The notes below the pieces were generated by a model. The model saw nothing but the letters and a program-made list of their open reading frames with translations. It was not told the origin of the DNA and made no database searches. Shown piece by piece: positions 1-64,000 of a stretch of DNA of 64,000 nt (positions are counted from its first letter, which is position 1; the number at the start of each line of letters is the position of its first letter). The stretch lies in sequence record ON190025.1. One strand, given 5' to 3'. The translations under genes and the position numbers were made by a program.

Positions 1-1141
1 GATATGCGTCGTGGAACACACGTTGGTTTACTTTGGCGAATATCTCACCTTGTACTTCAAGACCTGCAACCGATGCAGTTGAACCATTATCACGAATGAT
101 CAACGCTTGACCGTTACCACCATCAGTGTTGATGTCAACATCACTAATCTCATGAATTAATTCCAGATTCTGATTCGCACCCGTAATCCAGTTAATACCT
201 GAGTTTTCGGTTGCATATAGAGTCTCGTTGAAGCTTAAACGCGCACCTGCTTTGCTGATCGCAACGTTTCCCGTAAATGTATCGCCTGTAACATTTGCAA
301 ATCGCGCATCAGATTCAGCTTCAGTGTAGTACCTACCGTCATGTGTGTGTGAATCGTTCGCTACAGTCGCTGTAACAGTCACGGTCGCATTAGCCGATCC
401 ATCAATAGTCATAGACGCAGAACCGCTTACATCGCCCGTTAGAGTCGTTGTAAGAGTGCGTGCAGATGTCCATTTGTCTGCATTTGGGTGATATGCTTCA
501 GTGAAGACGTTATTACCTTCATACGTGAACGCAGAGCCGTTTACACTCAGAGTTGAACCATTGTTGCCGATTTGCAACGTTCCGTCTGTACGTAATAGAG
601 AGCTTCCGTAATAAACCCCAGACGTAAACTCATTCTGATCATTGATTCTCAACCAATCATCAAACCCACGCAATGCTGTTTTCATGTTGATATCAATACT
701 ATCAACAGAAAAGTCGGCAGCAGTAGCATCAATTCTGAAGCGAGTAGTGACTACATCATTTTCTCGAATACTGAAACTATCAGTCGAGTTCATAATGTAC
801 CAGTTTTTCGAGTTGACGTTGTCGCGCAACAACAGACGTGGCGATGCCCCGTTGATCTCAATTTCGTTTGCCGTGTTTGTCAATTTACCTGACATTGTAT
901 CGCCGGTTTTCTTCACGTAGCCGCCAGCAACAATCGGAGCAAAACGACCATCAGATTCAGCTTTCGTGAATGCAGAAGTCGTCCCACCGTTACCTAATTC
1001 GCCTGGTAGTGGTGTATCATGTTCTGTATAAATTTTGTGGCCTTGGTAGCGAATTGTCTCGCCTTGCGGGTCAAAGCGAAGATTCCCTCCGTGCCAAACT
1101 ATGTTACCACCAATTGCGGTAGTTGATCTTAGTTCTGCCAT
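1..1141 (-). CDS. Long tail fibre distal-type subunit, 3' end off window
   Basis: Absent from the ORF track; ATG at 1141, manual translation MAELRSTTAIGGNIVWHGGNLRFDPQGET..., YHPNADKWT and VANDSHTHDGRYY fibre repeats, still open at base 1. Confidence 0.85.
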   Translation of the reverse strand, partial: MAELRSTTAIGGNIVWHGGNLRFDPQGETIRYQGHKIYTEHDTPLPGELGNGGTTSAFTKAESDGRFAPIVAGGYVKKTGDTMSGKLTNTANEIEINGASPRLLLRDNVNSKNWYIMNSTDSFSIRENDVVTTRFRIDATAADFSVDSIDINMKTALRGFDDWLRINDQNEFTSGVYYGSSLLRTDGTLQIGNNGSTLSVNGSAFTYEGNNVFTEAYHPNADKWTSARTLTTTLTGDVSGSASMTIDGSANATVTVTATVANDSHTHDGRYYTEAESDARFANVTGDTFTGNVAISKAGARLSFNETLYATENSGINWITGANQNLELIHEISDVDINTDGGNGQALIIRDNGSTASVAGLEVQGEIFAKVNQRVFHDAY

Positions 1142-2836
1142 GTTATTCTCTCATTGAGTACGTTTTATCATTTATTTATCATGTATAAAAAAAGCTCCCG
1201 AAGGAGCTTTTTATTTAAGTAGTTTTTCTAGACTTTCTAGACGTTTTTCAAGTTCTTCGCGTTTTCGTTTCTCTTCTTTAATACCTTCGATCAACAAACC
1301 AACCATGTTCCCGTATGAAACAGAATACATGTTGTTTTGCTCGACAACTGCTTCTGGTAGAACTTCAATAACTTCTTGAGCAATCACACCAGTTTGACGA
1401 GGCCCGTCAATATCAGTACGCTCATACGTATAACCATTCAGGCTGTCAATTTTTTCAAGTGGGTTTAGAATGCGCTTGATATCAGTTTTTATTCTTATAT
1501 CAGAATACGCAGTAATATTACCCGGCGCGGTAAAATTACCACCCGAAGATAATGTAAACGTCTTCCGACTGCCCCACGACTGTGCATTAGTATACATGTA
1601 AAGCGTATCATCAGAACCTAAGTGTAAGTTTTCACTCGTATTGCCAGCCGAAACAGCATTTGCCGCAGTCGTCTCGCCCGATGCAATTACAGTGTTACCA
1701 CCTGACGATACAATCAAGTTCGTACCGTTCACACCACCATCTAATGCTTTAATCGACGCTCCAGGGTGTGAACCTGCTTTTAGTTTCAATTCACCTGTCA
1801 TCGTATCGCCAGACTTATACACATATCTTGAATTCGATTCTGATTCTGTGTAATAACGACCGTCGTGAGTATGAGAATCGTTTTTAACCGCGACGCTTAA
1901 AGTCACATTCGAACTACCGTCAATTGAAACTGAACCACTTGCATCACCGTTCAACGTCAGCGTACGAGAAGTTGTCCATCGGTCTGCATTTGGGTGATAA
2001 TCGTCCATGAAAATGCGCTGTGTACTACTCCAAGAAGTTGTCAAGCCACGACGGAAATACAGCTCGTTATCAGAATAATTGTTACTACCACCAAGTAATT
2101 GCCATGCTTGATAACCAGAATCCCAGCCGTTCACAGATAACGCAGAATACCAATTCGAAAAACTGCTCGGTCTGTCTAAGTTTGTAAACTGTGCAGATAC
2201 TGATCGAGCCACAAGTGTATTCGGTGTAATCGGTGTATCGCGAGTATCGTCAACAACAATCCACGTATGCGTGTGTGAATCATTTGCTACAGATGCAGTT
2301 AACGTAACGTTCGAACTACCGTCAATAGATACTGAACCGCTCAAATCACCGCTCAATGTCAATGTTCGTGCATTAGTCCATTTGTCTGCATTTGGGTGAT
2401 AGGCATCAGTAAAGATCTGTGACCAAGAACCCCACGTACCGTTATTTTGATTACGAACAAACCAATTGTTAGTTCGCCAGTCGGATGCTAATTGAGTTTT
2501 CCACGATGCACTATAAGATTGTGTCAATACTGCATGGTCTTGTCCTATCGGAGTTCCATTCGCCGATGATTGAGCGTAACCGAAAGAATACCCACTATCA
2601 TCACCATAAGTGTCAAGGTCGGTTATTATGACACTTTGCAATCTAGGGGTTTTTAAAACCCCTGTCATTGTATCACCAGCTTTTTGTACGTATCTAGTAT
2701 CGTGAGTATGCGAGTCGTCTGCTACTGTGACGTTTAATGTAACATCCGAGCTACCATCCCATGAGACGCTACCACTCGCGTCGCCGCTTAAATTCAACGT
2801 ACGAGCGGTAGTCCATTTGTCTGCATTTGGGTGATA
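468..2836. repeat. Four 26 bp near-identical repeats in tail fibre genes (468, 1974, 2376, 2811)
   Basis: GTCCATTTGTCTGCATTTGGGTGATA at 468, 2376 and 2811; 2-mismatch copy at 1974; encodes YHPNADKWT. Confidence 0.9.
1186..1212 (-). terminator. Rho-independent terminator, C(UUCG)G loop
   Basis: Minus strand AGCTCC-TTCG-GGAGCT followed by a T run. Confidence 0.85.
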
Positions 2837-2962
2837 GGCATCATGAAACACCTTTTGCGTGTTTTGTGCAAAAAGCTCAGTATCAACAACTAGACTTCCG
2901 ACCTGTGTCATTGACGATACGTTCAACGTACCGAAAATGTTAGTAGGACCTAATTTTGCCAT
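1211..2962 (-). CDS. Tail fibre protein with C-terminal intramolecular chaperone (peptidase S74-like) domain
   Basis: Three YHPNAD(K/R)WT...DSHTH repeats; C-terminal SDIRIKTDIK...GVIAQEV...YGNMVGLLIEGIKE plus coiled coil. Confidence 0.85.
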   Translation of the reverse strand: MAKLGPTNIFGTLNVSSMTQVGSLVVDTELFAQNTQKVFHDAYHPNADKWTTARTLNLSGDASGSVSWDGSSDVTLNVTVADDSHTHDTRYVQKAGDTMTGVLKTPRLQSVIITDLDTYGDDSGYSFGYAQSSANGTPIGQDHAVLTQSYSASWKTQLASDWRTNNWFVRNQNNGTWGSWSQIFTDAYHPNADKWTNARTLTLSGDLSGSVSIDGSSNVTLTASVANDSHTHTWIVVDDTRDTPITPNTLVARSVSAQFTNLDRPSSFSNWYSALSVNGWDSGYQAWQLLGGSNNYSDNELYFRRGLTTSWSSTQRIFMDDYHPNADRWTTSRTLTLNGDASGSVSIDGSSNVTLSVAVKNDSHTHDGRYYTESESNSRYVYKSGDTMTGELKLKAGSHPGASIKALDGGVNGTNLIVSSGGNTVIASGETTAANAVSAGNTSENLHLGSDDTLYMYTNAQSWGSRKTFTLSSGGNFTAPGNITAYSDIRIKTDIKRILNPLEKIDSLNGYTYERTDIDGPRQTGVIAQEVIEVLPEAVVEQNNMYSVSYGNMVGLLIEGIKEEKRKREELEKRLESLEKLLK

Positions 2963-2992
2963 TTCATATTCCTATTAGTTGTTTTATAATAT

Positions 2993-5900
2993 TTATGACT
3001 CACTCAGTGACACGACAGACACTGCACCATTTTTATTGAAACTCGCAGACTCAAGCAACAGCTTGTGTTCGCGCTCAATTTCAATATCACTTAATGCCTT
3101 TGTGTGCAATTTACCTTTATGAGTCACACCATTAAAGCGAAAATCTTCACTCGTTGATGAGTTATACCCAAATGTAATGTCATGATCAGATTTAAATTCT
3201 ATGAAATCGTCATCTAGTGTCGCAGTATCTAGTAATGAACCATTCACATACAATCTAAACAGTTTCGCTTTTTTAACGAGCGATATAGCAGTTATCTCGT
3301 TCACTGTATGCGGGATACCTGCAAGAGTATACCACCGATCACCAGATGTCTCAGATACTGAAATACGAGCGTCATATCGACCGTTATTTGCAACGATACC
3401 AGTATGAAAACCTCTACTCGCCATGATTAACGCTTCGGTATCTTGAGTCTCAGATAGTGCAGTACACAGAACAGTCATCGTAAACTCACTCGTATCCCAA
3501 TCTGCATCACTAAAAGTAACATCTAGTGAATTATCAATCAGTACACCACCATTGGCAGCTAATGTACCGTCAGTGTATAACCCACCTTTATCAATCAACG
3601 GGTTATTGAATTGAGTGATTGACGTTCTTGACATCGATTTGTCTGTAAACGGCTCAATGTCAGTAAAATCAAGATATGCATATAGTGAATCGGTATTACC
3701 GACTTCATCAAACACGCCTGCATATGTTGTACCATCTTTATTGACATTTGGCTTATTGAAACTACCGCGCAAGAAAGATGTACGAGTGTAGTTAATACGT
3801 TCACCTAGTTCGTTATAACGGCGACCTTCTTTTTCTTCGAGAAGCTTTTGACCGTTTTTAAACCCAATCAACGACCACGTACCGCGAGTGATAATTTCAC
3901 TCGGACCATAATCAGCACTGAAGTACGTTTTGAAATACTCATCGAGTGTACCATCTTGCGCTGAAGATGCATCACAACGAGCAATACTCAATAACCAACC
4001 ATCTTCCATCTTATCAATAGCGTGCTTAACCCAGTTGTGCGCGTCTTGTGCGTCAGTAACTTCAGAACCCGTAGAAATGTATACGTCACCGTCAAACTCG
4101 TAGTACTGAGAGACTACAGTCCCTGCGTATGTGTCGAGGTTACCAAATGCACGCAAGTTCATCCCGTGGTCGAAAATACAGAAATTTAACCCGCGTCTCG
4201 ATAAAGGAGTCCCTTGTTTAACACCGTCAATGAACGTAGCTGTACCATCATCAAATGACTCAGAACTCGAACGAATCTGAATTTCTGTTTCAGCAGAGTC
4301 ATCCCACCCCTCGACTAAACGCGAGCTATTAAGCTGACCTTTATTGTCGATACTTGTTTTTACGTTCATCAACTCTTGAATTTCCGATTGTTCAAGAGCT
4401 TTCGCATAAATCTTATAATCAGCAACGCCACCGTAGAAGCCTTCACTAATAGAATCTCTAAACGCACCAGTATTGAGAACTTTAAGATACCCGACACCAA
4501 GACCGATGTCACGCGGGCTTCCGTTGTGAGTTTTAGTCACAACCCCATCAACATACCATTTTGTAATACCAGTTTCACCATCGAATACTACAGCACAATG
4601 TCTCCATTCATTAAGAGTACCTGGCAAACCGTCAGAACCGCCCGAAGATACCCGCTCACCCGCAATACCTGCGTAGTTCGAATCTCCCCACCCATAGCCG
4701 ATTTCGAACCCACTTGATGTATCCCAACTATTACCACAAGATACCAGAACTGAGTCACGAGAACGTTGATTGCGTTTATTGATCCATGCCATCCACGTAA
4801 AACTATCTTCAGGTGGCACGTAACCGTCAACAACCCACGCACAAGGAGTTCCTTGAGTTCGTTCATAGCCATTAGAACTATACCATATTGCGTCACTTCC
4901 CGGTGACCAGTATGTAGTATGACCGACAGGAGATGGTTTTATATCTCGCTCGCTGAAAAGATAATATACAGATGGCTGTTTCGTGTTATTAATCGACATA
5001 TGAGAATAAGAAACTGAAGTGTAATCTCTAGCCTCAACATCGGGGTGATTGATATACTCAGCGTCATGATTAAATCCAGATGCGTCGTGTAGATTATACT
5101 GAGCTGGGTTAATGAAACGACCTGTAGTATTTGATACCTTGTAATCATTTGCACGGTCAGTCATCAATTCAAGCTGAACATTCTTGAAGTACTTCGGACC
5201 CGTTGGCCCATAATGTCCATAAAAGTAAATCGTTGCGCTTGAATTAGAACTCCAATCCCACTGAGCATCGATCTCAAATTCAACTTGAATTCGTTCCCAT
5301 GCTTTTGAGCGAGTTGGTCTTACGTACATACGCTTCGCAAACGAACGATTGCCGCCGATCACAGGTCTATATAACCCGATATCCCAATACGGAATGCCAC
5401 TACCAACGTCTTCAGTATAAACGTCAAGTGATAAAATCATCTTACGACCGATACGACGATCATTAGGCGAACCATTTGGGTCAGTTTCTAAACCAGGGTC
5501 TAGTAATTCATTATTAAGGGTCGTGTGTGTTAACCCAAGCCAACCACCATCAATGTTATTCGCATACCCGACAGTTTCACCTTGAAACTCTTTAAAGTGT
5601 GCATGAATACGATTATTGTCGGGGTCTGAGCCACCGTTCCAACCACTAGACCAACCCGGTACGATTAGCGCGTCTTCATGTAAGTCGGGATCCCAGCCGA
5701 TGTTTGTATGCACTAACGGGTCAAACGGAACTGCACCTAACAATGAGCTATTCACAATACGGTTTTCAAATCCCGGTTCTAGATCGTCAAATGTATAATG
5801 CACCTGAAGACCACGTGCAAGTTCTTTGATTTCAGCAGTCGAAAGCGCGTGGTCATACACTCGAACATCATTCAGCTTACACGTCGGTCGATAATTGCTC

Positions 5901-6451
5901 GCACCTAGGTGTGTAGTAGACCATGCGAATAGAGCAATGTAATCTTCTTGATATGCCATGTCATACGAGAAAGTTCTCTCAACTACGCCATCAACCCATA
6001 GTGTCACAACACCATCAGTATATCTCATAACACAGTGATGCCATTTCAAGTGCATATTAGTCGTACCGTAGTACGTGTGATATGTTCGCGACGTACCATT
6101 ACCTGTATTACAACTCAACAAAGCAGAAGTGACACTATCACATTTAAGCGTCAACCCGGGCCCTGTGTCGTCGGAGTGGCTATGCAGAGTAACTATACCA
6201 TTCGCAGTTGAAAGATGATAATTCCCCATTGGTCTGATCCACGCAGTCAGCGTGAAATCTTTGTTTAAATTAACTTTGCGCTCACTTCGTAGATAATCAT
6301 TAGTATTGTAAACTGTGCGCTCTTGACACAGCCCCAATTTACCTTGACTATCTACGATTGCACCGCTATCGTTATAAAGACTCAAGTGGTTTTCATTACC
6401 ACTCCAGTCTTTAAGATCTTTATGTAAAGGGTACCATGCAATTAATGACAT
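2993..6451 (-). CDS. Tail fibre-associated multi-lectin protein (LamG/concanavalin-like domains plus ILEI/PANDER-like domain)
   Basis: 1152 aa; repeated FTxxAWI...WxHxxxxY...LxVDG...YxxALSxxEI LamG signatures; RRGLNF...DTY...RGTWSLIG segment. Confidence 0.7.
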   Translation of the reverse strand: MSLIAWYPLHKDLKDWSGNENHLSLYNDSGAIVDSQGKLGLCQERTVYNTNDYLRSERKVNLNKDFTLTAWIRPMGNYHLSTANGIVTLHSHSDDTGPGLTLKCDSVTSALLSCNTGNGTSRTYHTYYGTTNMHLKWHHCVMRYTDGVVTLWVDGVVERTFSYDMAYQEDYIALFAWSTTHLGASNYRPTCKLNDVRVYDHALSTAEIKELARGLQVHYTFDDLEPGFENRIVNSSLLGAVPFDPLVHTNIGWDPDLHEDALIVPGWSSGWNGGSDPDNNRIHAHFKEFQGETVGYANNIDGGWLGLTHTTLNNELLDPGLETDPNGSPNDRRIGRKMILSLDVYTEDVGSGIPYWDIGLYRPVIGGNRSFAKRMYVRPTRSKAWERIQVEFEIDAQWDWSSNSSATIYFYGHYGPTGPKYFKNVQLELMTDRANDYKVSNTTGRFINPAQYNLHDASGFNHDAEYINHPDVEARDYTSVSYSHMSINNTKQPSVYYLFSERDIKPSPVGHTTYWSPGSDAIWYSSNGYERTQGTPCAWVVDGYVPPEDSFTWMAWINKRNQRSRDSVLVSCGNSWDTSSGFEIGYGWGDSNYAGIAGERVSSGGSDGLPGTLNEWRHCAVVFDGETGITKWYVDGVVTKTHNGSPRDIGLGVGYLKVLNTGAFRDSISEGFYGGVADYKIYAKALEQSEIQELMNVKTSIDNKGQLNSSRLVEGWDDSAETEIQIRSSSESFDDGTATFIDGVKQGTPLSRRGLNFCIFDHGMNLRAFGNLDTYAGTVVSQYYEFDGDVYISTGSEVTDAQDAHNWVKHAIDKMEDGWLLSIARCDASSAQDGTLDEYFKTYFSADYGPSEIITRGTWSLIGFKNGQKLLEEKEGRRYNELGERINYTRTSFLRGSFNKPNVNKDGTTYAGVFDEVGNTDSLYAYLDFTDIEPFTDKSMSRTSITQFNNPLIDKGGLYTDGTLAANGGVLIDNSLDVTFSDADWDTSEFTMTVLCTALSETQDTEALIMASRGFHTGIVANNGRYDARISVSETSGDRWYTLAGIPHTVNEITAISLVKKAKLFRLYVNGSLLDTATLDDDFIEFKSDHDITFGYNSSTSEDFRFNGVTHKGKLHTKALSDIEIEREHKLLLESASFNKNGAVSVVSLSES

Positions 6452-6462
6452 ATAAATTCACC

Positions 6463-8001
6463 TTATGAGAAAATAAAGTCGATTGATTCACTCGTTGAGT
6501 TATACACAATCGACGCTGCACCGTCGTCGAATTTCATTTCACTTCGACCATCGTGCTGAACTACGCTACCGTTATACGTTATATTGTCTGTATGCGTCGC
6601 AGCAGCGTTTGACTTGATTTTTAATATGTTAACACCCGCTTCTAAATTAACCGCTTCTACAGTGCTACTAGAGTCGGTATCCGCTGAAACAAACACGCTT
6701 GCAGGAGTAACAAGTTCAGTGTCACTACTTAACTTCAGATAGCGACTTGTAGATGAACCGTAGATAAGATTACCATTCATCGTCAAGTTACCCGTCATCG
6801 AATCACCTGCGGCGTTTACGTAACGACCGTCTAGATTCGTCGTGAAGTTTCCAGTGTGCAGTACAACGTTATCGTTGAATTTCAATGCGCTTGCACTGTT
6901 CTGAGAACCACCATCAATAGTCAACGAGTTTAACCCTGCAATCAAGTTCAAATGACGAGTTGTTTCGTTGTCGTTCGCGTCTGCTTCGATAGTAAGATCG
7001 CCAATTGATGACATGTGTATGTCAGTACTATTGAAATCTAAGAAATATTCATTAGTTCGGCGAATACCAAATCCCACATCAAACAATAAATGCCCAGACA
7101 TCGTATCACCTGATTTAAGTACACGAGTATTCGCGTTATCATTTGCTGTCTTAGCGGCAGTCGCAGATGCATATACAGTCGAGCTTGTTGTGCTAACCGA
7201 GTCGGTGATGTTTCTGTTATTCGGGCTGAATACGCGATTGCCTCGCTCTCTCAATTCACGTTCAGCGTCTACATACGAATTTGCACCAACGCCAACAGTC
7301 AATGCAGTTATCTGACTACTATCTTCGATTTTGAATGCTTTGTCGGTACTTTCACTTGAAAGATATAACACAGCCCCAGCACCTATACCGCGAGTCTGAA
7401 AGTTCCACGGTCTAGATGAAGGGAAACGAAGTTGTCTCGACCCCTCGTTAGTCTCAGGCGCAGTCAATGTATTGAAAATACCCGTCATCGAGTCACCCGA
7501 TACATTCAAATAGCGACCATCAAGTAAAGACTGATTTCCAGTATGCAACATAGTTCGATGTGTTGAACCGTCGTAATACTGCATGTTCCCTAAGTGATCA
7601 AATGACCAGTATCGACCAGATTGTTTAGATTCAATCATAAACTCGTTACCGTCAGCACCAGATGATGTCCCGCGATATTTCAAGTTCCACGCATATGCAT
7701 TATTACCTAGATAAATCCATGCGTCGGCGACCGCAAGATTGTCACCTTGACCATCTGAGTAACCGCCATCAAATCTCATCACTTCGCCAAGCGCATTAAC
7801 TTTCAATACACCTGACATTGAATCACCAGCACGCTTAACAACAGATTCGGTTAAATCGGTATGCGGGTCTGGCTTGTCGTGTTCTGTATAAATTTTGTAG
7901 CCGTTGTAAAGAACAGTTTCACCTTGTGGGTCAAATCGTAAATTACCTCCGTGCCATACTAGTTTACCGCCAATTGCGGTAGTTGATCTTAATTCTGCCA
8001 T
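6463..8001 (-). CDS. Long tail fibre subunit, N-terminus paralogous to the 1141 gene
   Basis: Same N-terminus MAELRSTTAIGG; repeated LDGRYxNxxGDSMTG fibre motifs. Confidence 0.8.
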   Translation of the reverse strand: MAELRSTTAIGGKLVWHGGNLRFDPQGETVLYNGYKIYTEHDKPDPHTDLTESVVKRAGDSMSGVLKVNALGEVMRFDGGYSDGQGDNLAVADAWIYLGNNAYAWNLKYRGTSSGADGNEFMIESKQSGRYWSFDHLGNMQYYDGSTHRTMLHTGNQSLLDGRYLNVSGDSMTGIFNTLTAPETNEGSRQLRFPSSRPWNFQTRGIGAGAVLYLSSESTDKAFKIEDSSQITALTVGVGANSYVDAERELRERGNRVFSPNNRNITDSVSTTSSTVYASATAAKTANDNANTRVLKSGDTMSGHLLFDVGFGIRRTNEYFLDFNSTDIHMSSIGDLTIEADANDNETTRHLNLIAGLNSLTIDGGSQNSASALKFNDNVVLHTGNFTTNLDGRYVNAAGDSMTGNLTMNGNLIYGSSTSRYLKLSSDTELVTPASVFVSADTDSSSTVEAVNLEAGVNILKIKSNAAATHTDNITYNGSVVQHDGRSEMKFDDGAASIVYNSTSESIDFIFS

Positions 8002-8057
8002 TAGCGTTATTCCATGTGTTTGAAATTAGAATATATGACAGTATTTAGTATAGCCGT

Positions 8058-8084
8058 AAAAAAGGGCGCTATTTGCGCCCTTTT
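8058..8084 (-). terminator. Rho-independent terminator
   Basis: GGGCGC/GCGCCC stem flanked by A6 and T4. Confidence 0.75.
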
Positions 8085-8593
8085 GTTTTTTGTTTCTTTG
8101 CTTTTCGTTTAGCCCGTCTAAGTTCTTTTCGTTTAGCGATTTTATCTGCTCTTCGAACTGCGTCGTAATCAGCAGCACAAGACGCAGCAAACGCATCAGG
8201 TTTGAACACGGGCTCTTGACCAACATATCCCAATATAGTACCTTTAGCTTCGTTATAGGCAACGTGAGATTTGTGTGTAGGGTCAGGGTTGATGTCAACG
8301 TGAACTTCAAAGCCTCTAGTACCGCACATTGGCTTAACCATTAGTGCAGTTTCACCCGCTTTGTATACTTCATTCATCAATCGACTTCTGATACCATCTT
8401 TACATGATAAGTATGCAGGTTCAGTCTCAACTGCTTTAAACACTTGAGCACCTTTACTACCTTCAAGATGAATTATGATCACAGTCGCGTAACTAATCAT
8501 GTCACTTTTACGCTTACTATCACACCCAACGTATATTGTGCTATTTGGATGACTGTTATTGATAGCTGTTTCTATCGCTTCCCAATCGAACAT
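8069..8593 (-). CDS. RNase H-fold protein, YkuK/DUF458-like
   Basis: IYVGCDS, YATVIIIH, EVHVDIN and KPDAFAASCAAD motifs; basic C-terminal tail; GAGG SD before ATG 8593. Confidence 0.75.
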   Translation of the reverse strand: MFDWEAIETAINNSHPNSTIYVGCDSKRKSDMISYATVIIIHLEGSKGAQVFKAVETEPAYLSCKDGIRSRLMNEVYKAGETALMVKPMCGTRGFEVHVDINPDPTHKSHVAYNEAKGTILGYVGQEPVFKPDAFAASCAADYDAVRRADKIAKRKELRRAKRKAKKQKTKGRK

Positions 8594-8606
8594 TTTCACC
8601 TCTTAC

Positions 8607-8633
8607 AAAAAAGGGCAGCACAATGCCGCCCTT
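8607..8633 (-). terminator. Rho-independent terminator after the DUF2828 gene
   Basis: GGGCGGCA/TGCTGCCC stem then T6 on minus strand. Confidence 0.75.
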
Positions 8634-8642
8634 ATCACTTAT

Positions 8643-10079
8643 TTAAAAGCTGTAGCGTTCGACGCCTACAGTTTTCATCATGATCTTGACTGGCTCAAGC
8701 TCACCACTCAACAGTGAAGTCAAGATAGATGGGCTACAACCAGATACCAGTGCAGTGCCCGCTTCGCCAGCTTTAACCGGAACGTTGCCAAGACGACCAC
8801 GAATGTTCCAAAAGACCAGTTGTGGCATTTCATAACCAGCACGTGCGTACTTGGCTTTGATTGCATCGAAGTTCGCAGGTTCACCGCGACCGTACCATCC
8901 ACCACCAGTGTTTGCTTGATCGAATTCCATGTCACTCATGATAAGCAACTTGGTTGGCATATCTTCTTGTGAAAGATTTGCACGCTTCGCACGTTCTAAC
9001 AGAACATCAAAGCACTTACCGATGTTCGTGCTCATGTCTTCGCCTGAACGATTCATGTTATCAAGACGCTCTTTCAATGAAGAGCCGCGCAACTGGTGGA
9101 AGTGCGGGTCGCTTGAGAACGAAATGAACTGATCTTTGAAGATGCCTTCATTGCGTTCAGCAACATAAATCCCAAGAGACATTGCAACTTGCTTACAAGT
9201 CACACCTGAATGGTCTGTACCTGCGTTAATTGGCGTGCTCATAGAGCCAGACACGTCAACAACAGGGATGATGCGTTCATCAGAACCTTCCATGTAGTTT
9301 GGCAGAGCTTTCCATTGCTCGTTCGCTACAGACGCATTACCGTGACTAACGCTCTTAACGACATCGTATGGGAACAGTGCGCCAGCGTTGATCTTCGCTT
9401 CACCTTTTTGAAGTGACTCGATGTAGCTTGTGTAACGAGCTGAAGCGTTACGACCGAATGCTTGTTGATAACGAGCAGACGCTACAGAAGGCAACTTACC
9501 GAAGTCGATTGCATCCCATTTTTGCGCACACATCTTCTGCTCAACAGTGTCAGACAGAAGCGACAGAATCTTACGCCACTGCTTCGCAGTTACGCCAAGA
9601 GACTTGATTGTGCGCTTGAACACATGACCGTTTTTGCTGTTTTCACGTGGGAACCACTTCGCAGCAAGACCATTCTTGTCATTGACAATTGCGTTCGACC
9701 ACATTGTAATCGCATCTTTTTCAAGACGTGTACCGAAAGCAGAAATCAAGTCATCGTAACGACCTAGTTCTGGAATTTTCGACATTACAGCACGAGCTAC
9801 GTCAGGCTGTTCATTACAAAGTTTAGTGAATAGTGTACGGAAAGTACCACGTTCACCCGCACCACCTCGAACGTCACGAGACCACAAAAGAATGCGAGTC
9901 GCTAGTTCTGGGTTTTCTGCAAACGCACGACCGAACAGCGTTTTAGACTGATCGTTGCCACGCATAGCAGCAATACCGAAGAACAAGTTTAGACACTCGT
10001 TACCTGAAGTGCTGTGAGTAACTGCACCGTTTGCTGTGCGTGAATCGTTTGTTTGCATTGCGTTCATAAATACTGACAT
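8643..10079 (-). CDS. DUF2828-family protein (helical TROVE/Ro60-like N-terminal region plus C-terminal vWA)
   Basis: TANGAVTHSTSGNECLNLFF, RDVRGGAGER, LAAKWFPRE, KINAGALFPY; MIDAS DVSGSM, SDMEFD, VFWNIR. The TROVE relationship is inferred. Confidence 0.85.
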   Translation of the reverse strand: MSVFMNAMQTNDSRTANGAVTHSTSGNECLNLFFGIAAMRGNDQSKTLFGRAFAENPELATRILLWSRDVRGGAGERGTFRTLFTKLCNEQPDVARAVMSKIPELGRYDDLISAFGTRLEKDAITMWSNAIVNDKNGLAAKWFPRENSKNGHVFKRTIKSLGVTAKQWRKILSLLSDTVEQKMCAQKWDAIDFGKLPSVASARYQQAFGRNASARYTSYIESLQKGEAKINAGALFPYDVVKSVSHGNASVANEQWKALPNYMEGSDERIIPVVDVSGSMSTPINAGTDHSGVTCKQVAMSLGIYVAERNEGIFKDQFISFSSDPHFHQLRGSSLKERLDNMNRSGEDMSTNIGKCFDVLLERAKRANLSQEDMPTKLLIMSDMEFDQANTGGGWYGRGEPANFDAIKAKYARAGYEMPQLVFWNIRGRLGNVPVKAGEAGTALVSGCSPSILTSLLSGELEPVKIMMKTVGVERYSF

Positions 10080-10115
10080 TGTTCATTTCCTCATAATTAA
10101 TTGCTGTAAAATGTC
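10075..10115 (-). promoter_or_regulatory. 5' UTR copy of the helix-NN-NCWGCAA motif pairing over the DUF2828 start codon
   Basis: GACATT-TT-ACAGCAA-TTAATTATGAGGAAATGAAC-AATGTC; AATGTC contains the ATG and the GAGG SD is in the loop. Confidence 0.8.
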
Positions 10116-10127
10116 GTTGATGTGATG

Positions 10128-10156
10128 ATTATACACGGATTTTAACCCGTGTAAAC
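10128..10156 (-). promoter_or_regulatory. Sigma70-type early promoter of the DUF2828 gene, palindromic spacer
   Basis: GTTTAC-17 nt-TATAAT; TACACGG...CCGTGTA inverted repeat. Confidence 0.8.
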
Positions 10157-10168
10157 AATTATTTTCAA

Positions 10169-10489
10169 TTATTTGTAATTGTGATGGCGAGTGATATTCG
10201 TACCGTTTTTGAATATTTCAACTGCCACATAACCACCAGTTTCATAGCAAGTGCGTAAATTTCGGTAGCCGTACTCTTCAAAGAATGCACGGATGAAACT
10301 AGAACCTTTCTTATCACAATCGCTAATATGAATTGGTACTTTGATTTTAATCGGGAAAAAAGCCCCGTTTTCAACTGCATGAGTGAATTCTTTTTCACAT
10401 TCAGCATTATAGTGTTCGCTAAGAACTTTACGAGCTACCTGCTCCCGTTCATTAATTTGCTTTGAAAGTTCATCATGACTAAGCATCAT
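10169..10489 (-). CDS. Hypothetical protein, apparent paralogue of 10486-10821
   Basis: 106 aa; FPIxIxV...CD...GY/FxN pattern shared with neighbour. Confidence 0.7.
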   Translation of the reverse strand: MMLSHDELSKQINEREQVARKVLSEHYNAECEKEFTHAVENGAFFPIKIKVPIHISDCDKKGSSFIRAFFEEYGYRNLRTCYETGGYVAVEIFKNGTNITRHHNYK

Positions 10490-10821
10490 TGAAACCCCGC
10501 TTGTTTATTTTCTCGAATTGTCAATTTCACAAACGAATATGAGTAGTCTCTCATATCACGTGGGTCGCCAGAATAACGACCGAACTGTGCATCGAAATTG
10601 TGAAATCCCTCGCGTTTCATGACGCTTTTAATAAGAGTCATCATTTCATCACAACACTCGTTATGCTCAAGATTCACTTGAATTGTAATCGGGAACTGAA
10701 ATCCCGAAACACCACCGATCTTACGCTCAATTGATTTGCGCATTTCAACGACGAACTGCTCTTCGCGTTTCGAGCGATTCTGTTTGACTTGTTGAGTTAA
10801 AACATCGTATAGATTATTCAT
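10486..10821 (-). CDS. Hypothetical protein
   Basis: 111 aa, ATGA-type overlaps with neighbours. Confidence 0.75.
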   Translation of the reverse strand: MNNLYDVLTQQVKQNRSKREEQFVVEMRKSIERKIGGVSGFQFPITIQVNLEHNECCDEMMTLIKSVMKREGFHNFDAQFGRYSGDPRDMRDYSYSFVKLTIRENKQAGFQ

Positions 10822-11186
10822 AGATATTCCTTAATATCTTTTGAAAAGTGACGAATACATGAACTATCAAGACGTTTACGACCATCACCGTCAATATCAG
10901 GTAATGTGTACCCATCATTGAATGGCTGACCGCTTGATTTAGCGATTTCGTATGCATCACTTCGATTGAAATATTCACCGCAGTAATTGATGAAACCTTG
11001 ACCACGATCACCAAGCTCGTTACGATGCTCATATGTACAGCCAAGTTCTTTCAATAGCTTAAACACGCCTTGCATGTTTCGTCCGAAATGACAGCTATCT
11101 GCGACTACGATCTCTCGCTGCTCACCATTCGGCATAGTCACTCGAATCGCATTAGCAGCACAAGAAATTACATTTACGTGCGACAT
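10818..11186 (-). CDS. Conserved-type phage hypothetical protein
   Basis: 122 aa, QGFINYCGEYFNRSDAYEIA motif, coupled overlaps. Confidence 0.75.
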   Translation of the reverse strand: MSHVNVISCAANAIRVTMPNGEQREIVVADSCHFGRNMQGVFKLLKELGCTYEHRNELGDRGQGFINYCGEYFNRSDAYEIAKSSGQPFNDGYTLPDIDGDGRKRLDSSCIRHFSKDIKEYL

Positions 11187-11536
11187 GTATCGTACCTCAT
11201 AAAAATAGAACCAACACGTTTGTATTGATTAGAATACATTAACAGTTTTGTCATTTTGCTGTGAGCAACAGGGTTGCTTGTTACAAGAACGACAGTTCGT
11301 GGGTAATTGCGATGGTCGATGGCATGTGATAGAATATCATAACCCTCTCGACCGACAGCATCACCTAAATCATTGTCCATGAAAAGTGTAATGTCAGTAA
11401 GATTCGTATACTTGACGAATTTCATGCCGTCGTCGAATGTACGAATCACGCGCTTTTCATCGTCTAGAATATTCGGTTTGGTGAACTTATTAATGTCACG
11501 TAAGTCATCAATCATTACAAACATAGTATTTCTCAT
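11174..11536 (-). CDS. Cyclic-phosphate-processing receiver (cREC)-like domain protein
   Basis: IDDLR, MDNDLG, GYD and TSNPVA match the LDDxR/SLDHDLG/GYD/HSxNPxG pattern of this stand-alone receiver family. Confidence 0.65.
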   Translation of the reverse strand: MRNTMFVMIDDLRDINKFTKPNILDDEKRVIRTFDDGMKFVKYTNLTDITLFMDNDLGDAVGREGYDILSHAIDHRNYPRTVVLVTSNPVAHSKMTKLLMYSNQYKRVGSIFMRYDTCRT

Positions 11537-11586
11537 TAGTTATTAGTGCTAAATACATCATACAGGTTTAATGAGTGGAAGTCAAC

Positions 11587-11958
11587 ATGAACGACGAAAA
11601 AATTATTTCTTTCGAACAGTATCTAAATGAGGGATGGTTTGAAAGGCAATGGTCGCGATACAAAGCAGGTGCTGACTCGCGTAGTATTAAGAAACTGGCC
11701 AAGATGCATACAAAGCTACTGCATATTGAGCAAAAAGCCAAGCAAAACAAATATCGTTATGAAGCAGTTCGATACAATTACGAACACATCAAGATGAATG
11801 TTTTAGATGCTAAGAAGCTCATCAATAAGTTGAGATATAAGAAAGGTATTAGCGATGAGCTAATAATGGCAATGGATAAGTTAGATGTCGAGCTAGATCG
11901 TCTCAACGACTTTGCGGTTGAAGGTCTTCATCAGCTAATGATTCAACACAAGTTATAA
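11587..11958 (+). CDS. Late protein, possible capsid-internal protein
   Basis: CTAAATA upstream; N-terminus IISFEQYLNE/G resembles a T4 capsid-targeting sequence. Confidence 0.65.
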   Translation: MNDEKIISFEQYLNEGWFERQWSRYKAGADSRSIKKLAKMHTKLLHIEQKAKQNKYRYEAVRYNYEHIKMNVLDAKKLINKLRYKKGISDELIMAMDKLDVELDRLNDFAVEGLHQLMIQHKL

Positions 11959-11961
11959 AAT

Positions 11962-11986
11962 AAAAGCCCCATTTAGGGGCTTTTTT
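11962..11986. terminator. Bidirectional terminator between convergent genes
   Basis: AAAA-GCCCC-ATTTA-GGGGC-TTTTTT. Confidence 0.8.
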
Positions 11987-11987
11987 G

Positions 11988-12200
11988 TTAGTATGAATGG
12001 CGCAACTTTTTTTCGATCATTCGATCTACAATCGTGGAGTACATAAGATGTTCTTTGTAATATTTCTCATCAACTCGGTTACATTGAAAGTCTCGAAAAT
12101 CTTTGCGCAGACGTGCAATAAATTTATTCAGTGTTTTGCGCACTTTGCAAACTTCAGACAATTCCATGCTTTTTAGTGTTTCTTCAGAAAGTATTTCCAT
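11988..12200 (-). CDS. Hypothetical protein
   Basis: 70 aa, GAGG SD. Confidence 0.65.
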   Translation of the reverse strand: MEILSEETLKSMELSEVCKVRKTLNKFIARLRKDFRDFQCNRVDEKYYKEHLMYSTIVDRMIEKKLRHSY

Positions 12201-12229
12201 GATTGCTCACCTCTTAGTTAATAGAATAC

Positions 12230-12274
12230 GGGAGACACAGGAATCGAACCCATTGCCTTGACCACATATCTCCC
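12230..12274 (-). ncRNA. 45 nt tRNA-like minihelix (acceptor plus T arm only)
   Basis: GGGAGAT...ATGGG-TTCGATT-CCTGT-GTCTCCC; no anticodon arm, no CCA. Confidence 0.55.
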
Positions 12275-12298
12275 ACTGAGAAGTTACGCCAATTCAGA

Positions 12299-12532
12299 TT
12301 AATGCGCTATGCTTTGTAAACGGCGCATACGCTCACGCTGCGATAACTCATCGAGGCTTGGTTTCTTAACCTCTTCGTCTTTCTCTGCGTCTTCAGTTTC
12401 TGCTTCCTTTTTAATCTTTTCAGCATCGGGACCAATGTTCTTCCAAAGAGGTGCATTGCGCCAATTTTCATTATACCCATTGCCAGAACCACGCCCTTCA
12501 CGAGCATGAGACTTTTGATGAATGTTCTTCAT
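12299..12532 (-). CDS. Hypothetical protein
   Basis: 77 aa, start overlaps upstream stop. Confidence 0.65.
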   Translation of the reverse strand: MKNIHQKSHAREGRGSGNGYNENWRNAPLWKNIGPDAEKIKKEAETEDAEKDEEVKKPSLDELSQRERMRRLQSIAH

Positions 12533-12738
12533 TATTCGTTAGATTTCTTCGTTACTTGAGTTGCAAGACCTACCGCAGCAGCACCAGCGGCTACTTTGGC
12601 ACCTGCTTTCGCAGCTTTACCAGCTTTCTTTGCACCAGACTTGACACGATCTTTTACTGAACGTTTCTTTTTCTTATTATCTTCTGGCTTTTGTTCTTCT
12701 AGTTCCATCATGAACTTATCGAATGTTTTATCACTCAT
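12532..12738 (-). CDS. Small basic late protein, possible capsid-internal protein
   Basis: CTAAATA upstream on minus strand; KTFDKFMME(LEE) N-terminus; Lys/Ala-rich. Confidence 0.65.
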   Translation of the reverse strand: MSDKTFDKFMMELEEQKPEDNKKKKRSVKDRVKSGAKKAGKAAKAGAKVAAGAAAVGLATQVTKKSNE

Positions 12739-12828
12739 GAGATTTCTCCAATTGATTTGAGTTCATCTATATTTAGAATCACATCTAAATGTTTCTTTAG
12801 ACTATATCAATTATCAAACGCCATAAAC

Positions 12829-12853
12829 AAAAAAACCTGCTCAAGGCAGGTTT
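12829..12853 (-). terminator. Terminator ending the tRNA/ncRNA operon
   Basis: AAACCTGC-CTTGA-GCAGGTTT then T run. Confidence 0.85.
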
Positions 12854-12868
12854 AGATGTGCAATACAC

Positions 12869-13113
12869 AGACATTCGAGAAGTGTTTTATCGTCTTTCCT
12901 TAAATCTCATTTGACTATAACGATGTTTCTCATCGGAAAAATACTCATGTTTCGGCATGAGTCCTATTTCGTTTGACAGTACGAACACCGTCTTAATGGT
13001 CATTTCCTACCACGAGAATGCGACAGGCTCACGTCATCACTGAGAAAGCAGCTAGTGCGCCTCATTACTATTAAAGTTTGCTTTGATTTTGTAATGATTG
13101 CTGTACAATGTCT
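12869..13113 (-). ncRNA. ~245 nt structured RNA closed by the motif helix
   Basis: AGACATT-GT-ACAGCAA...AATGTCT; internal hairpins TCATTAC/GTAATGA, ACTCATG/CATGAGT, CGATG/CATCG, TTCGT/ACGAA; no ORF in the track. Confidence 0.75.
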
Positions 13114-13124
13114 TATTGCGAATT

Positions 13125-13213
13125 TGGCGGAAGCACTGGGAGTCGAACCCAGAGAACGCTATTAACGTCCGACACCTTAGCAGGGTGCTGTCATACCTTT
13201 AGACCATGCTTCC
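13125..13213 (-). tRNA. tRNA-Ser(GCT)
   Basis: Cloverleaf, long variable arm, CCA. Confidence 0.95.
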
Positions 13214-13252
13214 AACGTCTCATCAATTAATGGCATGCTGCTCTCATGCTCA

Positions 13253-13285
13253 GACACATATTTGCTCTTATTGCTGACGTGTGCC
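13253..13285 (-). ncRNA. Minimal hairpin copy of the motif
   Basis: GGCACA-CG-TCAGCAA-TAAGAGCAAATA-TGTGTC. Confidence 0.55.
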
Positions 13286-13368
13286 ACGCGCTTCGCAGAT
13301 CCACTTTAGATAATTTAAAGACCTAGCGGGACTCTTAGCAGGTCTATCCACTCTCTTTCGATTCGCGT
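13286..13368 (-). ncRNA. Structured spacer element
   Basis: ACGCG/CGCGT closing stem, AGACCT/AGGTCT hairpin, repeated AGTGGAT. Confidence 0.4.
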
Positions 13369-13381
13369 TGCTAAGTGAATT

Positions 13382-13458
13382 TGGTGCCCAACCCGAGATT
13401 CGAACTCGGAACTTCTAGTGTTTGAAACTAGTGCCTCTGCCAATTGGACTAGTTGGGC
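13382..13458 (-). tRNA. tRNA-Leu(CAA), short variable loop
   Basis: CTAGT-TTCAAAC-ACTAG anticodon arm, CCA. Confidence 0.92.
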
Positions 13459-13469
13459 TTGATTAAACT

Positions 13470-13570
13470 GCCGCGACTCTTTAATCCCTAACACCTGTCA
13501 GCTTTCGCTCGGCTGAGACCGTTTTTCAACGGCGGTAGTCTAGCTTCGTATAGAACGCGGCTTATGCTAG
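13470..13570 (-). ncRNA. ~100 nt pseudoknotted RNA of unknown class
   Basis: CTAGC/GCTAG stem crossed by GCCGCG/CGCGGC; two GAAA-loop hairpins. Confidence 0.6.
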
Positions 13571-13574
13571 AATT

Positions 13575-13651
13575 TGGTACGCACGGGCGGATTCGAACCG
13601 CCATCCCTGAGATTTTAAGCCTCATGCCTCTGCCAATTGGACCACGTGCGC
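13575..13651 (-). tRNA. tRNA-Leu(TAA), short variable loop
   Basis: TGAGG-CTTAAAA-TCTCA, CCA. Confidence 0.92.
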
Positions 13652-13653
13652 AT

Positions 13654-13727
13654 TGGAGCTCGAACAGGGAATCGAACCCTGACCTGCGGATTTGCAATCC
13701 GTTATACTGCCATTATACGATTCGAGC
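13654..13727 (-). tRNA. tRNA-Cys(GCA)
   Basis: Cloverleaf, U73, CCA. Confidence 0.95.
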
Positions 13728-13739
13728 ATAAATGTACTT

Positions 13740-13816
13740 TGGGGTGACAGACGGGGATCGAACCCGCATCTTCCGGAATCACAACCCGGGGGTATTTCCA
13801 CTTCACCCACTGCCAC
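13740..13816 (-). tRNA. tRNA-His(GTG), C73 but no encoded G-1
   Basis: CCGGG-TTGTGAT-TCCGG; base at -1 is T. Confidence 0.92.
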
Positions 13817-13942
13817 ACCAAAGTACACTTAAAAGTTTGCATTATGTCTTGGAGAAATAGATAAATCTACTAGCAACACCGCCGTCGCTACCTGCAATAC
13901 TTTGGGATGTTTACGACATCAAACGAATGCGCTTCCTGTGCA

Positions 13943-14182
13943 TTAATCAGTTTTCTTTAAGTAGATTCTATCAGGCGATAGTTCTCTTGTAAACATGTTT
14001 TTGAAATAAATTTCGATATCTGCTTCAGTCGTTGAAGACTCAATTTCAAGAGCACGCTCAAGAATCTTGTTACGCTTAAACCCAGCGCGCCAACAGTCAA
14101 ACATAAGTCTGTCCATTTTATTTAGCTTTTCGATTTGATTTGAGTTTACGTATTCATGAGTTTCAAGTAATACAGGCGTCAT
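13943..14182 (-). CDS. Hypothetical protein
   Basis: 79 aa ORF between tRNAs. Confidence 0.6.
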   Translation of the reverse strand: MTPVLLETHEYVNSNQIEKLNKMDRLMFDCWRAGFKRNKILERALEIESSTTEADIEIYFKNMFTRELSPDRIYLKKTD

Positions 14183-14205
14183 AATTTATTTCTCATCATA
14201 AAGAA

Positions 14206-14279
14206 TGGTAGTCCCTAGTGGAATCGAGCCACTTCTTTCTCTGTGTAAAAGAGACGTACTTCCATTATACTAAGGGACC
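14206..14279 (-). tRNA. tRNA-Val(TAC)
   Basis: Cloverleaf, T-loop CTCGATT, CCA. Confidence 0.92.
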
Positions 14280-14285
14280 AAAATT

Positions 14286-14359
14286 TGGAGCGGGTACACG
14301 GACTCGAACCGAGACGAACGACTTGGAAGGACGTCATGCTACCATTACATCATACCCGC
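14286..14359 (-). tRNA. tRNA-Gly(TCC)
   Basis: Cloverleaf, U73, CCA. Confidence 0.93.
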
Positions 14360-14370
14360 ATTGTTAATCT

Positions 14371-14526
14371 GAAGCGTCGAACAAATCACGTATTGCACGT
14401 AGATTCGTAAGCTCTACAGTAAGTGTTCTTATAAAGAACGGGTTGGTCTCATTCGCGAGACATTTTTCAACATATCGAATTTTATCGCGTATGTTGCCCT
14501 TGCTTAGTGTAAAGTAGTCATGCTTC
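14371..14526 (-). ncRNA. Candidate multi-hairpin RNA in tRNA spacer
   Basis: GAAGC/GCTTC closing stem with four hairpins (CAACATA/TATGTTG, GTCTC/GAGAC, GTTCT/AGAAC, GTAGA/TCTAC). Confidence 0.4.
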
Positions 14527-14548
14527 GTAACCTCTTTGTTTTTGAATT

Positions 14549-14624
14549 TGGAGGTGACACCGATACTCGAAATCGGATCTTACGCCGTATGAAAGCGTTG
14601 CTCTGCCACTTGAGCTACATCACC
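14549..14624 (-). tRNA. tRNA with CAT anticodon (Met-like), atypical U73
   Basis: ACGCT-TTCATAC-GGCGT, CCA. Confidence 0.85.
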
Positions 14625-14857
14625 AATTGCAGTAATTAACTCATTTAATCGCACACTGGCTGACACCATATATTCATGGTCTGAGTGAGGAACCACATAG
14701 TGGGTACTGTTACCTCTGCTTAGTTTTGATTGTTTTACATGACGATGACTAGAAACGTTCATAATAATGCCACGCGATACATCCTATATCGCTGCTAACA
14801 TCTAAGTTAGCGTATCCTGCCTTTCGGCTACAGTGTCGTTTCCGACGAATTAAGTAC

Positions 14858-15085
14858 AGACAATACCGAAGTGTTTTTTCGTCTTTTGCATAAATCGGAG
14901 TTGACTAGCTTATTGATTCTCAACAAGCAAATATCGTCTGTTTCAGCGACGCGCCTATCTGACTATTTCTAGACAGAGAGAATCTTTCCTTTCAAGCTGC
15001 GCCTAAGCAAGCTCAGGTTAAAATCAGCCCAGGTTAAGATCATCACTTCTTTTAAGTAATTTCAATTGTTTGCTGTATATTGTCT
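14858..15085 (-). ncRNA. ~228 nt structured RNA closed by the motif helix, paralogous to 12869-13113
   Basis: AGACAAT-AT-ACAGCAA...ATTGTCT; shares AAGACGAWAAAACACTTC (17/18) and AGTGATGA with the 12869 RNA. Confidence 0.75.
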
Positions 15086-15148
15086 CCCTCACCATGCTCG
15101 TGATATGCCGAAGCAAAGTATCATTCGTCGCATGATAAGAGCTTAATA

Positions 15149-15224
15149 TGGCACGCCGTATGAGATTCGAACTCATAACCCCATCCTTAGAAGGGACGTG
15201 CTCTTCCAATTGAGCTAACAGCGC
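15149..15224 (-). tRNA. tRNA-Arg(TCT)
   Basis: CGTCC-CTTCTAA-GGATG, CCA. Confidence 0.93.
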
Positions 15225-15298
15225 ATTGAAAAGATTCGAACCATGAACTAGTGTAGACGATGGTAGTAAAGAGAGTCTACGCTCATGTGTTCGAAATT

Positions 15299-15373
15299 TG
15301 GTGGACACGCAGGGAGTCGAACCCTATCTTCCTCATTGCAAGTGAGGCGCTTTCCCAATTAAGCTAACGGCCC
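15299..15373 (-). tRNA. tRNA-Ala(TGC), irregular acceptor stem
   Basis: G3.U70 present; inner acceptor pairs mismatched or bulged. Confidence 0.85.
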
Positions 15374-15380
15374 ATATTTT

Positions 15381-15590
15381 TTACAACTGTGTGATTGAAA
15401 TATATTCCCAACCGTATAAACCTTCAAGTTCTTCAATCGGCTCACTAACAATGTCAGAAATATATTCAGCAACTTTTGCTTCAACTTCTTCATTAGATAA
15501 TTCTTCACTAACGGAAAAAACATCTTCGTTATTGTTGCCACCGAAATCCCCACCAATGTCATATTCACACCATACAGAAATATAGTTCAT
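15381..15590 (-). CDS. Small acidic hypothetical protein
   Basis: MNYISVWCEYDIGG..., 69 aa. Confidence 0.65.
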   Translation of the reverse strand: MNYISVWCEYDIGGDFGGNNNEDVFSVSEELSNEEVEAKVAEYISDIVSEPIEELEGLYGWEYISITQL

Positions 15591-15614
15591 GTTATTCTCG
15601 CAGTTGTTTGAAAA

Positions 15615-15690
15615 TGGTGCCCTGACACGGATTCGAACCGCGAACCTGCTCATTACAAGTGAGCTGCACTGCCAGTTGTGCTATCAGGGC
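15615..15690 (-). tRNA. tRNA-Thr(TGT)
   Basis: Cloverleaf, CCA. Confidence 0.95.
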
Positions 15691-15696
15691 GTTACT

Positions 15697-15808
15697 GAGT
15701 GTTATTACTAGCGTCGTCCAGACCAGTGATACCAACACTGAAAGGGAATCGAACCCTAAACATTTCTTTCCGATAAGAATATTAGTAAATTGTTTGCTGA
15801 AAACACTC
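15697..15808 (-). ncRNA. YrlA-like circularly permuted tRNA mimic (candidate phage Y RNA)
   Basis: GAGTGT-TT-TCAGCAA...AGGG-TTCGATT-CCCT (T arm), CAGTG-TTGGTAT-CACTG (closed acceptor), GTC-TGGAC-GAC (D arm)...ACACTC. Confidence 0.75.
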
Positions 15809-15817
15809 TTCGGTATT

Positions 15818-15891
15818 TGGCTGGGGATAACAGATTCGAACTGATACCAACGCATTCAAAGTACGTTATGCTGCCTTTACACCAATCCCCA
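15818..15891 (-). tRNA. tRNA-Gln(TTG)
   Basis: U1-A72, G73, CCA. Confidence 0.95.
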
Positions 15892-15910
15892 ATTGTTCTT
15901 AAATTATCTT

Positions 15911-15986
15911 TGGCGGAACCGACGGGTTTCGAACCCGCTACCTTCTCCGTGACAGGGAGACATGCAACCACTTACACCTCGGCTCC
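15911..15986 (-). tRNA. tRNA-Asp(GTC)
   Basis: Cloverleaf, CCA. Confidence 0.95.
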
Positions 15987-16054
15987 CCAAAGACAACTTA
16001 AAGTAGTTGCTTTGTTTTTCAAGTTCACACTTAACGGTAGTGACTCTCCGAATT

Positions 16055-16130
16055 TGGCGCTTCATGTTGGACTCGAACCAACGACTCTCTGATTAACAGT
16101 CAGACACTCTACCAACTGAGTTAATGAAGC
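16055..16130 (-). tRNA. tRNA-Asn(GTT) copy 1
   Basis: Cloverleaf, CCA. Confidence 0.95.
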
Positions 16131-16131
16131 A

Positions 16132-16206
16132 TGGCGGGCGTGGAGAATTTCGAAATCTCGACTTGTCGGTTAACAGCCGACTACTCTGCCTCTGAGTTAC
16201 ACACCC
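16132..16206 (-). tRNA. tRNA-Asn(GTT) copy 2
   Basis: Cloverleaf, divergent body, CCA. Confidence 0.92.
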
Positions 16207-16218
16207 TTGAATTTAAAC

Positions 16219-16276
16219 AGTAATCCTTTTTGCTTTTTCCAAATAAAAGTTTTGTATTGTTTGCTGTAAGATTACT
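16219..16276 (-). ncRNA. 58 nt RNA consisting mainly of the motif
   Basis: AGTAATC-TT-ACAGCAA...GCAAAAAG-GATTACT. Confidence 0.7.
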
Positions 16277-16281
16277 TAAAC

Positions 16282-16355
16282 TGGCAGGGGCATAGAGATT
16301 CGAACTCTAACGAACGGGTTTGGAATCCGTCATGCTGCCTTTACATCATGCCCCT
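16282..16355 (-). tRNA. tRNA-Trp(CCA)
   Basis: Cloverleaf, CCA. Confidence 0.95.
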
Positions 16356-16361
16356 AAAATC

Positions 16362-16435
16362 TGGTAGTCCCTAAGAGAATCGAACTCTTACCAAGCGATT
16401 ATCGGTCGCACGCTCTACCGTTGAGCTAAGGGACT
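16362..16435 (-). tRNA. tRNA-Ile(GAT), C at position 33
   Basis: GCGA-CCGATAA-TCGC, CCA. Confidence 0.88.
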
Positions 16436-16499
16436 AAAGTGAGCACATTTCAGTGCTCGTGTTAATCGGTTAAGTGACTAAACTTCCCGGTTAACTAAT

Positions 16500-16598
16500 T
16501 GGCGGAAGACTAGGGATTCGAACCCTAACATCACCTCCCGGTGACCGACGGTTTTCAAGACCGTTGCCGCTACCCAGAATCTCTCGGCTAAGCCTTCC
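16500..16598 (-). tRNA. tRNA-Ser(TGA), enlarged D loop
   Basis: ACGGT-CTTGAAA-ACCGT, long variable arm, CCA. Confidence 0.92.
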
Positions 16599-16604
16599 AA
16601 TTAA

Positions 16605-16847
16605 TTATTTGTGTCTACCCCACATCAGCTTATCAAACTGACTAAGATATTCTTCAACTGCATCAGCATTCGCTTGACTGACAACCCAAACATTATCTTG
16701 TGATTTTGATTTGGTGTCTCTAACAGCGCCAAGTTTTTGCATCATGTTTCGATGTCTCTCTCTATCCATTGCACCACTAAAAAGTGAGCCAGAAACTCCG
16801 AAAGTAACATCTTTCGACTCGGTAATGAATTCATCAAATGTTTTCAT
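16605..16847 (-). CDS. Putative internal head protein (IP-like)
   Basis: MKTFDEFITE/S matches the T4 IP capsid-targeting sequence pattern; AAGGA SD; CTAAATA upstream. Confidence 0.75.
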   Translation of the reverse strand: MKTFDEFITESKDVTFGVSGSLFSGAMDRERHRNMMQKLGAVRDTKSKSQDNVWVVSQANADAVEEYLSQFDKLMWGRHK

Positions 16848-16893
16848 TGTAATTTTCCTTATTGCGTAAAACAATATTTAGTCGAAATAAATT

Positions 16894-16970
16894 TGGTTGC
16901 GTGGGGCTGGATTCGAACCAGCGTTCTCCGGCTTATGAGACCGACGAGATGACCACTTCTCTACCCCGCA
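16894..16970 (-). tRNA. Initiator-like tRNA-fMet(CAT) with a bulged acceptor stem
   Basis: Body resembles the bacterial initiator (TGCGGGG...CTCGTCGG.CTCATAA...CGCAACCA); one extra A in the 3' acceptor strand. Confidence 0.85.
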
Positions 16971-16980
16971 ATTATTCAAC

Positions 16981-17067
16981 AGCTTGCGTTCTTTGGTCTG
17001 TTTATCGCTGTCTGAACTGAGTTCGCCGAGCGATCAATAGATTAAGTTAAATTGCAGTATGCAAGCT
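16981..17067 (-). ncRNA. 87 nt motif-closed RNA
   Basis: AGCTTGC-AT-ACTGCAA...ATCGCT/AGCGAT hairpin...AAAGAAC-GCAAGCT. Confidence 0.7.
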
Positions 17068-17072
17068 AAAAC

Positions 17073-17158
17073 TGGTGGAGCGTAGAGGAATCGAACCTCT
17101 CTACCCGTTAAGGGTCAGGGATTTACAGTCCCCTGTCTCACCTTGAGACGTACGCTCC
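17073..17158 (-). tRNA. tRNA-Tyr(GTA)
   Basis: Long variable arm, CCA. Confidence 0.95.
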
Positions 17159-17164
17159 GTAATT

Positions 17165-17239
17165 TGGTTCTCCCGACGAGATTCGAACTCGCGCACTTCA
17201 CCTTGAAAGGGTGATGACCTACCGTTAGTCCACGGGAGA
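17165..17239 (-). tRNA. tRNA-Glu(TTC)
   Basis: TCACC-CTTTCAA-GGTGA, CCA. Confidence 0.93.
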
Positions 17240-17302
17240 ATTAAATTGTATATTGATTTGCAAGCTATCTAACTTACAAAGCGATACACAATGTATCTAA
17301 TT

Positions 17303-17379
17303 TGGTACGCCGCCCTGGACTCGAACCAGACACCTGAGAGTTAAAAGCTCCCTGCTCTTCCATGATGAGCTACCGACGC
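17303..17379 (-). tRNA. tRNA-Lys(TTT) copy 1
   Basis: Cloverleaf, CCA. Confidence 0.95.
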
Positions 17380-17390
17380 ATTATAAAATA

Positions 17391-17465
17391 TGGTGGGTCG
17401 CAAGAGATTCGAACTCTCACCGGTCTGGTTAAAAGCCAGATGTACTACCGTTATACGAACGACCC
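17391..17465 (-). tRNA. tRNA-Lys(TTT) copy 2
   Basis: Cloverleaf, divergent body, CCA. Confidence 0.93.
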
Positions 17466-17554
17466 AGATTTGATTTTCACGTTAAGAGCGTTTGCTAAAT
17501 AACTCAAAACTAAAACCCCTTGCTTGATTTAACTCTTACAAACAAGCTATAATA

Positions 17555-17629
17555 TGGTGCACCCCCTCGGAATCGAACCGAGCACTGCGGGACTTCAATC
17601 CGCCGCTTTTCCTGATAAGCTAAGGGTGC
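17555..17629 (-). tRNA. tRNA-Phe(GAA)
   Basis: GCGGA-TTGAAGT-CCCGC, CCA. Confidence 0.9.
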
Positions 17630-17630
17630 A

Positions 17631-17708
17631 TGGTACGCAAGAAGAGATTCGAACTCTTAACTTCTGGTTTCTAAGACCAGTGCCTCTGCCAGATTGGGCT
17701 ACTTGCGC
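17631..17708 (-). tRNA. tRNA-Leu(TAG), short variable loop
   Basis: CTGGT-CTTAGAA-ACCAG, CCA. Confidence 0.92.
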
Positions 17709-17726
17709 ATTAAATTTTGTAAACTT

Positions 17727-17857
17727 CTTTTCTTCATTGTACATGATGTTTATATCGTTGTAAACATCTTTTTTTGAAAAACTTTTCATTCGTTTTTGAA
17801 TGATGTTTCGCTTTTCTTCATTGTACATGATGTTTATATCGTTGTAAACATCTTTTT
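17727..17857 (-). promoter_or_regulatory. Exact 47 bp direct repeat (17727-17773, 17811-17857), each a sigma70-type promoter
   Basis: TTTACA-17 nt-TACAAT in each copy, with inverted repeat GATGTTTA...TAAACATC over the -35. Confidence 0.8.
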
Positions 17858-18063
17858 GAATTTATTTTGAAGAACTTAACGTTTTCATTTTCTATGTGTT
17901 AATATTAACACTCGCTCAAGACATCATAAACACTAATTTATGAAAAAGTTCGTTAAATTCTATCATCTCGACAGTACTTAACGAGATACGGTCCTAAGCG
18001 TATCAATTCGTAGAAGCAGTTTCGGGAATGTGCGAAAGCGAGCTTCAATCAAACAACACTAAC

Positions 18064-18139
18064 TGGCACCCAATACAAGATTCGAACTTGTAACCTTCGC
18101 CTTCGTAGGGCGCTGCTCTTCCAATTGAGCTAATCGGGC
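18064..18139 (-). tRNA. tRNA-Arg(ACG)
   Basis: Cloverleaf, CCA. Confidence 0.95.
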
Positions 18140-18147
18140 ATTAAAAC

Positions 18148-18224
18148 TGGTCCGTGACAAGCGATTCGAACGCTTAACTTCTCCGCCCCAAACGGAGTAC
18201 TCTACCAGATTGAGCTAGTCACGG
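18148..18224 (-). tRNA. tRNA-Pro(TGG) copy 1
   Basis: Cloverleaf, CCA. Confidence 0.93.
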
Positions 18225-18233
18225 ATTTTAAAT

Positions 18234-18307
18234 TGGTCGGGACGAAGAGACTCGAACTCTTACCACATGCTCCCAAAGCATGAACGCTACCTTTACGCCA
18301 CGTCCCG
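18234..18307 (-). tRNA. tRNA-Pro(TGG) copy 2
   Basis: Cloverleaf, divergent body, CCA. Confidence 0.93.
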
Positions 18308-18327
18308 TTTGTTCTTTAACTTTGTTT

Positions 18328-18357
18328 ATCATACTCTGTAATCAAAGTACGTTAAAC
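18328..18357 (-). promoter_or_regulatory. Probable sigma70-type promoter for the downstream tRNAs
   Basis: TTTAAC-17 nt-TATGAT just downstream of a terminator. Confidence 0.5.
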
Positions 18358-18384
18358 AAAATTTCTTAACTTTCTTACGCCCAT

Positions 18385-18408
18385 AAAAAAGGACGCTATT
18401 TGCGTCCT
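18385..18408 (-). terminator. Rho-independent terminator
   Basis: GGACGC/GCGTCC stem plus T6. Confidence 0.8.
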
Positions 18409-18437
18409 CAAGTATACTTCTATGTTATACTATCGGA

Positions 18438-18551
18438 CTACAAGAGGGTATCCCACTTCTGGTTCGCAATCGGATTCGCTAGATACACGAATTCTGAGCG
18501 CAGAAAATCGCTGCGTAATGTCTCAGATGAATGTGTAAACGAATGCGTCAT
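18438..18551 (-). CDS. Possible 37 aa peptide
   Basis: MTHSFTHSSETLRSDFLRSEFVYLANPIANQKWDTLL, GAGAG upstream, terminator downstream. Confidence 0.35.
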   Translation of the reverse strand: MTHSFTHSSETLRSDFLRSEFVYLANPIANQKWDTLL

Positions 18552-18678
18552 TGAATGCTCTCTTGAAATAAAAATTAAAATTTGTTTTGTTTCTTTATAG
18601 TACTTATAACACTAAATCTGACGATTTGCGGTATTTTCGCAGAAAATTGAAAAAAATTATCAATTTTCTGCGATTTTA

Positions 18679-18915
18679 TTAACCTAAGTGTTTTCGCTTG
18701 TTCATTTCAGCAAGAATTTCGTCGTTGTAGTGCTTATTAAGCTCAACGAATTTCTTGTGCTGATCTGAAGTCAATTCGTTTGTATCGTTCAGATGCTTCA
18801 AAAACCCAAGAGGCTTACGAAACGACTTGCGATATTCATTCAGACGCTCATCTGTTAGATTGCGCAATTGTTTCGGAGTCAGTAACGTTTTGTTGATATT
18901 AAATGTTCCGCTCAT
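18679..18915 (-). CDS. Hypothetical protein
   Basis: MSGTFNINK..., 78 aa, GAGG SD. Confidence 0.65.
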   Translation of the reverse strand: MSGTFNINKTLLTPKQLRNLTDERLNEYRKSFRKPLGFLKHLNDTNELTSDQHKKFVELNKHYNDEILAEMNKRKHLG

Positions 18916-18941
18916 GTTATACCTCACTAGTTTATCAAAAA

Positions 18942-19057
18942 TGGTAGTCGGGGCTGGATTCGAACCAGCGACCACGTGCTTAACAGGCAATTGAAGGAGT
19001 GCTGGAGCGATACTTGTCAGTATCATTCTTCGTGCTCTACCACTGAGCTACCCGACT
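18942..19057 (-). ncRNA. tRNA-shaped RNA, anticodon loop replaced by a motif-bearing insert (CCA present)
   Basis: AGTCGGG/CCCGACT-A-CCA, normal D and T arms; insert GATACT-GACA-AGTATC-GCT-CCAGCAC. Confidence 0.75.
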
Positions 19058-19093
19058 ATGAATTATTTAACTTTGAATTTCAAATTTCGATAT

Positions 19094-19354
19094 TCAAAGT
19101 TTCGTTTGTCTTTTTTTACTGTAATACGTATCCCAATCAATAGAAACAGGACAGTTCTTACTACCCACACGAGATAAGAAAACGTCGTGAGTGTCTTTGT
19201 AAGCTTCTCTGAGAGACTTTACTTGTTTCTCATGATGAGTTATGTACTCAGCACACGCTTTGTTGTACTCAGCTTTAGAGAAGCGTTCATCGCCCGTGAA
19301 ATTACCGTTTAGATACGGTCGAATAACACGAACACGTTCTTTAGACCATCCCAT
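19094..19354 (-). CDS. Hypothetical protein
   Basis: 86 aa ORF. Confidence 0.65.
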   Translation of the reverse strand: MGWSKERVRVIRPYLNGNFTGDERFSKAEYNKACAEYITHHEKQVKSLREAYKDTHDVFLSRVGSKNCPVSIDWDTYYSKKRQTKL

Positions 19355-19378
19355 ACTAAAACTATTTTCAATTTATTT

Positions 19379-19456
19379 TGGTGACCCCAACAGGACTCGA
19401 ACCTGTAACCTACCGATTATGAGTCGGTTGCTCTAACCAAGTTGAGCTATAGGGCC
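19379..19456 (-). tRNA. tRNA(CAT), most like Ile2 (lysidine type)
   Basis: GGCCC acceptor and GACTCATAATC arm resemble bacterial tRNA-Ile2. Confidence 0.85.
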
Positions 19457-19457
19457 A

Positions 19458-19826
19458 TTATTTCTCTAGAAATCGACCTACTTTAGCAGCGAAGATGTTT
19501 GCTTCTTCTGTAATACGAGCAGTCGATTTAATTTGATGAAATGCGTCTTGTTGATGCAGCAAATCGAGCTTATCTGCACATTTCATCAATTCTTTTATAG
19601 TTTGCATAATCTCAATATTATCAAACTGACTTGTATCAGGGTGATAATTTAGATTGTCTAATATCGGCAGAACTTGTTGATAGCAACCCATGCCAATGAA
19701 GTTTATCATAAGTCTATACTGCATTTCAACAGCAAATGTACAATATTTTCGAAGATTGCGCTTTACAATCTCACAACGATGCAATATACAATCAAGTTCG
19801 TCATTTATGTCATTAAACTTATTCAT
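19458..19826 (-). CDS. Hypothetical protein
   Basis: MNKFNDINDEL..., 122 aa. Confidence 0.65.
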   Translation of the reverse strand: MNKFNDINDELDCILHRCEIVKRNLRKYCTFAVEMQYRLMINFIGMGCYQQVLPILDNLNYHPDTSQFDNIEIMQTIKELMKCADKLDLLHQQDAFHQIKSTARITEEANIFAAKVGRFLEK

Positions 19827-19840
19827 AAACCCTCGAAAAT

Positions 19841-19965
19841 TGGTGGAGAGTACGGGATTTGAACCACGTGACAAAAAGATTTACCTAGTTATTAAGGTTT
19901 GCAGCATGAATGCTTGTCAGTATTCTTTAACATTCTTTTGCTCTACCAGACTGAGCTAACTCTCC
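19841..19965 (-). ncRNA. tRNA-shaped RNA with motif-bearing insert (CCA present)
   Basis: GGAGAGT/ACTCTCC-A-CCA; AAAAGA/TCTTTT stem encloses GAATACT-GACA-AGCATTC-AT-GCTGCAA. Confidence 0.75.
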
Positions 19966-19975
19966 GGAATTTGAA

Positions 19976-20088
19976 GGTGAAGTGCAGGACTCGAACCTGC
20001 GACCTCCGGCGTGCATGTGAATGCAGAATGAAATCTTATCAGACTTCGTTTTTTGGCCGGCGTTCTAACCTACTGAACTAACTTCACC
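19976..20088 (-). ncRNA. tRNA-shaped RNA with motif-bearing insert (no CCA)
   Basis: GGTGAAGT/ACTTCACC; insert AAAAAAC-GAAGTCT-GATA-AGATTTC-AT-TCTGCAT. Confidence 0.75.
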
Positions 20089-20103
20089 AATGTAAAAACA
20101 TAT

Positions 20104-20227
20104 TGAGCAGGGTGCAGGATTCGAACCTGCGTCACGATCTTGGAAATGATATGCTAAATTGATTGCAGAATACAAACTTAACAGCTTGCGTTTATGCTAC
20201 GTGTGCTAGCCACTACACCAACCCTGC
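20104..20227 (-). ncRNA. tRNA-shaped RNA with motif-bearing insert (no CCA; acceptor extends to 17 bp)
   Basis: GCAGGGT/ACCCTGC; insert ATAAAC-GCAAGCT-GTTA-AGTTTGT-AT-TCTGCAA. Confidence 0.75.
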
Positions 20228-20301
20228 TCAATATGTTCTTGAGAGTGCTTGTGATTAACCACAAGCACCAAAAATCCTCTAGTTTATTTTGCCTTAGCTA
20301 A

Positions 20302-20481
20302 TCAACACAACCTGAAATCGTGCGCTTTATTTACGGGATGAATGACCCGTTCGCATATGATTAGCGCAAAAGTATGAATGCGCACCTTTTCTTCTTCAAT
20401 GTCCAAGGCAAAGAGGACGATGAATACTAGTGCGAGAAGATATACAATCAAATTGTTCACCTCGCTTGATAAGTGAGAGTA
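20302..20481 (-). CDS. Possible small membrane protein
   Basis: Hydrophobic LIVYLLALVFIVLFAL stretch after a GAGG SD; start uncertain. Confidence 0.4.
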   Translation of the reverse strand, partial: YSHLSSEVNNLIVYLLALVFIVLFALDIEEEKVRIHTFALIICERVIHPVNKAHDFRLC

Positions 20482-20484
20482 CAT

Positions 20485-20607
20485 TGGTCGAGTGTAACGG
20501 AATCGAACCGTTCCCACGATCTCCCTATGATATGCGTAAATTGGTTGCTGAATATAATCATGTCTGATTACAGTATGCTACGTGTGCTGCCACTACACCA
20601 ACACTCG
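20485..20607 (-). ncRNA. tRNA-shaped RNA with motif-bearing insert (CCA; acceptor extends to 21 bp); paralogue of 20104
   Basis: CGAGTGT/ACACTCG-A-CCA; insert GTAATC-AGACAT-GATTAT-AT-TCAGCAA. Confidence 0.75.
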
Positions 20608-20622
20608 ACCAATATACTCTCG

Positions 20623-20773
20623 ATATTTTAAATGTGCGCTACTTGCACGCCGACTGAGCGAATTTTAACTCAGCTAGTTTTTGATTGAGAATTCGTCCGC
20701 TAAGAGTATCCCTGCACGCCAGAACGTATACTGGCTCCATGTATTCATTGCGGCTAACGCACATTTAAAATAT
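20623..20773 (-). ncRNA. ~150 nt RNA closed by a perfect 16 bp stem
   Basis: ATATTTTAAATGTGCG/CGCACATTTAAAATAT; internal GCCAG/CTGGC and CTGAG/CTCAG hairpins; GGCGTGCA twice. Confidence 0.6.
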
Positions 20774-20774
20774 T

Positions 20775-20879
20775 ACTCATCTTCAGAGAAGAGGCAGAAA
20801 CGATGAGTTTAGTCTGCTTAATCAATATTGTTCATCTTCAATAAGAGGCGAGAACGATGAACTTAGCTCGCTTAATCAA
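20775..20879 (-). repeat. Tandem ~50 nt repeats folding as covarying pseudoknots
   Basis: GCGAG/CTCGC vs GCAGA/TCTGC and GTTCATC/GATGAAC vs ACTCATC/GATGAGT. Confidence 0.75.
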
Positions 20880-20887
20880 CTGTGTTA

Positions 20888-21010
20888 ATCTTAACATCAT
20901 TTCAGTGTAAGTCAACAACTTTTTTCAAATATTTCATCGAGTTGAAAGTTTGTGTTCTGTCTCTCGACTCGATGAAATACATTCTACATGCTTTTCAGAA
21001 TAAGTCAACA
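20888..21010 (-). promoter_or_regulatory. Two tandem early promoters driving the tRNA/ncRNA cluster
   Basis: AAAAAGTTG-TTGACT-16 nt-TAAGAT (20888-20915) and AAAAAGTTG-TTGACT-16 nt-TAGAAT (20981-21008). Confidence 0.8.
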
Positions 21011-21025
21011 ACTTTTTGAAAGTTT

Positions 21026-21280
21026 TTATACTGAAAGAATGATACCGCTTTCTGTCTCACCTCGTTCAAGCGCAGCGTGCTTGATTTGAAGCTGAGATAC
21101 AGCTTGTTGAAGCTCAGTGATAGCTTTATCGTAAAGTTTGTTGTTCTCTTTAAGTAAAGCAATCTGATCGGTCTGCATACCGATGATATACGTCAATAAT
21201 ACAACGTTCTCTTCAGTAGTTAGAGTTTCGGGAGCTTCATTGTACTTCTTTAATACTGCTTCAGTAGATAAATCAGTCAT
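21026..21280 (-). CDS. Coiled-coil hypothetical protein
   Basis: MTDLSTEAVLKK..., 84 aa, overlaps the 57B stop. Confidence 0.7.
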   Translation of the reverse strand: MTDLSTEAVLKKYNEAPETLTTEENVVLLTYIIGMQTDQIALLKENNKLYDKAITELQQAVSQLQIKHAALERGETESGIILSV

Positions 21281-21728
21281 TACTATCAACCCAATTTAAA
21301 TCAAGTGGTTCAAGATATTCATCAACAAGCCGAACTTCAGCGTTGACGGGCATAGGTGTGATCGCGTCGTCATAAGACAACGTAACGTGAGGGGTATAGT
21401 CAGGGTAGTCGTGAGTACCACCGATAGAGATAAGATCATCGTGACGTTCTACAAGTTCTGGACATACCATCTTAGCAACAACTGCATATTTGCCGTCTTG
21501 CGTTTTCCAACAGTCGATATGTTCAACAGTAGCAACGAAAGTGGTATCGACAACAGGTACATCAATTTGCTTACGACTATAAAGCACAGTCACGTGAAAT
21601 TTATCTGGTTCTAACGGATTTTTTAGACGAAGCGTTTTCTGCAATCGAACTAACTCTTGCTTACTCGCCTCGTCTAATCTGATACCAACGTAAGTTCCCT
21701 GACTTTCAAGGAACTTAGATAGTTTCAT
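21273..21728 (-). CDS. 57B: 2H-phosphoesterase, T4 gp57B homologue
   Basis: Two HxT motifs (FHVTVLYS, PHVTLSY); position beside 57A. Confidence 0.85.
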   Translation of the reverse strand: MKLSKFLESQGTYVGIRLDEASKQELVRLQKTLRLKNPLEPDKFHVTVLYSRKQIDVPVVDTTFVATVEHIDCWKTQDGKYAVVAKMVCPELVERHDDLISIGGTHDYPDYTPHVTLSYDDAITPMPVNAEVRLVDEYLEPLDLNWVDSND

Positions 21729-21994
21729 TATTCAGCGTCTTTTTCTTGTTCGCCGTCGCCTTCAGCAGGACGTTCAGCTTTACCGGTTAGAATTGCGATT
21801 TCGTCAACGTAGTTCTGTAGAGAACTTGCTTGCGTCTGATCGAAATCGAGTAGTTGAGCTAGTACACCCACGAACTGACCAAAAGAATTGCGCTCTTCTT
21901 GAAGAGTCTCTTGTAGGTCAAAGGTACGCACTTTAAGATCTTTGATTTGTGCGTCTTTCTGTTCGATTACTTGTTCAGCAGTTTGTTGTGACAT
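21728..21994 (-). CDS. 57A: Tail fibre chaperone gp57A-like
   Basis: Short coiled-coil ORF between gene 1 and 57B. Confidence 0.7.
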   Translation of the reverse strand: MSQQTAEQVIEQKDAQIKDLKVRTFDLQETLQEERNSFGQFVGVLAQLLDFDQTQASSLQNYVDEIAILTGKAERPAEGDGEQEKDAE

Positions 21995-21998
21995 GTTT

Positions 21999-22643
21999 TC
22001 ACCTTAAATTTAAATTATCAATTTGTTCATACAGTTCTTCAAGAGAACCGTTATTGTCTATTTGAATAGCGTCTTCAATAAAACCCAATTCGGTATCGCT
22101 AATGTGATTAGATGCCAGAGAACCTTCTCGGTTAACTTGTAACATCGTGCCACCAAGCTCATATACTAAATTCATTTCGTTTTCAAAACGAACATCAGTA
22201 ATTATAAAGAGCAAGTCGGGGTTGTTAAACACTAACTGATTGTATTTATCACGTGCATAATTGATCCAATGCTGATCGTTAAGAGAACGTGCAACATCAG
22301 TACCTGTCATTTGTAAGAGATCTCGAATACTAAAAAGACCAGTGTGTGGAAGTAGAGTAAAGTATACGTAATCATAATCAGCATCTACGTTTGCGTAGTC
22401 ACAGCACTTCAATACAAGTTCAATTGCTTCGTCTAACGTAAATACTGGAACTTCGCGGTCACAATCTGTTTGACCGTCTATGTCTGCATAATCATAGCCA
22501 TATTCTTTTAACCCAATGAACAACCCTTCTTTAATCGGGTCGGCAAATTTGTAAATGTAAGTGCTATCACTATGAGATTTTTTAATGGCAGCAGCAAGGG
22601 TATCTTTCCCTGAACGCTTTTGTCCATTGATTCCTATAATCAT
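21999..22643 (-). CDS. 1: Deoxynucleoside monophosphate kinase
   Basis: IIGINGQKRSGKDT P-loop, FADPIK, LLQMTGTD, ITDVRFENE. Confidence 0.92.
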   Translation of the reverse strand: MIIGINGQKRSGKDTLAAAIKKSHSDSTYIYKFADPIKEGLFIGLKEYGYDYADIDGQTDCDREVPVFTLDEAIELVLKCCDYANVDADYDYVYFTLLPHTGLFSIRDLLQMTGTDVARSLNDQHWINYARDKYNQLVFNNPDLLFIITDVRFENEMNLVYELGGTMLQVNREGSLASNHISDTELGFIEDAIQIDNNGSLEELYEQIDNLNLR

Positions 22644-22731
22644 AATGAGTTACCTATTAATAGTGTGTTTCGTCTCACGATTATACGACAGATCTGGTGA
22701 TTTCTAAACAATGCGACAAGGTGCCTATTCT

Positions 22732-22830
22732 CTAATATTACTAATACCTCTAACTTCACTAAAACTACTAATACTACTAAGATGATGCCCAATTTTTGGG
22801 CCTCACACCAAATTCTGCCGCTTCGCTCTA
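22732..22830 (-). repeat. Origin-like element A: hairpin plus six TTAG at 9 bp period
   Basis: CTAA on plus strand at 22732, 22741, 22750, 22759, 22768, 22777; hairpin GAGGCCC-AAAAATT-GGGCATC. Confidence 0.8.
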
Positions 22831-22841
22831 GATTCAGATAC

Positions 22842-22863
22842 AAAAAAGCCCCGTAAGGGGCTT
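22842..22863 (-). terminator. Terminator after gene 3
   Basis: GCCCC/GGGGC stem plus T6. Confidence 0.8.
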
Positions 22864-22872
22864 AATTGCTTT

Positions 22873-23409
22873 CTATGAACCCATATAGGGTGTTATTACT
22901 TCTTCTTTGCCATCGACTTTATGAATCATTTCAAAATATGAATATTCAAACTCGACATCACAAGTTACGACTTCAACATCACCAGATTCAGTATAGTTCC
23001 ATTCTACAGCACTGAGTGACTTTGGGAATGCATTGACAAAACGATATGTTGCTACAATTTTATCTTTGTTGTTGTCTAGAACATGTAGAAGCATAGTAAC
23101 TGGAACAATCCCGTCACTTGTACTAGCACCTGTTGGGTTGTTCATTGTGATCAACCATCTATACAGCTCGGCATACGTCCGCATTTCTTCATCGACTATA
23201 AATTGAATCGAAAGATCGTCATATGATGTACCAGAACCTGCAACATGGTTATTTGCTAGTTTGGCATACTTCGGACCACGAGTAATGCTTGCAATTTCCA
23301 TCGTAACACCCGGGATAGTGGCAGTTTGTATCTGCCACTGGAACGTTTGAGTTGCGTTATTATCAGGGATGTCGATTCGGAAATTATTCTTCATCGTTAA
23401 GTTTTTCAT
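22873..23409 (-). CDS. 3: Tail tube terminator / sheath stabiliser gp3
   Basis: Tube-protein fold pattern LSIQFIVDEEM...FVNAFPKSLS; synteny with gene 1. Confidence 0.85.
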   Translation of the reverse strand: MKNLTMKNNFRIDIPDNNATQTFQWQIQTATIPGVTMEIASITRGPKYAKLANNHVAGSGTSYDDLSIQFIVDEEMRTYAELYRWLITMNNPTGASTSDGIVPVTMLLHVLDNNKDKIVATYRFVNAFPKSLSAVEWNYTESGDVEVVTCDVEFEYSYFEMIHKVDGKEEVITPYMGS

Positions 23410-25382
23410 TAATTCACCGTTCTTCTATTTGGTGAAGGCACTTTCGCTTCACTGTTTACGCTTAACGGTCTATTGAAGTTCGTTGTATTCTGAACTGAAT
23501 TGACCGCATTGTTCACGAAGTTAGTTCCAACCTCTTTCGTTTGCTGTGCTGCTCGAAATGCTGCTTCTCGCGCTGCGACAGCTTCTAAGATGATTGAACG
23601 CTTAACTTCTTGCATTGGCTTAATGATCCCCTCGTTGATCATACGTTGACGTTCAGCCGCTACAATTGCGTCTTCTGCTATTTGCTTCTTCTCGACTTCA
23701 GCTTGCAAGAACTTGTCAAGAGATTCGGCAGACGTTGCTAAATTCTTAGCAGGGTCTTTGATAGCATCAGCAGCGTTCTTAGCACCGTCTATAACCGCTT
23801 GTGCTGTATTCTTAGCCCCATCAACGATCATATCCCCAGCTTTGCCTAGATAGTCTGTTTGATAACGCGCATTGAGTCTTTCACGAACTTCAGCTTTGTC
23901 AGCATCTAGTTTCGCTCTTTTACCTTCAATATCAGCATCTGCTATGAACTTGTCCATGCCTTCTGAACGCATCCAGTCTGGTAATGCATTTAATGCATCA
24001 ACTACAAATGATTTAACGTTTAACATCAAGTCATCTATTGCTAACATAAGCAATCTAAACGAATCGGGAATTGATAACCAACCAGCTATGATTTTGTTAA
24101 TTGCATTAACGTACATTCTGAAAGCTTTCTTAACGAAAGATACCACTGCATCGAAGCCAGATACAATTCCATCAACTGCACCTTCTGGTACTGCTTCTTG
24201 AATATTTTCACTGACAATACCGAACCATTCTCCGATACCTCGAACCATATCGCTAAACCAATTCGACACTATATTAAACAACATTTCCCGTTTTTCGGGG
24301 TCGCTGAAAATACTTTTCAATGCAACGAAGATTCGGTCGATTTCTTCTTCAAATAGCTTGTAAATACCATAACCTGCAAGCATACCTGCTAGTGCGAGTG
24401 GGTTTAACATGATTGAAATCATACGACCTAGTCCTAAGAATGTTTGACGAACAACTGCCCACATCCATTTTTTGACCGTACCTCTCATGTCAGTTGCAAG
24501 ATCTTTGATTATTCCACCTGTCCCTTGACTAAACTTACCAAACCCTAAGAGTATGCTTGAGGCAATGCGACCTAATCTACCGAATTTACTAGCTGTTGAT
24601 GCAGCATCTGCCATAGATGTTGAAAACTTTACTAATTGCCCGCCTAGCATTATTAGACCTACACCAACTAGTCTGAACAACTTGGCAATCCACCCTAGCT
24701 TTTCACCTGTTAAGTGATTCGCGATTCGACGTAGATCACTCGCTTGGTTGCGTTGCACTTTCATGTTTTCTTTGTAACGAAATTGCTCAGTTTTACGAGC
24801 ACGAGTATCAGTAACGACTTGATATGCAAATATCTTCTTGTATAACGCGCTTATAAAGCCCACAGTAAGCGGAGAGTTGTTACCCGCACCGTTCGTCAAG
24901 AAGCTATTTAAATCGTCGGCAGTCGTCTTCTGAAGCCCGATTATTCGCTTCATGTCGTTGACTCTGAAGATCAGTCGTTCAAACCATCGAGTAAACCCCT
25001 CCTGCATACGAGCAAACTGCATTTTTGCAGTCAATCGCATCTCTTGAATACCGCGATCAATTCTAGACAAGTGACCTTTGAAATCTAAAGTAGTTTTGAT
25101 GATATCAGTTAGTGATATAATCGAAGCGCGGACTCTGTTTGATGTCTGTTCGAAGTTTTCAATGACGCGCTGGAATAGATTTTTTTGTTGTGCAACTGCC
25201 TTTTCGTTAGTTTTGAAGACCGATTGCATTGTTTCGAGCATCGTTGACGTTGTTATATCAATGTTGTTGATATGACGAGCCACACGCTGCATCGTGTAAA
25301 CTTCAGGTCGGTCTTCTTGTTGGAGAATCAAATGATCTAATCTTCCGATTATCTCATTCATCTTTTTTTCATCAGCCGCCAT
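23409..25382 (-). CDS. 29: Baseplate hub / tape-measure protein gp29-like
   Basis: 657 aa helical protein with hydrophobic segments in the baseplate hub cluster. Confidence 0.65.
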   Translation of the reverse strand: MAADEKKMNEIIGRLDHLILQQEDRPEVYTMQRVARHINNIDITTSTMLETMQSVFKTNEKAVAQQKNLFQRVIENFEQTSNRVRASIISLTDIIKTTLDFKGHLSRIDRGIQEMRLTAKMQFARMQEGFTRWFERLIFRVNDMKRIIGLQKTTADDLNSFLTNGAGNNSPLTVGFISALYKKIFAYQVVTDTRARKTEQFRYKENMKVQRNQASDLRRIANHLTGEKLGWIAKLFRLVGVGLIMLGGQLVKFSTSMADAASTASKFGRLGRIASSILLGFGKFSQGTGGIIKDLATDMRGTVKKWMWAVVRQTFLGLGRMISIMLNPLALAGMLAGYGIYKLFEEEIDRIFVALKSIFSDPEKREMLFNIVSNWFSDMVRGIGEWFGIVSENIQEAVPEGAVDGIVSGFDAVVSFVKKAFRMYVNAINKIIAGWLSIPDSFRLLMLAIDDLMLNVKSFVVDALNALPDWMRSEGMDKFIADADIEGKRAKLDADKAEVRERLNARYQTDYLGKAGDMIVDGAKNTAQAVIDGAKNAADAIKDPAKNLATSAESLDKFLQAEVEKKQIAEDAIVAAERQRMINEGIIKPMQEVKRSIILEAVAAREAAFRAAQQTKEVGTNFVNNAVNSVQNTTNFNRPLSVNSEAKVPSPNRRTVN

Positions 25383-25549
25383 TATTGTTGTTCCTTATTC
25401 TTTTCTTTGATGTGATGTATAAGCTGTGCGGCATAGATTTCGCGCTCGAATAGAACCATTGTCTCTAAATCGTATAGGGAAAAATTGCCATGAGTGATCA
25501 TGGCAAAGTTTTCTTTGTAATACTCTTCGAGTGAGTATCTACCGAGCAT
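25382..25549 (-). CDS. 51: Baseplate hub assembly catalyst gp51-like, short form
   Basis: Manual translation MLGRYSLEEYYKENFAMITHGNFSLYDLETMVLFEREIY..., 55 aa, coupled to both neighbours. Confidence 0.7.
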   Translation of the reverse strand: MLGRYSLEEYYKENFAMITHGNFSLYDLETMVLFEREIYAAQLIHHIKEKNKEQQ

Positions 25550-26397
25550 TATACGAAAAAATCTTCGATGCCTCGTAGAGTTACTTTCTCTGCGTTACCA
25601 CACTTAGGACATTTAACGTCAACATAAGTGGTGATTCGCGGCACTGCATCTACGAAAGTTTGAACTTTCTTGAATGCAGCAGTGTCTAGTTCACCCATGA
25701 TATTGATCAACTGACCTTGTGCTGCAAGCTCTTCTTTACTGTACACAGTATCACCAACGTGAACTTCTTTGATTGATTCAACAGCAATATTGAACAGACC
25801 TTCAGGTGTGTTAGGGTCGTTGTTCTCATACACGCGAATATTCGGGTGTTGGAGTTTGATTAATACTTGTTTGTTAACACGAACTGTATCTTCACCGGTG
25901 AATGCAGGCACAAACGCAGCGTTTAAGTCTATATTTGCTGTGATTCGTTCACCACATAGACGCTTGTCAGGTGCGAATACTGATTCGATTGCTTCTTCGT
26001 TTGATTGATTAACGATCTCTGCGAACAAGTCATCGGCAGATTTCTCAAGTTCAGCTTCTTCTTGTGCGTCTAGCTGCTTGAGTTCTTCTTCTGGCTTATC
26101 TGCACAGCAGTTATATTCCGCTTGAATTTCAGTTACGCCATTGCTGTTCATATACATGTGCATGAACAAGTATTCAGCATCACCAACCGTTAGGTCTTCC
26201 ATCTTGATGTCTGAAACAATACAGTTTTCAAGACATTGCTCGATTGCATCAACCTTTTCATCTGATTCGTTAGCGATCAACAGTGTTTTATGCTCTTTTG
26301 CAAGCATGGCACGTAACTTGATCTCTTCGCCAGTAGATGGTAGTTTTACAGTATATTGAGGCGCAGCAAGTACGCTCAAATCAAATGGTTTTGTCAT
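25549..26397 (-). CDS. 26: Baseplate hub subunit gp26-like
   Basis: PQYTVKLPSTGEEIKLRAMLAKEHK N-terminus; C-terminal CPKCG zinc ribbon. Confidence 0.8.
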   Translation of the reverse strand: MTKPFDLSVLAAPQYTVKLPSTGEEIKLRAMLAKEHKTLLIANESDEKVDAIEQCLENCIVSDIKMEDLTVGDAEYLFMHMYMNSNGVTEIQAEYNCCADKPEEELKQLDAQEEAELEKSADDLFAEIVNQSNEEAIESVFAPDKRLCGERITANIDLNAAFVPAFTGEDTVRVNKQVLIKLQHPNIRVYENNDPNTPEGLFNIAVESIKEVHVGDTVYSKEELAAQGQLINIMGELDTAAFKKVQTFVDAVPRITTYVDVKCPKCGNAEKVTLRGIEDFFV

Positions 26398-26409
26398 GAT
26401 ATTTTTGCC

Positions 26410-27156
26410 TTAAAATAAGTTTGGGAATGTTTCTGCCGCAGTATTGTAAATGCTGTTATATGTTTTTTCGAAATTCTGTGTTATATCTAACGTGTCTGCG
26501 ATTGTGCTAGATAAATCTTCAGTCATGTACGTTGCACTTTCGTAAACAAATTCAACCTCGAATTCGGCAACTGCATTGCTATTTTCATAGCCCAACTGAA
26601 CTCCACCGACTCGAATAGGAAACGCATTTTTTAAACTGGTCATAGTAACCATGTTCGCGTTGCGGTCGTACGTGTAAATCTCGATAGTGCGTGCGTAATT
26701 CGAGAAGAACCCGACTTGTGCAGAGTCGTTTGAATAAATCTGTTTGAACCACCCCAATAGCATTTTACGCTCAGGGTGTGACGGTGAAAGATACAGCGAC
26801 ATCGTTACCGTTTCATCAGTTTTCGTTTTGATTACATGATGCGGACGTCTTCTCGATCTATCAATATCTGTTTCATATGATGACCCAGGTATATTTACTG
26901 ATTTAACCATCATCCCGATGTTTCGCTCGAATTCAAACCCACTACCGAATAACGCAGCAGTCGAGGCTAATGCATCTTTAACCCCGATACCGTTTACTCT
27001 AGTCGATGCAGCATTCGAGAACGTTTCACCAGTGTTCATTAACTGCTTTGCTGTATCTTGCAGCGATGCAAAACGCACCGCATACAAGTTTTGTCTTGCT
27101 AAATCGTTCTTATTGATCTGAGATAAGAACTTTTTAACGTCAATACCGATTGCCAT
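26410..27156 (-). CDS. 54: Baseplate tail-tube initiator gp54
   Basis: DLARQNLYAVRF, VKSVNIPG, AFPIRVGGVQL...FEVEFVY tube-like fold. Confidence 0.8.
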   Translation of the reverse strand: MAIGIDVKKFLSQINKNDLARQNLYAVRFASLQDTAKQLMNTGETFSNAASTRVNGIGVKDALASTAALFGSGFEFERNIGMMVKSVNIPGSSYETDIDRSRRRPHHVIKTKTDETVTMSLYLSPSHPERKMLLGWFKQIYSNDSAQVGFFSNYARTIEIYTYDRNANMVTMTSLKNAFPIRVGGVQLGYENSNAVAEFEVEFVYESATYMTEDLSSTIADTLDITQNFEKTYNSIYNTAAETFPNLF

Positions 27157-27159
27157 TCG

Positions 27160-27756
27160 TTATCTCCTTCTATAACGATCATCGTACGCACGAACAGCAG
27201 AAATGTTACGACCATTTTTAGCAACGAATTGCTGTAGTGGCATGTGAATAACATTGTACCAATCATGTGGTTTGACTTCTTCAAGTGAACCTTTAATTCG
27301 CTTTAGAATGTACAATTTAACCATATGTTTACTGAACTTGATGTTTTTCACTCGACCCCAATCAACCGATAGTCGAGTTGTGTTACTTACTGTTTTTGTA
27401 GTTGCGTATCGTAGTAAAATTGTTAAAAACTTCTCGCGATCTTTCGGTGGGATGTAGTGCAAGTTCAAGCCTAACATATATCCCTTTTCGACCCCGAGAC
27501 AGATAATACACGGGAATTTATCCCAATACGGAAGTTTGTCTTTGTGTTTAGCATCATATGCGAATACATACATGTTGCCTTTGTGTGGTCGCTGTACTTT
27601 TCGACTACGTATTGCATCATGAACACGCTTTTTGAACCATGCTAATGATTTGCGTTGATTCTTCGCGATTGGTTGACGACCAAGCTCGTGCGTTTGAGCT
27701 TTGAAGCTATCAAGCAAACTTTCCTTTTTCTTCTTTGCTCGTTCTGGTCTAGCCAT
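27160..27756 (-). CDS. 2: DNA end protector gp2
   Basis: MYVFAYDAKHKDKLPYWDKFP, GLNLHYIPP. Confidence 0.92.
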   Translation of the reverse strand: MARPERAKKKKESLLDSFKAQTHELGRQPIAKNQRKSLAWFKKRVHDAIRSRKVQRPHKGNMYVFAYDAKHKDKLPYWDKFPCIICLGVEKGYMLGLNLHYIPPKDREKFLTILLRYATTKTVSNTTRLSVDWGRVKNIKFSKHMVKLYILKRIKGSLEEVKPHDWYNVIHMPLQQFVAKNGRNISAVRAYDDRYRRR

Positions 27757-27757
27757 A

Positions 27758-28213
27758 TTACACTCTCAGTCCTATCAATTTTCTCAGTCCGTGTTCAGTC
27801 AAGACTTTGAATTGCCAACCTTTCTGCTTTGCGAATTTAATCGCAGCAGCCCATTTATCTTGATTCACTTGAAACGTATATACTTCTTTTAAAAGACGTT
27901 TCTTAGCCTTTTCAGTAAGCCTCTGTGGCTTCTCAGGCGGCATCGTTTCTTTGTGCGGTTTAATTTCAAATATGAATTCGCGCCCATCACTGAACTTCAC
28001 GTAAAAGTCCATAAAATATCTACGTTTTTTCCCGCCGTCAGCCGAACTAACATATGGGATTACAATCTCTTCAGAATTCCAGCGAACTACGTGTGGGTTG
28101 TTGTCACACCAACGCATAAACGACAATTCCCATGAGCTTCTATACTCAATCTTTTGATAATTGCCTTTGTATTTTGACTTGTTCGACGGAACAAATTTTC
28201 CAGAATATGCCAT
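27758..28213 (-). CDS. 4: Head completion nuclease gp4
   Basis: YRSSWE, WNSEEIVIPY, RYFMDF, EIKP, NQDKW. Confidence 0.95.
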   Translation of the reverse strand: MAYSGKFVPSNKSKYKGNYQKIEYRSSWELSFMRWCDNNPHVVRWNSEEIVIPYVSSADGGKKRRYFMDFYVKFSDGREFIFEIKPHKETMPPEKPQRLTEKAKKRLLKEVYTFQVNQDKWAAAIKFAKQKGWQFKVLTEHGLRKLIGLRV

Positions 28214-28280
28214 GTAGCGCCTCCTTTCATATATTTAGTATCGCATCTAAATACAGATATATATTTTTAAAAAGGAGATC

Positions 28281-29417
28281 ATGAAAATGAATCTTACTAG
28301 TACAATCGCTGCAAAAAGTAGCACTCTAGTAGAAACAATATCAGGAGGAGTTCAAAGTACTACACAAGAGCTTTCGACAGGTGAAGATGTTACTAAACTC
28401 GGTCGTGACTCGAATAATGTAGCATTGACATACCCGCTTAATTTAGGGGCTGAGTCTGGACACCCGAATTTCTTTATTTTTAGAGCGTATGACTTGGCAC
28501 ACACAACAAAACAACACTATACGGACATGCGTAGTTCGTTTACTGCCGCGCAAACTGAAAATGAACAATCTGGTGAAGTTCCTAGCGAACTGAAGGCTAC
28601 ACTTGCACTTTACGCGCCTAATATCGTTGAAGAAGTGTCTCACGAATATGATAAAACACCGACTTCAGTGTTAAATGACTTTCTTGCTAGTGCAGCTTCA
28701 GCAGCGGGCTCAGATACAGTGTCTGAGGGTGTTGATCGCGGTAAACGAGCAGTCGCGACAGCAGCAGGCGCAACACTGGCTCAGATTAAACGTTCATTCA
28801 TTCAATCGAATGCAGCAGGACAGTTGGAGAAGAACAGCAGTGTCGTAACAGACAACGTGACTGTAACTGCGTATAAAGGTACAGCGCAGCGTACACAAAC
28901 AATGGTATATCAATTCCACCCTAAGTCGTTAGATGAATTGAAAGTAGTTGCAGAGATTATAAAGACGTTCTATGGGCTATCGTTGCCAGTGAAAGGTCAG
29001 ATTGATTCGCAGTTATTAGATACAGGGACAGCAAATTTAGGCTCGGGTTTTGCAGCAGGTTTTGCGAAATACGCGACGTTATTGAAAACTCCGCCTGTAT
29101 GGATGATTGAAGAAGTGTCAGACACAGACGCGACGCGATACACACCTCGCTTTATTTTCGGGCCAGCTGGTATCACATCTGTGAAGTTGAATCGTACACC
29201 TGATCAGTACTGGCGCACATTTAGAGGTACAGCTGGTGACCCAGCGGGTATTGAGCTTGAGATTACATTTAGCGAACTTATCCCACTTGATCGTGCTATG
29301 TATCAACGCGACCTTAACAGTAATGTTCGAGGTTATGACAGTGGAACGAAAACGGCTAGTGGTAGTAATACAAACTCTGGTTCGTTCTTTGGTGATATTG
29401 AGGGATTGATTAAATGA
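28281..29417 (+). CDS. 48: Baseplate tail-tube cap gp48
   Basis: RTQTMVYQFHPKS, PPVWMI, FGPAGITSV, LEITFSE. Confidence 0.8.
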   Translation: MKMNLTSTIAAKSSTLVETISGGVQSTTQELSTGEDVTKLGRDSNNVALTYPLNLGAESGHPNFFIFRAYDLAHTTKQHYTDMRSSFTAAQTENEQSGEVPSELKATLALYAPNIVEEVSHEYDKTPTSVLNDFLASAASAAGSDTVSEGVDRGKRAVATAAGATLAQIKRSFIQSNAAGQLEKNSSVVTDNVTVTAYKGTAQRTQTMVYQFHPKSLDELKVVAEIIKTFYGLSLPVKGQIDSQLLDTGTANLGSGFAAGFAKYATLLKTPPVWMIEEVSDTDATRYTPRFIFGPAGITSVKLNRTPDQYWRTFRGTAGDPAGIELEITFSELIPLDRAMYQRDLNSNVRGYDSGTKTASGSNTNSGSFFGDIEGLIK

Positions 29418-29992
29418 TTTTTTCGATATTTGAAAAGACTGATTATCAAGGGGTTGAAACTGCGGACATATTCAAGAATTTGAATTATTATCATAAGCAG
29501 ATCATCCCGTCGTTTACGACTATTCAGTATAAAATAAGGGGCGATTATCGCCCTGAACAAATTGCATATGAATTGTACGGTGACACGTCGTTGTATTGGT
29601 TGATATTACTTCTCAATCAGCGCGTTGACCCGTTTTATGATTGGGTTCAGCCCAATGAATCTGTAGCTGAGAATGCTATTTATCGTTATCAGTATATTGG
29701 TGGGAATGAGCAAGTTCATCATCACGTCGATGAACAAGGTCGTTGGTGGTTTGATATGATTGAAGACCCTGAAAACCCGCGTAATTGGTATAACAAGTTC
29801 GACTGGGAAAATAATGTCCCTGAAGAAGGTCAGGAAGATTTTCGAGAACTGTTGTATCACGGCGTTATGATTCCAGTATCAGTTGATGAATTTGAGTTCA
29901 ATAAGAATGAAACGAATCGCGTGATTAACATTCTTTCGCGTGACGATATTAGTACATACATCAGCACGTTTATGAAATTAGCAGGGGTATAA
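29414..29992 (+). CDS. 53: Baseplate wedge gp53
   Basis: RPEQIAYELYGDTSLYWLILLLN LysM-like motif, DPFYDW. Confidence 0.92.
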   Translation: MIFSIFEKTDYQGVETADIFKNLNYYHKQIIPSFTTIQYKIRGDYRPEQIAYELYGDTSLYWLILLLNQRVDPFYDWVQPNESVAENAIYRYQYIGGNEQVHHHVDEQGRWWFDMIEDPENPRNWYNKFDWENNVPEEGQEDFRELLYHGVMIPVSVDEFEFNKNETNRVINILSRDDISTYISTFMKLAGV

Positions 29993-29993
29993 C

Positions 29994-31265
29994 ATGTTTG
30001 AAATGCGCTCCGCTAACCCAATTGAGAACTTTGTGGTTAGCAAAATTCACATTCGTGGTGTTGATTTCGCCTCGGCTGTTGAAAATGAAATCACACACAT
30101 GGAAATTTATGAGTCGCTTGACGGGTTAGTTTCGGGCATGTTCATGTTCACAGATTCAGTCGGAATCGTTGACACTGTTCGAATGACGGGGTTTGAAGCT
30201 ATCGATGTTGATTTTGCTTCATATGTCGGGGAGCAAGCAAACAAGGTATATCGAAAAACGTTTCGTGCGACTGGTATATCAAGAATGCCGTCAACGACTG
30301 GTGGGTTCGAAACTATAATTGTTCGTTTTACTAATAACCTATTGACATTGAATGATTACGTTAAACGCCCGTATGTGTTCAAGAAAACTAGTATATCGAA
30401 CATAATCAAAACGATTTTAGACAATTTGGGTGATGAGAAGCCCGTGTATGAAATTGAATCTTCTCTTTATCAACGTGATTACGTGACCCAGATCGGTAAA
30501 CCTTACGACATCATCAGCAGTCTTGTAGACCATGCAAGTACTGACGTGAATAACAGTTGTAAGTTCATGTTTTACGAAGATCGGGACTCGGTTAAATTCA
30601 CGTCTCTTGGTACGATCAGAAACAAAGATTACGATTATATAATTCGTAAAGGTGCTGATACAGGTGACGGTAAATGGACATCTGGTCGCGGTAAAACAAT
30701 CACAGCATTGCGCGTTGTAGTGAAAGAACAGTCTAATATGCATGAGATTTCTAGTGGTTTATTCGGTTCTAGAACATATTCTCATAGTTTAATTCGCAAA
30801 AAGTTGACGACTAAAGATGTTCGTCGTGGTGATTATATTGAAAAGGTTGGGATTTTAAATGACAAAGCTCATATGTACACGAGTGAATCAGAATTTCCTA
30901 GTGAAGTTCCAGTAACCGAACAACCGTTGAATAGCATTCAATTGATATCAAACGACGGCTTTTACGAGCATGACAATAAACACCCTCTAGGGTCTGTTCA
31001 TGGCGTTTCATTAATGGAAGAAACGTACTTGAATGCAAAACAGATACTTGTAGAAATACCAGGTAATACGAATATTACAGTTGGTGATGTTGTGTTTCTT
31101 GACTATCACGCAGTAACTGGTGACAACCATTCGAGTCTTGATGTGTCAGGGAAATGGATTGTTCATGAATTGAAGCATCGCGTTGAGCCTAACTCATTCA
31201 TAACTACGCTTGAATTATCAAGTGATTCGTCGATGAATGTAGCAGTTGCGGGGAGCAAGAAATAA
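29994..31265 (+). CDS. 27: Baseplate hub gp27-like
   Basis: IYESLDG, FMFYED, VEIPGNTNITVGDVV, SGKWIV; precedes gp5. Confidence 0.75.
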   Translation: MFEMRSANPIENFVVSKIHIRGVDFASAVENEITHMEIYESLDGLVSGMFMFTDSVGIVDTVRMTGFEAIDVDFASYVGEQANKVYRKTFRATGISRMPSTTGGFETIIVRFTNNLLTLNDYVKRPYVFKKTSISNIIKTILDNLGDEKPVYEIESSLYQRDYVTQIGKPYDIISSLVDHASTDVNNSCKFMFYEDRDSVKFTSLGTIRNKDYDYIIRKGADTGDGKWTSGRGKTITALRVVVKEQSNMHEISSGLFGSRTYSHSLIRKKLTTKDVRRGDYIEKVGILNDKAHMYTSESEFPSEVPVTEQPLNSIQLISNDGFYEHDNKHPLGSVHGVSLMEETYLNAKQILVEIPGNTNITVGDVVFLDYHAVTGDNHSSLDVSGKWIVHELKHRVEPNSFITTLELSSDSSMNVAVAGSKK

Positions 31266-32482
31266 TGTTTATGGGATTAGATGGGTTTGATTGGTGGACT
31301 GGTGTTGTTGAAGATAGAACAAACGACCCACTCAAACTCGGTAGAATTAAAGTCAGAATGATTGGGTTTCACCCCGAGAAGAAAAGTTCAAATCAAGGTA
31401 TTCGAACTGAAGAACTTCTTTGGGTTCACCCTATGCAGTCGCTTGATAACGCTGCAATGAACGGGATCGGTAATACACCAATAGGGGTAGTTGAAGGTAC
31501 ATGGGTATTTGGCTTTTTCAGAGATAAGTTGCATCAAGATGCAATTGCGATGGGTGTTTTGCCCGGTATACCTGAAGAATTAGCTAACGGTAGTAAGGGG
31601 TTTAATGACCCAAACGAAAAATACCCGTTAGCTGATAAACTCAATGAGCCCGATACAAACCGTTTAGCTCGAAACGATGTAGATCCCGATGTGTATGATG
31701 AAAACCAATCTCAGAGCGATTTTGATAGTGGCGATGCGCCTTATGTGTATAGACCACATGAAATAATCGCTAGTAAACGCGCAGCCGAAGAGAAAGACAT
31801 TCCGATTGCGGGATATAATCAAAACGGTCCCGTTTATAACGAGAAAGGGACGCCGTACGCAGCGCAGTACCCGTTCAATCATGTACACGAGTCTGAATCT
31901 GGGCACATCAGAGAGGTTGATGACACAGAGGGTGCAGAGCGTTTACATACGTATCATCGAACAGGTACATTTGAAGAAATTCACCCTGACGGTAGTAAAG
32001 TTACAAAGATTGTTGGTGATGATTTTGAGATTGTTCAAAAAGATCAGAATGTCTTTATCAAAGGGAACTTGAATATAACCGTTGTCGGTGACGCGACGTT
32101 CTATTGTCAGCAAAACGTAACGCAGCAAGTTGATGGTGATTTGAAGCAGCATGTTAAGGGTAATGTTGATCAGCATGTTGAAATGAATGTTACTCAAACA
32201 GTTGATAAAGATGTTAGTCAGACAGTGCATCAGAACGTCACACAGAACGTTGACGGGAATGTTAATCAAACTGTGGGCGGGAATGTTCAAAGTAACGTCA
32301 CGGGCGATTACACGCAGAATATCAGCGGTAATTACACAATAACAGTCGGTGGCTCGATGTCAGAAAGCGTTAGTTCGTCTTATACACGTTCGGCGTCATC
32401 AATTAGTGATGACGGTGGTGGCGCAACGCTTAGTCTCGCAGGAGCTGCGGCATTAGACGGTTCAACAGTGAGCCTAGGGTAA
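31265..32482 (+). CDS. 5: Baseplate central spike gp5, no lysozyme domain
   Basis: GVVEDRTNDPLKLGRIKVR OB fold, YPFNHVHESESGH, VxGNVxQxV beta-helix repeats; 405 aa. Confidence 0.92.
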   Translation: MFMGLDGFDWWTGVVEDRTNDPLKLGRIKVRMIGFHPEKKSSNQGIRTEELLWVHPMQSLDNAAMNGIGNTPIGVVEGTWVFGFFRDKLHQDAIAMGVLPGIPEELANGSKGFNDPNEKYPLADKLNEPDTNRLARNDVDPDVYDENQSQSDFDSGDAPYVYRPHEIIASKRAAEEKDIPIAGYNQNGPVYNEKGTPYAAQYPFNHVHESESGHIREVDDTEGAERLHTYHRTGTFEEIHPDGSKVTKIVGDDFEIVQKDQNVFIKGNLNITVVGDATFYCQQNVTQQVDGDLKQHVKGNVDQHVEMNVTQTVDKDVSQTVHQNVTQNVDGNVNQTVGGNVQSNVTGDYTQNISGNYTITVGGSMSESVSSSYTRSASSISDDGGGATLSLAGAAALDGSTVSLG

Positions 32483-32486
32483 TTGA

Positions 32487-32972
32487 ATGGCTAGTATTAC
32501 ACCAATCACTTTACCGAACATTGCAGAAGGGGAGAACGTCGATGTGACGTTCTCCGCTGTCATGGACGAAGGTGAGACACTTGTTCAGATATCAATAACT
32601 GACCATCGAGCGAATGCGGGTATTAGTGTCTCAGGCGCAAGATATTACGGTCAGTATCAAGATTCGTTTGATCTGGGACCTAGTGGTCTGAAATACAGAG
32701 ATACACGAGACAATAGCTATCATGAAGTGAGTAGATTTAGCGATCTACCGAACAACCCTGAACATGGTCACGTGTATCGATTCGAAGCGCCGAGCGTGTT
32801 ATCAACTGACTACACATATACAGTTACAGTTGATTACGAATACGAAGACCCGCTTGTACCAGGAGTAATTGAAGAGCGCCAGCTCGTTGAATCATTCACT
32901 CAGAACGTTAAAGGTAAGTGGGATACATGGGCGCAGCAACTTAGAGATTATATAGCAGCAGGAGGTAACTAA
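32487..32972 (+). CDS. 5.1: gp5.1-like baseplate protein
   Basis: Position between 5 and 5.4; size. Confidence 0.6.
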   Translation: MASITPITLPNIAEGENVDVTFSAVMDEGETLVQISITDHRANAGISVSGARYYGQYQDSFDLGPSGLKYRDTRDNSYHEVSRFSDLPNNPEHGHVYRFEAPSVLSTDYTYTVTVDYEYEDPLVPGVIEERQLVESFTQNVKGKWDTWAQQLRDYIAAGGN

Positions 32973-33268
32973 TGCCAGCTTTAGCAGGTGCAGATGAACC
33001 AACAACAGGTCATGGGACATACCCGCCAACAGTAGTAACGGGTGGGAGTGGGAAAGTAACAGTGCAAGGTAAACCTGCATTATCAAAAGATAACATGGTT
33101 CACGTAACGCACTGTAATACAGTTCCGAACCACGATTGCCACGCAGGTAGCGCAGCATCGTTCAGTCCGAAAGTGTTTATCGAGGGGAGCAATGCAATCC
33201 GTATCGGTGACACGTTAACATGTGGCGATACGGTTGCAGGAGGCGCAGGGAAGGTTACAAGTTCTTAG
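32972..33268 (+). CDS. 5.4: PAAR spike-tip protein gp5.4
   Basis: GHGTYPP, GKPAL, RIGDTLTCG. Confidence 0.92.
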   Translation: MPALAGADEPTTGHGTYPPTVVTGGSGKVTVQGKPALSKDNMVHVTHCNTVPNHDCHAGSAASFSPKVFIEGSNAIRIGDTLTCGDTVAGGAGKVTSS

Positions 33269-33614
33269 TGTGATTTTTGATACGCTCTTCGCTATCTAGC
33301 GTAGTAACATCAACATCTTCAGCTTTGAATGACTTGTCTTCGAGTACAGGAGCTTCAAGCTCAGTAAATTCGTCTACTTTGTACTTGGCTGTGTCGTTGA
33401 CTGCTTCGTTCATGGTAGGACGAGTAATTGGCGATGTTGCGATTTTAAAACCACTCGCAGCAACTGTGAGTAGAAGTGCAGCAGTGATGATTTTACCGTA
33501 AGGTAGTTTAATGTCTAGCTTGAAAATCTTCGCCATGGAGAAAGACACTGCTAGAATTAGAAGTAAGATTACAAACATGCCAATAATTGGCAAAACAGGT
33601 AGAAGAAATTCCAT
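33255..33614 (-). CDS. Membrane protein (two TM segments)
   Basis: MEFLLPVLPIIGMFVILLLILAV...; AAGGA SD. Confidence 0.7.
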   Translation of the reverse strand: MEFLLPVLPIIGMFVILLLILAVSFSMAKIFKLDIKLPYGKIITAALLLTVAASGFKIATSPITRPTMNEAVNDTAKYKVDEFTELEAPVLEDKSFKAEDVDVTTLDSEERIKNHTKNL

Positions 33615-33663
33615 TACGTTTCCTTTTAAGAGAGGGCAGTGAAACACTGCCCTTTTGTGATTA

Positions 33664-34539
33664 TTACTTGATTGGTGTTTGTACTGCGATATCATCAAGC
33701 ATTTTCGTCGGCACGAACACTTTGTTGTTTGACTTCGCAAGCTCACGTAGAGTTTTTTGCTCTTCGATGAATCGTACGTTAGAGTTCATCAGTTTGTCAG
33801 CCACTAGCTTTTTGGTTTCAGCTTCGTATAGCTCGATCTCACGCTGACGCTTTGATACTTCTTCACGTGTTGTGATTTGTAGCAAGTCTAGCTTACGTTG
33901 TGCTTTAACTGTGTCTTCTTCTTGACGACGTTCAGCAGATTTGATTTGTGCGTCTGTGATTGTCTTAGGGTAATCTACATTAGTAACACCTACGACTTTA
34001 AGAACGAACGGCGTATCTTTCAGCTCTTGATTCAAGCGATTAAGAACGAACGAGTTCAGTTTTTGACGTTCAGACGCAACCTGTTTGATGCTGTATTCAG
34101 CTACAATACTAGGTACAATCGTGTTTAGTTTAGCTTTCGCATAACGTTTAAACACGTCTTTCTGATCAATTACACCAAGCTGATCTGTCTGTGCTCGGAA
34201 CGGTACTTTAGCGAATACGAAGTTGTACTTCGCAGGGTCAATCGCCATTGTCATTTCGACTGAGTAAGCAAGCATAAGCTCATCTTTTGGCATGAACGTG
34301 TTGAAGTTCATTTGGTAGAAGCTGTCAGATACGTCAAGAAGTACTAGACGATCTGGGTAGCGCCATGCCCAATCGAGACGAAATTTAGACGGTTGTCGCG
34401 GCTCTGCTTCTAAATTGAAGCCATTAGGCGTTTGAATCTTACCGACGAAACCCGTTGGGATTTCAGCAGGTGTGCCACAGCCTACAAGTGCTAGACCTAG
34501 CGCAGATACTGATAATAGTTTTGCAAGTTTCTTAAACAT
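33664..34539 (-). CDS. SPFH/band-7 domain lipoprotein
   Basis: Lipobox LALVGC; IPTGFVG; VGVTNVDYPKTITDA plus C-terminal coiled coil. Confidence 0.75.
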   Translation of the reverse strand: MFKKLAKLLSVSALGLALVGCGTPAEIPTGFVGKIQTPNGFNLEAEPRQPSKFRLDWAWRYPDRLVLLDVSDSFYQMNFNTFMPKDELMLAYSVEMTMAIDPAKYNFVFAKVPFRAQTDQLGVIDQKDVFKRYAKAKLNTIVPSIVAEYSIKQVASERQKLNSFVLNRLNQELKDTPFVLKVVGVTNVDYPKTITDAQIKSAERRQEEDTVKAQRKLDLLQITTREEVSKRQREIELYEAETKKLVADKLMNSNVRFIEEQKTLRELAKSNNKVFVPTKMLDDIAVQTPIK

Positions 34540-34613
34540 GTTTTGCTCTCTTAGTTAATGAAGTTAATATCACAATCTATTTTGTTTGTGCGCTTCGTTG
34601 CGCTGAGGAGTAC

Positions 34614-34642
34614 ATAATAGGCAAATAAGATATGCCTGTCAA
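34614..34642 (-). promoter_or_regulatory. Sigma70-type promoter of the SPFH cassette
   Basis: TTGACA-17 nt-TATTAT with AGGCA...TGCCT inverted repeat. Confidence 0.8.
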
Positions 34643-34650
34643 CACTTTTC

Positions 34651-34658
34651 TATAAATA
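34651..34658 (+). promoter_or_regulatory. T4 late promoter (gene 25)
   Basis: TATAAATA. Confidence 0.8.
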
Positions 34659-34681
34659 AATTTAAAATCGGAGAAAAAACT

Positions 34682-35101
34682 ATGGCAATTGCAGAGTTGA
34701 ACACGTTAAAGCCAGGGAGTTTCTATTTCAGTGACATCCCTGCAAACTTTAATAAAAGTGTTGTAAACAATGACTTGAGCGCATCGTATGACTTAAAAGC
34801 AATACAAGAATCTATCGTAGGTATCGTGAGTACGAATAAAGGAGAACGACCGTTCAACCCTGAATTCGGCTGTGACATTAACAATCAATTGTTTGAGAAT
34901 ATTTCTCCAGCAAGCGCGTTCTCAATCAAATATAGTATTGAAAACGCAATTTCAAGATGGGAACCTCGTGTTGCTATTCAGCGAATTGATGTCATCCCTG
35001 TATATGATGAAAACACGTATGACGTGTCTATACAGTATCACTTGAAAACTAACTTCGATAGATTGTTTGCCTTGTCAACTAGACTAGTAAATCGTCTATA
35101 A
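34682..35101 (+). CDS. 25: Baseplate wedge gp25
   Basis: TNKGERPFNPEFGC, WEPRV. Confidence 0.95.
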   Translation: MAIAELNTLKPGSFYFSDIPANFNKSVVNNDLSASYDLKAIQESIVGIVSTNKGERPFNPEFGCDINNQLFENISPASAFSIKYSIENAISRWEPRVAIQRIDVIPVYDENTYDVSIQYHLKTNFDRLFALSTRLVNRL

Positions 35102-35106
35102 ACGAT

Positions 35107-35132
35107 AGCCCGCTCATTGAGTGGGCTTTTTT
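35107..35132 (+). terminator. Terminator after gene 25
   Basis: AGCCCGCTCA/TGAGTGGGCT plus T6. Confidence 0.75.
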
Positions 35133-35186
35133 GTATATTAAATATAAGAAACGAAATTTACATAATTTTACCAACAGGGGAATAAC

Positions 35187-37145
35187 ATGACAACTAACTC
35201 GAATTTGCCTGTTAGTTCTGGCTCGTTTGAGACAATCAAGCAAGATCTTATTCAATATCTGAAAGGTCAAGACGAGTTCAAGGATTATGACTTCAAGGGA
35301 AGTCGTCTGAACGTACTAACAGATTTGCTTGCATACAGCACAATGTACATGCAGCACTACTCGAATGCAGCATTGTTCGAGAGTTTTATTCGCACTGCTC
35401 AAAAACACAGCAGTGTAGTTCAGCACGCTCAAGATATGGGTTACGCGCCTAGTTCTTTATCGGCAGCAACACATACAATCGGTATCAAAGCGTATCACGC
35501 TGAAAACCCAGTTGAAATTACGCTAGGTACGGGTACTCGTTTCAGTGCTGACGTTGATGGGGTTGATTACTACAGCTACATCGTGTGGGAACCTCACATT
35601 CTAATCGGTGCAAAGCAGGACCCATTAGACCCACAAAGCCCGCTTGTATATCAAGACCAGATAGACCTCGTTCAAGGCACTTTAGGTCGATATGAGGCGC
35701 TATTTAGTGAAACCGAATCGATTACGATCAAAGACCCAGATTTAGATCGAAACTATGTGCGTGTGTTCGTTGATAACACGGAATGGACTAACTGGACAGA
35801 CAAATCGATAGTCAATGTAACAGGCGGTTCAAACGTATTCTATTTGCGTGAAACTGTAGATGGTTACACTGAGGTTTACTTCGGTGAAGGCGAACTAACT
35901 GACTTTGTAGAAAGTGGTGGTGCTTACGACCCGGGTTATATCGGCGGTCTGCGTCCAATCGAAGGTCAGCGCATTCGTGTTCAATATGTGAAAACACAGG
36001 GACCAGTTGCGAACGGCTCAAAACGATTCACATGGGCAGATGACATTCCTAACTTCCAGTTAGATGATAAAAACATCGACGATAACCCGAATAACGATGA
36101 AAACTTTGTTGGTTCGATTGGTGGTGGTTATGCGGAAGGCACGGAGCGTATTCGCGAACTAGCCCCTATTTTCAGAGAGTCGCAGCGTCGTTGTGTTACT
36201 AAACTTGACTATGAAACATTTGTTTCTCAGAAGTTCGGTAACATCGTTCAGTCTGTTCAGGCGTTTGGAAGCTCAGATAAGCCAGGTTATGTGTTTATCT
36301 CGATTAAGCCGAAGAGCGGCTTGACACTTCCACAAGTAGCGCGACAAGACATCGAAGAATATTTGAAAGAATTCAATATTGTTACAGTGACGCCTAAAGT
36401 TGTTGACCCCGATTACTTGTATGTAAAACACAATCTAAGAATCAACTACCGTACAGGTTCATTGGCTGAAGGTGCTGATTATTTGAAAGCTCAAATTATC
36501 AATGCGATTTCAGATTATTACTACAATGATGTTGAGATCTTCAATGCATCGTTCCATGTTTCTAAAATGTTGAGCTATGTTGATGAAGCTCACCCGTCAA
36601 TTCTAGGTTCTAGATGTGACATCAGTTTAATTCGTGAATTAGCGAATTTTGCTCAAACGCCTATGAGTGGCTATAGTTTCTTAAACCCGATTACTGAGCG
36701 TTCTGTAAAATCAGAAGATATCATGTTCACACCGGGCGGTTATGACGTGCAGATCAGAACGACAGCCGCACGAACTGCACCGACCGAAGAAGATATCGGT
36801 ACGATGTTATTGGGTCCATTTGCACCCGGTGATATTACAAACCCGCTAGACCCAGAAACTGGCTTGCCTACGGGTGCTTATACTGATAACGACTTTGATC
36901 GTGAAGTAATCGGCTCGCGCAGCTTATACTACCGAATTGGTACTATCAACTACGCATCAGGTATGATGGACTATGATTTCATCAACTTGGGGATAAACTC
37001 AGCAGATTGGGATGTGACTGGTAATTTGATTGTATCAGCTTCGCCTACACGATCTAATATATACACAGATGACGGTAGCTTGATCGTATATGAGAACGAG
37101 CTTCGTCCTCAATACACAGATATCGTTCTTGAGGGTATTTCTTAA
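35187..37145 (+). CDS. 6: Baseplate wedge gp6
   Basis: FKDYDFKGSRLNVLTDLLAY, RCVTKLDYE. Confidence 0.95.
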   Translation: MTTNSNLPVSSGSFETIKQDLIQYLKGQDEFKDYDFKGSRLNVLTDLLAYSTMYMQHYSNAALFESFIRTAQKHSSVVQHAQDMGYAPSSLSAATHTIGIKAYHAENPVEITLGTGTRFSADVDGVDYYSYIVWEPHILIGAKQDPLDPQSPLVYQDQIDLVQGTLGRYEALFSETESITIKDPDLDRNYVRVFVDNTEWTNWTDKSIVNVTGGSNVFYLRETVDGYTEVYFGEGELTDFVESGGAYDPGYIGGLRPIEGQRIRVQYVKTQGPVANGSKRFTWADDIPNFQLDDKNIDDNPNNDENFVGSIGGGYAEGTERIRELAPIFRESQRRCVTKLDYETFVSQKFGNIVQSVQAFGSSDKPGYVFISIKPKSGLTLPQVARQDIEEYLKEFNIVTVTPKVVDPDYLYVKHNLRINYRTGSLAEGADYLKAQIINAISDYYYNDVEIFNASFHVSKMLSYVDEAHPSILGSRCDISLIRELANFAQTPMSGYSFLNPITERSVKSEDIMFTPGGYDVQIRTTAARTAPTEEDIGTMLLGPFAPGDITNPLDPETGLPTGAYTDNDFDREVIGSRSLYYRIGTINYASGMMDYDFINLGINSADWDVTGNLIVSASPTRSNIYTDDGSLIVYENELRPQYTDIVLEGIS

Positions 37146-40100
37146 TGACAAACGTATTACAAGCACCTCCAATTATGGGGGTGTCTATTGACAAATTGAC
37201 GCGAAACTATGCGGAACTTTCATGGTCAACCGTGGGCGAAAACTTTCGCTACGAGATTCATGTTCGTTCGGCTGTTAGTGCAGAAATTCTTCTAACACAA
37301 AGTTTCACAGCGTTATACCCTAACCCGTTTACTAGCGAAACGAGACTGTTTACGAATATTAACAGTTCTGTTCGTTATTATCAATGGAGAATTCGTTCTG
37401 TTTACAAGGGTTTTGAACCGAGTGAGTGGGTTACATCTGATATCGGGTATACGTCGGACACAAACGATTACGACATCACGACTCAAGACGAATTCATTCC
37501 CGCATCTTCATTCATTGAAGAGCGTTTGAATAACGACAACGACCAATACCTAAACAGTCGTAACAATCTACAAGCTACCCTAGTCCGACCAGGTTTTGAA
37601 TTTGATACTAATATGTTTAACGTCGATTCAGCGGCATATTGGTTTGTAACAAACCCAGGTTTTAGTGCAAACTACGGTAAAGTTCCAACTGTATGTCAGA
37701 ACGTTGATCGTGTAATCCCTGTTGTCATCGACGATGTGATTTATGCGTTCGAGCGTTGGCAGGAAGTTTGTAAAGTGTCTAACGATGGTGGTAGAACGTG
37801 GCAGACATATAAAGCAACGAACTCAAGACTAGGAAACCCAGTCTATGATTGCATCTGTAAGCAGTCTAACGCATTTAGTTACCTACTAGGGTATGATTAC
37901 CTTATTCAAGGCGTACAATCGAATGACGTTGATTACTCGCACGATAATGGGCTTGAATATTCACACGCATCGGTTGACTTGACGTTCGATAAACTAGACT
38001 TCGACTTAGGTTTTGGTTTCGATGTAGAGCGTTTTAAAGATCTAGCTATATTGCCACCACAAGTGCGTAACAAAGCAGACGCTTTCGGCGTTGATGACGT
38101 GATGACTGTCGTAACATATGCAAACACCTACGTGTGGCATAACAACAGAATCCCGCGCATCTTCGATAACGTATTATCAGAACTATATGGCGAACGTATA
38201 TTCGAAACAACTGGCGAATTGAACAACGAACCTGTTTACTTCGAAGATAAGATTGTGAAAAACGACTTGAGTCGACCTGATTTCGATGAAAACACAGCAG
38301 ATGTATGTGTTAAGAAAATTCAGTACTTCGACGACCCAGAGCAAGGTCTTGATTATCAAGACGGTAACATGTACGCGCTAGTCATCGGTGAATGGGAGCA
38401 TGATGAGAACGGTAAACGAATTGGTACATCTGACCCGAATGGGATTCGCGGTGTTTATCGGCTAAATCGCACAGCAACATTAAGAGATGGTATCGTTATT
38501 GGTTATACTAACTTGACATGGGAACGTGTATACGGAAACATTGAAGAAGAACGCGAACTTCTAAACGAACGTTCAGTTATTTCACGCGACAACACTCATT
38601 TGATTGTAGGTCACGATCTAACAAAGAACTACGGTGAAGAAGGCAACCCAGCTTACGACAATCGCCAAGAGTCTAGCGGTGCACCTGGTAATTTTCACTC
38701 AACTGCGGGTGATAACTACGGTACAATAGATGACCCGTATCTAGTTTCAGACAACGATGAAGTTGACGAAGCTGTTCGTATGTTCACTAAACCGTTCTTT
38801 ACAACATACGTTAAGCCGATGACACAGATTATCGCGACGAAAGACGGTGATGACTGGTACTACAAGCCGCAAGATTATTACGGATCCGCGCATTTCAACT
38901 GGATGCAGCGTGCTGAAACACGTGATTGGAAATCTTGGGCAAATGAAATCATGTACTACAAGAAAGAGTCAATTTTCAGAAGCGACTTTGAAGATCTCGA
39001 CGAATATAAATGGAAAGAGACATTCGACGAAGGTGAATACAAACTAGAAGCTCCAAATCTATCGATTTTCGGGTTTAATGGTTATGCAGCAGGTGCGATC
39101 ATTCACAGCGCGAACGACAACAAGGTAATAGGTTACTACAAGTTCCCATATCGCGTTGACATCACAGCGCCAATTCGCTGGTCGCCTGAGCGTCGTGTAA
39201 TCACGGCTAGTTTGTCGAATTATTCACCAGTAATTATCGAGCCGCCTGAAGAAGACCCAACAAGTATGCTTGACCCGACTCTGACACCATTGATTTACAA
39301 GATGATGCCAGAGAATTATCTCGATGCAGACGGGTTTTACAAGAGTTTTGCAAAGCACTACTTAGATTTCATCAGTAAAGGTGATGGTACGGCTTATAAT
39401 AACGTGTATAACTTGCTTAACAGCAAAAACCCACTTGACGACCATTACACTGAGTATCTACACAAATTAGTATACGAGCGAAATCGTATTCTAGAGCCAG
39501 AGAAACGTGATGCAGTTGTTAAATTTTTCTTGGCACGACGTGCAGATTTTTACAGCACTAAAGGTATTTTAGACTCATACAAGTTCTTGTTCAAGTTGCT
39601 GTACAACGAAGATGTTGAAGTTGAAATAGAATCGCTTAACACGTTTGAATATTCAATCGTTGTTAACTCAAATGACGTAACCGATGATGTAGTAGGTCGT
39701 AGAATTTATTCAGAGACAGGCAACGCAGACGTGACATATGTTGATCGTCATTACATTGAAGGTAAGCGTTACTGGAAATTGACATTGAACAACTTAATCG
39801 GTGAGTTGAACATCGGCGACACGTTAGAAATCGACGGTCTAGAATTCACTGCAACAGCGATTACTCGCGTACAAGGTGAACGAATCGACTACGATTCAAA
39901 TGAATTTCTTGATCGAAGCAAATCATACTACGTTATGAAGATTCGTTCTGAGATTCAGCTTAGTCAGTACAAAGATGATGTAATTCGATTTGTACACCCA
40001 ATTGGGTTTGGGTTCTTAGGTATTACGTTGCTGACAGTATTGATCAATCACGGTATCTCAGTCAACCACCACGAAACGATTGTAGATTCATACAGATTGA

Positions 40101-40642
40101 TTCGATATGACAACGGTATAGGGAATAACTTCACTGAAGAAACTTCATTGCTTGATGGTAACGACGATAGAATTTATAACTCGTTCGGTGAACTTCAATT
40201 GAAGCCACATCCGTTAGCACTAGAAGACCCGCTTGATCATGCGATTCAAGATCGATTGACTAATACACAGGGTATTACAATCATCGACTACAACAACTAC
40301 TGGGCTAATGATCGTGTAATTGCTTTAGATGAGTATTCAGCTATCGACGAGCAACGATATATAGAAACAGACACGGGTGATATCAACGATGAATGGGGCG
40401 GTAAGAAACGTGTTCTGAATCCCAATTACAACCCAACTGCGAAAGTTCAATCAGCAGACGCAAACGGGTCGGTATATTGGGGAATGACAGCATACGAACG
40501 AACTCCTGCATTTATGTTTGACTGGTCAGCAGCATCGACGAGTATTTCAGATATGTACGAAGATTCTGATTACAGATTGAAAGACAACGTTGGCAACCCA
40601 TATGACCCAGTAACGCCGACTCAAAAACAAATAGGTGAATAA
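37145..40642 (+). CDS. 7: Baseplate wedge initiator gp7
   Basis: FYSTKG..SYKFLFKLLYNEDV, FVHPIGFGFLG; synteny. Confidence 0.92.
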   Translation: MTNVLQAPPIMGVSIDKLTRNYAELSWSTVGENFRYEIHVRSAVSAEILLTQSFTALYPNPFTSETRLFTNINSSVRYYQWRIRSVYKGFEPSEWVTSDIGYTSDTNDYDITTQDEFIPASSFIEERLNNDNDQYLNSRNNLQATLVRPGFEFDTNMFNVDSAAYWFVTNPGFSANYGKVPTVCQNVDRVIPVVIDDVIYAFERWQEVCKVSNDGGRTWQTYKATNSRLGNPVYDCICKQSNAFSYLLGYDYLIQGVQSNDVDYSHDNGLEYSHASVDLTFDKLDFDLGFGFDVERFKDLAILPPQVRNKADAFGVDDVMTVVTYANTYVWHNNRIPRIFDNVLSELYGERIFETTGELNNEPVYFEDKIVKNDLSRPDFDENTADVCVKKIQYFDDPEQGLDYQDGNMYALVIGEWEHDENGKRIGTSDPNGIRGVYRLNRTATLRDGIVIGYTNLTWERVYGNIEEERELLNERSVISRDNTHLIVGHDLTKNYGEEGNPAYDNRQESSGAPGNFHSTAGDNYGTIDDPYLVSDNDEVDEAVRMFTKPFFTTYVKPMTQIIATKDGDDWYYKPQDYYGSAHFNWMQRAETRDWKSWANEIMYYKKESIFRSDFEDLDEYKWKETFDEGEYKLEAPNLSIFGFNGYAAGAIIHSANDNKVIGYYKFPYRVDITAPIRWSPERRVITASLSNYSPVIIEPPEEDPTSMLDPTLTPLIYKMMPENYLDADGFYKSFAKHYLDFISKGDGTAYNNVYNLLNSKNPLDDHYTEYLHKLVYERNRILEPEKRDAVVKFFLARRADFYSTKGILDSYKFLFKLLYNEDVEVEIESLNTFEYSIVVNSNDVTDDVVGRRIYSETGNADVTYVDRHYIEGKRYWKLTLNNLIGELNIGDTLEIDGLEFTATAITRVQGERIDYDSNEFLDRSKSYYVMKIRSEIQLSQYKDDVIRFVHPIGFGFLGITLLTVLINHGISVNHHETIVDSYRLIRYDNGIGNNFTEETSLLDGNDDRIYNSFGELQLKPHPLALEDPLDHAIQDRLTNTQGITIIDYNNYWANDRVIALDEYSAIDEQRYIETDTGDINDEWGGKKRVLNPNYNPTAKVQSADANGSVYWGMTAYERTPAFMFDWSAASTSISDMYEDSDYRLKDNVGNPYDPVTPTQKQIGE

Positions 40643-41666
40643 AGTGGCAAAAATTTACAGATCAACAATCACAACAGAGTATCGAGTTAATAACTTGATG
40701 AACTTCTACGAAAACGTAGGTGATGACGACGACAAGAACACAATTTACCTTATGTTCGGTCGTAACGAGCCTTGGTCAGACCGCGAAGATGAAATAAACT
40801 TCGCGCCACCTTACCCAAACGATAGCCCAGATGGGAAAGCAGACGTTTGGGCGCGTGCGCTAGGTCTGATTAAGATTCCAAAATCACAGCTTCGCCCTGT
40901 TATTCCTCGTAAGGACTGGGGCGACCCTGACCTAAACGATTCACTTCGTTTCACATTTGGCGATATCGTGACAGTTAATACGATGTCAATCAACAGTCAC
41001 CCGAGCGCATTGAACGGCTATATGGTTTATCGATGTGTCGATATTCCAGAGACTGACCCGAATAACACAAACATTCGTGGTACATGTTCAATATCAACAG
41101 TCACAAATAAAAATGACTGTGTAGCAGTTGGCGGTGAATGGAATGCACCGTCGTCACCTGGTAACCAAGAGAATATCCCTCATGGTACAGGGAATGCGAT
41201 TGAAACAGGTGACGGTTACGTATGGGAATATCTGTACACTATCCCGCCGAATGAAGTCTTAACGAACGTGACAAAAGAATACATCGTTTGTCCGTTCCCT
41301 AACGACATCATCGAAAATCGAGTTGCGTGGGGTCTTGATCAGAATATCGTATTCAACGAAAACTACGACGAAACTATTTTCAACGTAGGTGCAGTTCAGT
41401 TACGATTCCGAGCTAAATTAGCAGGCTCTGACTTTATTCACTTATTCGGTCCCGGGAATAACGGGTATCGTCAGATTTCACTTGTTCAGAACCCATTATT
41501 GATTCGTCAAGAAGGTGATACCGAAGACACGAAAGCGACTGAAGTTAGATACGACCCGCATGAGATACAAGCAGGAACAGGTCAAATTATCTACATGGAA
41601 AATCGTCAGCCGATTCGTAAAACATTAGACCAGGTAGAAGAATTCAATCTGATCTACAACTTCTAA
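40635..41666 (+). CDS. 8: Baseplate wedge gp8
   Basis: GDGYVWEYLYTIPP, IIYMENRQPI. Confidence 0.93.
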   Translation: MNKVAKIYRSTITTEYRVNNLMNFYENVGDDDDKNTIYLMFGRNEPWSDREDEINFAPPYPNDSPDGKADVWARALGLIKIPKSQLRPVIPRKDWGDPDLNDSLRFTFGDIVTVNTMSINSHPSALNGYMVYRCVDIPETDPNNTNIRGTCSISTVTNKNDCVAVGGEWNAPSSPGNQENIPHGTGNAIETGDGYVWEYLYTIPPNEVLTNVTKEYIVCPFPNDIIENRVAWGLDQNIVFNENYDETIFNVGAVQLRFRAKLAGSDFIHLFGPGNNGYRQISLVQNPLLIRQEGDTEDTKATEVRYDPHEIQAGTGQIIYMENRQPIRKTLDQVEEFNLIYNF

Positions 41667-41719
41667 TAAATACAGTAAATAACTCATAAGGCGCATGTGC
41701 GCCTTTCTTGGAGAAAGAA

Positions 41720-42676
41720 ATGGGACGTAATAGATTAGAAACTGGTACGGCGGGTTCGGTCGGTACTGGTGATACAATTCACAATGGTGGTAATAAGCTG
41801 CGTGATAACTCAGATGAGTTTTACCATATTAATGCAGACTTTGAGCTAACCGATGCAGGTGAAAACTATATCCCTGCATATAATGACATCGCACCTAGAC
41901 CTCATGCAGGTGGTTATTGGCAGAGAATTCCACCGAGTTCTACTGCGGGCGGTTCGGGTGGTCCGAACAATACAAACTTACTGACATCAATCGTAACAGG
42001 TGGTAAATATGACATCGACACGTCATCATTAGGCGGCGGTGCATCGATGACTTTGAATTTACCTAAGATTGGCACGACAGCAGGGATGGCAAAACGCGGT
42101 GAGCGAATCGAGTTTCAGAACACAACTGCAACATTAGATACAAACCCGATTGTACTAGCACCATCATCAGGAGACGCTATTGTAGGTGCCCCAGAACTTA
42201 ACGGAACTCAAATTGTTCGTACAAATCGATGTCATATCATCTGCACTGTCATTGACGATGGTACGGGATTAGCAGGAACGCCGCAGTGGGGTGTCAAAAT
42301 CAACCCGATTGCAGGTGACTTCGGTGCGCCAGTTAATGACACGATTTACTCAATTCCAGACACAGTGACAGTTACAATGCCGCTATTTGATATTCAATCG
42401 TATGCAGCATGTAAATTGATGGTTTATGCAGAGAATAGCGACCCTCTACAAGGTGGTGCTGTTACTCGACGTATGTCATCGGAATTGTTGCTGCTAAATA
42501 ACATAACAGACGTTTATATTGATGAATACTCAGTAATCAATACAGACAAAGATTTTGGTAACTTGATTCTAATTGAACCGCGAGTTGACGATGGTAACAT
42601 CGTTCTTGATATTACATCAAACGACGATAACGTGTCAATTGCTATCAAATCTATCGAAACAATCAGATTATCGTAA
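41720..42676 (+). CDS. 9: Baseplate long-tail-fibre connector gp9
   Basis: GDTIHNGGNKL N-terminus, PHAGGYWQ; synteny. Confidence 0.85.
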   Translation: MGRNRLETGTAGSVGTGDTIHNGGNKLRDNSDEFYHINADFELTDAGENYIPAYNDIAPRPHAGGYWQRIPPSSTAGGSGGPNNTNLLTSIVTGGKYDIDTSSLGGGASMTLNLPKIGTTAGMAKRGERIEFQNTTATLDTNPIVLAPSSGDAIVGAPELNGTQIVRTNRCHIICTVIDDGTGLAGTPQWGVKINPIAGDFGAPVNDTIYSIPDTVTVTMPLFDIQSYAACKLMVYAENSDPLQGGAVTRRMSSELLLLNNITDVYIDEYSVINTDKDFGNLILIEPRVDDGNIVLDITSNDDNVSIAIKSIETIRLS

Positions 42677-42685
42677 GGGACAATA

Positions 42686-44932
42686 ATGAAACAGACGATC
42701 AACGTCGGACAAATTGTTGATGATGGTACCGGTGATTACCTACGAGCAGGCGGTATCAAGACCCGTGACAACTTCGACGAAATATACAGTCAATTAGGCG
42801 ACGGTAGCAGATTATATGCTGCCGGTGCTTGGCGCAATTGGAAATTTGCATCTACATATCTAAACGGTGATACATCGTACAACCCTGCTAACGCTGAACT
42901 GTATTTCGACGAGAACGGCGATGGTCAGGGACCTGAATTGCGCGTAAGCTTTGGTGAATCATGGACTATCGATACGTCACTGGGTCCAGTTGATGTATAT
43001 CTACCTAGTGGTGTTGAAGAAGCAGACTACGGTAAAGCGATTCGTTTACGTGACGTTAAAGGCACATGGTCTAAGCAGCTTGTAACAGTATACCCAGACC
43101 CTAAAGACTCGATAAAACGTGTCGCAGGTTCAACTCAAAACGACTTAGGTTCTGGCGCGGAATTCGGGAATGCATATCAAGATCTTGAGCTTGTATTCAC
43201 CCCACCACGTCATTGGGAATATGTTGCACAGAAATACGTAAACGGTTTGACATTCGGTGACATCCCTAGTGTTCTACGTCGAGCAATCATCGCACGACAA
43301 GATCAGCGTGACTTCAACGTATCACTTGAATTAAATGGCGGGTTATACAATCAAGCTGCGGTAGAAGTGTATCGTCGTGGTAACTTGTTATACTTCGGTG
43401 ACGAACTTAGCGACTTCAGCGACTATGGTTCAATCCCGCTTCACACTGTTGAAGCATGGGTATCAAACAACCCAGAAACATATCACGTTGGTGATTTAGT
43501 ACGAGGTGACGCTGTTACAGGTCGTGATGACCGCATCTGGCAATGTCTAGAAGAACACAACAGCATCGGCGCATGGGAAGAGTCTAAATGGGCTGAATTC
43601 GCAGATTTCCCAGAGTATGTAGACCACGTAGGTAGTACTGCATATGCAGTTGGTGATATCGTAACTCAAGACCACAATGGTTACTCTCAGACATTTGAAT
43701 GTTTGATTTCACATACATCAGCATCGGGATATACAGATCTAACGGCTGATTCTCGTTGGAGACAGTTGACAAACGATGATCTAGCTCCGCTTGACGGTAG
43801 AACGATTCGTTTGCGTTTGGCTGCAAATGACGCTGACCCAATTGCGTTTATCACATACTTGAGTGACGTGTCGAGCTTCCGTAGTAGCTACGTTTTAAAA
43901 TCAATTAAAGTAATCGACCAAAACAACTACGCGGTAGACGAATCACCGGGACAAATCGTACGTAAAGATTTCGTACCTGACATGCAAATCACGTTGAGTG
44001 ATTTCGGTCTTCCTGATTATACGCAGTTTAACACCGAAACACTAGAAGTTTTAGTCAATGGTTCTCAGTTAACCAAGTCGAATACAGCAGGTAATGGTGA
44101 TAGTCTAGCAGGCGGTGAGTATGATTACGATTATATTCAAGACTCGGAAGGTCGTTGGAATACGATTGTTTTCGCCGACCCGTTAATCGATAGCGACATT
44201 GTAACAGTTCGTTGGTATGACAACGTAATCGGTACATTGCTTACATGGGATGACGGCGACGATAACTTGCAACAAAGAACTCGTGAGATTTTCGTATCGC
44301 GTGACGATTGGGCAGACGTACGACGTTCAAACAAGATCATGTACACCGACCCGCAAAACCCATCAGCGGCAGTAACTGAAGTTCTGCCAGACTCTGAGAC
44401 GTTTGCACCGGGCGGTACGCTGACATCACTGTTTGAAAGTATCTTCCCTATTGGCTCGGTATACACAAATGCAAACAACCCGAATAACCCAGCCGATTAT
44501 ATGGGATTTGGTACATGGGTTCGATATGCAGAAGGGCGTACAGTCGTGGGTTGGAACCCAAATGACGACGGTAAGTTCCATCGAAACAATAACAATGAAA
44601 ATATCGTTCAAGCAGGTGGTACGGGTGGTTCGATTGGTGTGACTCTCACTCAAGAGAATATACCCGAGCTAATCAGTACAACAAACCCAGATTACGCGAA
44701 TGATTCTTCACGTGATATTAACAACATCACCGAACAATACAGTTTAGTTGCACGTTCAGCTACTTCAGGCGGTGACATTAACTTGAATGGTTGTTTAGGC
44801 GACCCTGAAAACACTACGCCACTAGCTTACTACAAAGAAGAGCCAATCAAGGTCAATCATGGTCAGGTGGCTCAGGCGGTTGACGTAACTCAGCCATATA
44901 TCACTGCATACACTTGGATAAGGACTGCATAA
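42686..44932 (+). CDS. 10: Baseplate wedge / tail pin gp10
   Basis: VDDGTGDYLRAGGIK N-terminus; FPIGSVY, QPYITAYTWIRTA C-terminus. Confidence 0.93.
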   Translation: MKQTINVGQIVDDGTGDYLRAGGIKTRDNFDEIYSQLGDGSRLYAAGAWRNWKFASTYLNGDTSYNPANAELYFDENGDGQGPELRVSFGESWTIDTSLGPVDVYLPSGVEEADYGKAIRLRDVKGTWSKQLVTVYPDPKDSIKRVAGSTQNDLGSGAEFGNAYQDLELVFTPPRHWEYVAQKYVNGLTFGDIPSVLRRAIIARQDQRDFNVSLELNGGLYNQAAVEVYRRGNLLYFGDELSDFSDYGSIPLHTVEAWVSNNPETYHVGDLVRGDAVTGRDDRIWQCLEEHNSIGAWEESKWAEFADFPEYVDHVGSTAYAVGDIVTQDHNGYSQTFECLISHTSASGYTDLTADSRWRQLTNDDLAPLDGRTIRLRLAANDADPIAFITYLSDVSSFRSSYVLKSIKVIDQNNYAVDESPGQIVRKDFVPDMQITLSDFGLPDYTQFNTETLEVLVNGSQLTKSNTAGNGDSLAGGEYDYDYIQDSEGRWNTIVFADPLIDSDIVTVRWYDNVIGTLLTWDDGDDNLQQRTREIFVSRDDWADVRRSNKIMYTDPQNPSAAVTEVLPDSETFAPGGTLTSLFESIFPIGSVYTNANNPNNPADYMGFGTWVRYAEGRTVVGWNPNDDGKFHRNNNNENIVQAGGTGGSIGVTLTQENIPELISTTNPDYANDSSRDINNITEQYSLVARSATSGGDINLNGCLGDPENTTPLAYYKEEPIKVNHGQVAQAVDVTQPYITAYTWIRTA

Positions 44933-45618
44933 TGACGACTAAAGCAAGACATGCGTCACAAGTGTGGAGTAATGACTCACGCATGAAAGTTTTCGATCAA
45001 GATGCGATTAGCGACTCGGGATTATTCCCGGGTGATCGCTTCAATTTCCGCGGTGCGGTATTGGGCGATTCGACAGTCGATGAGATTCAAGACGGTGCGT
45101 GGGACCCAAACGTGCAAGCTGCGATTATGCAGCTTGCTATGGCAGCAATTATGCCAGTAGGGACAATCATTGCTTCAACTGACGCTTCGAACCCATTCAA
45201 CACAAATCAATTTAATGAAACGATTACGTACAACGGTACATCGGGAGTTGAATACATAACGCTATACGGTGTTCCTGTTCAACTAGAAGTAGGCGATTCT
45301 GATAACGATATTGCAGAGAAAGTGTTCACTGCGTTACTAGAATCAGATCTGTTTGACATGGTTCCGACAGATCATGTACCACCATCAAATACGTTTCTTT
45401 TGAAGCACCGAAGCTCAAGACCGCACAATACAGCGTACACAGCGACGTTTGCAGACATTCTAGACCCTTTAGGGGCACCAACTGGGATTCAAGCGAAAAG
45501 CGTTGTCACGGGTACATCAGACGGTCAGACGAGCCTTGGTTACGGTGAGTGGGAATTATATCACACTGATTCAACTACATTCACAGACCCTGTATATTAT
45601 TACAGAAGGATTGCATAA
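44932..45618 (+). CDS. 11: Baseplate short-fibre connector gp11
   Basis: KARHASQV, MPVGTII, YYYRRIA; synteny. Confidence 0.85.
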   Translation: MTTKARHASQVWSNDSRMKVFDQDAISDSGLFPGDRFNFRGAVLGDSTVDEIQDGAWDPNVQAAIMQLAMAAIMPVGTIIASTDASNPFNTNQFNETITYNGTSGVEYITLYGVPVQLEVGDSDNDIAEKVFTALLESDLFDMVPTDHVPPSNTFLLKHRSSRPHNTAYTATFADILDPLGAPTGIQAKSVVTGTSDGQTSLGYGEWELYHTDSTTFTDPVYYYRRIA

Positions 45619-47156
45619 TGTCAGGAACAAACATATTCACGCACGCTAGTGATGCAGCGCAATATGTTTACCTACAGCCCTTCACATCGCCTGGTTCAGC
45701 GTTTGAGTCAGGCGGTGATGTGCAGAGTATAATGGAGCTATTTGACGATAGCGCATTAGCACCACTTCCGTCACTTCCGTATGCGACAACGACTGAGGCT
45801 GGTATTGTTGAGTACGCAACTCAAACAGAAGCTAATGCACTTGACGACTTATTAACTGTAATCACACCAGCGTCACTAGACGGGGTTGATCAGTTCGTGT
45901 CACCAGCAACCAGTACTCAGTTAGGTAATCTACAAGAATTGCGTAATACTGATTTGACAAGAACATATTCGTCATCAGATGCAAGTCGTTTGCTGTCATA
46001 TCGCCGTCTAAATGAAATGATGACGACTCGTAATGCACTAGCAGATGACACAACAAACGAATCACAAGGTTTTGCTGAGTTTGCAAATCTAAGCGAAACT
46101 TTAGCATATAACCCTGATCGATTCATTTCTCCACTTAGAACGTGGAACTTAATTAAAGCAGAGATACCAAACCCTTGGGCTCAAGCGACAGAAACATACA
46201 CGGGCGTGCTTCGTACTGTAGCAGAACGAGACGGGTATAAATCAGACGGTTCGATTGCAATTACAGTTAAAGGTCTTAATTACGTTAAAGCGACGACATC
46301 TAAGCGTGGTGCATTCAAATTAACACAGAACAACTATGACCGTAATGCAAGCGATTCAGATGAATATGCTATAACTCCCGGTACAATTGACAATCTAATA
46401 GCGACACCGACTAAGCACGGGTTCTTTGAACTACCAAGCTCGTATGTAAACGACTCAACGAAAGCCACAAGTGCTGCACTTGGTGTTGATTTGAATACAC
46501 TATTGGGCCCAGACGGTGGTACAATTACTGGTGTTTTGAAGTGCGACAACATTTACACAAACATCATTTCTCGTCAAAAGCAGAGCAGCTATGGTGGAAC
46601 ATATTACACAACTGTGCGAGAGCAGAGAGAAATGTTCCCAAACAACCAATTAGACGCGAAGATCGGTCTCGAAGGGCGCCCTGTGGGTAGTATTTTTCAC
46701 TGTACTTCATCAGTTGACCCGAATGAGATTTTCGGTGGCGTATGGTATAAGATGAGAGCAGGTCGAACTATGATGGGGCAGGGTATCGGTGATGATGGGT
46801 TCACTCGCAGATATTACGCAGCGGGTTCGTTCAGTGACATCGACCGTGTTCAGTTATACGAGAGTAATTTACCACAACACCAACACGCAGGTTGGGGTGA
46901 AGCATATACAGGCTCACGCGAGGGGTGTATTCGCTACGAAACTCATCGAAGCCCGTATGGTGTAACATATACGTGTGATGAATATAATACTGTCAGTTAC
47001 TGGAGATTCGGTATAACAGGTTCGCGTAATAATCCCGGTTCGAAATCTACTGATCGTGATAATTACATGTATTACAACGAAGCAGTTGGTGGTAATGAGC
47101 CGCATGAGAATATGATGCCATACTACCCAGTTTACATTTGGAGACGAGTTAAATGA
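45618..47156 (+). CDS. 12: Short tail fibre gp12, paralogue 1
   Basis: ATTTEAGIVEYAT repeats, collar domain, HQH, PHENMMPYYPVYIWRRVK. Confidence 0.85.
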   Translation: MSGTNIFTHASDAAQYVYLQPFTSPGSAFESGGDVQSIMELFDDSALAPLPSLPYATTTEAGIVEYATQTEANALDDLLTVITPASLDGVDQFVSPATSTQLGNLQELRNTDLTRTYSSSDASRLLSYRRLNEMMTTRNALADDTTNESQGFAEFANLSETLAYNPDRFISPLRTWNLIKAEIPNPWAQATETYTGVLRTVAERDGYKSDGSIAITVKGLNYVKATTSKRGAFKLTQNNYDRNASDSDEYAITPGTIDNLIATPTKHGFFELPSSYVNDSTKATSAALGVDLNTLLGPDGGTITGVLKCDNIYTNIISRQKQSSYGGTYYTTVREQREMFPNNQLDAKIGLEGRPVGSIFHCTSSVDPNEIFGGVWYKMRAGRTMMGQGIGDDGFTRRYYAAGSFSDIDRVQLYESNLPQHQHAGWGEAYTGSREGCIRYETHRSPYGVTYTCDEYNTVSYWRFGITGSRNNPGSKSTDRDNYMYYNEAVGGNEPHENMMPYYPVYIWRRVK

Positions 47157-48580
47157 GCAAAGGAACTCAAATTTTCAATCACGTGATTGACGATGCGGGT
47201 ACGGTTACAGTTGAAGTCGAAGGTACTTCCTTTGATGGTCTTACTGGGGGTAATAACGATCTCCAAACGTGTCTTGAGCTTGTACAAGCTCATGCACTTC
47301 AACCATTACCCGATTACCCTATAGCATCAACATCTGTCGCAGGTATTACACTATTAAGTGATAATTCAGCAGTTGTCGATGAGCTTAATGACACTAGCGC
47401 AGTGACACCATCAGCCTTAAATTATTGGATGGAAAATCACGCGACTGCAACAGAACTTCAATATGGCTTCGTGAAGCTAATCACAAACAGCACGATTGAT
47501 AATATTGACCCGACAGCCGCAGTAGAAGAAGCTCAGAAGCACGCATTCACGCTTAAAACATTGAACTATGCGTTGAATACTCGTTTCTATGCAACCGAAT
47601 CTGCACCGGGTGCAGTGCGTCTAGCGACATATGCACAAGCAACGACGACTGGTACATTATCTGATAGTGTAGCGATGACTCCTCAGAGAGTTAAAGAAAT
47701 GCTTGACGTGTGGGCGAATACTACAGCATCAGATGCCACAGAAACGACGAAAGGGTTGATTCGATTAGCAAACGGAACTGAAGTAAACAGCACATCAGTA
47801 TCAGAAAACAATTTAGCGATTTCACCGTATCGATTCAATGAACGTACAGCAACAACTACTAGAAAGGCAGGGTTCTATCTACCGAACTCAACAGTTGCAA
47901 ATGCGCGTACATCTAACGATCATGCAGTTACAGTCGGTACATTAGATTTATTCACTGCGACTAGCTCACGTGTCGGTGTTGCGAAACTTGCAAACAATCT
48001 AACAACAAACGACGCGACTCAAGCACTAAGTGCGGCAATGGGTTATAAGTTGAATAATGAAAAGATTGGGGTTTCAGGCGGGACAGTAACTGGTACATTG
48101 AAAATCGACGATGTTCAATCTGTAAGTGGTACTCAGTTAATGACGAATGGTCTGATTGAATCATCAGCCATGTTGAATATGTACCCTGTTGGTGCTATTT
48201 ACATGTCACTTGAATCTACATCACCAGCTACGCTATTCGGCGGGACATGGTCTAGAATTGCAGAAGGTCGTGTGCTTGTATCTGAAGGTACACATGGTGG
48301 TAGAACATTCAACGTCGGTCAAACAGGCGGCGAATACGAAGTTATCTTAACTGAAGAAACAATGCCAACTCACAAACACGCAGGTTGGGGTGAACGTTGG
48401 ACTTACGGTGGGAACGGTTTGGGATTTGGAATTGCGTATCAATACGGTCGTAACAACCCAGGTTCAGGTCGCACTGATAATGACAACTACTTGTATTACT
48501 CATCACCAGAAGGTGGTGGTCAACCACATAATAACGTACAGCCATACTATACTGTTTACATGTGGGAAAGAACTGCATAA
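47153..48580 (+). CDS. 12: Short tail fibre gp12, paralogue 2
   Basis: ATETTKGLIRLA repeats, YPVGAIY collar, HKH, PHNNVQPYYTVYMWERTA. Confidence 0.85.
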   Translation: MSKGTQIFNHVIDDAGTVTVEVEGTSFDGLTGGNNDLQTCLELVQAHALQPLPDYPIASTSVAGITLLSDNSAVVDELNDTSAVTPSALNYWMENHATATELQYGFVKLITNSTIDNIDPTAAVEEAQKHAFTLKTLNYALNTRFYATESAPGAVRLATYAQATTTGTLSDSVAMTPQRVKEMLDVWANTTASDATETTKGLIRLANGTEVNSTSVSENNLAISPYRFNERTATTTRKAGFYLPNSTVANARTSNDHAVTVGTLDLFTATSSRVGVAKLANNLTTNDATQALSAAMGYKLNNEKIGVSGGTVTGTLKIDDVQSVSGTQLMTNGLIESSAMLNMYPVGAIYMSLESTSPATLFGGTWSRIAEGRVLVSEGTHGGRTFNVGQTGGEYEVILTEETMPTHKHAGWGERWTYGGNGLGFGIAYQYGRNNPGSGRTDNDNYLYYSSPEGGGQPHNNVQPYYTVYMWERTA

Positions 48581-48620
48581 AGACAAGCATATTATAGCTT
48601 GAAAGTCAATGCTAATAAAC

Positions 48621-48648
48621 GGGTGAGATTGATTTCTCACCCTTTTTT
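48621..48648 (+). terminator. Terminator after gene 12
   Basis: GGGTGAGA/TCTCACCC plus T6. Confidence 0.85.
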
Positions 48649-48652
48649 ATAT

Positions 48653-48753
48653 TAGCGCAGCGAAGAAAATGGCAAGAGGCGGAAAAATTCCGTCTCATCT
48701 TAGTAGTATTAGTGGTTTTAGTGAAGTTAGGGATATTAGTATGATTAGTATTA
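48653..48753 (+). repeat. Origin-like element B, inverted homologue of element A
   Basis: TTAG at 48700, 48709, 48718, 48727, 48736, 48745; hairpin GAGGCGG-AAAAATT-CCGTCTC. Confidence 0.8.
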
Positions 48754-48830
48754 AATACGTGTTTAAAACCATGAATATGCTTGCTATTATTAACACATAA
48801 AGACATTCCCTCCCTGTTTCTTTGTATTGC

Positions 48831-48838
48831 TATAAATA
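48831..48838 (+). promoter_or_regulatory. T4 late promoter (wac)
   Basis: TATAAATA. Confidence 0.8.
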
Positions 48839-48877
48839 GTAGTAAGCTATGTTCATTTACAATACAAGGGAACAAAA

Positions 48878-50560
48878 ATGACAATTCAAAAGCCTATCAT
48901 TGAAGAGCTTAGATATGTAAATGGTCAACCAGATCCTTCTCAACGTCCCGATCAGACTCGAATCAATTGGGCTAAGAACGGTGAAAGCATCAACGGTGCT
49001 ACTGGTGACACGACTTCAGACGGTGTATTAAACCGCGCAGGAGTACAGATTCAAGAAAACGTTCTAAACTCTCATTACAACACAAAAGCACAGCAAAACG
49101 CAATTGAAGAACTTGTTGATACTGTTAACGAACTGACAGGTGGCGGTGACGCTAACTTGGGTGCTCGTGTGGCTCAAAACGAGTTTGATATTGATGTACT
49201 TGAAGGTCAAATGACTAACGTCATTGATGACATCGGTGTACCGAGTAGCGTTGACGTACTTGCAACAGGTCTGCATAAAGGCATCGAAGATGTTGAATCA
49301 GATATTGGTGTTCGTAACAGCCTAGATATTCCAAACGAAGTTGAAAACAACGATACAGTTCGTAAAGATCTATATTTCATCAAGCGTCGTATTGGTAATG
49401 ACCGTAACTACGATGTCAACGGCAACCCATCGCCTAGTACAAACCCAACTGGTATGAAATATCAGATTGAAGATCTGTACAACAAAACAGCTACGATCAA
49501 CGCTGAAATTGGCGAGAACGCAATCCCGCTTTCAATCAACGGTCGTTTATACGAACTAGAGCAAAACTCACAAGTTGGTTCTGTTGATCAGATTCGTGAT
49601 GAACTAGGTGAAACGGCAGATGCCGACCCTGCTCGTCCCGTGTATCTTCGTCTTGATGATGCTGAAAGTTCTATTTCAGACAATGCATCAGATATTGCAT
49701 TATTACAACAGGAAGTTGAGACACCGACTACAGGTCTACTTGATCGCGTTAGCGCGAATGAAGTTACAATTGCAGATAATCAGTCACAGATTGGCTCCGT
49801 TACTAATTTATTTATTGAAATGTCAACTGATATCGGTTCATACGCAGTAGATGACGTGTACTCGGGTAGCATGAAAGCTCGTCTATCGACGTTTAACGAC
49901 GATATCAATAGCTTGTGGGGTCGTTTAGGGGCTACTGACGCAGAAACTGGCACAGTGTCTTACAGAGTGTCACAGCTTGAGTCTAGTCTAGGTGAGCGTA
50001 CAAACCCTGTTGAATTCACTGCATGGTACACGATTCAAGAAAACCGTGGCTTAGTTGAATCTGCTCAGGCAGACGTTGACGGTCTATTGGCTGTAGTTGG
50101 TCAGAGTGATAGCGAAGTGGGTACATTGCGTGCTCGTGTTCTGGAACTTGAAGCACAGTTGGATCATGCATTATTGTCTTCGGATACTCCGAGTACAGTT
50201 GATTTGACAACTACACCTACAGATGTATTCAGTTTATTCAATCTTGAGACAGACGTGAGTGGTTACACGTATGCAGGTGGTGTATTGACACGTAACGGTC
50301 TATCATTGAGCAAAACGATGTCTATTCATTGGGTTGTTGTTTCACCAGTAAACACTACAATCACGATTCGAATTGATTTCGATCATGATAACGGCACAAG
50401 CTCATCAATCGAGAAAACACGTACGCTTCGTGCAAACCAAGTTACTCCAGTTACAATCACTAACGTTGCGAATCTAGATGACTTGAGTGAGATTCGAGTA
50501 TTGGCTAGTACAGCGGCTAACGTTACTATCGACCATGAATCATTTGTACTAAAAGTATAA
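48878..50560 (+). CDS. wac: Fibritin (whisker/collar)
   Basis: LRYVNGQP...QTRINWAKNGE...GVLNR N-terminus, segmented coiled coil. Confidence 0.92.
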   Translation: MTIQKPIIEELRYVNGQPDPSQRPDQTRINWAKNGESINGATGDTTSDGVLNRAGVQIQENVLNSHYNTKAQQNAIEELVDTVNELTGGGDANLGARVAQNEFDIDVLEGQMTNVIDDIGVPSSVDVLATGLHKGIEDVESDIGVRNSLDIPNEVENNDTVRKDLYFIKRRIGNDRNYDVNGNPSPSTNPTGMKYQIEDLYNKTATINAEIGENAIPLSINGRLYELEQNSQVGSVDQIRDELGETADADPARPVYLRLDDAESSISDNASDIALLQQEVETPTTGLLDRVSANEVTIADNQSQIGSVTNLFIEMSTDIGSYAVDDVYSGSMKARLSTFNDDINSLWGRLGATDAETGTVSYRVSQLESSLGERTNPVEFTAWYTIQENRGLVESAQADVDGLLAVVGQSDSEVGTLRARVLELEAQLDHALLSSDTPSTVDLTTTPTDVFSLFNLETDVSGYTYAGGVLTRNGLSLSKTMSIHWVVVSPVNTTITIRIDFDHDNGTSSSIEKTRTLRANQVTPVTITNVANLDDLSEIRVLASTAANVTIDHESFVLKV

Positions 50561-50570
50561 GGGGTAAGTT

Positions 50571-51500
50571 ATGCAAGCGTATAACGCTACATCGCCTCGT
50601 GAAATGAAAGATTTGATTTTAAGGCGCCTTGGTGCGCCTATTGTCAATGTCGAAGTATCTGAAGATCAGATATACGACTGCATTTCACGTGCGCTAGAAC
50701 TTTACATTGAATATCACCCAGACGGGGTGAACAAAACATATTCTATCATTTCATTGTCTGAAGAACAAGCTCAAACAGGTATCATAGATCTTGATATCCC
50801 TGCGACTGCGATCACAAAAATTTTGCGCGGTGAGAGTAGCTTCTTCACAATGGACGGGACTGCGACATACTCATGGTTCAGCGACTTTTTACAAGGTCTC
50901 GCGGGCGGTGCAGGACAAGGTTCATGCAATTCGTATCATCAAGGTATGTTAGGTGGTAGTGGTGGCGGTTTAAGTGATTATTGGAACTTGATGTCATACA
51001 AAAGTTTGATGATGGACTTAATGTCACCAGAACACGATTACTGGTATAATGGTGTTAACAAACAATTGCGCATCAATGCCAATTTGCAACCGAATGAAGT
51101 TGTTGTAGTCGAAGCATATGTTCCTAGTGCATTGTTAGTTTCTGAATCTGCGACTGGTATCATCGGTAACAAAGCAGCAACAATTGGTTCATATGAAGAC
51201 ACTACAGCGCAAGAGCGTTGGGATGACCCGTATGCGATTCTAAGACAGAATAACACAATCGGTAACCCTAACCAGTTCGCTGAACAGAACGCATATTCGG
51301 TGCGTTGGGTTAAAGACATGGCTACTGCTATGGTTAAACAGCTTAACGGTACGATTCTGAAGAAGCACCAAGGGCTTCAATTACCAGGTGGTATTACAGT
51401 AGACGGTAAAGAGATTTACGCAGAGGCAGAAGAAGAAATGAATCGCTTGCGTGAAGAACTTATGTCACTGACCGTTCCGCTTGGCGTATTCATGGGGTGA
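50571..51500 (+). CDS. 13: Neck protein gp13
   Basis: LKDLILRRLGAPIVNVEV-like motif, LPGGITVDG. Confidence 0.95.
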   Translation: MQAYNATSPREMKDLILRRLGAPIVNVEVSEDQIYDCISRALELYIEYHPDGVNKTYSIISLSEEQAQTGIIDLDIPATAITKILRGESSFFTMDGTATYSWFSDFLQGLAGGAGQGSCNSYHQGMLGGSGGGLSDYWNLMSYKSLMMDLMSPEHDYWYNGVNKQLRINANLQPNEVVVVEAYVPSALLVSESATGIIGNKAATIGSYEDTTAQERWDDPYAILRQNNTIGNPNQFAEQNAYSVRWVKDMATAMVKQLNGTILKKHQGLQLPGGITVDGKEIYAEAEEEMNRLREELMSLTVPLGVFMG

Positions 51501-51503
51501 TTT

Positions 51504-52343
51504 ATGGGAGCATACGACGACAATACAGGTGGTATGTTCGCTAAGTTGGAAAGTCAAAAAGGGTTTGACAAGATCTACAATGATCATTTAGTCAACCCTT
51601 ATTTCAACTGGGTAAATCATACCAACGAACAGAATTTAACAGACATGCTTGTTGCAGAGTCTATCATCAACCGTGGCGTTGAATGTGTTTACATTCGACG
51701 TGAAATGCAAAACGTCGACCTTGTATTCGGCGAAGATCCGTTGAGTAAATTTACAAAGAACTTCAGAATGGCGTTGTATGTTGAATCATTTGACGGCTGG
51801 GATGGCGACGGCGATTGGTATAGTAAGTTCGGCTTTCAAGTTAACGATGAAATGAATGTCTGTATCAACCCAAAACTGTTCGCTCAACAAGGAGATGGCA
51901 ATCAACCGCTAATGGGTGACTTGATATATTTCCCTCTTGCTAACAGTCTATTTGAGATTAGTTGGGTTGAAAGAGAAGACCCGTGGTATATGAATGGTGT
52001 TTTGCCTATGCGTAAGATGAAAATGACGAAATTCGTATACTCTGGTGAGGAAATCAATCTTGAGAAGCCAGACGCAGTTGTTGACTCGATTGACGACATT
52101 TTAAACTTTGGTCAAGATACTGACGAAATGATTGATATTGACAAAATCAATTCACTTGATGGTCGTTGGGACATCGGAATCGAGCAGGGTGATGAAATTA
52201 CTCAAATCGAAGATGAAGTTGAAAAATACTACGAATCTGAGCAAGTTGTGCCTCAGGGTAGTGATGTTAAACCAACAGACCCACGTCAAGAAGCACCAGT
52301 TGGGTTTAATGTAAATAACAGTAATCCATTTGACAGTTTTTAA
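51504..52343 (+). CDS. 14: Neck protein gp14
   Basis: LVFGEDPLSKF, YSKFG, GDLIYFP. Confidence 0.95.
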   Translation: MGAYDDNTGGMFAKLESQKGFDKIYNDHLVNPYFNWVNHTNEQNLTDMLVAESIINRGVECVYIRREMQNVDLVFGEDPLSKFTKNFRMALYVESFDGWDGDGDWYSKFGFQVNDEMNVCINPKLFAQQGDGNQPLMGDLIYFPLANSLFEISWVEREDPWYMNGVLPMRKMKMTKFVYSGEEINLEKPDAVVDSIDDILNFGQDTDEMIDIDKINSLDGRWDIGIEQGDEITQIEDEVEKYYESEQVVPQGSDVKPTDPRQEAPVGFNVNNSNPFDSF

Positions 52344-52352
52344 GGGGGCATC

Positions 52353-53414
52353 GTGAAAGGGTATTTCTATCACAGATCGATACGCAAATACGTTCTCTTG
52401 ATGGGAAACTTGTTCTCTAACATATACGTATCTCGCGGAGATACGTATAGAAAGGTGCCAATTACAGTTTCTTCAAAGGAGCAATTCGTTGCATCTTTGA
52501 ATAGTCAAGAGCTTAACGGCGACGGTAGCGTAGCGAATGTAGCTACGCTGCTACCAAGAATTGGCTTGGACATGGTGTCGTGTACTTATGACGCGACGAG
52601 AAAAACTAACGTTTCAAACCGTAAGCTGACACGTGATTATACGGGTGATCGACCTAAATCGAATAAGCTCTTTAACTCAGTCCCTTACGACTTTGAATTT
52701 GAAGTCAGTGTTTATACACGTCATCAAGATGATGCATTTCAAATTATAGAACAAATACTTCCTTATTTTCAACCGCAATTTAACACTATGATTAAAGAGC
52801 TTGATGAAAATGAGGTTGTAGTAGATGAGCGTGATATTCCTATTATATTAGAATCAGCCGTACCCGAAGCGACATTTGAAGGCGCGGCTGGCGATATGCG
52901 ACATATCGAATGGACATTGAACTTGCGTCTTAAAGGTTGGTTATACCCACCTACAAATGCTCAGTTCGGTGAGATTAGAACGATTTACTTGAACTTCCAA
53001 GACGAAGAGCAATCAATCATTCATGCAGAACGTGAAGCTGTTTCTAGTTCATGTGACATTGATTGGATCGTTCGTTCTCAAGTCGATGCTGCTAGTTCAA
53101 TTAGCTGGCGATATAGAATCGAATCATCATACGATGTTGATTGGAATATACGTAGTGATATAAGTAGCGACCTTGATGTTGATTGGTCGAGACGATTCAG
53201 CACGAGCGGTAATATTGATGTTGAGTATTCGACATATAGTTCAGTGAGCGCATCGAGTGAATTTGATTGGTCTACTCGCTCTACAATTGATAGCGATTAT
53301 AACATCTACTGGTATAACAGAGATGAAGTGGGCGCCTCGTACGGTGTAGTTTGGGATCATTCTCGTGAATCTGTCATTAGCTCTACTGACGTGACGTACA
53401 ACATTGAAAACTAA
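52353..53414 (+). CDS. 15: Tail sheath stabiliser gp15 with C-terminal 14 aa repeat extension
   Basis: YFYHRSIRKY, LLPRI, QIIEQILPYFQP. Confidence 0.92.
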   Translation: MKGYFYHRSIRKYVLLMGNLFSNIYVSRGDTYRKVPITVSSKEQFVASLNSQELNGDGSVANVATLLPRIGLDMVSCTYDATRKTNVSNRKLTRDYTGDRPKSNKLFNSVPYDFEFEVSVYTRHQDDAFQIIEQILPYFQPQFNTMIKELDENEVVVDERDIPIILESAVPEATFEGAAGDMRHIEWTLNLRLKGWLYPPTNAQFGEIRTIYLNFQDEEQSIIHAEREAVSSSCDIDWIVRSQVDAASSISWRYRIESSYDVDWNIRSDISSDLDVDWSRRFSTSGNIDVEYSTYSSVSASSEFDWSTRSTIDSDYNIYWYNRDEVGASYGVVWDHSRESVISSTDVTYNIEN

Positions 53415-53466
53415 TATGGTGGTCTTCTAAATATGAAGACCGTCCTTATCTTTTTGGAGAGAAATC

Positions 53467-54015
53467 ATGCCTATCGTAACAGGTGATTTAAGATTTAATA
53501 AAAGTCTGCACGTAGTTGCGGCTTCGCCGGGAAACGGCAACACAAACGATCAAGAAGTTGATTCACTGGGTGGTGGTATCAGTGCTACCGAGCTAGTTTC
53601 AGGTCAAGTTCATGATCTTTTCGATGCGGTACCTTCATCTGAAGCTTCTTCAGGTCGTGTTGAGTATCGCTTAATTTACGTCAAAAATAACCACCCATCG
53701 CTAACTTTGTATGATGCAATGGTGTATATGTCTGCCAATACAGCATCGACAGATTCTACTATCGAGCTAGGTCTAGACCCAGTGGCGCTTAACGGCGTTG
53801 ATTCGCTTATCACTCTAAATGACGAAGTTGATTCAGGTACTGAATTGTCAGCGGTTGTATTCGGTGAACATTCGACATTCGAATCAGGTCTTGATATCGG
53901 TAATTTAGCGGCAGGTGAATATCGAGCAATTTGGGTTAGGCGTACTATCAATGCAGGTGCAGCGGCAGCATTAGAAACTGCAACTATTACTGTTCGTGGA
54001 GACACTGACGCTTAA
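53467..54015 (+). CDS. Hypothetical late (probably virion) protein
   Basis: 182 aa beta-rich; GGAG SD; CTAAATA within a GTCTTC/GAAGAC palindrome upstream. Confidence 0.75.
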   Translation: MPIVTGDLRFNKSLHVVAASPGNGNTNDQEVDSLGGGISATELVSGQVHDLFDAVPSSEASSGRVEYRLIYVKNNHPSLTLYDAMVYMSANTASTDSTIELGLDPVALNGVDSLITLNDEVDSGTELSAVVFGEHSTFESGLDIGNLAAGEYRAIWVRRTINAGAAAALETATITVRGDTDA

Positions 54016-54125
54016 TGCCTGTTTATATCGCTGTGTGCTTAACGTACGCAGCGTTTGTCTATTGTATTGAGTGTTTGTACTCATATTATTGAAAAACGCT
54101 CACAGAGCGTTTTATAGAGGAACGT

Positions 54126-56436
<2,311 letters not shown>

Positions 56437-56437
56437 T

Positions 56438-56445
56438 TATAAATA
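56438..56445 (+). promoter_or_regulatory. T4 late promoter (gene 18)
   Basis: TATAAATA. Confidence 0.8.
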
Positions 56446-56482
56446 TTAAATGAACAAACAACTTAATGGTAAGGAAAAATAA

Positions 56483-58498
56483 ATGACTCTTTTATCTCCG
56501 GGTGTCGAAAATAAAGAGATTAACCTTGCAAGTGCTATCGGTCGTGCGTCTACAGGGCGTGCTGCTATGGTGGGGAAATTTGAGTGGGGTCCAGCATACA
56601 GCATCACTCAAGTAACTTCAGAGTCCGACTTGGTTACTATTTTCGGTCGTCCAAACGACTATACCGCAGCATCATTCATGACTGCGAACAACTTCTTGAA
56701 GTATGGTAACGATCTACGTCTAGTGCGTATCTGTGATGAGTCAAGTGCTCAGAACGCGACTGCATTATACAACGCTGTTGAATACACGCTAGGTGCATCA
56801 AACGGCTGTGTTGTTGGTGATGAAATCACAATTACTTACTCAGGTGTTGGTCCGCTTACTGAAAAAGGTAAAGTACTTGAAGTAGATGCGGGTAACAACA
56901 ACGCAGCAACTAAGATTTTCTTGCCTTCGGCAGAGATCGTTGCGGCTGCTAAAGCTGACGGGAACTACCCGGGCGTGGGTACAGTTACACTACAACCAAC
57001 TCAAGGTGATATTGCACTTTCTGCGATTGAAATTATCGATACTGGTTCAGTATACTTCCCTAATATCGAATTGTCAACAGGCGCGTTAACAGAGATTGAA
57101 ACTGAAGGCGGTGCACTGAAATATGCTGATCTAATCGAGAAGCAAGGTTTCTCTCGTATTGCTGCACGTTATGTTGGTAGCTACGGTGACAACATTTCTG
57201 TTGAAGTGATTAACTACGCTGACTATCAGACTGCATTTGCATTCGCGGCTGGTCATACACTAGGTGACATCGATCTACCAATCTACCCAGATGGTGGTAC
57301 TCGTTCAATCAACCTAGCTAGTTACTTCACTTTCGGCCCTGCAAACAGCAACCAATACGCTGTAATTGTTCGCGTATCTGGTGAAGTTGAAGAAGCGTTC
57401 ATCGTTTCTACGAACCCAGGTGACAAAGACGTGAACGGTCAATCTATTTTCATCGACGAGTACTTTGAAAATAGCGGTTCTGCGTACATCACTGCGATAG
57501 CAGAGGGTTGGAATACTGGCTCAGGTGCATACAATCTTGGTGGTGGTTACGACGCTAACGCTGGCGCAGACGACTGGATGCTTGGTCTAGATATGCTATC
57601 TGACCCAGAAGTGCTTTACACAAACTTGATCATTGCGGGTAATGCTGCGGCAGAAGAGCTATCAATTGCATCGACTGTTCAGAAATACGCGATTGACTCA
57701 GTTGGTAATGTACGTCAAGACTGTGTTGTTTTCGTATCGCCACCGGGTGTTCACGTAATCAACAAACAAGCGCATGTTGCAGTAGCGAATATTCAAGGCT
57801 GGCGCACGGGTATCGACCCGACTAACGGTCAACCTGTAACTGACAATCTAAACGTAAGCACGACTTATGCAGTGGTTGACGGTAACTATAAGTATCAGTA
57901 CGACAAGTACTCAGATCGCAATCGTTGGGTTCCTCTAGCGGGTGATATTGCAGGTCTATGTGCTTACACTGACCAAGTTTCTCAACCTTGGATGTCACCA
58001 GCGGGCTTCAATCGTGGTCAAATCAAGGGCGTAAACCGTCTAGCAGTTGATCTACGTCGTGCTCACCGTGATGCGCTATATCAAATCGGTATTAACCCTG
58101 TAGTGGGCTTTGCAGGTCAAGGCTTCGTACTATACGGTGATAAGACTGCTACACAGCAAGCAAGTGCATTTGACCGCATTAACGTGCGTCGTCTGTTCAA
58201 CTTGCTGAAGAAAGCGATCTCAGATGCTGCTAAGTATCGTCTATTCGAATTGAACGATGAGTTCACACGCTCAAGCTTCAAATCAGAAATCGACGCTTAC
58301 TTGACTAACATTCAAGATCTAGGCGGTATTTACGATTTCCGTGTTGTATGTGATGAGACAAACAACCCAGGGTCTGTCATCGACAGAAACGAGTTTGTAG
58401 CAAGTATCTACGTGAAACCTGCTAAGTCAATCAACTACATTACGCTGAACTTCGTAGCAACGTCAACTGACGCTGACTTTGCAGAAATCATCGGCTAA
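56483..58498 (+). CDS. 18: Tail sheath protein gp18
   Basis: LLSPGVENKE, WMSPAGFNRGQI, FDRINVRRLF. Confidence 0.97.
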   Translation: MTLLSPGVENKEINLASAIGRASTGRAAMVGKFEWGPAYSITQVTSESDLVTIFGRPNDYTAASFMTANNFLKYGNDLRLVRICDESSAQNATALYNAVEYTLGASNGCVVGDEITITYSGVGPLTEKGKVLEVDAGNNNAATKIFLPSAEIVAAAKADGNYPGVGTVTLQPTQGDIALSAIEIIDTGSVYFPNIELSTGALTEIETEGGALKYADLIEKQGFSRIAARYVGSYGDNISVEVINYADYQTAFAFAAGHTLGDIDLPIYPDGGTRSINLASYFTFGPANSNQYAVIVRVSGEVEEAFIVSTNPGDKDVNGQSIFIDEYFENSGSAYITAIAEGWNTGSGAYNLGGGYDANAGADDWMLGLDMLSDPEVLYTNLIIAGNAAAEELSIASTVQKYAIDSVGNVRQDCVVFVSPPGVHVINKQAHVAVANIQGWRTGIDPTNGQPVTDNLNVSTTYAVVDGNYKYQYDKYSDRNRWVPLAGDIAGLCAYTDQVSQPWMSPAGFNRGQIKGVNRLAVDLRRAHRDALYQIGINPVVGFAGQGFVLYGDKTATQQASAFDRINVRRLFNLLKKAISDAAKYRLFELNDEFTRSSFKSEIDAYLTNIQDLGGIYDFRVVCDETNNPGSVIDRNEFVASIYVKPAKSINYITLNFVATSTDADFAEIIG

Positions 58499-58549
58499 GA
58501 GCAATCACGAGGGGCTTTTTAGCCCCTCTAAATAATAAGGTAAGAGAAA

Positions 58550-59050
58550 ATGGCACTTAATGTAGACAACATTAAAAGAGCTTTCAGTAACGGTGATTTC
58601 GCTCGTCCAAACTTGTTCGAAGTTGAGATTCCGTATCTGGGACAAAATTTTAAATTCCAATGTCGAGCTTCTTCTATGCCACCGGGCAGCGTTGAAAAGC
58701 TTGAGGTCTCATATCAGAACCGTAAATACAACATCGCAGGTGATCGTACTTTCGATGATTGGAACGTTACGGTTTACAATGATGAGAATCACGACATTCG
58801 TAAAGCTATCTTGGCATGGCAAGCTCGTGCAGTAGGCTTAGGTAAAGACATTTCAGGTGAGACGCCAGATCAGTACAAGCGTACTGGTACAATCACGCAA
58901 TTAGACCGTAATGGAGACCCGACTACTTCAGCAACTGTATTCGGTATCTTCCCAACAATGGTCGGTGAAGTTGCGCTTGATTGGGACTCAAACAACGAAA
59001 TCGAAACGTTTGAAGTAACATTCAGCCTAGACTACTTCACAATGGACTAA
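58550..59050 (+). CDS. 19: Tail tube protein gp19
   Basis: ARPNLFEV, AGDRTFDDW. Confidence 0.97.
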   Translation: MALNVDNIKRAFSNGDFARPNLFEVEIPYLGQNFKFQCRASSMPPGSVEKLEVSYQNRKYNIAGDRTFDDWNVTVYNDENHDIRKAILAWQARAVGLGKDISGETPDQYKRTGTITQLDRNGDPTTSATVFGIFPTMVGEVALDWDSNNEIETFEVTFSLDYFTMD

Positions 59051-59089
59051 AGACTAGGGGCTTAATTGCCCCTTTATTGAGGTAAAAAT

Positions 59090-60640
59090 ATGTTAGAGTT
59101 TATGAAATTCTGGGCGAAAGAAGAAGAACAGGAAATACAACAAATCGATAAAAACCCTGTCCGTTCGTTTTCTGCGCCAGATAACGTAGATGGTGCTAAA
59201 GAGATTCATACTAACTTATTAGCACCTCAAATGGGAACTAACTTTATCCCGACTGACGGTCAATCTGCTCAAGGGACAGTACCCGTAAAAGAGTTGATAA
59301 AGGGATATCGAGCACTAGCAGAATATCACGAAGTCGATGATGCTATTCAAGAAATCGTCGATGAAGCTATCGTTTATGAAAACGATAAAGAAGTTGTGTG
59401 GTTGAACTTAGACAACACTGACTTCTCAGAAAATATCAAGACTAAAATTAACGAAGAATTTGATCGAGTGGTTGGCTTACTACAGATGCGTAAGCACGGC
59501 TACAAGTGGTTTCGAAAATGGTACGTTGATTCTCGAATCTACTTTCACAAAATTCTAGACAAAGAAGATAATATCATTGAGTTGCGCCCACTAGACCCGA
59601 CAAAAATGGAACTAGTTCGCGAAATTCAAAAAGAGACTATTGATGGTGTTGAAGTTGTAAAGGGCACGCTTGAGTATTACGTTTACAAGCAATCTGATTA
59701 CAAAATGCCGTCATGGATGAGTGGTTCTTCTCGCTCACAATCATCATTCAGAATTCCGAAAGATGCTATCGTATTTGCTCACAGCGGGTTAATGAAGGGA
59801 TGTGCTGACGAGCCGTATATTATCGGCTACTTAGATCGCGCAATTAAACCTGCGAACCAGTTGAAGATGCTAGAAGACGCATTGGTGATATACCGTCTAG
59901 CACGTGCACCTGAACGTCGAGTGTTTTATGTTGACGTAGGTAACTTGCCAACTCAGAAAGCACAACAATACGTAAACGGCATCATGCAAAACGTTAAAAA
60001 CCGCATTGTGTATGATACATCAACAGGTAAAGTCAAGAATACGACTAACGCAATGTCAATGCTTGAAGATTACTATCTTCCTCGCCGAGAAGGTTCGAAG
60101 GGTACAGAAGTAAGCACACTACCTGGCGGTCAGTCACTTGGTGACATCGAAGACGTTCTGTACTTCAATCGTAAGTTGTACAAAGCGATGCGTATTCCTA
60201 CATCACGCGCAGCGACAGAAGATCAAAATGGTGGTATCAACTTCGGTCAAGGCACTGAAATTTCGCGTGATGAGCTGAAATTCACGAAATTCGTTAAGCG
60301 TTTGCAGACGAAATTCGAAACTGTAATCACTGACCCGTTAAAACATCAGTTGATTGTAAATAACATCATAACAGAAGAAGAGTGGGATGCAAACCACGAA
60401 AAACTGTATGTTGTTTTCAACCAAGACTCGTATTTTGAAGAAGCTAAGGAATTAGAGATTCTAAATAGTCGTATGAACGCAATGCGCGACGTGCAAGAGT
60501 ACGCGGGCAAATATTACAGTCATAAATACATTCAGAAGAACATTTTACGTTTGTCTGACGATCAAATCACTGCTATGCAGAGTGAGATTGACGAAGAAGA
60601 GACAAACCCAAGGTTCCAACAAGACGATCACGGATTTTAA
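59090..60640 (+). CDS. 20: Portal protein gp20
   Basis: LEDALVIYRLARAPERRVFYVDVGNLP. Confidence 0.97.
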   Translation: MLEFMKFWAKEEEQEIQQIDKNPVRSFSAPDNVDGAKEIHTNLLAPQMGTNFIPTDGQSAQGTVPVKELIKGYRALAEYHEVDDAIQEIVDEAIVYENDKEVVWLNLDNTDFSENIKTKINEEFDRVVGLLQMRKHGYKWFRKWYVDSRIYFHKILDKEDNIIELRPLDPTKMELVREIQKETIDGVEVVKGTLEYYVYKQSDYKMPSWMSGSSRSQSSFRIPKDAIVFAHSGLMKGCADEPYIIGYLDRAIKPANQLKMLEDALVIYRLARAPERRVFYVDVGNLPTQKAQQYVNGIMQNVKNRIVYDTSTGKVKNTTNAMSMLEDYYLPRREGSKGTEVSTLPGGQSLGDIEDVLYFNRKLYKAMRIPTSRAATEDQNGGINFGQGTEISRDELKFTKFVKRLQTKFETVITDPLKHQLIVNNIITEEEWDANHEKLYVVFNQDSYFEEAKELEILNSRMNAMRDVQEYAGKYYSHKYIQKNILRLSDDQITAMQSEIDEEETNPRFQQDDHGF

Positions 60641-60653
60641 GAGGTAGCACATA

Positions 60654-60821
60654 ATGAGCTTAGAAACAATGGTAGCAGCGGCACGAGACGGTAAATTGGC
60701 AGATTTTGAATCTCAATTTCGCCAAGAAATCGGTCAGCGTGTAGCGGCGCGTATTGACGACATGAAGCAAGAACTTGGTCGTTCAATTACAGTAGACGGT
60801 GAAATCAATCAGGAGGACTAA
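60654..60821 (+). CDS. 67: Prohead core protein gp67-like
   Basis: 55 aa manual ORF MSLETMVAAARDGKLADFESQF..., GAGG SD, between 20 and 68. Confidence 0.75.
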   Translation: MSLETMVAAARDGKLADFESQFRQEIGQRVAARIDDMKQELGRSITVDGEINQED

Positions 60822-61313
60822 ATGAAGTTCATTTCCGAAGCCGTTCAAGAGAAAATCGTCGAAGATTTGGTAGAAGCAGTTCTTGGTGGTCAGTTAGATC
60901 GCCAAGATATCAGCGACACTATCAAAGCGTTTGCTGAAGCTGAAGATATCGGCGTTCACAGCAATAAAGACATCACGAACGAAGTTGAAGTTGTACTTGA
61001 CGTGCTAAGTTCTCTTGAAGACGGGTTATCAATCGATGAAGCGTGTGAAAAATTCGAACTTTCCGAAAAGCTAGTTAAGCAAGTTTCTATTGCTAACAAA
61101 AAAGCTGGCGGTAGTTTAATTACGAAGCGCAAAGACCGAAAAACCAGAGCGCGAAAAGCGACTCAAACAACTGGTCTAAGTAAATCGAAGAGACAAAAAA
61201 CAGCGCGAAAAGCGGCTAAAACACGCAAGCGTATGAAAGGCACTAGTGCAGATCGTAAAGCAAAAAAATTGCGTAAGAAGTCGATGAAGAAGCGTCAACA
61301 AATGGGGCTTTAA
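60822..61313 (+). CDS. 68: Prohead core protein gp68
   Basis: RARKATQTTGLSKSKR...RKAAKTRK basic C-terminus. Confidence 0.88.
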   Translation: MKFISEAVQEKIVEDLVEAVLGGQLDRQDISDTIKAFAEAEDIGVHSNKDITNEVEVVLDVLSSLEDGLSIDEACEKFELSEKLVKQVSIANKKAGGSLITKRKDRKTRARKATQTTGLSKSKRQKTARKAAKTRKRMKGTSADRKAKKLRKKSMKKRQQMGL

Positions 61314-61315
61314 TT

Positions 61316-61957
61316 ATGGAATTACAACTCTTAATTGAAGACTGGGGTTTATCTAGCGGTTGCGCTGATAGCTTCGGTGAAAAGCCTCTTGTTGAAGCGA
61401 AAATGCCCACGGAAAAGGGCGGTGACTTGTACATCGAAGGTATTTTCATGCAATCGAATGTCGTAAACCGTAATGGTCGTCGATACCCGAAAAAAGTCAT
61501 GGAAAATGCTGTATCTAAATACATGAAAGAACAAGTCAACACGAATCAAGCGTTGGGCGAGCTTAATCACCCAAGTCGTTCAAACGTTGACCCCGCTGAA
61601 GCTGCGATTCGAATTACTGAGTTGTGGTGGGACGGCGATAACGTAATGGGTAAAGCTATCGTACTAAATACACCGAAGGGACAAATAGTTCGAGGTCTGA
61701 TCGAAGGTGGTTGGGTACCGGGCGTGAGTTCAAGAGGTCTTGGTTCAGTTAAGCAAGTTGACGGCATCAACGAAGTGCAAGATTTCCGTCTTACAGTAGG
61801 CGTTGATGTAGTGTGGGGTCCTAGTGCACCTGCTGCTTACGTTAAACCAGTAACTGAGTCAAATGAAGCTGCTAAGTCAGTAAAAACAGAAGAAATTACA
61901 GAAAGTAATGACGCTGAATTTGCGAAACTAGCGGAAACGTTAAAAACTCTCTTATAA
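61316..61957 (+). CDS. 21: Prohead protease gp21
   Basis: EGIFMQ, NRNGRRYP, GELNHP, GVSSRGLGS. Confidence 0.97.
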   Translation: MELQLLIEDWGLSSGCADSFGEKPLVEAKMPTEKGGDLYIEGIFMQSNVVNRNGRRYPKKVMENAVSKYMKEQVNTNQALGELNHPSRSNVDPAEAAIRITELWWDGDNVMGKAIVLNTPKGQIVRGLIEGGWVPGVSSRGLGSVKQVDGINEVQDFRLTVGVDVVWGPSAPAAYVKPVTESNEAAKSVKTEEITESNDAEFAKLAETLKTLL

Positions 61958-61960
61958 ATA
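61953..61960 (+). promoter_or_regulatory. T4 late promoter (gene 22)
   Basis: TATAAATA. Confidence 0.8.
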
Positions 61961-61989
61961 TATAAAACATATTTAAGGAATTGAAGAAG

Positions 61990-62838
61990 ATGCAAATCAA
62001 AGAGCAACTACTTGAAGCTGTATCGCAAGACGATGCAAAAATCACTACTGCTTTGGATGGCATTTTTGAATCAGTTGAACTTTCCGAAGATGTTCGTAAT
62101 AAGTTCAGCACTGTTTTCGAAAGTGTAATCAAAACTAAAGCCGTTGAGCTTGCTGAAGCACATATCGCTGAAGCTGCTGAAAAGGCAGAAGCAGTAATCA
62201 ACGAACACAAAGCAGAGCTTGATGAAGCCGCTGAAAAATACGGTGAACATCTAGCAGAGCAAATGTCGAATAAACTAGATTCATATCTAGACCACGTTGT
62301 TGAAACATGGATGACTGAAAACAAACTAGCTGTTGAAAACGGTCTAAAAGTTTCAATGTTCGACGGGTTGATGGAAGGCATGAAGAATGTATTCATTGAG
62401 AACAACGTTCACTGTCCAGACGAGAAGATCGATATGATCGAAGCTCTTGAAGAAAACATTCAAGATCTTGAAGGTCGTCTAGATACAGTTGTTATCGAGA
62501 ACCGTCAACACAAAGAATACGCTAACTACGTAGAAAAAAATATCATCATCGAGCGCGTGACTGCTGGTATGGCTGACTCTCAAAAAGAGAAAGTTTCTGA
62601 CCTAGCTGAATCAATTCGCTTCGACGAGAACTTTGAAGACAATCTAAATAGTGTTATCAAGTTCGCATCAGGCATCAAACTTGCTGAAAAAGAAGATATG
62701 CCAAGTGATGACGACAAAAAACCGGCTGATAAAAAAGACGGTGAAGACGACGCTGACAAGAAAGACGACAAAGATATGAAAGAATCCGCAGTACCATCTA
62801 TGGCTGCATACTTGAAAGCTGCTCGTACTAATCGATAA
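61990..62838 (+). CDS. 22: Prohead scaffold gp22
   Basis: LDSYLDHVVETWMTENKLAVENGLK. Confidence 0.93.
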   Translation: MQIKEQLLEAVSQDDAKITTALDGIFESVELSEDVRNKFSTVFESVIKTKAVELAEAHIAEAAEKAEAVINEHKAELDEAAEKYGEHLAEQMSNKLDSYLDHVVETWMTENKLAVENGLKVSMFDGLMEGMKNVFIENNVHCPDEKIDMIEALEENIQDLEGRLDTVVIENRQHKEYANYVEKNIIIERVTAGMADSQKEKVSDLAESIRFDENFEDNLNSVIKFASGIKLAEKEDMPSDDDKKPADKKDGEDDADKKDDKDMKESAVPSMAAYLKAARTNR

Positions 62839-62862
62839 GCAATAAAACGTCAAAAAGCGTTA

Positions 62863-62870
62863 TATAAATA
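62863..62870 (+). promoter_or_regulatory. T4 late promoter (gene 23)
   Basis: TATAAATA. Confidence 0.8.
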
Positions 62871-62908
62871 CATCTATAAATTTTAGAACAAATTAAGGAA
62901 TCATTCAA

Positions 62909-64000
62909 ATGAACCTAACTGAAAAATGGAAAGAATTGCTTGAAGCAGACGGTGCGGAAATGCCAGAGATTGCGACTGCAACTAAGCAAAAAATCATGTC
63001 GAAAATCTTTGAAAACCAAGATCGCGACATCAACAACGATCCAATGTACCGTGACCCACAGTTAATCGAAGCATTCAATGCTGGTCTAAACGAAGCTGTA
63101 GTTAACGGTGACCATGGTTACGATCCGTCTAACATCGCTCAAGGTGTTACTACTGGTGCAGTAACAAACATCGGTCCGACTGTAATGGGTATGGTTCGTC
63201 GTGCTATTCCTCAGCTTATCGCATTCGATATCGCTGGTGTTCAGCCAATGACTGGCCCAACTAGCCAAGTATTCACACTTCGCTCAGTATACGGTAAAGA
63301 CCCGCTAACTGGTAAAGAAGCTTTCCACCCGACTCGTCAAGCTGACGCTTCGTTCTCTGGTCAAGCTGCTGCATCAACAATTGCAGATTTCCCAACTACT
63401 GGTGCTGCAACTGACGGTACTCCGTACAAAGCTGAAGTAACTACTTCTGGTGGCGACGTTGACACTCGTTACTTCCTAGCACTTGGCGCTGTTACTCTAG
63501 CAGTTGCAGGTGAAATGACTGCTACAGAATACACTGACGCAGTTGCAGGTGGTCTTCTAGTTGAGATCGACGCTGGTATGGCAACATCTCAGGCTGAACT
63601 ACAAGAGAACTTCAACGGTTCAAGCAACAACGAGTGGAACGAGATGTCATTCCGCATCGACAAACAAGTTGTTGAAGCGAAATCACGTCAATTGAAAGCT
63701 CAATACTCAATCGAGCTTGCACAAGATCTACGTGCTGTACACGGTCTAGACGCTGACGCTGAACTTAGCGGTATTCTTGCTAACGAAGTTATGGTTGAGC
63801 TTAACCGCGAAATCGTTAACCTAGTTAACTCTCAAGCGCAAATCGGTAAGTCTGGTTGGACTCAAGGTCAAGGCGCAGCGGGTGTATTCGACTTCGCAGA
63901 CGCTGTAGACGTTAAAGGTGCTCGTTGGGCTGGTGAAGCTTACAAAGCTCTACTAATTCAAATTGAGAAAGAAGCGAACGAAATCGGTCGTCAAACTGGT
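62909..64000 (+). CDS. 23: Major capsid protein gp23, 3' end off window
   Basis: Absent from the track; manual translation MNLTEKWKELLE...MGMVRRAIPQLIAFDIAGVQPMTGPT...KSRQLKAQYSIELAQDLRAVHGLDA. Confidence 0.97.
   Translation, partial: MNLTEKWKELLEADGAEMPEIATATKQKIMSKIFENQDRDINNDPMYRDPQLIEAFNAGLNEAVVNGDHGYDPSNIAQGVTTGAVTNIGPTVMGMVRRAIPQLIAFDIAGVQPMTGPTSQVFTLRSVYGKDPLTGKEAFHPTRQADASFSGQAAASTIADFPTTGAATDGTPYKAEVTTSGGDVDTRYFLALGAVTLAVAGEMTATEYTDAVAGGLLVEIDAGMATSQAELQENFNGSSNNEWNEMSFRIDKQVVEAKSRQLKAQYSIELAQDLRAVHGLDADAELSGILANEVMVELNREIVNLVNSQAQIGKSGWTQGQGAAGVFDFADAVDVKGARWAGEAYKALLIQIEKEANEIGRQTG

What the first reader, a model, noticed from the sequence alone, without database searches (positions are those of the whole stretch)
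10075..10156. Probable translational autoregulation of the DUF2828 gene through its own RNA site
Seen: the promoter GTTTAC-17-TATAAT should start transcription about 6 nt before GACATT-TT-ACAGCAA. The partner strand AATGTC contains the ATG, and the GAGG Shine-Dalgarno lies in the loop. Known: RNA-binding proteins such as ribosomal proteins and T4 gp32/RegA often autorepress via a mimic of their ligand. Inference: the protein binds its own leader and is titrated by the cluster RNAs. This is the best in-sequence evidence for which protein recognises the motif.
Basis: partly seen in the sequence, partly recalled or inferred. Interest (0 to 1): 0.82.

Follow-up and report, generated by a model that had tools for sequence, protein, structure and literature searches.

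The report
Self-regulating leader of phage Ro-like gene
The mRNA of a Vibrio phage's Ro60-like RNA-binding protein begins with a small hairpin that copies the closing stem of five neighbouring non-coding RNAs and includes the gene's own start codon, so the protein probably shuts off its own synthesis once those RNAs are saturated.

Summary
The window is Vibrio phage PVA23 (KVP40-like). On the minus strand, GTTTAC-17-TATAAT is followed by GACATT-TT-ACAGCAA, a GAGG Shine-Dalgarno and AATGTC, which contains the ATG of the DUF2828/DUF7788 gene.

The same module (G-N5 / NN / ACAGCAA ... N5'-C / WG) closes five non-coding RNAs (A-E) in the tRNA cluster.

Evidence that it is a selected RNA helix:
- 18 of 85 distinct DUF2828 leaders carry it, next to or over the ribosome site. 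These include 14 of the 16 relatives at 57% identity or more.
- The stem covaries: GACATT/AATGTC, GACATA/TATGTC, GAAATT/AATTTC, GAATTA/TAATTC, GAATTT/AAATTC, GATTTA/TAAATC.
- Among 2,059 ORF leaders in these loci, 16 of the 17 with the module belong to DUF2828 genes.

Module-closed RNAs also flank DUF2828 genes in Felix-O1-like, Listeria P100-like, Aeromonas and mycobacteriophage genomes. In the mycobacteriophage, one encloses a below-threshold YrlA match.

The predicted protein fold matches Ro60/Rsr.

Best reading (about 0.55): a Ro60-like protein recognises this module on Y-like RNAs and on its own leader, giving translational autorepression that the RNAs titrate. Binding and repression are inferred, not shown. 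Most distant orthologues lack the leader copy.

The parts
10128..10156 (-). T4-type early (sigma-70-like) promoter GTTTAC-17-TATAAT of the DUF2828 gene. The predicted start is near A10121.
   Evidence: Sequence. It is the top consensus match, 11 of 12. It is conserved in KVP40, VS2, R10Z, VH7D, F86, 1.081.O, L013 and L096.
10110..10115 (-). 5' strand of the leader module (GACAUU).
   Evidence: It covaries with the 3' strand across orthologues.
10101..10107 (-). Conserved single-stranded ACAGCAA element, 2 nt after the 5' strand.
   Evidence: CAGCA is invariant in the 15 aligned leaders; the first and last positions vary (TCAGCAA in L014; ACAGCAT or ACAGCAC in four leaders). The same element is present in RNAs A-E and in modules of Listeria, Felix-O1-like, Aeromonas and mycobacteriophage loci.
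10089..10092 (-). Shine-Dalgarno GAGG, inside the 29-nt loop of the module.
   Evidence: Sequence. It lies 9 nt before the ATG.
10075..10080 (-). 3' strand of the leader module (AAUGUC). It contains the start codon at 10079-10077.
   Evidence: There is a compensatory variant GACAUA/UAUGUC in L014. Pair probabilities are 0.58-0.71.
8643..10079 (-). Gene for the 478-aa DUF2828+DUF7788 protein. It has a Ro60-like fold: an alpha-helical ring plus a vWA domain.
   Evidence: Pfam. PHROG 850 'RNA-binding protein'. AF2 model with pLDDT 80 and pTM 0.81. The top four Foldseek hits are full-length Ro60/Rsr/TROVE structures.
8069..8599 (-). Downstream PF04308 RNaseH_like (DUF458) gene. It is a conserved neighbour only in Vibrio T4-like relatives and is probably an accessory, not the module's reader.
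12828..13113 (-). Cluster RNA A, about 285 nt. It starts 12 nt after tRNA-Ser. It is closed by AGACAUU (13113-13107) / AAUGUCU (12875-12869) and ends in an intrinsic terminator at 12853-12833.
   Evidence: Alignment of 7 phages and RNAalifold. Terminator scan. Module scan.
14859..15084 (-). Cluster RNA B, a paralogue of A. It is closed by GACAAU / AUUGUC. The orthologues in F86 and L221 have GGCAAU / AUUGCC.
15697..15808 (-). Cluster RNA C, about 112 nt, between tRNA-Gln and tRNA-Thr. It reads GAGUGU-UU-UCAGCAA ... ACACUC-AG and has an internal T-arm-like GGGUUCGAUUCCC, which makes it YrlA-like.
16220..16275 (-). Cluster RNA D, a 56-nt hairpin between tRNA-Trp and tRNA-Asn. It reads GUAAUC-UU-ACAGCAA ... 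GAUUAC-UG. KVP40 has GCAAUC / GAUUGC.
16982..17066 (-). Cluster RNA E, 85 nt, between tRNA-Tyr and tRNA-Met. It reads GCUUGC-AU-ACUGCAA ... GCAAGC-UG.

Best explanation
The DUF2828/DUF7788 protein is a phage Ro60-like RNA-binding protein. Its ligands are small Y-RNA-like transcripts (A-E) released from the tRNA cluster. Their 5' and 3' ends pair into a 6-7 bp helix (G-N5 with N5'-C). That helix is flanked by a conserved ACAGCAA on the 5' side and by UG or AG on the 3' side.

The protein's own early mRNA starts 5-6 nt before a miniature copy of this module. The 3' strand of that copy is the start codon region (A-AUG-UC), and its loop carries the Shine-Dalgarno sequence. When free protein exceeds the capacity of the cluster RNAs, it clamps the weak leader helix, hides the AUG and SD from the 30S subunit, and represses its own translation. 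The cluster RNAs compete for the protein and relieve repression.

Shown:
- the anatomy of the leader;
- conservation and covariation of the helix;
- near-exclusive linkage of the leader module to DUF2828 genes;
- the Ro60-like fold.

Inferred:
- that binding represses translation;
- that the RNAs titrate the protein.
For: 1. Anatomy at the stated coordinates.

2. The same module closes RNAs A-E in inter-tRNA spacers on the same strand. Mononucleotide shuffles of the window give 0-3 modules, mean about 0.6. The other two module sites in the window each need a G-U pair, and PVA23 1-50000 gives only one further, motif-poor site (GAAGAT/ATCTTC with TCTGCAT). RNAalifold independently closes A and B with this helix. 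Unconstrained MFE folds close 14 further module RNAs in relatives with it, including the RNA C orthologues of D480, F86 and 1.081.O.

3. 18 of 85 distinct DUF2828 leaders carry the module, including 14 of the 16 relatives at 57% identity or more. The 3' strand ends between 5 nt inside the ORF and 17 nt before the ATG.

4. The stem covaries: GACATT/AATGTC, GACATA/TATGTC, GAAATT/AATTTC or GATTTC, GAATTA/TAATTC, GAATTT/AAATTC, GAGTTA/TAATTC, GATTTA/TAAATC. In the CM-fitted alignment, 91% of cells are paired and 5 of 7 pairs show double changes. The covariation score is 0.528, against 0.119 for shuffles (0 of 500 reach it) and 0.02-0.11 for slid partners.

5. A covariance model built only from the six non-KVP40-type leaders retrieves the window's leader at 10071-10119 (27 bits, E = 0.08 over 2.4 Mb). 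It also retrieves the leaders of KVP40, VS2, F86, 1.081.O and L096, all marginal at E 0.05-0.3, and L087 at E = 0.002.

6. Of 2,059 ORFs of at least 80 aa in these loci, 17 have the module in their leader. Sixteen of these are DUF2828 genes.

7. Module-closed RNAs accompany DUF2828 genes across host phyla:
- Listeria LMTA-57: three copies directly upstream of the gene;
- E. coli EC6: four copies directly downstream;
- Aeromonas avDM12: one copy in the tRNA cluster;
- mycobacteriophage Snenia: three copies directly downstream, one enclosing a below-threshold Rfam YrlA match (39 bits against a gathering score of 69; E = 3e-7 in a 451-nt search).
The T5 tRNA region has none.

8. The fold matches Ro60: phiLo Ro60, D. 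radiodurans Rsr and Xenopus Ro are the top four full-length Foldseek hits.

9. Ro60 proteins bind the terminal stem of Y RNAs, mainly through the 5' strand (PMC4201824). Phage phiLo Ro60 binds two adjacent Y-like RNAs (PMC12135203).
Against: - There is no direct evidence of binding or repression.
- The leader helix is short, and the total leader folding energy is no better than shuffles.
- 67 of 85 orthologue leaders lack the module, so autoregulation is not a property of the whole family.
- In D480 a homing endonuclease insertion removed the module and the gene persists.
- In L067 a TTGACA-17-TATAAC match, read by eye, overlaps the module. This could place the transcript start inside it.
- The 3' strand AUGUC is partly explained by the conserved Met-Ser N-terminus.
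- The covariation alignment was fitted to the structure by the model.
Confidence: 0.55

Rival explanations
1. The DUF2828 protein does bind the leader module, but the outcome is not repression. Possibilities are mRNA stabilisation, translational activation, co-translational RNP assembly, or release of a mini Y-like hairpin from the 5' end of the mRNA. That last case resembles the ncRNA arrays that sit directly upstream of the gene in Listeria phage and in L065, L048 and L077.
For: Tandem module RNAs lie immediately upstream of the gene in other lineages. The group-2 leader hairpins could therefore be the last member of such an array. The hairpin sits at the extreme 5' end of the mRNA, a position known to protect transcripts from 5'-end-dependent decay (established knowledge).
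Against: In all 18 module-bearing leaders, the 3' strand lies within the 30S footprint. In the KVP40 type it contains the AUG itself. That placement is what an operator needs. A stabiliser or a processed by-product has no such requirement.
Confidence: 0.17
2. The module is read by another factor and is a shared processing or stability signal of the cluster RNAs and this mRNA. Candidates are a host ribonuclease or chaperone, PNPase, or the phage DUF458 RNaseH-like protein.
For: The cluster RNAs must be cut out of tRNA precursors. The DUF458 gene is the conserved downstream neighbour in Vibrio T4-like phages.
Against: The module follows DUF2828 genes through Actinobacteria, Firmicutes and Proteobacteria phages, whose host factors differ. 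DUF458 is absent from most module-bearing loci. 16 of 17 leader occurrences belong to DUF2828 genes.
Confidence: 0.13
3. The leader is a protein-independent cis hairpin that tunes translation by sequestering the AUG or SD. Its likeness to the cluster RNAs reflects common descent or recombination among repeated sequences.
For: The helix has appreciable predicted occupancy on its own. Repeats in T4-type hyperplastic regions do recombine (PMC2839356 and PMC4122927, listed).
Against: The ACAGCAA core (CAGCA invariant) is kept between leaders whose stems share only GA...UC and whose loops are unrelated. A bare hairpin does not need it. The helix is too weak (-2.7 kcal/mol) to block initiation alone.
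Confidence: 0.1

Closest known systems
Ro60/Rsr with Y RNAs, especially bacterial and mycobacteriophage YrlA (Rfam RF02553) and Thermus phage phiLo Ro60 with Yrl1/Yrl2
   Same: - A ring-plus-vWA protein fold.
- Small ncRNAs encoded next to the gene on the same strand.
- The 5' and 3' ends pair into a stem that carries a conserved 5'-side motif.
- Some members have tRNA-like T-arms: RNA C, and the Snenia RNA with a below-threshold YrlA match.
   Different: - The protein is Pfam DUF2828/DUF7788, not TROVE. No sequence-level match to solved Ro60 structures was found.
- The RNA motif is ACAGCAA beside a G-N5/N5'-C helix, not GNCGAA(N)G or CGAA.
- Rfam does not detect RNAs A-E.
- I found no report of a Ro60-family gene with a Y-RNA-like operator in its own leader.
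Translational autoregulation by molecular mimicry: E. coli ribosomal-protein operons, ThrRS/thrS operator, T4 gp43, gp32 and RegA, MS2 coat protein on the replicase start hairpin
   Same: An RNA-binding protein's own mRNA carries, at the ribosome binding site, a small copy of its main RNA ligand. Free ligand is expected to compete. The KVP40-type hairpin contains the AUG, as the MS2 operator does (established knowledge).
   Different: The protein family and operator sequence are unrelated to these systems. Repression here is inferred only. The competing ligands are phage-encoded Y-like RNAs, not rRNA, tRNA or DNA.
Abundant unannotated RNAs beside the Rsr-like gene of Listeria phage CKA15, and the Ro60-like gp130 of coliphage Bas63
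   Same: These are homologous proteins next to tRNA clusters. The authors guessed that nearby RNAs are Y RNAs (PMC12282133; bioRxiv 10.1101/2024.10.10.617714). In the related phages LMTA-57 and EC6 I find 3 and 4 module RNAs beside the gene.
   Different: Those papers define no RNA motif and no autoregulation. Neither LMTA-57 nor EC6 has the module at the ribosome site of the gene.

Membership tests
Ro60/Rsr (TROVE) protein family | Pfam TROVE domain, or significant sequence similarity to known Ro60 proteins | tested here: not met
   Pfam gives DUF2828 and DUF7788 only. phmmer and a profile search against PDB give E of about 1 to the phiLo TROVE protein.
Ro60/Rsr (TROVE) protein family | Alpha-helical repeat ring closed by a C-terminal vWA domain | tested here: met
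   AF2 model with pLDDT 80 and pTM 0.81. The top four Foldseek PDB hits are full-length Ro60 structures 9kop, 9l5y, 2nvo and 1yvr, with E from 1e-6 to 3e-5 and TMq up to 0.59.
Y RNA / YrlA | ncRNA gene adjacent to the Ro gene on the same strand, with 5' and 3' ends paired into a stem bearing a conserved protein-binding motif | tested here: met
   RNAs A-E lie 3-7 kb upstream on the same strand and are closed by the module. The same arrangement is seen next to the gene in EC6, LMTA-57 and Snenia.
Y RNA / YrlA | GNCGAA(N)G or CGAA motif, and a match to the Rfam YrlA model | tested here: not met
   The motif here is ACAGCAA. Rfam finds no YrlA match at RNAs A-E. The D480 RNA C orthologue gives only 12 bits at E = 8.6. 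Snenia's middle RNA reaches 39 bits, below the gathering score of 69.
Y RNA / YrlA | Physical association with the Ro protein | not testable with these tools
   This needs EMSA, RIP or CLIP.
Translational autoregulation by ligand mimicry | An operator in the protein's own mRNA that overlaps or abuts the ribosome binding site | tested here: met
   The 3' strand contains the AUG and the SD is in the loop. In 18 leaders the 3' strand ends between -5 and +17 nt relative to the ATG.
Translational autoregulation by ligand mimicry | The operator resembles the protein's primary RNA ligand | tested here: inconclusive
   The leader shares helix geometry, ACAGCAA and the WG tail with RNAs A-E. That these RNAs are the protein's ligands is inferred from linkage and fold, not shown.
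Translational autoregulation by ligand mimicry | Binding lowers translation, and free ligand relieves it | not testable with these tools
   This needs reporter fusions and toeprinting.

The most novel reading that the evidence does not exclude
The G-N5 / NN / ACAGCAA ... N5'-C / WG module is the universal recognition element of a large, undescribed class of phage Y-like RNAs that partner DUF2828-type Ro60-like proteins. More than 7,000 protein clusters matched the query at E <= 1e-10 among 8,000 scored candidates, and phages of Proteobacteria, Firmicutes and Actinobacteria carry the gene. In at least two phage clades the protein's level would be set by competition between these RNAs and a mimic in its own mRNA. 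That would be the first autoregulatory circuit I am aware of for a Ro60-family protein. One homologue (Bas63 gp130) is reported to counter the ppl defence system.
Probability: 0.45. Interest if true: 0.88.

Novelty: new variant of a known kind. Interest (0 to 1): 0.8.

Why it matters
Ro60-like genes sit beside tRNA clusters in hundreds of sequenced phages. These include Felix O1-like, P100-like, KVP40-like and cluster L mycobacteriophages. Their RNA partners have mostly been guessed at.

A short, covarying and easily searched module would do four things:
- name those partners;
- give a defined binding site for biochemistry and structure work;
- explain several 'stable RNAs of unknown function' in phage tRNA regions;
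- supply a testable dosage circuit (protein against Y-like RNAs against its own leader) for a protein family in which one member is already implicated in counter-defence.

It would also add a new example of operator-ligand mimicry in a T4-type phage.

Tried and rejected
- **Whole-leader MFE z-score.** It was not significant. It measures total energy, not the specific helix, so I replaced it with pair probabilities and covariation.
- **Rfam at permissive thresholds.** No family covers the leader or RNAs A-E.
- **PDB sequence and profile searches.** No significant Ro60 hit. Only the fold search was informative.
- **Exact 15-mer scan of IMG/VR.** It returned 118 or more stretches, none with a DUF2828 gene.
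- **MotA box.** The reverse complement of the motif (TTGCTGTAA) resembles a T4 MotA box. I rejected this by eye: there is no -10 at the right spacing and it would be antisense to all genes.
- **DUF458 nuclease as the module's reader.** Rejected on distribution.
- **Aeromonas L008 site at 9189.** It is on the opposite strand and has no partner.
- **MAFFT alignment of all leaders, A4.** It put the 3' strands out of register, so covariation was counted on a CM-fitted alignment instead.
- **Candidate sixth RNA at 13285-13253.** Its core motif is not kept in KVP40, so I dropped it.
- **Full PVA23 genome scan.** Not completed. Only the window plus record positions 1-50000 were scanned.
- **T5 control.** Whether T5 lacks DUF2828 across its whole genome was not checked. 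Only the 30-kb tRNA region was scanned for modules, and no protein search was run on T5.

Full report
**Source and gene.** The window is Vibrio phage PVA23, a KVP40-like Schizotequatrovirus. Window position 8000 equals record position 70000. The finding lies upstream of the minus-strand ORF 8643-10079 (478 aa). That ORF matches Pfam DUF2828 and DUF7788 and PHROG 850 'RNA-binding protein'. RefSeq names the KVP40 orthologue 'RNA-binding protein', and mycobacteriophage homologues are named 'Ro-like RNA binding protein'.

**The observation.** On the minus strand:
- GTTTAC at 10156-10151, a 17-nt spacer, then TATAAT at 10133-10128. This is the best promoter-like site in 9900-15400, at 11 of 12 positions.
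- GACATT at 10115-10110, TT, then ACAGCAA at 10107-10101.
- GAGG at 10092-10089.
- AATGTC at 10080-10075, which contains the ATG at 10079.

A start 7 nt after the -10 would be A10121, five to six nt before the motif. The total folding energy of the leader is ordinary (z = +0.69). In the predicted transcript, however, the six GACAUU/AAUGUC pairs have probabilities of 0.58-0.71, and the helix alone is worth -2.7 kcal/mol.

**The 'cluster RNAs' are real.**
- The motif recurs exactly at 13112-13098 and with one mismatch at 15084-15070.
- Each copy heads a conserved non-coding segment of about 230-285 nt (paralogues A and B) that ends in the complementary AATGTC or ATTGTC.
- Alignments of 6-7 phages and RNAalifold close both RNAs with this helix and show internal covarying helices.
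- RNA A ends in an intrinsic terminator at 12853-12833.
- A relaxed scan finds three more: C (15808-15697, with a T-arm-like GGGUUCGAUUCCC), D (16275-16220) and E (17066-16982).
- All five lie on the minus strand in inter-tRNA spacers. They start 6-12 nt after the upstream tRNA, except B, which starts about 65 nt after tRNA-Arg.
- Mononucleotide shuffles of the window give 0-3 modules, mean about 0.6. The other two module sites in the window each need a G-U pair, and PVA23 1-50000 gives only one further, motif-poor site.
- Orthologues show compensatory changes. RNA B is GACAAT/ATTGTC against GGCAAT/ATTGCC. RNA D is GTAATC/GATTAC against GCAATC/GATTGC.
- The general module is G-N5 / NN / ACAGCAA ... 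N5'-C / UG or AG.

**The leader in orthologues.**
- Within the KVP40 group, the promoter, motif and AATGTC are conserved while flanks and loops drift.
- More distant relatives came from public assemblies and IMG/VR.
- Of 85 distinct leaders, 18 carry the module. That includes 14 of the 16 relatives at 57% identity or more, and a second clade at about 50% identity.
- The stem covaries: GACATT/AATGTC, GACATA/TATGTC (the change at position -1 of the ATG is matched in the 5' strand), GAAATT/AATTTC or GATTTC, GAATTA/TAATTC, GAATTT/AAATTC, GAGTTA/TAATTC and GATTTA/TAAATC.
- The 3' strand contains the AUG, overlaps the SD, or ends 2-17 nt before the ATG. That is always inside a 30S footprint.
- A covariance model built only from six non-KVP40-type leaders recovers the window's leader at 10071-10119 with E = 0.08 over 2.4 Mb. 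It also recovers the KVP40, VS2, F86, 1.081.O and L096 leaders at E 0.05-0.3, and L087 at E = 0.002.
- On the resulting alignment, 91% of cells pair and 5 of 7 pairs have double changes. Covariation is 0.528, against 0.119 for shuffles (0 of 500) and 0.02-0.11 for slid partners. The alignment was fitted to the structure, which favours it.
- Among 2,059 ORFs of at least 80 aa in these loci, 17 have the module in the 120-nt leader. Sixteen are DUF2828 genes, and the other sits just after a module RNA.
- The module is missing from the leaders of D480 (a homing endonuclease gene is inserted there), L012, L097, the Aeromonas phages and most relatives at about 50% identity.

**Which protein reads the module.**
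- Module-closed RNAs travel with DUF2828 genes across host phyla:
  - three in tandem directly upstream of the gene in Listeria phage LMTA-57;
  - four directly downstream in the Felix-O1-like coliphage EC6;
  - one in the tRNA cluster of Aeromonas phage avDM12;
  - three directly downstream in mycobacteriophage Snenia, the middle one enclosing a below-threshold Rfam YrlA match (39 bits against a gathering score of 69);
  - two or three next to the gene in several uncultured phages.
- The T5 tRNA region, with 25 tRNAs and 8 stable RNAs, has none.
- The neighbouring DUF458 RNaseH-like gene co-occurs only in the Vibrio T4-like subset.
- The AF2 model (pLDDT 80, pTM 0.81) has as its top four full-length matches Thermus phage phiLo Ro60, D. 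radiodurans Rsr and Xenopus Ro. Sequence searches do not see this relationship.
- Ro60 proteins bind the terminal stem of Y RNAs, mainly through the 5' strand. YrlA RNAs were predicted beside mycobacteriophage Ro genes (PMC4201824). phiLo Ro60 binds two adjacent Y-like RNAs (PMC12135203).
- Homologues in Listeria phage CKA15 and coliphage Bas63 were suspected of having Y RNA partners. Bas63 gp130 counters the ppl defence.
- None of the papers I read describes this motif or an operator in the gene's leader, and Rfam 15 has no family for RNAs A-E.

**Mechanism.**
- The best reading is translational autorepression by ligand mimicry. The protein binds Y-like RNAs through the module. Excess protein clamps the weak copy at the 5' end of its own mRNA and occludes the AUG and SD. 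The cluster RNAs titrate it. I put this at about 0.55.
- The rivals are: binding with a non-repressive outcome (0.17), another reader or a processing signal (0.13), and a protein-independent hairpin (0.10).
- That the module is a selected RNA helix, specifically linked to DUF2828 genes, is close to certain from the comparative data. The steps from linkage to binding, and from binding to repression, are inference.

**Verdict.** The circuit is a new variant of two known kinds, Ro60-Y RNA particles and operator-ligand mimicry, and it comes with a broadly useful RNA signature. Interest is 0.8.

Noticed in passing
window 18945-19057, 19844-19965, 19976-20087 (minus strand): Three tRNA-like genes (Rfam tRNA, 50-56 bits) carry an insert of about 40 nt where the anticodon arm should be. 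All three share a hairpin GAAnnC-UGAYAA-GnnUUC. The KVP40 record lists a 116-nt 'tRNA-Pseudo-3' at the corresponding position. There is a weak YrlA hit at 19940-20004.
   Followed up: no
window 8069-8599 (minus strand); L011, L012, L014, L221: A PF04308 RNaseH_like (DUF458) gene follows the DUF2828 gene in all Vibrio T4-like relatives, even where the wider genome context differs. It is absent from other DUF2828 phage loci.
   Followed up: partly
window 10134-10151 (minus strand): The -35/-10 spacer of the promoter holds an inverted repeat, ACACGG-N8-CCGTGT. It is partly kept, with changes, in F86 and 1.081.O. It may relate to the promoter-stem-loop cassettes (PeSLs) described for T4-type phages.
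   Followed up: no
L003 (Vibrio phage D480) 11368-11994: A homing endonuclease gene is inserted on the opposite strand directly upstream of the DUF2828 gene. The leader module is gone and only TTACAGCA remains before the ATG. This is a natural loss-of-operator variant.
   Followed up: partly
L217 (Listeria phage LMTA-57) 3665-3925 and 6850-8061: Three tandem module hairpins or RNAs lie within 340 nt upstream of the DUF2828 gene, and a tRNA-splicing ligase gene (annotated as such; RtcB-type by my reading) lies 1.3 kb downstream. The related phage CKA15 has three very abundant unannotated RNAs near this gene, and its protein was detected in virions (PMC12282133).
   Followed up: partly
L048 3279-3396, L077 about 1530-1651, L087 about 9830-9952: tRNA-like elements with a T-arm and a D-arm lie directly upstream of the DUF2828 gene. 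They end in ATTCTGA just before the Shine-Dalgarno sequence. L048 gives a weak YrlA hit. This may be a long-range version of the leader module.
   Followed up: no
L224 (phage T5) 8285-11950 and 18849-19567: T5's annotated 'stable RNAs with unknown functions' in its tRNA cluster do not carry the module. They are a different class from RNAs A-E.
   Followed up: partly
window 11962-11984: A strong bidirectional terminator-like hairpin (AAAAGCCCC-N5-GGGGCTTTT) sits between convergent small genes upstream of the DUF2828 operon.
   Followed up: no

Follow-up and report, generated by a model that had tools for sequence, protein, structure and literature searches.

The tRNA cluster of the KVP40-like Vibrio phage PVA23 carries, on its minus strand, repeated copies of a short RNA module together with a gene for a DUF2828/DUF7788 protein. 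This raises the question of what the module is and whether the protein is the factor that recognises it. A sequence-only reading of the 64,000-nt stretch analysed here (the window) had proposed a Ro60/Y-RNA-like system. Features are listed in Table 1.

A recurrent structured module on the minus strand

Six free-standing elements (E1, E2 and E4–E7) consist of a strand of 6–7 nt followed by three nucleotides, the hexamer CWGCAA and, downstream, an exact complement of the first strand preceded by an A-rich stretch (6/6). This exact structured motif occurs six times on the minus strand of positions 10000–17100 and never on the plus strand of that region, while 1000 dinucleotide shuffles of it gave a mean of 0.35 and a maximum of 3. 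The recurrent minus-strand module is real, its frequency being far above the shuffled background that had been set beforehand as a test. Enrichment is confined to the structured motif, as the bare hexamer is not enriched across the window (55 occurrences on the plus strand, 54 on the minus). R1, a covariance model of 42 seed sequences almost all taken from distant phages, with E6 among them, was searched against both strands of the whole window. Its six best matches are, in order, E6 (46.5 bits, E6 itself being one of the seeds), E7 (21.8 bits), E1 (19.9 bits), E5 (18.9 bits, covering its 5′ part), E2 and E4. T5 scores 9.7 bits in the motif region and E3 is unmatched in this search.

Nine of the twelve copies counted earlier, all read on the minus strand, keep the core; E3, T1 and T3 are degenerate. 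The helix had also been described as always exactly complementary, which is the case in E1, E2 and E4–E7 but not in E3. Membership of the latter in the family is doubtful because of its G.U pair and of a core unstable among related phages, where CAGCAA is replaced by CTGCAA, TGGCAA or CTGCAT (phage nt-1 has one compensatory change).

Table 1. Features of the PVA23 window discussed in the text.
Feature	Coordinates	Strand	Description
RNase H-like (PF04308/DUF458)	8069..8599	-	directly downstream of DUF2828 gene; Pfam 4.1e-17
DUF2828 + DUF7788 gene	8643..10079	-	478 aa; predicted Ro60-like HEAT-repeat ring and vWA, intact MIDAS
E1	10075..10115	-	leader copy; GACATT / TTA / CAGCAA ... AATGTC
cREC_REC (cyclic-phosphate processing receiver) protein	11174..11536	-	Pfam PF20274, 1.8e-14
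E2	12869..13113	-	245-nt module-bearing RNA; AGACATT / GTA / CAGCAA ... AATGTCT
E3	13253..13285	-	33-nt hairpin, CAGCAA-like core, one G.U pair
E4	14858..15085	-	228-nt module-bearing RNA; AGACAAT / ATA / CAGCAA ... ATTGTCT
E5	15697..15808	-	112-nt module-bearing RNA; GAGTGT / TTT / CAGCAA ... ACACTC
E6	16219..16276	-	58-nt minimal RNA; AGTAATC / TTA / CAGCAA ... GATTACT
E7	16981..17067	-	87-nt module-bearing RNA; AGCTTGC / ATA / CTGCAA ... GCAAGCT
T1	18942..19060	-	tRNA-shaped; hairpin and degenerate core CAGCAC, 4-nt spacer
T2	19841..19968	-	tRNA-shaped; hairpin, ATG, CTGCAA; Rfam tRNA 50.1 bits
T3	19976..20090	-	tRNA-shaped; hairpin, ATT, degenerate core CTGCAT; Rfam tRNA 56.3 bits
T4	20104..20230	-	tRNA-shaped; hairpin, ATT, CTGCAA
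T5	20485..20610	-	tRNA-shaped; 8-bp hairpin, ATT, CAGCAA; T4 paralogue

Covariation and architectures of the RNAs

Across 42 sequences 97.6% of the helix cells are paired and 96 are double-change cells (30 in shuffles); the G-C pair is present in 41 of the 42. In consensus, the module has a helix of 6–8 bp with a conserved G at the head of its 5′ strand. A three-nucleotide spacer then leads into single-stranded C-N-G-C-A-A, and the 3′ strand stands between an A-rich tract and U-G.

The module is found on RNAs of very different length. E6 (7-bp stem, CTTACAGCAA, A-rich tract, 3′ CTGT) is the clearest copy of Dictyostelium Class I type in the window: it matches Rfam RF01414 (Dicty_Class_I_RNA) over the full model at 31.8 bits, below the gathering score of 41.5, and phage PVA8 carries one compensatory pair change in it. 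E7 keeps its ends in relatives while its interior varies. E2, which has an exact 7-bp closing helix and a 3′ CTGT and is conserved in related phages, and E4 are paralogues; long-class RNAs of 210–275 nt adjoin DUF2828 genes in many loci. E5 contains a T-arm-like hairpin (GGGTTCGATTCCC) and a second hairpin, both with compensatory changes in relatives, a layout that is in part YrlA-like. The tRNA mimicry put forward earlier is borne out by module-closed RNAs of other phages, which match Rfam YrlA (38.0 and 34.8 bits in locus L029, 39.3 bits in mycobacteriophage Snenia) through the T-arm, the acceptor-like hairpin and the D-arm, every YrlA and Class I match being below its gathering score.

Acceptor, D and T arms are found in all of T1–T5, and CCA is encoded in several. 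The position of the anticodon arm is occupied by a local hairpin, 3–4 nt and the core. The module seen there as inverted is present, but its arrangement is better termed a circular permutation. T1 (49.8 bits, with an insert of ~40 nt), T2 and T3 exceed the Rfam tRNA threshold. ARAGORN calls T1 only with introns permitted (Ile, 22-nt intron, long extra arm), and makes no call for T2 even then; T3 (fold z = -3.7) is called with introns as Val(AAC) with a non-canonical loop. The T4 hairpin covaries fully in relatives, from CAAGC/GTTTG to GATTC/GAATC, next to a CGGCAA core. The T5 module is invariant across five relatives, whose sole difference from the window is one compensatory T-arm pair.

The DUF2828/DUF7788 protein

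The 478-aa protein matches Pfam PF11443 (2.7e-29) and PF25043 (1.6e-46), does not match Pfam TROVE and is assigned to PHROG 850, “RNA-binding protein”. Its MIDAS residues (D275-x-S277-x-S279, T351 and D383) are invariant in an alignment of 28 sequences. An AlphaFold (AF2) model computed from a 28-sequence alignment (pLDDT 76.5, pTM 0.72) was compared with the PDB by Foldseek. The best four matches are all Ro60, with E values of 1.4e-6 for Ro60 of Thermus phage phiLo and 1.3e-5 for Xenopus Ro60, and the Ro60 alignments span 508–568 columns at TM 0.47–0.56. The remaining matches (E > 0.03) extend over at most about half that length and are, with few exceptions, vWA/MIDAS domains. Searched as a profile against PDB sequences, the protein reached Ro60 at E 1.3 only. 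In an independent result the top HHpred match of a Listeria-phage homologue is Rsr (PMC12282133). A Ro60-like toroidal fold had been named as a test of the original proposal; with Ro60 structures as the only full-length matches of the model, the protein is predicted to be a divergent Ro60-type ring protein, a HEAT-repeat toroid closed by a vWA/MIDAS domain.

Linkage of module and gene in other genomes

Co-occurrence of the motif with DUF2828, which had also been anticipated, was assessed in 79 distant phage loci whose proteins are 46–54% identical. The structured motif has 123 occurrences there on the gene strand and 23 on the opposite strand, as compared to 5–16 for seven permuted control cores. 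In 54 of 75 loci an element starts no more than 500 nt past the stop codon, usually at 20–100 nt; the first 500-nt bin after the stop holds 92 matches and any other bin 1–13. R1 has 76 matches at E < 0.01, every one of them on the gene strand, seed sequences matching by construction. Of 15 matches in 22 independent genome or MAG loci, 14 share the strand of the gene, and most lie no more than 400 nt upstream of it. Hundreds of other phages show the pairing, among them E. coli phage EC6, Listeria phage LMTA-57 and Snenia, and the groups bearing the module include FelixO1-like phages, Listeria P100-like phages and cluster E mycobacteriophages. An element directly follows the DUF2828 stop codon even in loci with no nearby tRNA (e.g., L004, L007, L013 and L034), and the tRNA cluster of phage T4 has no such element. 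Across genomes, these data indicate a very strong link between the RNA module and the DUF2828 gene. In the reverse direction, a single 15-mer query gave 79 matches, ~8 of which resemble true elements, only two having a DUF2828 gene within the partial loci searched.

Neighbouring genes are otherwise not conserved. The PF04308 gene recurs in locus L085 and, by tblastn, in 1 of the 79 distant loci; none of the neighbours tested, among them PF04308, Rnl1 and the metallophosphatase, occurs in more than 5 of 79. RNA-repair genes are only occasional neighbours, with RNA ligases near some homologues. The cREC_REC protein of PVA23 hints at an RNA-end-processing setting.

The leader copy as candidate operator

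E1 lies, as first noticed from the sequence, in the leader of the DUF2828 gene: the ATG is inside its 3′ strand AATGTC and the Shine-Dalgarno sequence GAGG is in its loop. It is a candidate translational operator. E1 is kept in five KVP40-like phages with a variable loop and, within the KVP40 group, no covariation of the helix; taken by itself, the hairpin is of low stability (-2.7 kcal/mol, z = 0). Comparable leader hairpins with covarying helices were found in four distant loci (L040, L053, L055 and L075).

A probable Ro60-type protein with a panel of partner RNAs

We consider it probable that the phage encodes a Ro60-type protein with a panel of cognate module RNAs, including autoregulation and a downstream role. 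The motif, its covariation, the gene linkage and the predicted fold, all in favour of the Ro60/Y-RNA-like reading, are the basis from which we infer direct binding, autoregulation and function downstream. The stem-plus-C-N-G-C-A-A module would be the cognate RNA of the DUF2828/DUF7788 protein and, by analogy with Ro60 and Y RNAs, would anchor the RNA to the ring. The panel, processed out of the tRNA cluster, would comprise minimal RNAs of ~40–90 nt (E1, E6 and E7), the tRNA-arm-bearing E5 and RNAs of ~230–245 nt (E2 and E4). In T1–T5 the module, closed into a hairpin, would replace the anticodon arm, which amounts to the YrlA layout circularly permuted. During infection, the second part of the RNAs (tRNA mimic or long domain) may act as a gate to the ring or link it to enzymes that handle tRNA or degrade RNA. 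Candidate roles for the system are RNA quality control, repair and action as a decoy. Because E1 pairs the start codon, free protein would repress its own translation, its level being matched to the amount of partner RNA.

It is unlikely that another factor recognises the module, be it a host or phage RNase, the PF04308 protein or a tRNA-processing enzyme, and that proximity to DUF2828 reflects only shared tRNA and small-RNA regions. Most window copies are indeed found among tRNAs 3–10 kb from the gene, their 7-bp closing helices are acceptor-stem-like, excision from a polycistronic precursor is required and PF04308 adjoins DUF2828 in the window and in L085. This does not account for the many loci with an element but no nearby tRNA, for the rarity of every tested protein neighbour or for the T4 tRNA cluster. 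Position on the same strand shortly past the stop codon, or in the leader, would suit cis-acting parts of the DUF2828 mRNA (3′ stabilisers, processing sites or attenuators). We regard this as quite unlikely given the several copies dispersed between tRNAs up to 10 kb away, the tRNA-mimic domains of some, the U-tract in none and the Dictyostelium RNAs of the same signature, which are abundant independent transcripts (PMC7919456).

T1–T5 might instead be real tRNA genes with short introns, the hairpin and CWGCAA acting as excision signal and the free-standing elements being related processing substrates. GenBank records do give orthologues as intron-containing tRNAs, ARAGORN, when introns are permitted, recognises four of the five and puts the intron of two at the canonical 37/38 site, and RNA ligases are near some homologues. 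The sites are, however, inconsistent (30/31, 33/34 and 37/38), as are the identities (SeC, Trp, Val and Ile versus Ile, Asn and Cys in GenBank), the anticodon loops depart from the canonical form, the phage already has tRNAs of the predicted identities and the module also occurs on RNAs without a tRNA body, which makes this explanation very unlikely. Chance recurrence of a short A/T-rich motif beside random inverted repeats could draw on the unenriched hexamer and on the degenerate E3, T1 and T3; it is refuted by the shuffles, the strand bias, the permuted cores, the covariation and the R1 search, and its probability is negligible.

Comparison with known systems

Translational operators of T4-type phages are exemplified by the autoregulation of RegA, gp32 and gp43. 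E1 is similar in that it overlaps the ribosome-binding region of the gene for its proposed binding protein, but as an operator it would duplicate a module that trans-acting RNAs carry as well. T1–T5 have acceptor, D and T arms in common with the phage tRNAs and tRNA-like genes for which introns are annotated; they differ by having a module-bearing insert of 40–50 nt in place of a 7-nt anticodon loop.

Phage Ro-like proteins with YrlA RNAs are already known in mycobacteriophages. YrlA RNAs in phages were reported in 2014 (PMC4201824), and in 2025 work on a Listeria phage put the same idea forward for a homologue (PMC12282133). The earlier view that such a system is undescribed in T4-like phages holds in the literature searched, although cluster E mycobacteriophage homologues are annotated “Ro-like RNA binding protein”. 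That search found no description of the CAGCAA module as family signature, of the several RNA architectures of the family or of the near-identity to the Dictyostelium Class I signature (stem, CUUACAGCAA, 3′ CUG). As in the Ro60/Rsr-Y RNA systems (YrlA, Rfam RF02553, PMC4201824; phiLo Ro60, PMC12135203), there is a predicted ring with vWA/MIDAS, partner RNAs are encoded beside the gene with RNA ligase genes sometimes close, the RNA ends are paired with a conserved sequence beside the 5′ strand and, as in YrlA, a second domain mimics tRNA (T-arm, closed acceptor-like hairpin, D-arm). Unlike Ro60/Rsr, the phage protein combines PF11443 and PF25043 without a Pfam TROVE match; bacterial Y RNAs have G-N-C-G-A-A (PMC4201824) where the phage module has C-N-G-C-A-A three nucleotides after the helix; many copies lack any tRNA mimic; some are circularly permuted into a tRNA shape; and a genome may carry as many as a dozen copies, one of them in the leader of the gene.

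Dictyostelid Class I RNAs (Rfam RF01414; PMC7919456) are alike in their length of 42–65 nt, an end-joining stem of 6–7 bp, a first G that pairs with the C of a 3′ C-U-G(-U) tail, a conserved CUUACAGCAA directly after the 5′ strand (identical in E6) and an A-rich tract before the 3′ strand with a variable interior. They use DUSE promoters, whereas the RNAs described here are phage-encoded and presumably cut from polycistronic transcripts, with a helix-core spacer 1 nt shorter and sub-threshold Rfam scores. Direct binding to a Dictyostelium Class I RNA has been shown for one protein only, the RRM protein Rnp1A. Judged by sequence, the phage module appears nearly identical to the signature of these unexplained RNAs.

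Sequence Elements of the Window

The window region matches Vibrio phage PVA23 (KVP40-like, Straboviridae) with 100% identity. Besides the tRNA genes listed in the table below, Rfam detects a pseudo-tRNA and three long stretches that resemble tRNAs (112-122 nt). The orthologue of the tRNA match that lacks an ARAGORN call is annotated in phage phi-ST2 as a pseudo 'tRNA-OTHER'.

The sequence-only reading had described a recurrent minus strand motif, and its observation was confirmed. Six free-standing elements (E1, E2, E4, E5, E6 and E7) are composed of a 6-7 nt strand, 3 nt (mostly N-T-A), a CAGCAA or CTGCAA core, an A-rich tract and a last strand exactly complementary to the first, an arrangement that we name the module. 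The 3′ strand is followed by G-T, making C-T-G-T, in E2, E4, E6 and E7. The structured motif with exact 6-nt helices is found six times in the minus strand between positions 10000 and 17100, compared to a mean of 0.35 and a maximum of 3 in 1000 dinucleotide shuffles, an enrichment over shuffled background that the first reading had implied. It is absent from the plus strand of the same segment (0 occurrences) and the plain hexamer CWGCAA is not enriched in the window. Twelve copies had been claimed originally. The six free-standing elements stand, while the hairpin of a seventh, E3, is kept in relatives but its core is not, and two of the five tRNA-shaped RNAs (T1 and T3) have degenerate cores. 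When both strands of the window were scanned with covariance model R1, built from 42 seed sequences nearly all from distant phages, the six top matches were elements already named from the sequence.

Coordinates of features in the window and in loci of other genomes
Feature	Source	Position	Strand	Remarks
DUF2828 gene	window	8643-10079	-	478 aa; PF11443 and PF25043
RNase H-like gene	window			PF04308; directly downstream of the DUF2828 gene
cREC_REC 'cyclic-phosphate processing receiver' protein	window	11174-11536	-	120 aa; PF20274, 1.8e-14; between the DUF2828 gene and the tRNA cluster
28 tRNA genes	window	13125-19456	-	every one on this strand
tRNA match	window	15302-15373	-	Rfam, 44.9 bits; no ARAGORN call
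YrlA match	window	19940-20004	-	32 bits, sub-threshold; across the T2/T3 junction
Acb1 (anti-CBASS 2H phosphoesterase) match	window	21273-21728	-	151 aa; Pfam E 8.1e-46; just past the RNA cluster
YrlA arm order	L029	11911-12035		
YrlA arm order	L029	12393-12531		
YrlA arm order	L208	4543-4680		
Class I match	L029	11844-11900		RF01414, 30.8 bits
tmRNA genes	L029; L046	8605-9054; 15748-16165		75 and 88 bits
ROOL RNA match	L209 (Listeria phage LMTA-57)	2470-3021		88.5 bits, under the gathering score of 99.1; lies ~1 kb before the DUF2828 gene
rnaC and rnaD	L211 (phage T4)	4909-5172		module absent from both

Linkage of the Module to the DUF2828 Gene

The association between module and gene was investigated in 79 IMG/VR loci encoding homologues with 46-54% identity. 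In these loci 123 copies of the structured motif were counted on the strand of the gene against 23 on the opposite one; seven permuted cores used as controls gave 5-16 occurrences each. An element starts less than 500 nt past the stop codon in 54 of 75 loci, and the first 500-nt bin after the stop codon holds 92 matches against 1-13 in each of the remaining bins. All 76 R1 matches with E < 0.01 lie on the strand of the gene, a count in which the seed sequences match by construction. Genome bins of bacteria and archaea contributed 22 more loci; of their 15 matches, 14 share the strand of the gene, and most sit immediately upstream of it. The linkage across genomes and the recovery of the motif in other phages by a covariance model, both put forward in the sequence-only reading as checks, thus came out in its favour. 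An IMG/VR 15-mer scan in the reverse direction, carried out on short loci, gave mostly chance matches. The best R1 match in the tRNA region of phage T4 scores at most 10.6 bits (E ~1). The classic T4 stable RNAs rnaC and rnaD, which occupy the equivalent place after the tRNAs, were considered as relatives and discarded (see table).

Homologues of the DUF2828 protein are encoded in 710 of 50,697 cultured phage records. They are found in FelixO1-like coliphages and Salmonella phages, in Listeria P100-like phages, and in phages of Staphylococcus, Campylobacter, Enterococcus, Bacillus and Aeromonas. The gene of cluster E mycobacteriophages already bears the annotation 'Ro-like RNA binding protein'. 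Mycobacteriophage Snenia codes three module-closed RNAs downstream of the gene, Listeria phage LMTA-57 has three module RNAs in tandem immediately upstream of it, and Escherichia coli phage EC6 has four among the tRNAs downstream; the proteins of the three phages all combine PF11443 and PF25043. This phage family comprises at least 7,496 clusters when grouped at 90% identity. The module provides a testable partner and recognition element for a very large family of 'unknown function', with tractable members in the FelixO1-like coliphages and the Listeria P100 group.

The genes found next to the homologues in other loci include T4-type RNA ligase 1 with a metallophosphatase, RtcB, and again PF04308. 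A conserved RNA-repair neighbourhood was rejected by tblastn, as Rnl1, RtcB, metallophosphatase, PF04308, cREC and Band_7 are each present in no more than 5 of the 79 loci. The DUF2828 gene and the module RNAs are the constant pair; the other neighbours vary. Phage tmRNA genes share tRNA/small-RNA clusters with the DUF2828 gene in two loci (see table). The ROOL match of LMTA-57 probably corresponds by synteny to the most highly transcribed 492-nt 'non-coding' region of Listeria phage CKA15.

Structure and Architectures of the Module RNAs

An alignment of 42 short elements (A2) has six invariant positions: T11, C13, G15, C16, A17 and A18. Pairing across its 7-bp helix reaches 97.6%, and 41 of the 42 sequences share a G-C pair. 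As the sequences were chosen by a 6-nt complement the pairing percentage is partly built in, but the diversity of pair types is not: 96 helix double-change cells were counted compared to 30 in shuffles.

Four architectures were recognized. The minimal class spans ~45-66 nt. A second class, of 115-140 nt, has a YrlA-like domain (T-arm, closed acceptor-like hairpin, D-arm) enclosed by the module. A third class, to which E2 and E4 probably belong, is 210-275 nt long and has a partly conserved interior. The fourth is formed by the tRNA-shaped T1-T5. YrlA-like scores (RF02553) are 38.0 and 34.8 bits in L029 and 24.7 bits in L040; the best, 39.3 bits for the YrlA-type tRNA mimic inside the middle RNA of Snenia, remains below the gathering threshold of 69 bits. 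The YrlA arm order (terminal stem, T-arm, acceptor-like hairpin, D-arm) is complete in the three RNAs of L029 and L208 listed in the table; among the window RNAs, E5 shows part of this order and T1-T5 a permuted version.

T1-T5 have normal acceptor, D and T arms, while the anticodon arm is replaced by a local hairpin followed by 3-4 nt and the core. The hairpin of T4 is fully covaried in related phages. Opening a YrlA-like RNA at its acceptor hairpin and closing its 5′/3′ stem by a loop yields the order acceptor, D-arm, hairpin, 3 nt, core, T-arm, acceptor. This is exactly the order of T1-T5, showing that the copies described earlier as inverted do carry the module but are circular permutations rather than inversions. 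The YrlA match at the T2/T3 junction is made of the T-arm and acceptor end of T2 and of the acceptor start and D-arm of T3. Tandem tRNA-like genes thereby mimic the permuted YrlA arm order, which hints at a possible origin of such RNAs. In L036 and L065, ~100 nt upstream of the DUF2828 start, tRNA-like sequence, resembling a T-arm or a D-arm, runs straight into the leader.

Other explanations of these elements were weighed. Promoters or terminators can be discarded since the helix strands vary between copies yet stay complementary, the elements have no U-tract and the motif is absent from the plus strand of the region. Affiliation to a known RNA family was likewise rejected: Rfam at gathering thresholds returned only tRNAs in the window, and relaxed thresholds nothing beyond sub-threshold Class I and YrlA matches. 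T1-T5 could alternatively be intron-containing tRNAs, because ARAGORN calls four of the five when introns are allowed, and the Rfam tRNA model matches T1-T3. We give this reading a low rank because the calls are inconsistent in intron site and in identity, and the called identities duplicate tRNAs that the phage already carries. No cloverleaf with a 7-nt anticodon loop is found in T1-T5 and default ARAGORN makes no call. As tRNA-shaped carriers of the module, they and the other module RNAs account for many gaps left unannotated in phage tRNA clusters and for many of the 'intron-containing tRNA' calls made there.

A Module Copy in the Leader of the DUF2828 Gene

The copy noticed originally in the leader of the DUF2828 gene itself is E1, whose 3′ strand (AATGTC) spans the ATG of the gene and whose loop contains GAGG. 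It is kept in five KVP40-like phages. In four distant loci an equivalent hairpin immediately precedes the Shine-Dalgarno sequence, its helices being different yet complementary. The E1 hairpin is weak on its own, as expected of an operator requiring protein. This organization suggests that the DUF2828 gene may be autoregulated through E1.

The DUF2828 Protein

Pfam identifies PF11443 (DUF2828) and PF25043 (DUF7788) in the protein; TROVE (PF05731) gave no match at E ≤ 0.1, nor did NCBIfam give any. The PHROGs label of the family is 'RNA-binding protein'. A profile search of PDB sequences with the family reached phage Ro60 with no better than E 1.3, the match lying in the MIDAS region, and attempts to link the protein to Ro60 by phmmer and hmmsearch against PDB gave spurious matches to designed armadillo repeats. 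The vWA MIDAS residues D275, S277, S279, T351 and D383 are invariant across 28 homologues.

AlphaFold prediction from the single sequence had a pLDDT of 38, rising to 76.5 (pTM 0.72) with an alignment. The four best Foldseek matches of the predicted model in PDB are Ro60 structures (Thermus phage phiLo and Xenopus), aligned at full length over 508-568 columns (E 1.4e-6 to 1.6e-5; TM 0.47-0.56), and the comparison with Ro60/Rsr suggested from the sequence therefore had a positive outcome at the level of a model. The other matches extend over no more than about half of this length, and nearly all are vWA/MIDAS domains. The protein is thus predicted to form a HEAT-repeat ring closed by a C-terminal vWA domain.

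Independently, Rsr was the top HHpred match of the Listeria phage homologue CKA15_055 (PMC12282133). This protein was found in purified CKA15 virions (20 peptides, 57% coverage) although its gene lies outside the structural module (PMC12282133); the homologue may be packaged in the CKA15 virion. DUF2828 proteins are also reported from plants and mimivirus-like sequences. No function for DUF2828 was found in the literature searched.

Comparison with Dictyostelium Class I RNAs

At relaxed Rfam thresholds E6 matched RF01414 over the whole model with 31.8 bits, sharing with it the exact run CUUACAGCAA. Neither this score nor that of the L029 match (see table) reaches the gathering score of 41.5, and the other phage copies are mostly not reported at E ≤ 1. 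By definition, Class I RNAs measure 42-65 nt, their two ends are brought together in a short stem, their 5′ G is invariant and pairs with the C of a CUGU at the 3′ end, and next to the 5′ strand they carry an 11-nt motif that is near-invariant at positions 3, 6, 9, 10 and 11 (PMC7919456). The phage short class (45-66 nt) has all the defining features of Kjellin et al. CTG follows the stem in most phage copies, and CTGT in the four window elements that carry the additional G-T. The motif beside the 5′ strand is CTTACAGCAA in E6, and all 11 nt of the Class I motif are present in several loci. Curated D. discoideum sequences read GTTGAC, CTTA, CAGCAA ... GTCAAC, TG (PMC7919456, supplement 19). 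The phage copies differ from these solely in their sub-threshold Rfam scores and in a spacer that is one nucleotide shorter than that of Dictyostelium. DdR-65, -66 and -67 of D. discoideum, with the same ends and motif, measure 86-140 nt (PMC7919456, supplement 19), so that Dictyostelium also has long forms. A Class I RNA is further characterized by its own upstream promoter element (DUSE) and a dictyostelid genome; the phage elements lack these attributes and lie within tRNA clusters or directly beside a gene.

According to the latest survey Class I RNAs occur nowhere outside Dictyostelia (PMC7919456), and no link between them and phages was found in the literature searched. We tentatively entertain the possibility that the stem-CAGCAA-CUG module is the universal ligand of PF11443/PF25043 Ro60-like proteins and that the Class I RNAs of Dictyostelia are eukaryotic members of the same RNP family. 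If true, a second Ro/Y-like RNP lineage would extend from viruses to eukaryotes, including phages of Proteobacteria, Firmicutes and Actinobacteria. For RNAs thought to be unique to social amoebae, the phage module offers a checkable hypothesis on their binding partner.

Comparison with the Ro60-Y RNA Particle

The Ro60/Y-RNA-like interpretation given originally to the window is supported at the genomic level by the fold model, the linkage and the tRNA mimics found in relatives. By sequence the components belong neither to TROVE nor to YrlA or Class I, and the system may rather be likened, by analogy, to the Ro60-Y RNA particle. YrlA carries a G-N-C-G-A-A motif in its stem region (PMC4201824) and the phage module C-N-G-C-A-A instead. 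Like Y RNA, the phage module RNAs are encoded beside a Ro60-type gene. In Ro60 itself, the outer surface of the ring binds Y RNA and its hole takes up the ends of misfolded RNAs. The Ro60/Y RNA principle of a ring protein, a modular tethering RNA and tRNA mimicry would thus extend to a second protein lineage that uses a different RNA code.

Follow-up and report, generated by a model that had tools for sequence, protein, structure and literature searches.

A 245-nt RNA at the end of a KVP40-like phage tRNA operon carries the closing module of a widespread phage RNA family found next to Ro60-like genes

RNAs built on a stem-UACAGCAA module are a widespread, uncatalogued phage RNA family that is found next to Ro60-like genes. 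One member, which we call RNA A, is the last element of the tRNA operon of a Vibrio phage and is probably a phage-encoded analogue of the Y RNAs with a large cargo. We class RNA A with the Ro60-type ribonucleoproteins, as a variant in which the proposed docking module differs and the cargo is new. The conservation of Ro60-Y RNA particles extends from bacteria to humans, but their partner RNAs are hard to find by homology. For the DUF2828 branch of Ro60-like proteins, of which the protein database contains more than 7,500 relatives, we could find no partner RNA that had been defined.

The window, which is the whole stretch of 64,000 nucleotides analyzed here, matches, with 100% identity, Vibrio phage PVA23, which is one of the KVP40-like schizotequatroviruses. 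Its tRNA operon lies on the minus strand from ~20300 to 13125, contains 31 tRNAs according to Rfam and 28 according to ARAGORN, and shares synteny with the tRNA cluster that T4 carries downstream of gp3 and gp1. The final tRNA of the operon is Ser-GCU (13125-13213). RNA A adjoins it directly on the 3' side, at the end of the operon as originally predicted, and is present in ~50 KVP40-like Vibrio phages. The strong terminator that had been placed about 15 nt beyond RNA A was also found; it is kept in all lineages and carries compensated changes (CCUGCC/GGCAGG versus CCCGCC/GGCGGG). The elements of RNA A and the terminator are as follows.

12869..13113, minus strand: RNA A, a 245-nt, stem-closed, ORF-free non-coding RNA
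13107..13113, minus strand: 5' strand of the closing stem P1, AGACAUU, which forms 7 bp with 12869-12875
13098..13106, minus strand: family motif GU-ACAGCAA, directly 3' of the P1 5' strand and conforming to NU-(A/U)C(A)GCAA
13026..13061, minus strand: conserved hairpin region GGCGCAC..GUGAGCC, enclosing GCUG/CAGU and a GUGAUGA box (13034-13040)
12999..13010, minus strand: conserved segment GUAGGAAAUGAC, invariant or nearly so in five of six lineages
12911..12917, minus strand: conserved UAGUCAA, common to RNAs A and B by paralogue and orthologue comparison
12877..12908, minus strand: 3' terminal hairpin GAGA/UCUC with a compensated stem and a 24-nt loop that holds AAGACGAUAAAACAC (12879-12896)
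12869..12875, minus strand: 3' strand of P1, AAUGUCU, then GU (12867-12868), an end (..CUGU) that matches the family consensus
12833..12853, minus strand: intrinsic terminator that ends the tRNA operon, with a T run after it, starting 15 nt past the closing stem of RNA A

The closing motif reported for this RNA, AGACATT-GT-ACAGCAA...AATGTCT, is present on the minus strand, where 13113..13098 stands opposite 12875..12869. RNA A holds every position that is invariant in the family, namely the G2-C pair, U9, C11, GCAA and the trailing G. The G2-C pair of P1 is invariant across the family, and the stem covaries between paralogues and across phages. P1 of RNA A is itself unvarying among A orthologues, and the covariation of the closing stem derives from the paralogues and the wider family. 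Additionally, GAUAAAACAC, located 9 nt before the P1 3' strand of RNA A, is the A-rich segment (..UAAAC..) of the family; this A-rich 3' element is included in the AAGACGAUAAAACAC loop segment.

To define the conserved parts of RNA A, we compared orthologues of 149-271 nt from six lineages (PVA23, KVP40, nt-1, 1.081.O, D482 and F86). Only four helices comprising 17 pairs are conserved across all six, and the interior is poorly conserved. Thus, of the five hairpins first described in this RNA, several are lineage-specific. The conserved pieces of the cargo are the GUGAUGA hairpin with its GCUG/CAGU helix, GUAGGAAAUGAC, UAGUCAA and the GACGAUAAAACAC loop of the terminal hairpin. GCUG/CAGU is replaced by GCCG/CGGU, a compensated change, and the stem of the terminal hairpin compensates as well (GAGA/UCUC and GUGA/UCAC, with CCGA/UCGG and GCGA/UCGC in RNA B). 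Taken alone, the predicted fold of RNA A is no better than that of shuffled sequences (z = -1.22). Several further readings of the interior were rejected: a long-range helix GAAGUG/CACUUC between the GUGAUGA region and the 3' loop is lost in the orthologues as judged by eye, a k-turn at GUGAUGA has no opposing CUGA in the aligned sequences (also by eye), and a pairing of ACAGCAA with GCUGC within RNA A shows no covariation.

The view that RNA A has no ORF was borne out. The largest ORF inside it is 38 aa and falls within a stretch that is deleted in orthologues, and no conserved ORF appeared when the orthologues were compared. A conserved ORF is excluded because the indels are not multiples of three and because the length of the RNA varies over the range given above. 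Small hypothetical proteins are annotated over RNA A in some records.

RNA A has siblings in the same operon. We scanned the window with a strict definition of the module, requiring a 7-bp stem free of mismatches, with N-U-N-C-N-G-C-A-A after its 5' strand and G after its 3' strand. Four matches were obtained (RNAs A, B, D and E), compared to a mean of 0.95 and a maximum of 5 in the dinucleotide-shuffled window, and all four share the minus strand and fall in 4.2 kb of the tRNA operon. The closing module, consisting of the stem, NU-ACAGCAA, the A-rich 3' segment and the trailing G, recurs in RNAs C, D and E.

14858..15085, minus strand: RNA B, a 228-nt paralogue of RNA A located after tRNA-Arg(UCU), with 8 helices and 45 pairs
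~15693..15803, minus strand: RNA C, enclosing a T arm followed by a D arm as tRNA-like cargo; P1 has 6 bp in PVA23
16219..16276, minus strand: RNA D, a minimal 58-nt member between tRNA-Trp and tRNA-Asn (49.8 bits, E 3.8e-12 with the covariance model R1 described below)
16981..17067, minus strand: RNA E, an 87-nt member between tRNA-Tyr and tRNA-Met (20.1 bits with R1)

RNA A and the RNA at 14858 (RNA B) are paralogues. The two have GUGAUGA, UAGUCAA and both the 5' and 3' modules in common, and the 18-mer AAGACGAWAAAACACTTC occurs exactly twice in the window, at 12879-12896 and 14868-14885, where 0.24 occurrences are expected. The shared 18-mer, GUGAUGA, UAGUCAA and 5' module therefore confirm the original prediction of a paralogous pair with a common sequence and a second common site. 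In RNA B, both sides changed at 20 of the 45 pairs, compared to 6.0 in shuffles (0 of 500 reached this number) and 1-5 in slid controls, and 92.5% of the cells in the alignment are paired. The closing stems of B compensate between phages (AGACAAU/AUUGUCU, AGAUAAU/AUUAUCU and AGGCAAU/AUUGCCU), as do those of D (AGUAAUC/GAUUACU, which is AGCAAUC/GAUUGCU in KVP40). The RNA C orthologues in nt-1 and F86 have a 7-bp P1, TGAGTGT/ACACTCA. Across the siblings, the cargo ranges from none (D) or small (E) to a tRNA mimic (C, and many others) and to large idiosyncratic domains (A and B). Together, these RNAs explain several unannotated gaps in the tRNA clusters of KVP40-like phages.

Downstream of RNA A by 2.8 kb, on the same strand, is a gene whose product is the link to Ro60. 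A terminator, several small ORFs and one ORF on the opposite strand lie between the two.

8643..10079, minus strand: 478-aa Ro60-like protein with DUF2828 and DUF7788 (a TROVE-like ring plus vWA), assigned with Pfam, AlphaFold2 and Foldseek

The AlphaFold2 model of this protein, made from a 25-sequence alignment, has a mean pLDDT of 81.4 and a pTM of 0.79. When the model was searched with Foldseek, the five best PDB matches extended over ~510 aligned columns with E values of 5e-9 to 2e-5, a probability of 1.00 and TM scores of 0.49-0.57. These five are a TROVE domain, two chains of the Ro60 dimer of the Thermus phage phiLo, Rsr of D. radiodurans and RNA-bound Xenopus Ro; the matches that come after them cover the vWA half only. 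Identity to the solved Ro60 structures is 12-16%. Based on the full-length matches of its predicted fold to Ro60 and TROVE structures, the 478-aa protein is a divergent Ro60-like protein with a TROVE ring and a vWA domain. Relatives occur in 711 phage records, and in mycobacteriophages they carry the annotation 'Ro-like RNA binding protein'.

To follow the module beyond the KVP40 group, we used 80 IMG/VR loci that encode relatives of the 478-aa protein at 40-98% identity. The strict scan was applied to 78 of these loci, all outside the KVP40 group, together with three loci from a phage collection. In this 1.30 Mb there were 145 matches, compared to ~19 expected, nearly all of them on the strand of the Ro-like gene and often adjoining it. 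A covariance model (R1) was then trained on an alignment of 32 short, non-redundant members (57-63 nt), whose ends line up cleanly. Six of the seven stem pairs covary in this alignment and G2-C is invariant; the 100% pairing of the training set is by construction, because its members were chosen by a scan that demands pairing. At E <= 0.1, R1 found 99 matches in 1.43 Mb of gene-bearing loci, 98 of which are on the strand of the gene. As a control, 0.90 Mb of unrelated viral loci yielded 2 weak matches of 18-19 bits. An R1 match is present in 58 of the 80 loci, and the median separation between match and gene is 218 nt. Since 51 of the 80 loci are without any tRNA gene, the family is linked to the protein and not to tRNA arrays.

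Members recognized by R1 adjoin the Ro-like gene in phages of Staphylococcus and Listeria, with three in tandem in each case, as well as in phages of Klebsiella, Bacillus, Mycobacterium and Campylobacter. The mycobacteriophage match has UA-ACAGCAA and was outside the reach of the training scan. Among 77 distinct family members, the invariant or nearly invariant positions are U9, C11, G13, C14, A15 and A16. Within the phage itself, R1 applied with its filters off to 10.6 kb ranked RNA D first; the next four matches were the 5' parts of C and B, a leader module of the Ro60-like gene, and A, also in its 5' part. Because R1 models the 60-nt form and the ~200-nt insert of RNA A breaks the model, only the 5' half of A was aligned (14.7 bits, E 0.012).

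The Rfam scan proposed along with the original prediction matched no family to RNAs A or B, at either gathering or E-value thresholds, and Rfam 15 holds no family for the stem-UACAGCAA RNAs. Searches by nhmmer with profiles of A and B gave no homologues beyond the KVP40-like clade. A first IMG/VR scan with a 14-base pattern produced chance matches only, and a more specific pattern matched only KVP40 and VH7D. A looser pattern, GUCAAA...GACGNNAAA, which would have tied A and B to 170-nt members in marine phages, was rejected as not specific. Finally, no protein neighbor of the Ro-like genes, candidate effector included, is conserved beyond the KVP40 clade.

The original prediction compared RNA A to the Y RNAs, the partners of Ro60 and Rsr (YrlA, RF02553; Yrn1 of D. 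radiodurans; Yrl1 and Yrl2 of phiLo). This comparison holds for context and architecture but not for the sequence definition of YrlA. Like the Y RNAs, the phage RNAs are found on the same strand as a Ro60-like gene and within a few kb of it, and they combine a stem formed by the paired ends with conserved single-stranded nucleotides beside it, so that a docking stem carries a variable cargo. RNA A is within ~4 kb of the gene on the same strand, the protein being Ro60-like by predicted fold only, and its 5' and 3' ends form the 7-bp P1 as in a basal stem. In contrast, the partner protein comes from the divergent DUF2828/DUF7788 branch, and the proposed docking module of RNA A is a plain 7-bp stem plus UACAGCAA rather than a bulged helix with GNCGAA(N)G. 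The Ro-binding motif of Y RNAs is GNCGAA(N0-1)G or a bulged helix near the 5' end (PMC4201824). Neither this motif nor a bulge is present in P1 of RNA A, where GACGAU/GACGAA occurs only in the loop of the 3' hairpin. RNA A is also about twice the length of the YrlA model (245 nt versus 114 positions) and gives no match to it at E <= 5 (gathering threshold, 69 bits). Thus, RNA A fails the sequence definition of YrlA and is Y-RNA-like by context and architecture.

Other members of the family come closer to YrlA. A tRNA-like domain, while absent from RNAs A and B, is present in C and in many of the longer members from other phages, whose cargo runs from a T arm through a closed acceptor-like hairpin to a D arm. 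YrlA has this same permuted tRNA-like layout. The Rfam YrlA model aligns to the core of this cargo over model positions 23-89 of 114 (~38 bits, E ~1e-6). Such alignments were obtained for a marine phage and for mycobacteriophage MiniLon, and tRNA-like relatives reach 35-38 bits. The alignment stops short of the flanks, where the stem-UACAGCAA module replaces the YrlA stem. The Ro-like genes in Mycobacterium, Felix-O1-like and Aeromonas phages have no YrlA match nearby at the gathering threshold. With a single proposed docking module, interchangeable cargo and a YrlA-like core, the family therefore behaves like Y RNAs. In phage phiLo, Ro60 binds two phage-encoded Y-like RNAs and the host PNPase (PMC12135203). 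Indirect support comes from Listeria phage CKA15, which encodes a Ro-like protein of the same family as the 478-aa protein. Its virions contain the Ro-like protein, and up to 2 kb upstream of the gene lie three unannotated RNAs of very high abundance, which the authors proposed to be Y RNAs (PMC12282133). The region of the most abundant CKA15 RNA was rejected as a family member; it matches ROOL and is not among the three family matches at that locus.

The nearest Rfam neighbor of the family is the Class I RNA of Dictyostelium (Dicty_Class_I_RNA, RF01414). In its Rfam consensus, a stem that begins with G is followed by CUUACAGCAA, then by an A/U-rich loop and a run of A, and the stem closes with CUG. 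Class I RNAs are ~60 nt long, with a short covarying stem, the ends AAG...CUGU and an 11-nt motif containing UUACAGCAA directly after the 5' strand (PMC7919456). The consensus aligns to RNA D over its full length with 31.8 bits, although the scores on phage RNAs (31.8 and 30.8) are below the Rfam threshold of 41.5. Whether by homology or by convergence, Class I RNAs and the phage family are alike in design, with a stem that starts with a G-C pair and a variable, A/U-rich remainder. RNA A has the ends and motif of a Class I RNA (..AAGACAUU-GU-ACAGCAA....AAUGUCUGU) but differs in size and score (42-65 nt and at least 41.5 bits for Class I), as it is 245 nt long, four times the length of Class I RNAs, and yields no match. 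RNA D, at 58 nt, is of Class I size but scores only the 31.8 bits. Class I RNAs further differ in their amoeba hosts, DUSE promoter and Pol III-type termination, and their known direct binder is an RRM protein, Rnp1A/CIBP. [quoted passage not shown] No link between Class I RNAs and a Ro-like protein is reported in the literature.

A further copy of the module is located in the 5' leader of the Ro60-like gene itself.

10072..10116, minus strand: module copy in the 5' leader of the Ro60-like gene (R1, E 0.0034)
10128..10155, minus strand: sigma-70-like promoter of the Ro60-like gene, TTTACA-16-TATAAT, conserved and with 11 of 12 matches

In the leader, GACAUU-UU-ACAGCAA is separated from AAUGUC by 20 nt in which the Shine-Dalgarno sequence lies, and AAUGUC contains the AUG start codon. 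The motif and its pairing are kept in KVP40, VH7D, nt-1 and F86 while the flanks diverge. R1 recognizes the leader module even though this copy was absent from its training set. Folding predictions for three lineages give this hairpin as the minimum-free-energy structure, but a weak one (-3 to -4 kcal/mol, z >= 0). Because this copy of the module pairs with the start codon, it suggests autorepression by the Ro-like protein, which may repress its own translation through the leader when free RNA partners are scarce.

The closing stem and UACAGCAA mark a family that is found next to Ro60-like genes, which argues that RNA A is most likely a Y-RNA-type scaffold. As such, RNA A would be transcribed as the 3'-terminal unit of the tRNA operon and would end at the terminator or be trimmed back from it. 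The docking module common to RNAs A-E (7-bp stem, NU-ACAGCAA on the 5' side, the A-rich ..AUAAAACAC.. on the 3' side and the trailing G) would then bind the ring of the Ro60-like protein encoded at 8643-10079. The ~200-nt interior of RNA A may tether a second factor, such as a ribonuclease, an RNA-repair enzyme or a tRNA-handling enzyme. Alternatively, the interior could gate access to the cavity of the Ro-like protein, as Y RNAs do.

The most serious rival explanation is that RNA A is a stable by-product of tRNA-operon processing, or a spacer, with the stem and motif serving as an endonuclease signal that frees the neighboring tRNAs and is unrelated to the Ro-like protein. Its model is found in the related myovirus T4, where the species 1 and 2 RNAs (rnaC and rnaD) are stable non-tRNA RNAs; rnaD and rnaC follow tRNA-Arg(UCU) at the end of the syntenic operon. 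Consistent with such an origin, RNAs A, B, C, D and E are all located between or after tRNAs, and a 7-bp stem plus 2 nt resembles an acceptor stem. However, on inspection rnaC and rnaD have no motif or stem design in common with RNA A, only the position in the operon, rnaC differs in ending in a tRNA-like T arm, and the T4 tRNA region contains no R1 match better than E 0.46. The explanation is weakened by the tRNA-free loci, as the 51 Ro-like gene loci in question have no tRNA gene within reach. A generic processing signal also leaves the copy in the leader of the Ro-like gene unexplained, and we consider it unlikely that RNA A is a by-product of this kind.

RNA A could instead be a trans-acting regulator or decoy, in which the loop AAGACGAUAAAACACUUC or ACAGCAA pairs with or mimics another RNA, for example to titrate a host nuclease that targets tRNAs. 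The longest invariant stretches of RNA A are indeed predicted to be single-stranded, and phage tRNA clusters are often tied to the evasion of tRNA-directed defenses. Yet the window contains no complementary target, apart from a likeness to the stem of RNA C, and phages of hosts as different as Vibrio, Mycobacterium and Listeria all keep ACAGCAA, as would be expected of a conserved protein partner and not of host-specific targets; we regard this function as quite improbable. That RNA A has no function as an RNA, being an inverted repeat arisen by chance, a repeat at the DNA level or a short coding region that escaped annotation, is very improbable. Such a reading would fit the weak z-score of its fold, a count in the strict scan of the window (4 versus 0.95 expected) that shuffles can exceed, and the hypothetical proteins annotated over it in some records. 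It does not fit the confinement of all four scan matches to one strand of the tRNA operon, the conservation of the elements across six lineages, compensatory changes included, or the R1 statistics for the family as a whole (99 matches versus 2 in controls), and the indels and length range of the orthologues exclude a conserved ORF. A Y-RNA-type scaffold thus remains the reading that we prefer for RNA A.

A broader proposal, which we put forward only tentatively and hold to be doubtful rather than likely, is that Ro60-like proteins of the DUF2828 branch universally dock on stem-UACAGCAA, so that a single ribonucleoprotein design with swappable cargo extends from phages to the Class I RNAs of dictyostelids. 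If true, this design would span phages of Proteobacteria, Firmicutes and Actinobacteria, and the Class I RNAs, though now held to be unique to dictyostelids, would be Y-RNA analogues. RNA A would then represent a new class of cargo that brings an enzyme to the ring protein, and the leader copy of the module, in its own mRNA, would let the Ro-like protein sense free RNA.

The DUF2828 branch gains a simple, searchable RNA signature from this family, and the leader module suggests a way in which a Ro-like protein may regulate itself. The likeness in design also provides a mechanistic lead for the Class I RNAs of Dictyostelium. The minimal, tRNA-like and large-cargo RNAs are a concrete set with which to probe phage Ro-like particles during infection, and the implications would be unusually broad if the family-wide link holds.

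Three further members of the stem-UACAGCAA RNA family, all unannotated, were found in tRNA spacers:

15693-15803, minus strand, RNA C
16219-16276, minus strand, RNA D
16981-17067, minus strand, RNA E

In RNA C, a T arm precedes a D arm. The minimal phage RNAs (16219-16276 in the window; 11844-11900 in the marine phage contig L147) gave full-length but sub-threshold matches to the Rfam model of Dictyostelium Class I RNA. The published features of Class I RNA, AAG...CUGU ends, a stem and a UUACAGCAA-type motif (PMC7919456), are also those of the phage RNA family.

The tRNA operon carries two other features:

15088-15148, minus strand, UUCG-tetraloop hairpin (..UUGCUUCGGCAU..) between tRNA-Arg(UCU) and RNA B
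17736-17848, minus strand, promoter-like unit present as a tandem pair (TTTACA-17-TACAAT, inside ..gatgtttacaacgatataaacatcatgtacaatgaagaaaag..)

Because the hairpin lies 5' of RNA B and is conserved in all lineages, RNA B may begin before its closing stem. The promoter-like copies are near-identical and lie inside the operon, upstream of tRNA-Leu(UAG).

Additionally, three tRNA-like genes of 112-122 nt match tRNA in Rfam:

19976-20087, minus strand, long tRNA-like gene
19844-19965, minus strand, long tRNA-like gene
18945-19057, minus strand, long tRNA-like gene

All three score 50-56 bits and were overlooked by ARAGORN. The acceptor stem, D arm and T arm are normal, while the anticodon arm holds an insert of ~45 nt; two of the three inserts have AAGAAUG..ACUGACAAG in common. 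Phage F86 (L207 343-596) has comparable long "tRNAs", as does Aeromonas phage phiWae14 (L212 11761-11878 and 12029-12146), where they lie near its Ro-like gene.

Marine phage contigs encoding a Ro-like protein also carry tmRNA, in standard and permuted forms (L147 8605-9054; L196 7782-8124). On both contigs tmRNA, tRNAs and Y-like RNAs occur together, with the tmRNA at most a few kb from the Ro-like gene. In Listeria phage cka16, a ROOL RNA match (L213 4470-5021; 90.1 bits, E 7e-17) falls just below the threshold of 99.1. This interval corresponds to cka15 ~26195-26746 and matches the position of the unannotated region reported to be transcribed most strongly in CKA15, 26,236-26,727 (PMC12282133). 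The abundant CKA15 RNA is probably ROOL.

At the Ro60-like gene itself, three features were identified:

11174-11536, minus strand, cREC_REC (cyclic-phosphate-processing receiver) domain protein, flanking the gene
10072-10155, minus strand, leader of the gene, with the stem-UACAGCAA module
8069-8599, minus strand, RNase H-like (PF04308) protein, flanking the gene

The two flanking proteins are candidate RNA-end-processing partners, and their conservation as neighbours is limited to the KVP40 clade. The leader module is the same as that in the ncRNAs, and the start codon sits inside the 3' strand of its stem, an arrangement which suggests that the Ro60-like gene may be translationally autoregulated through this module.
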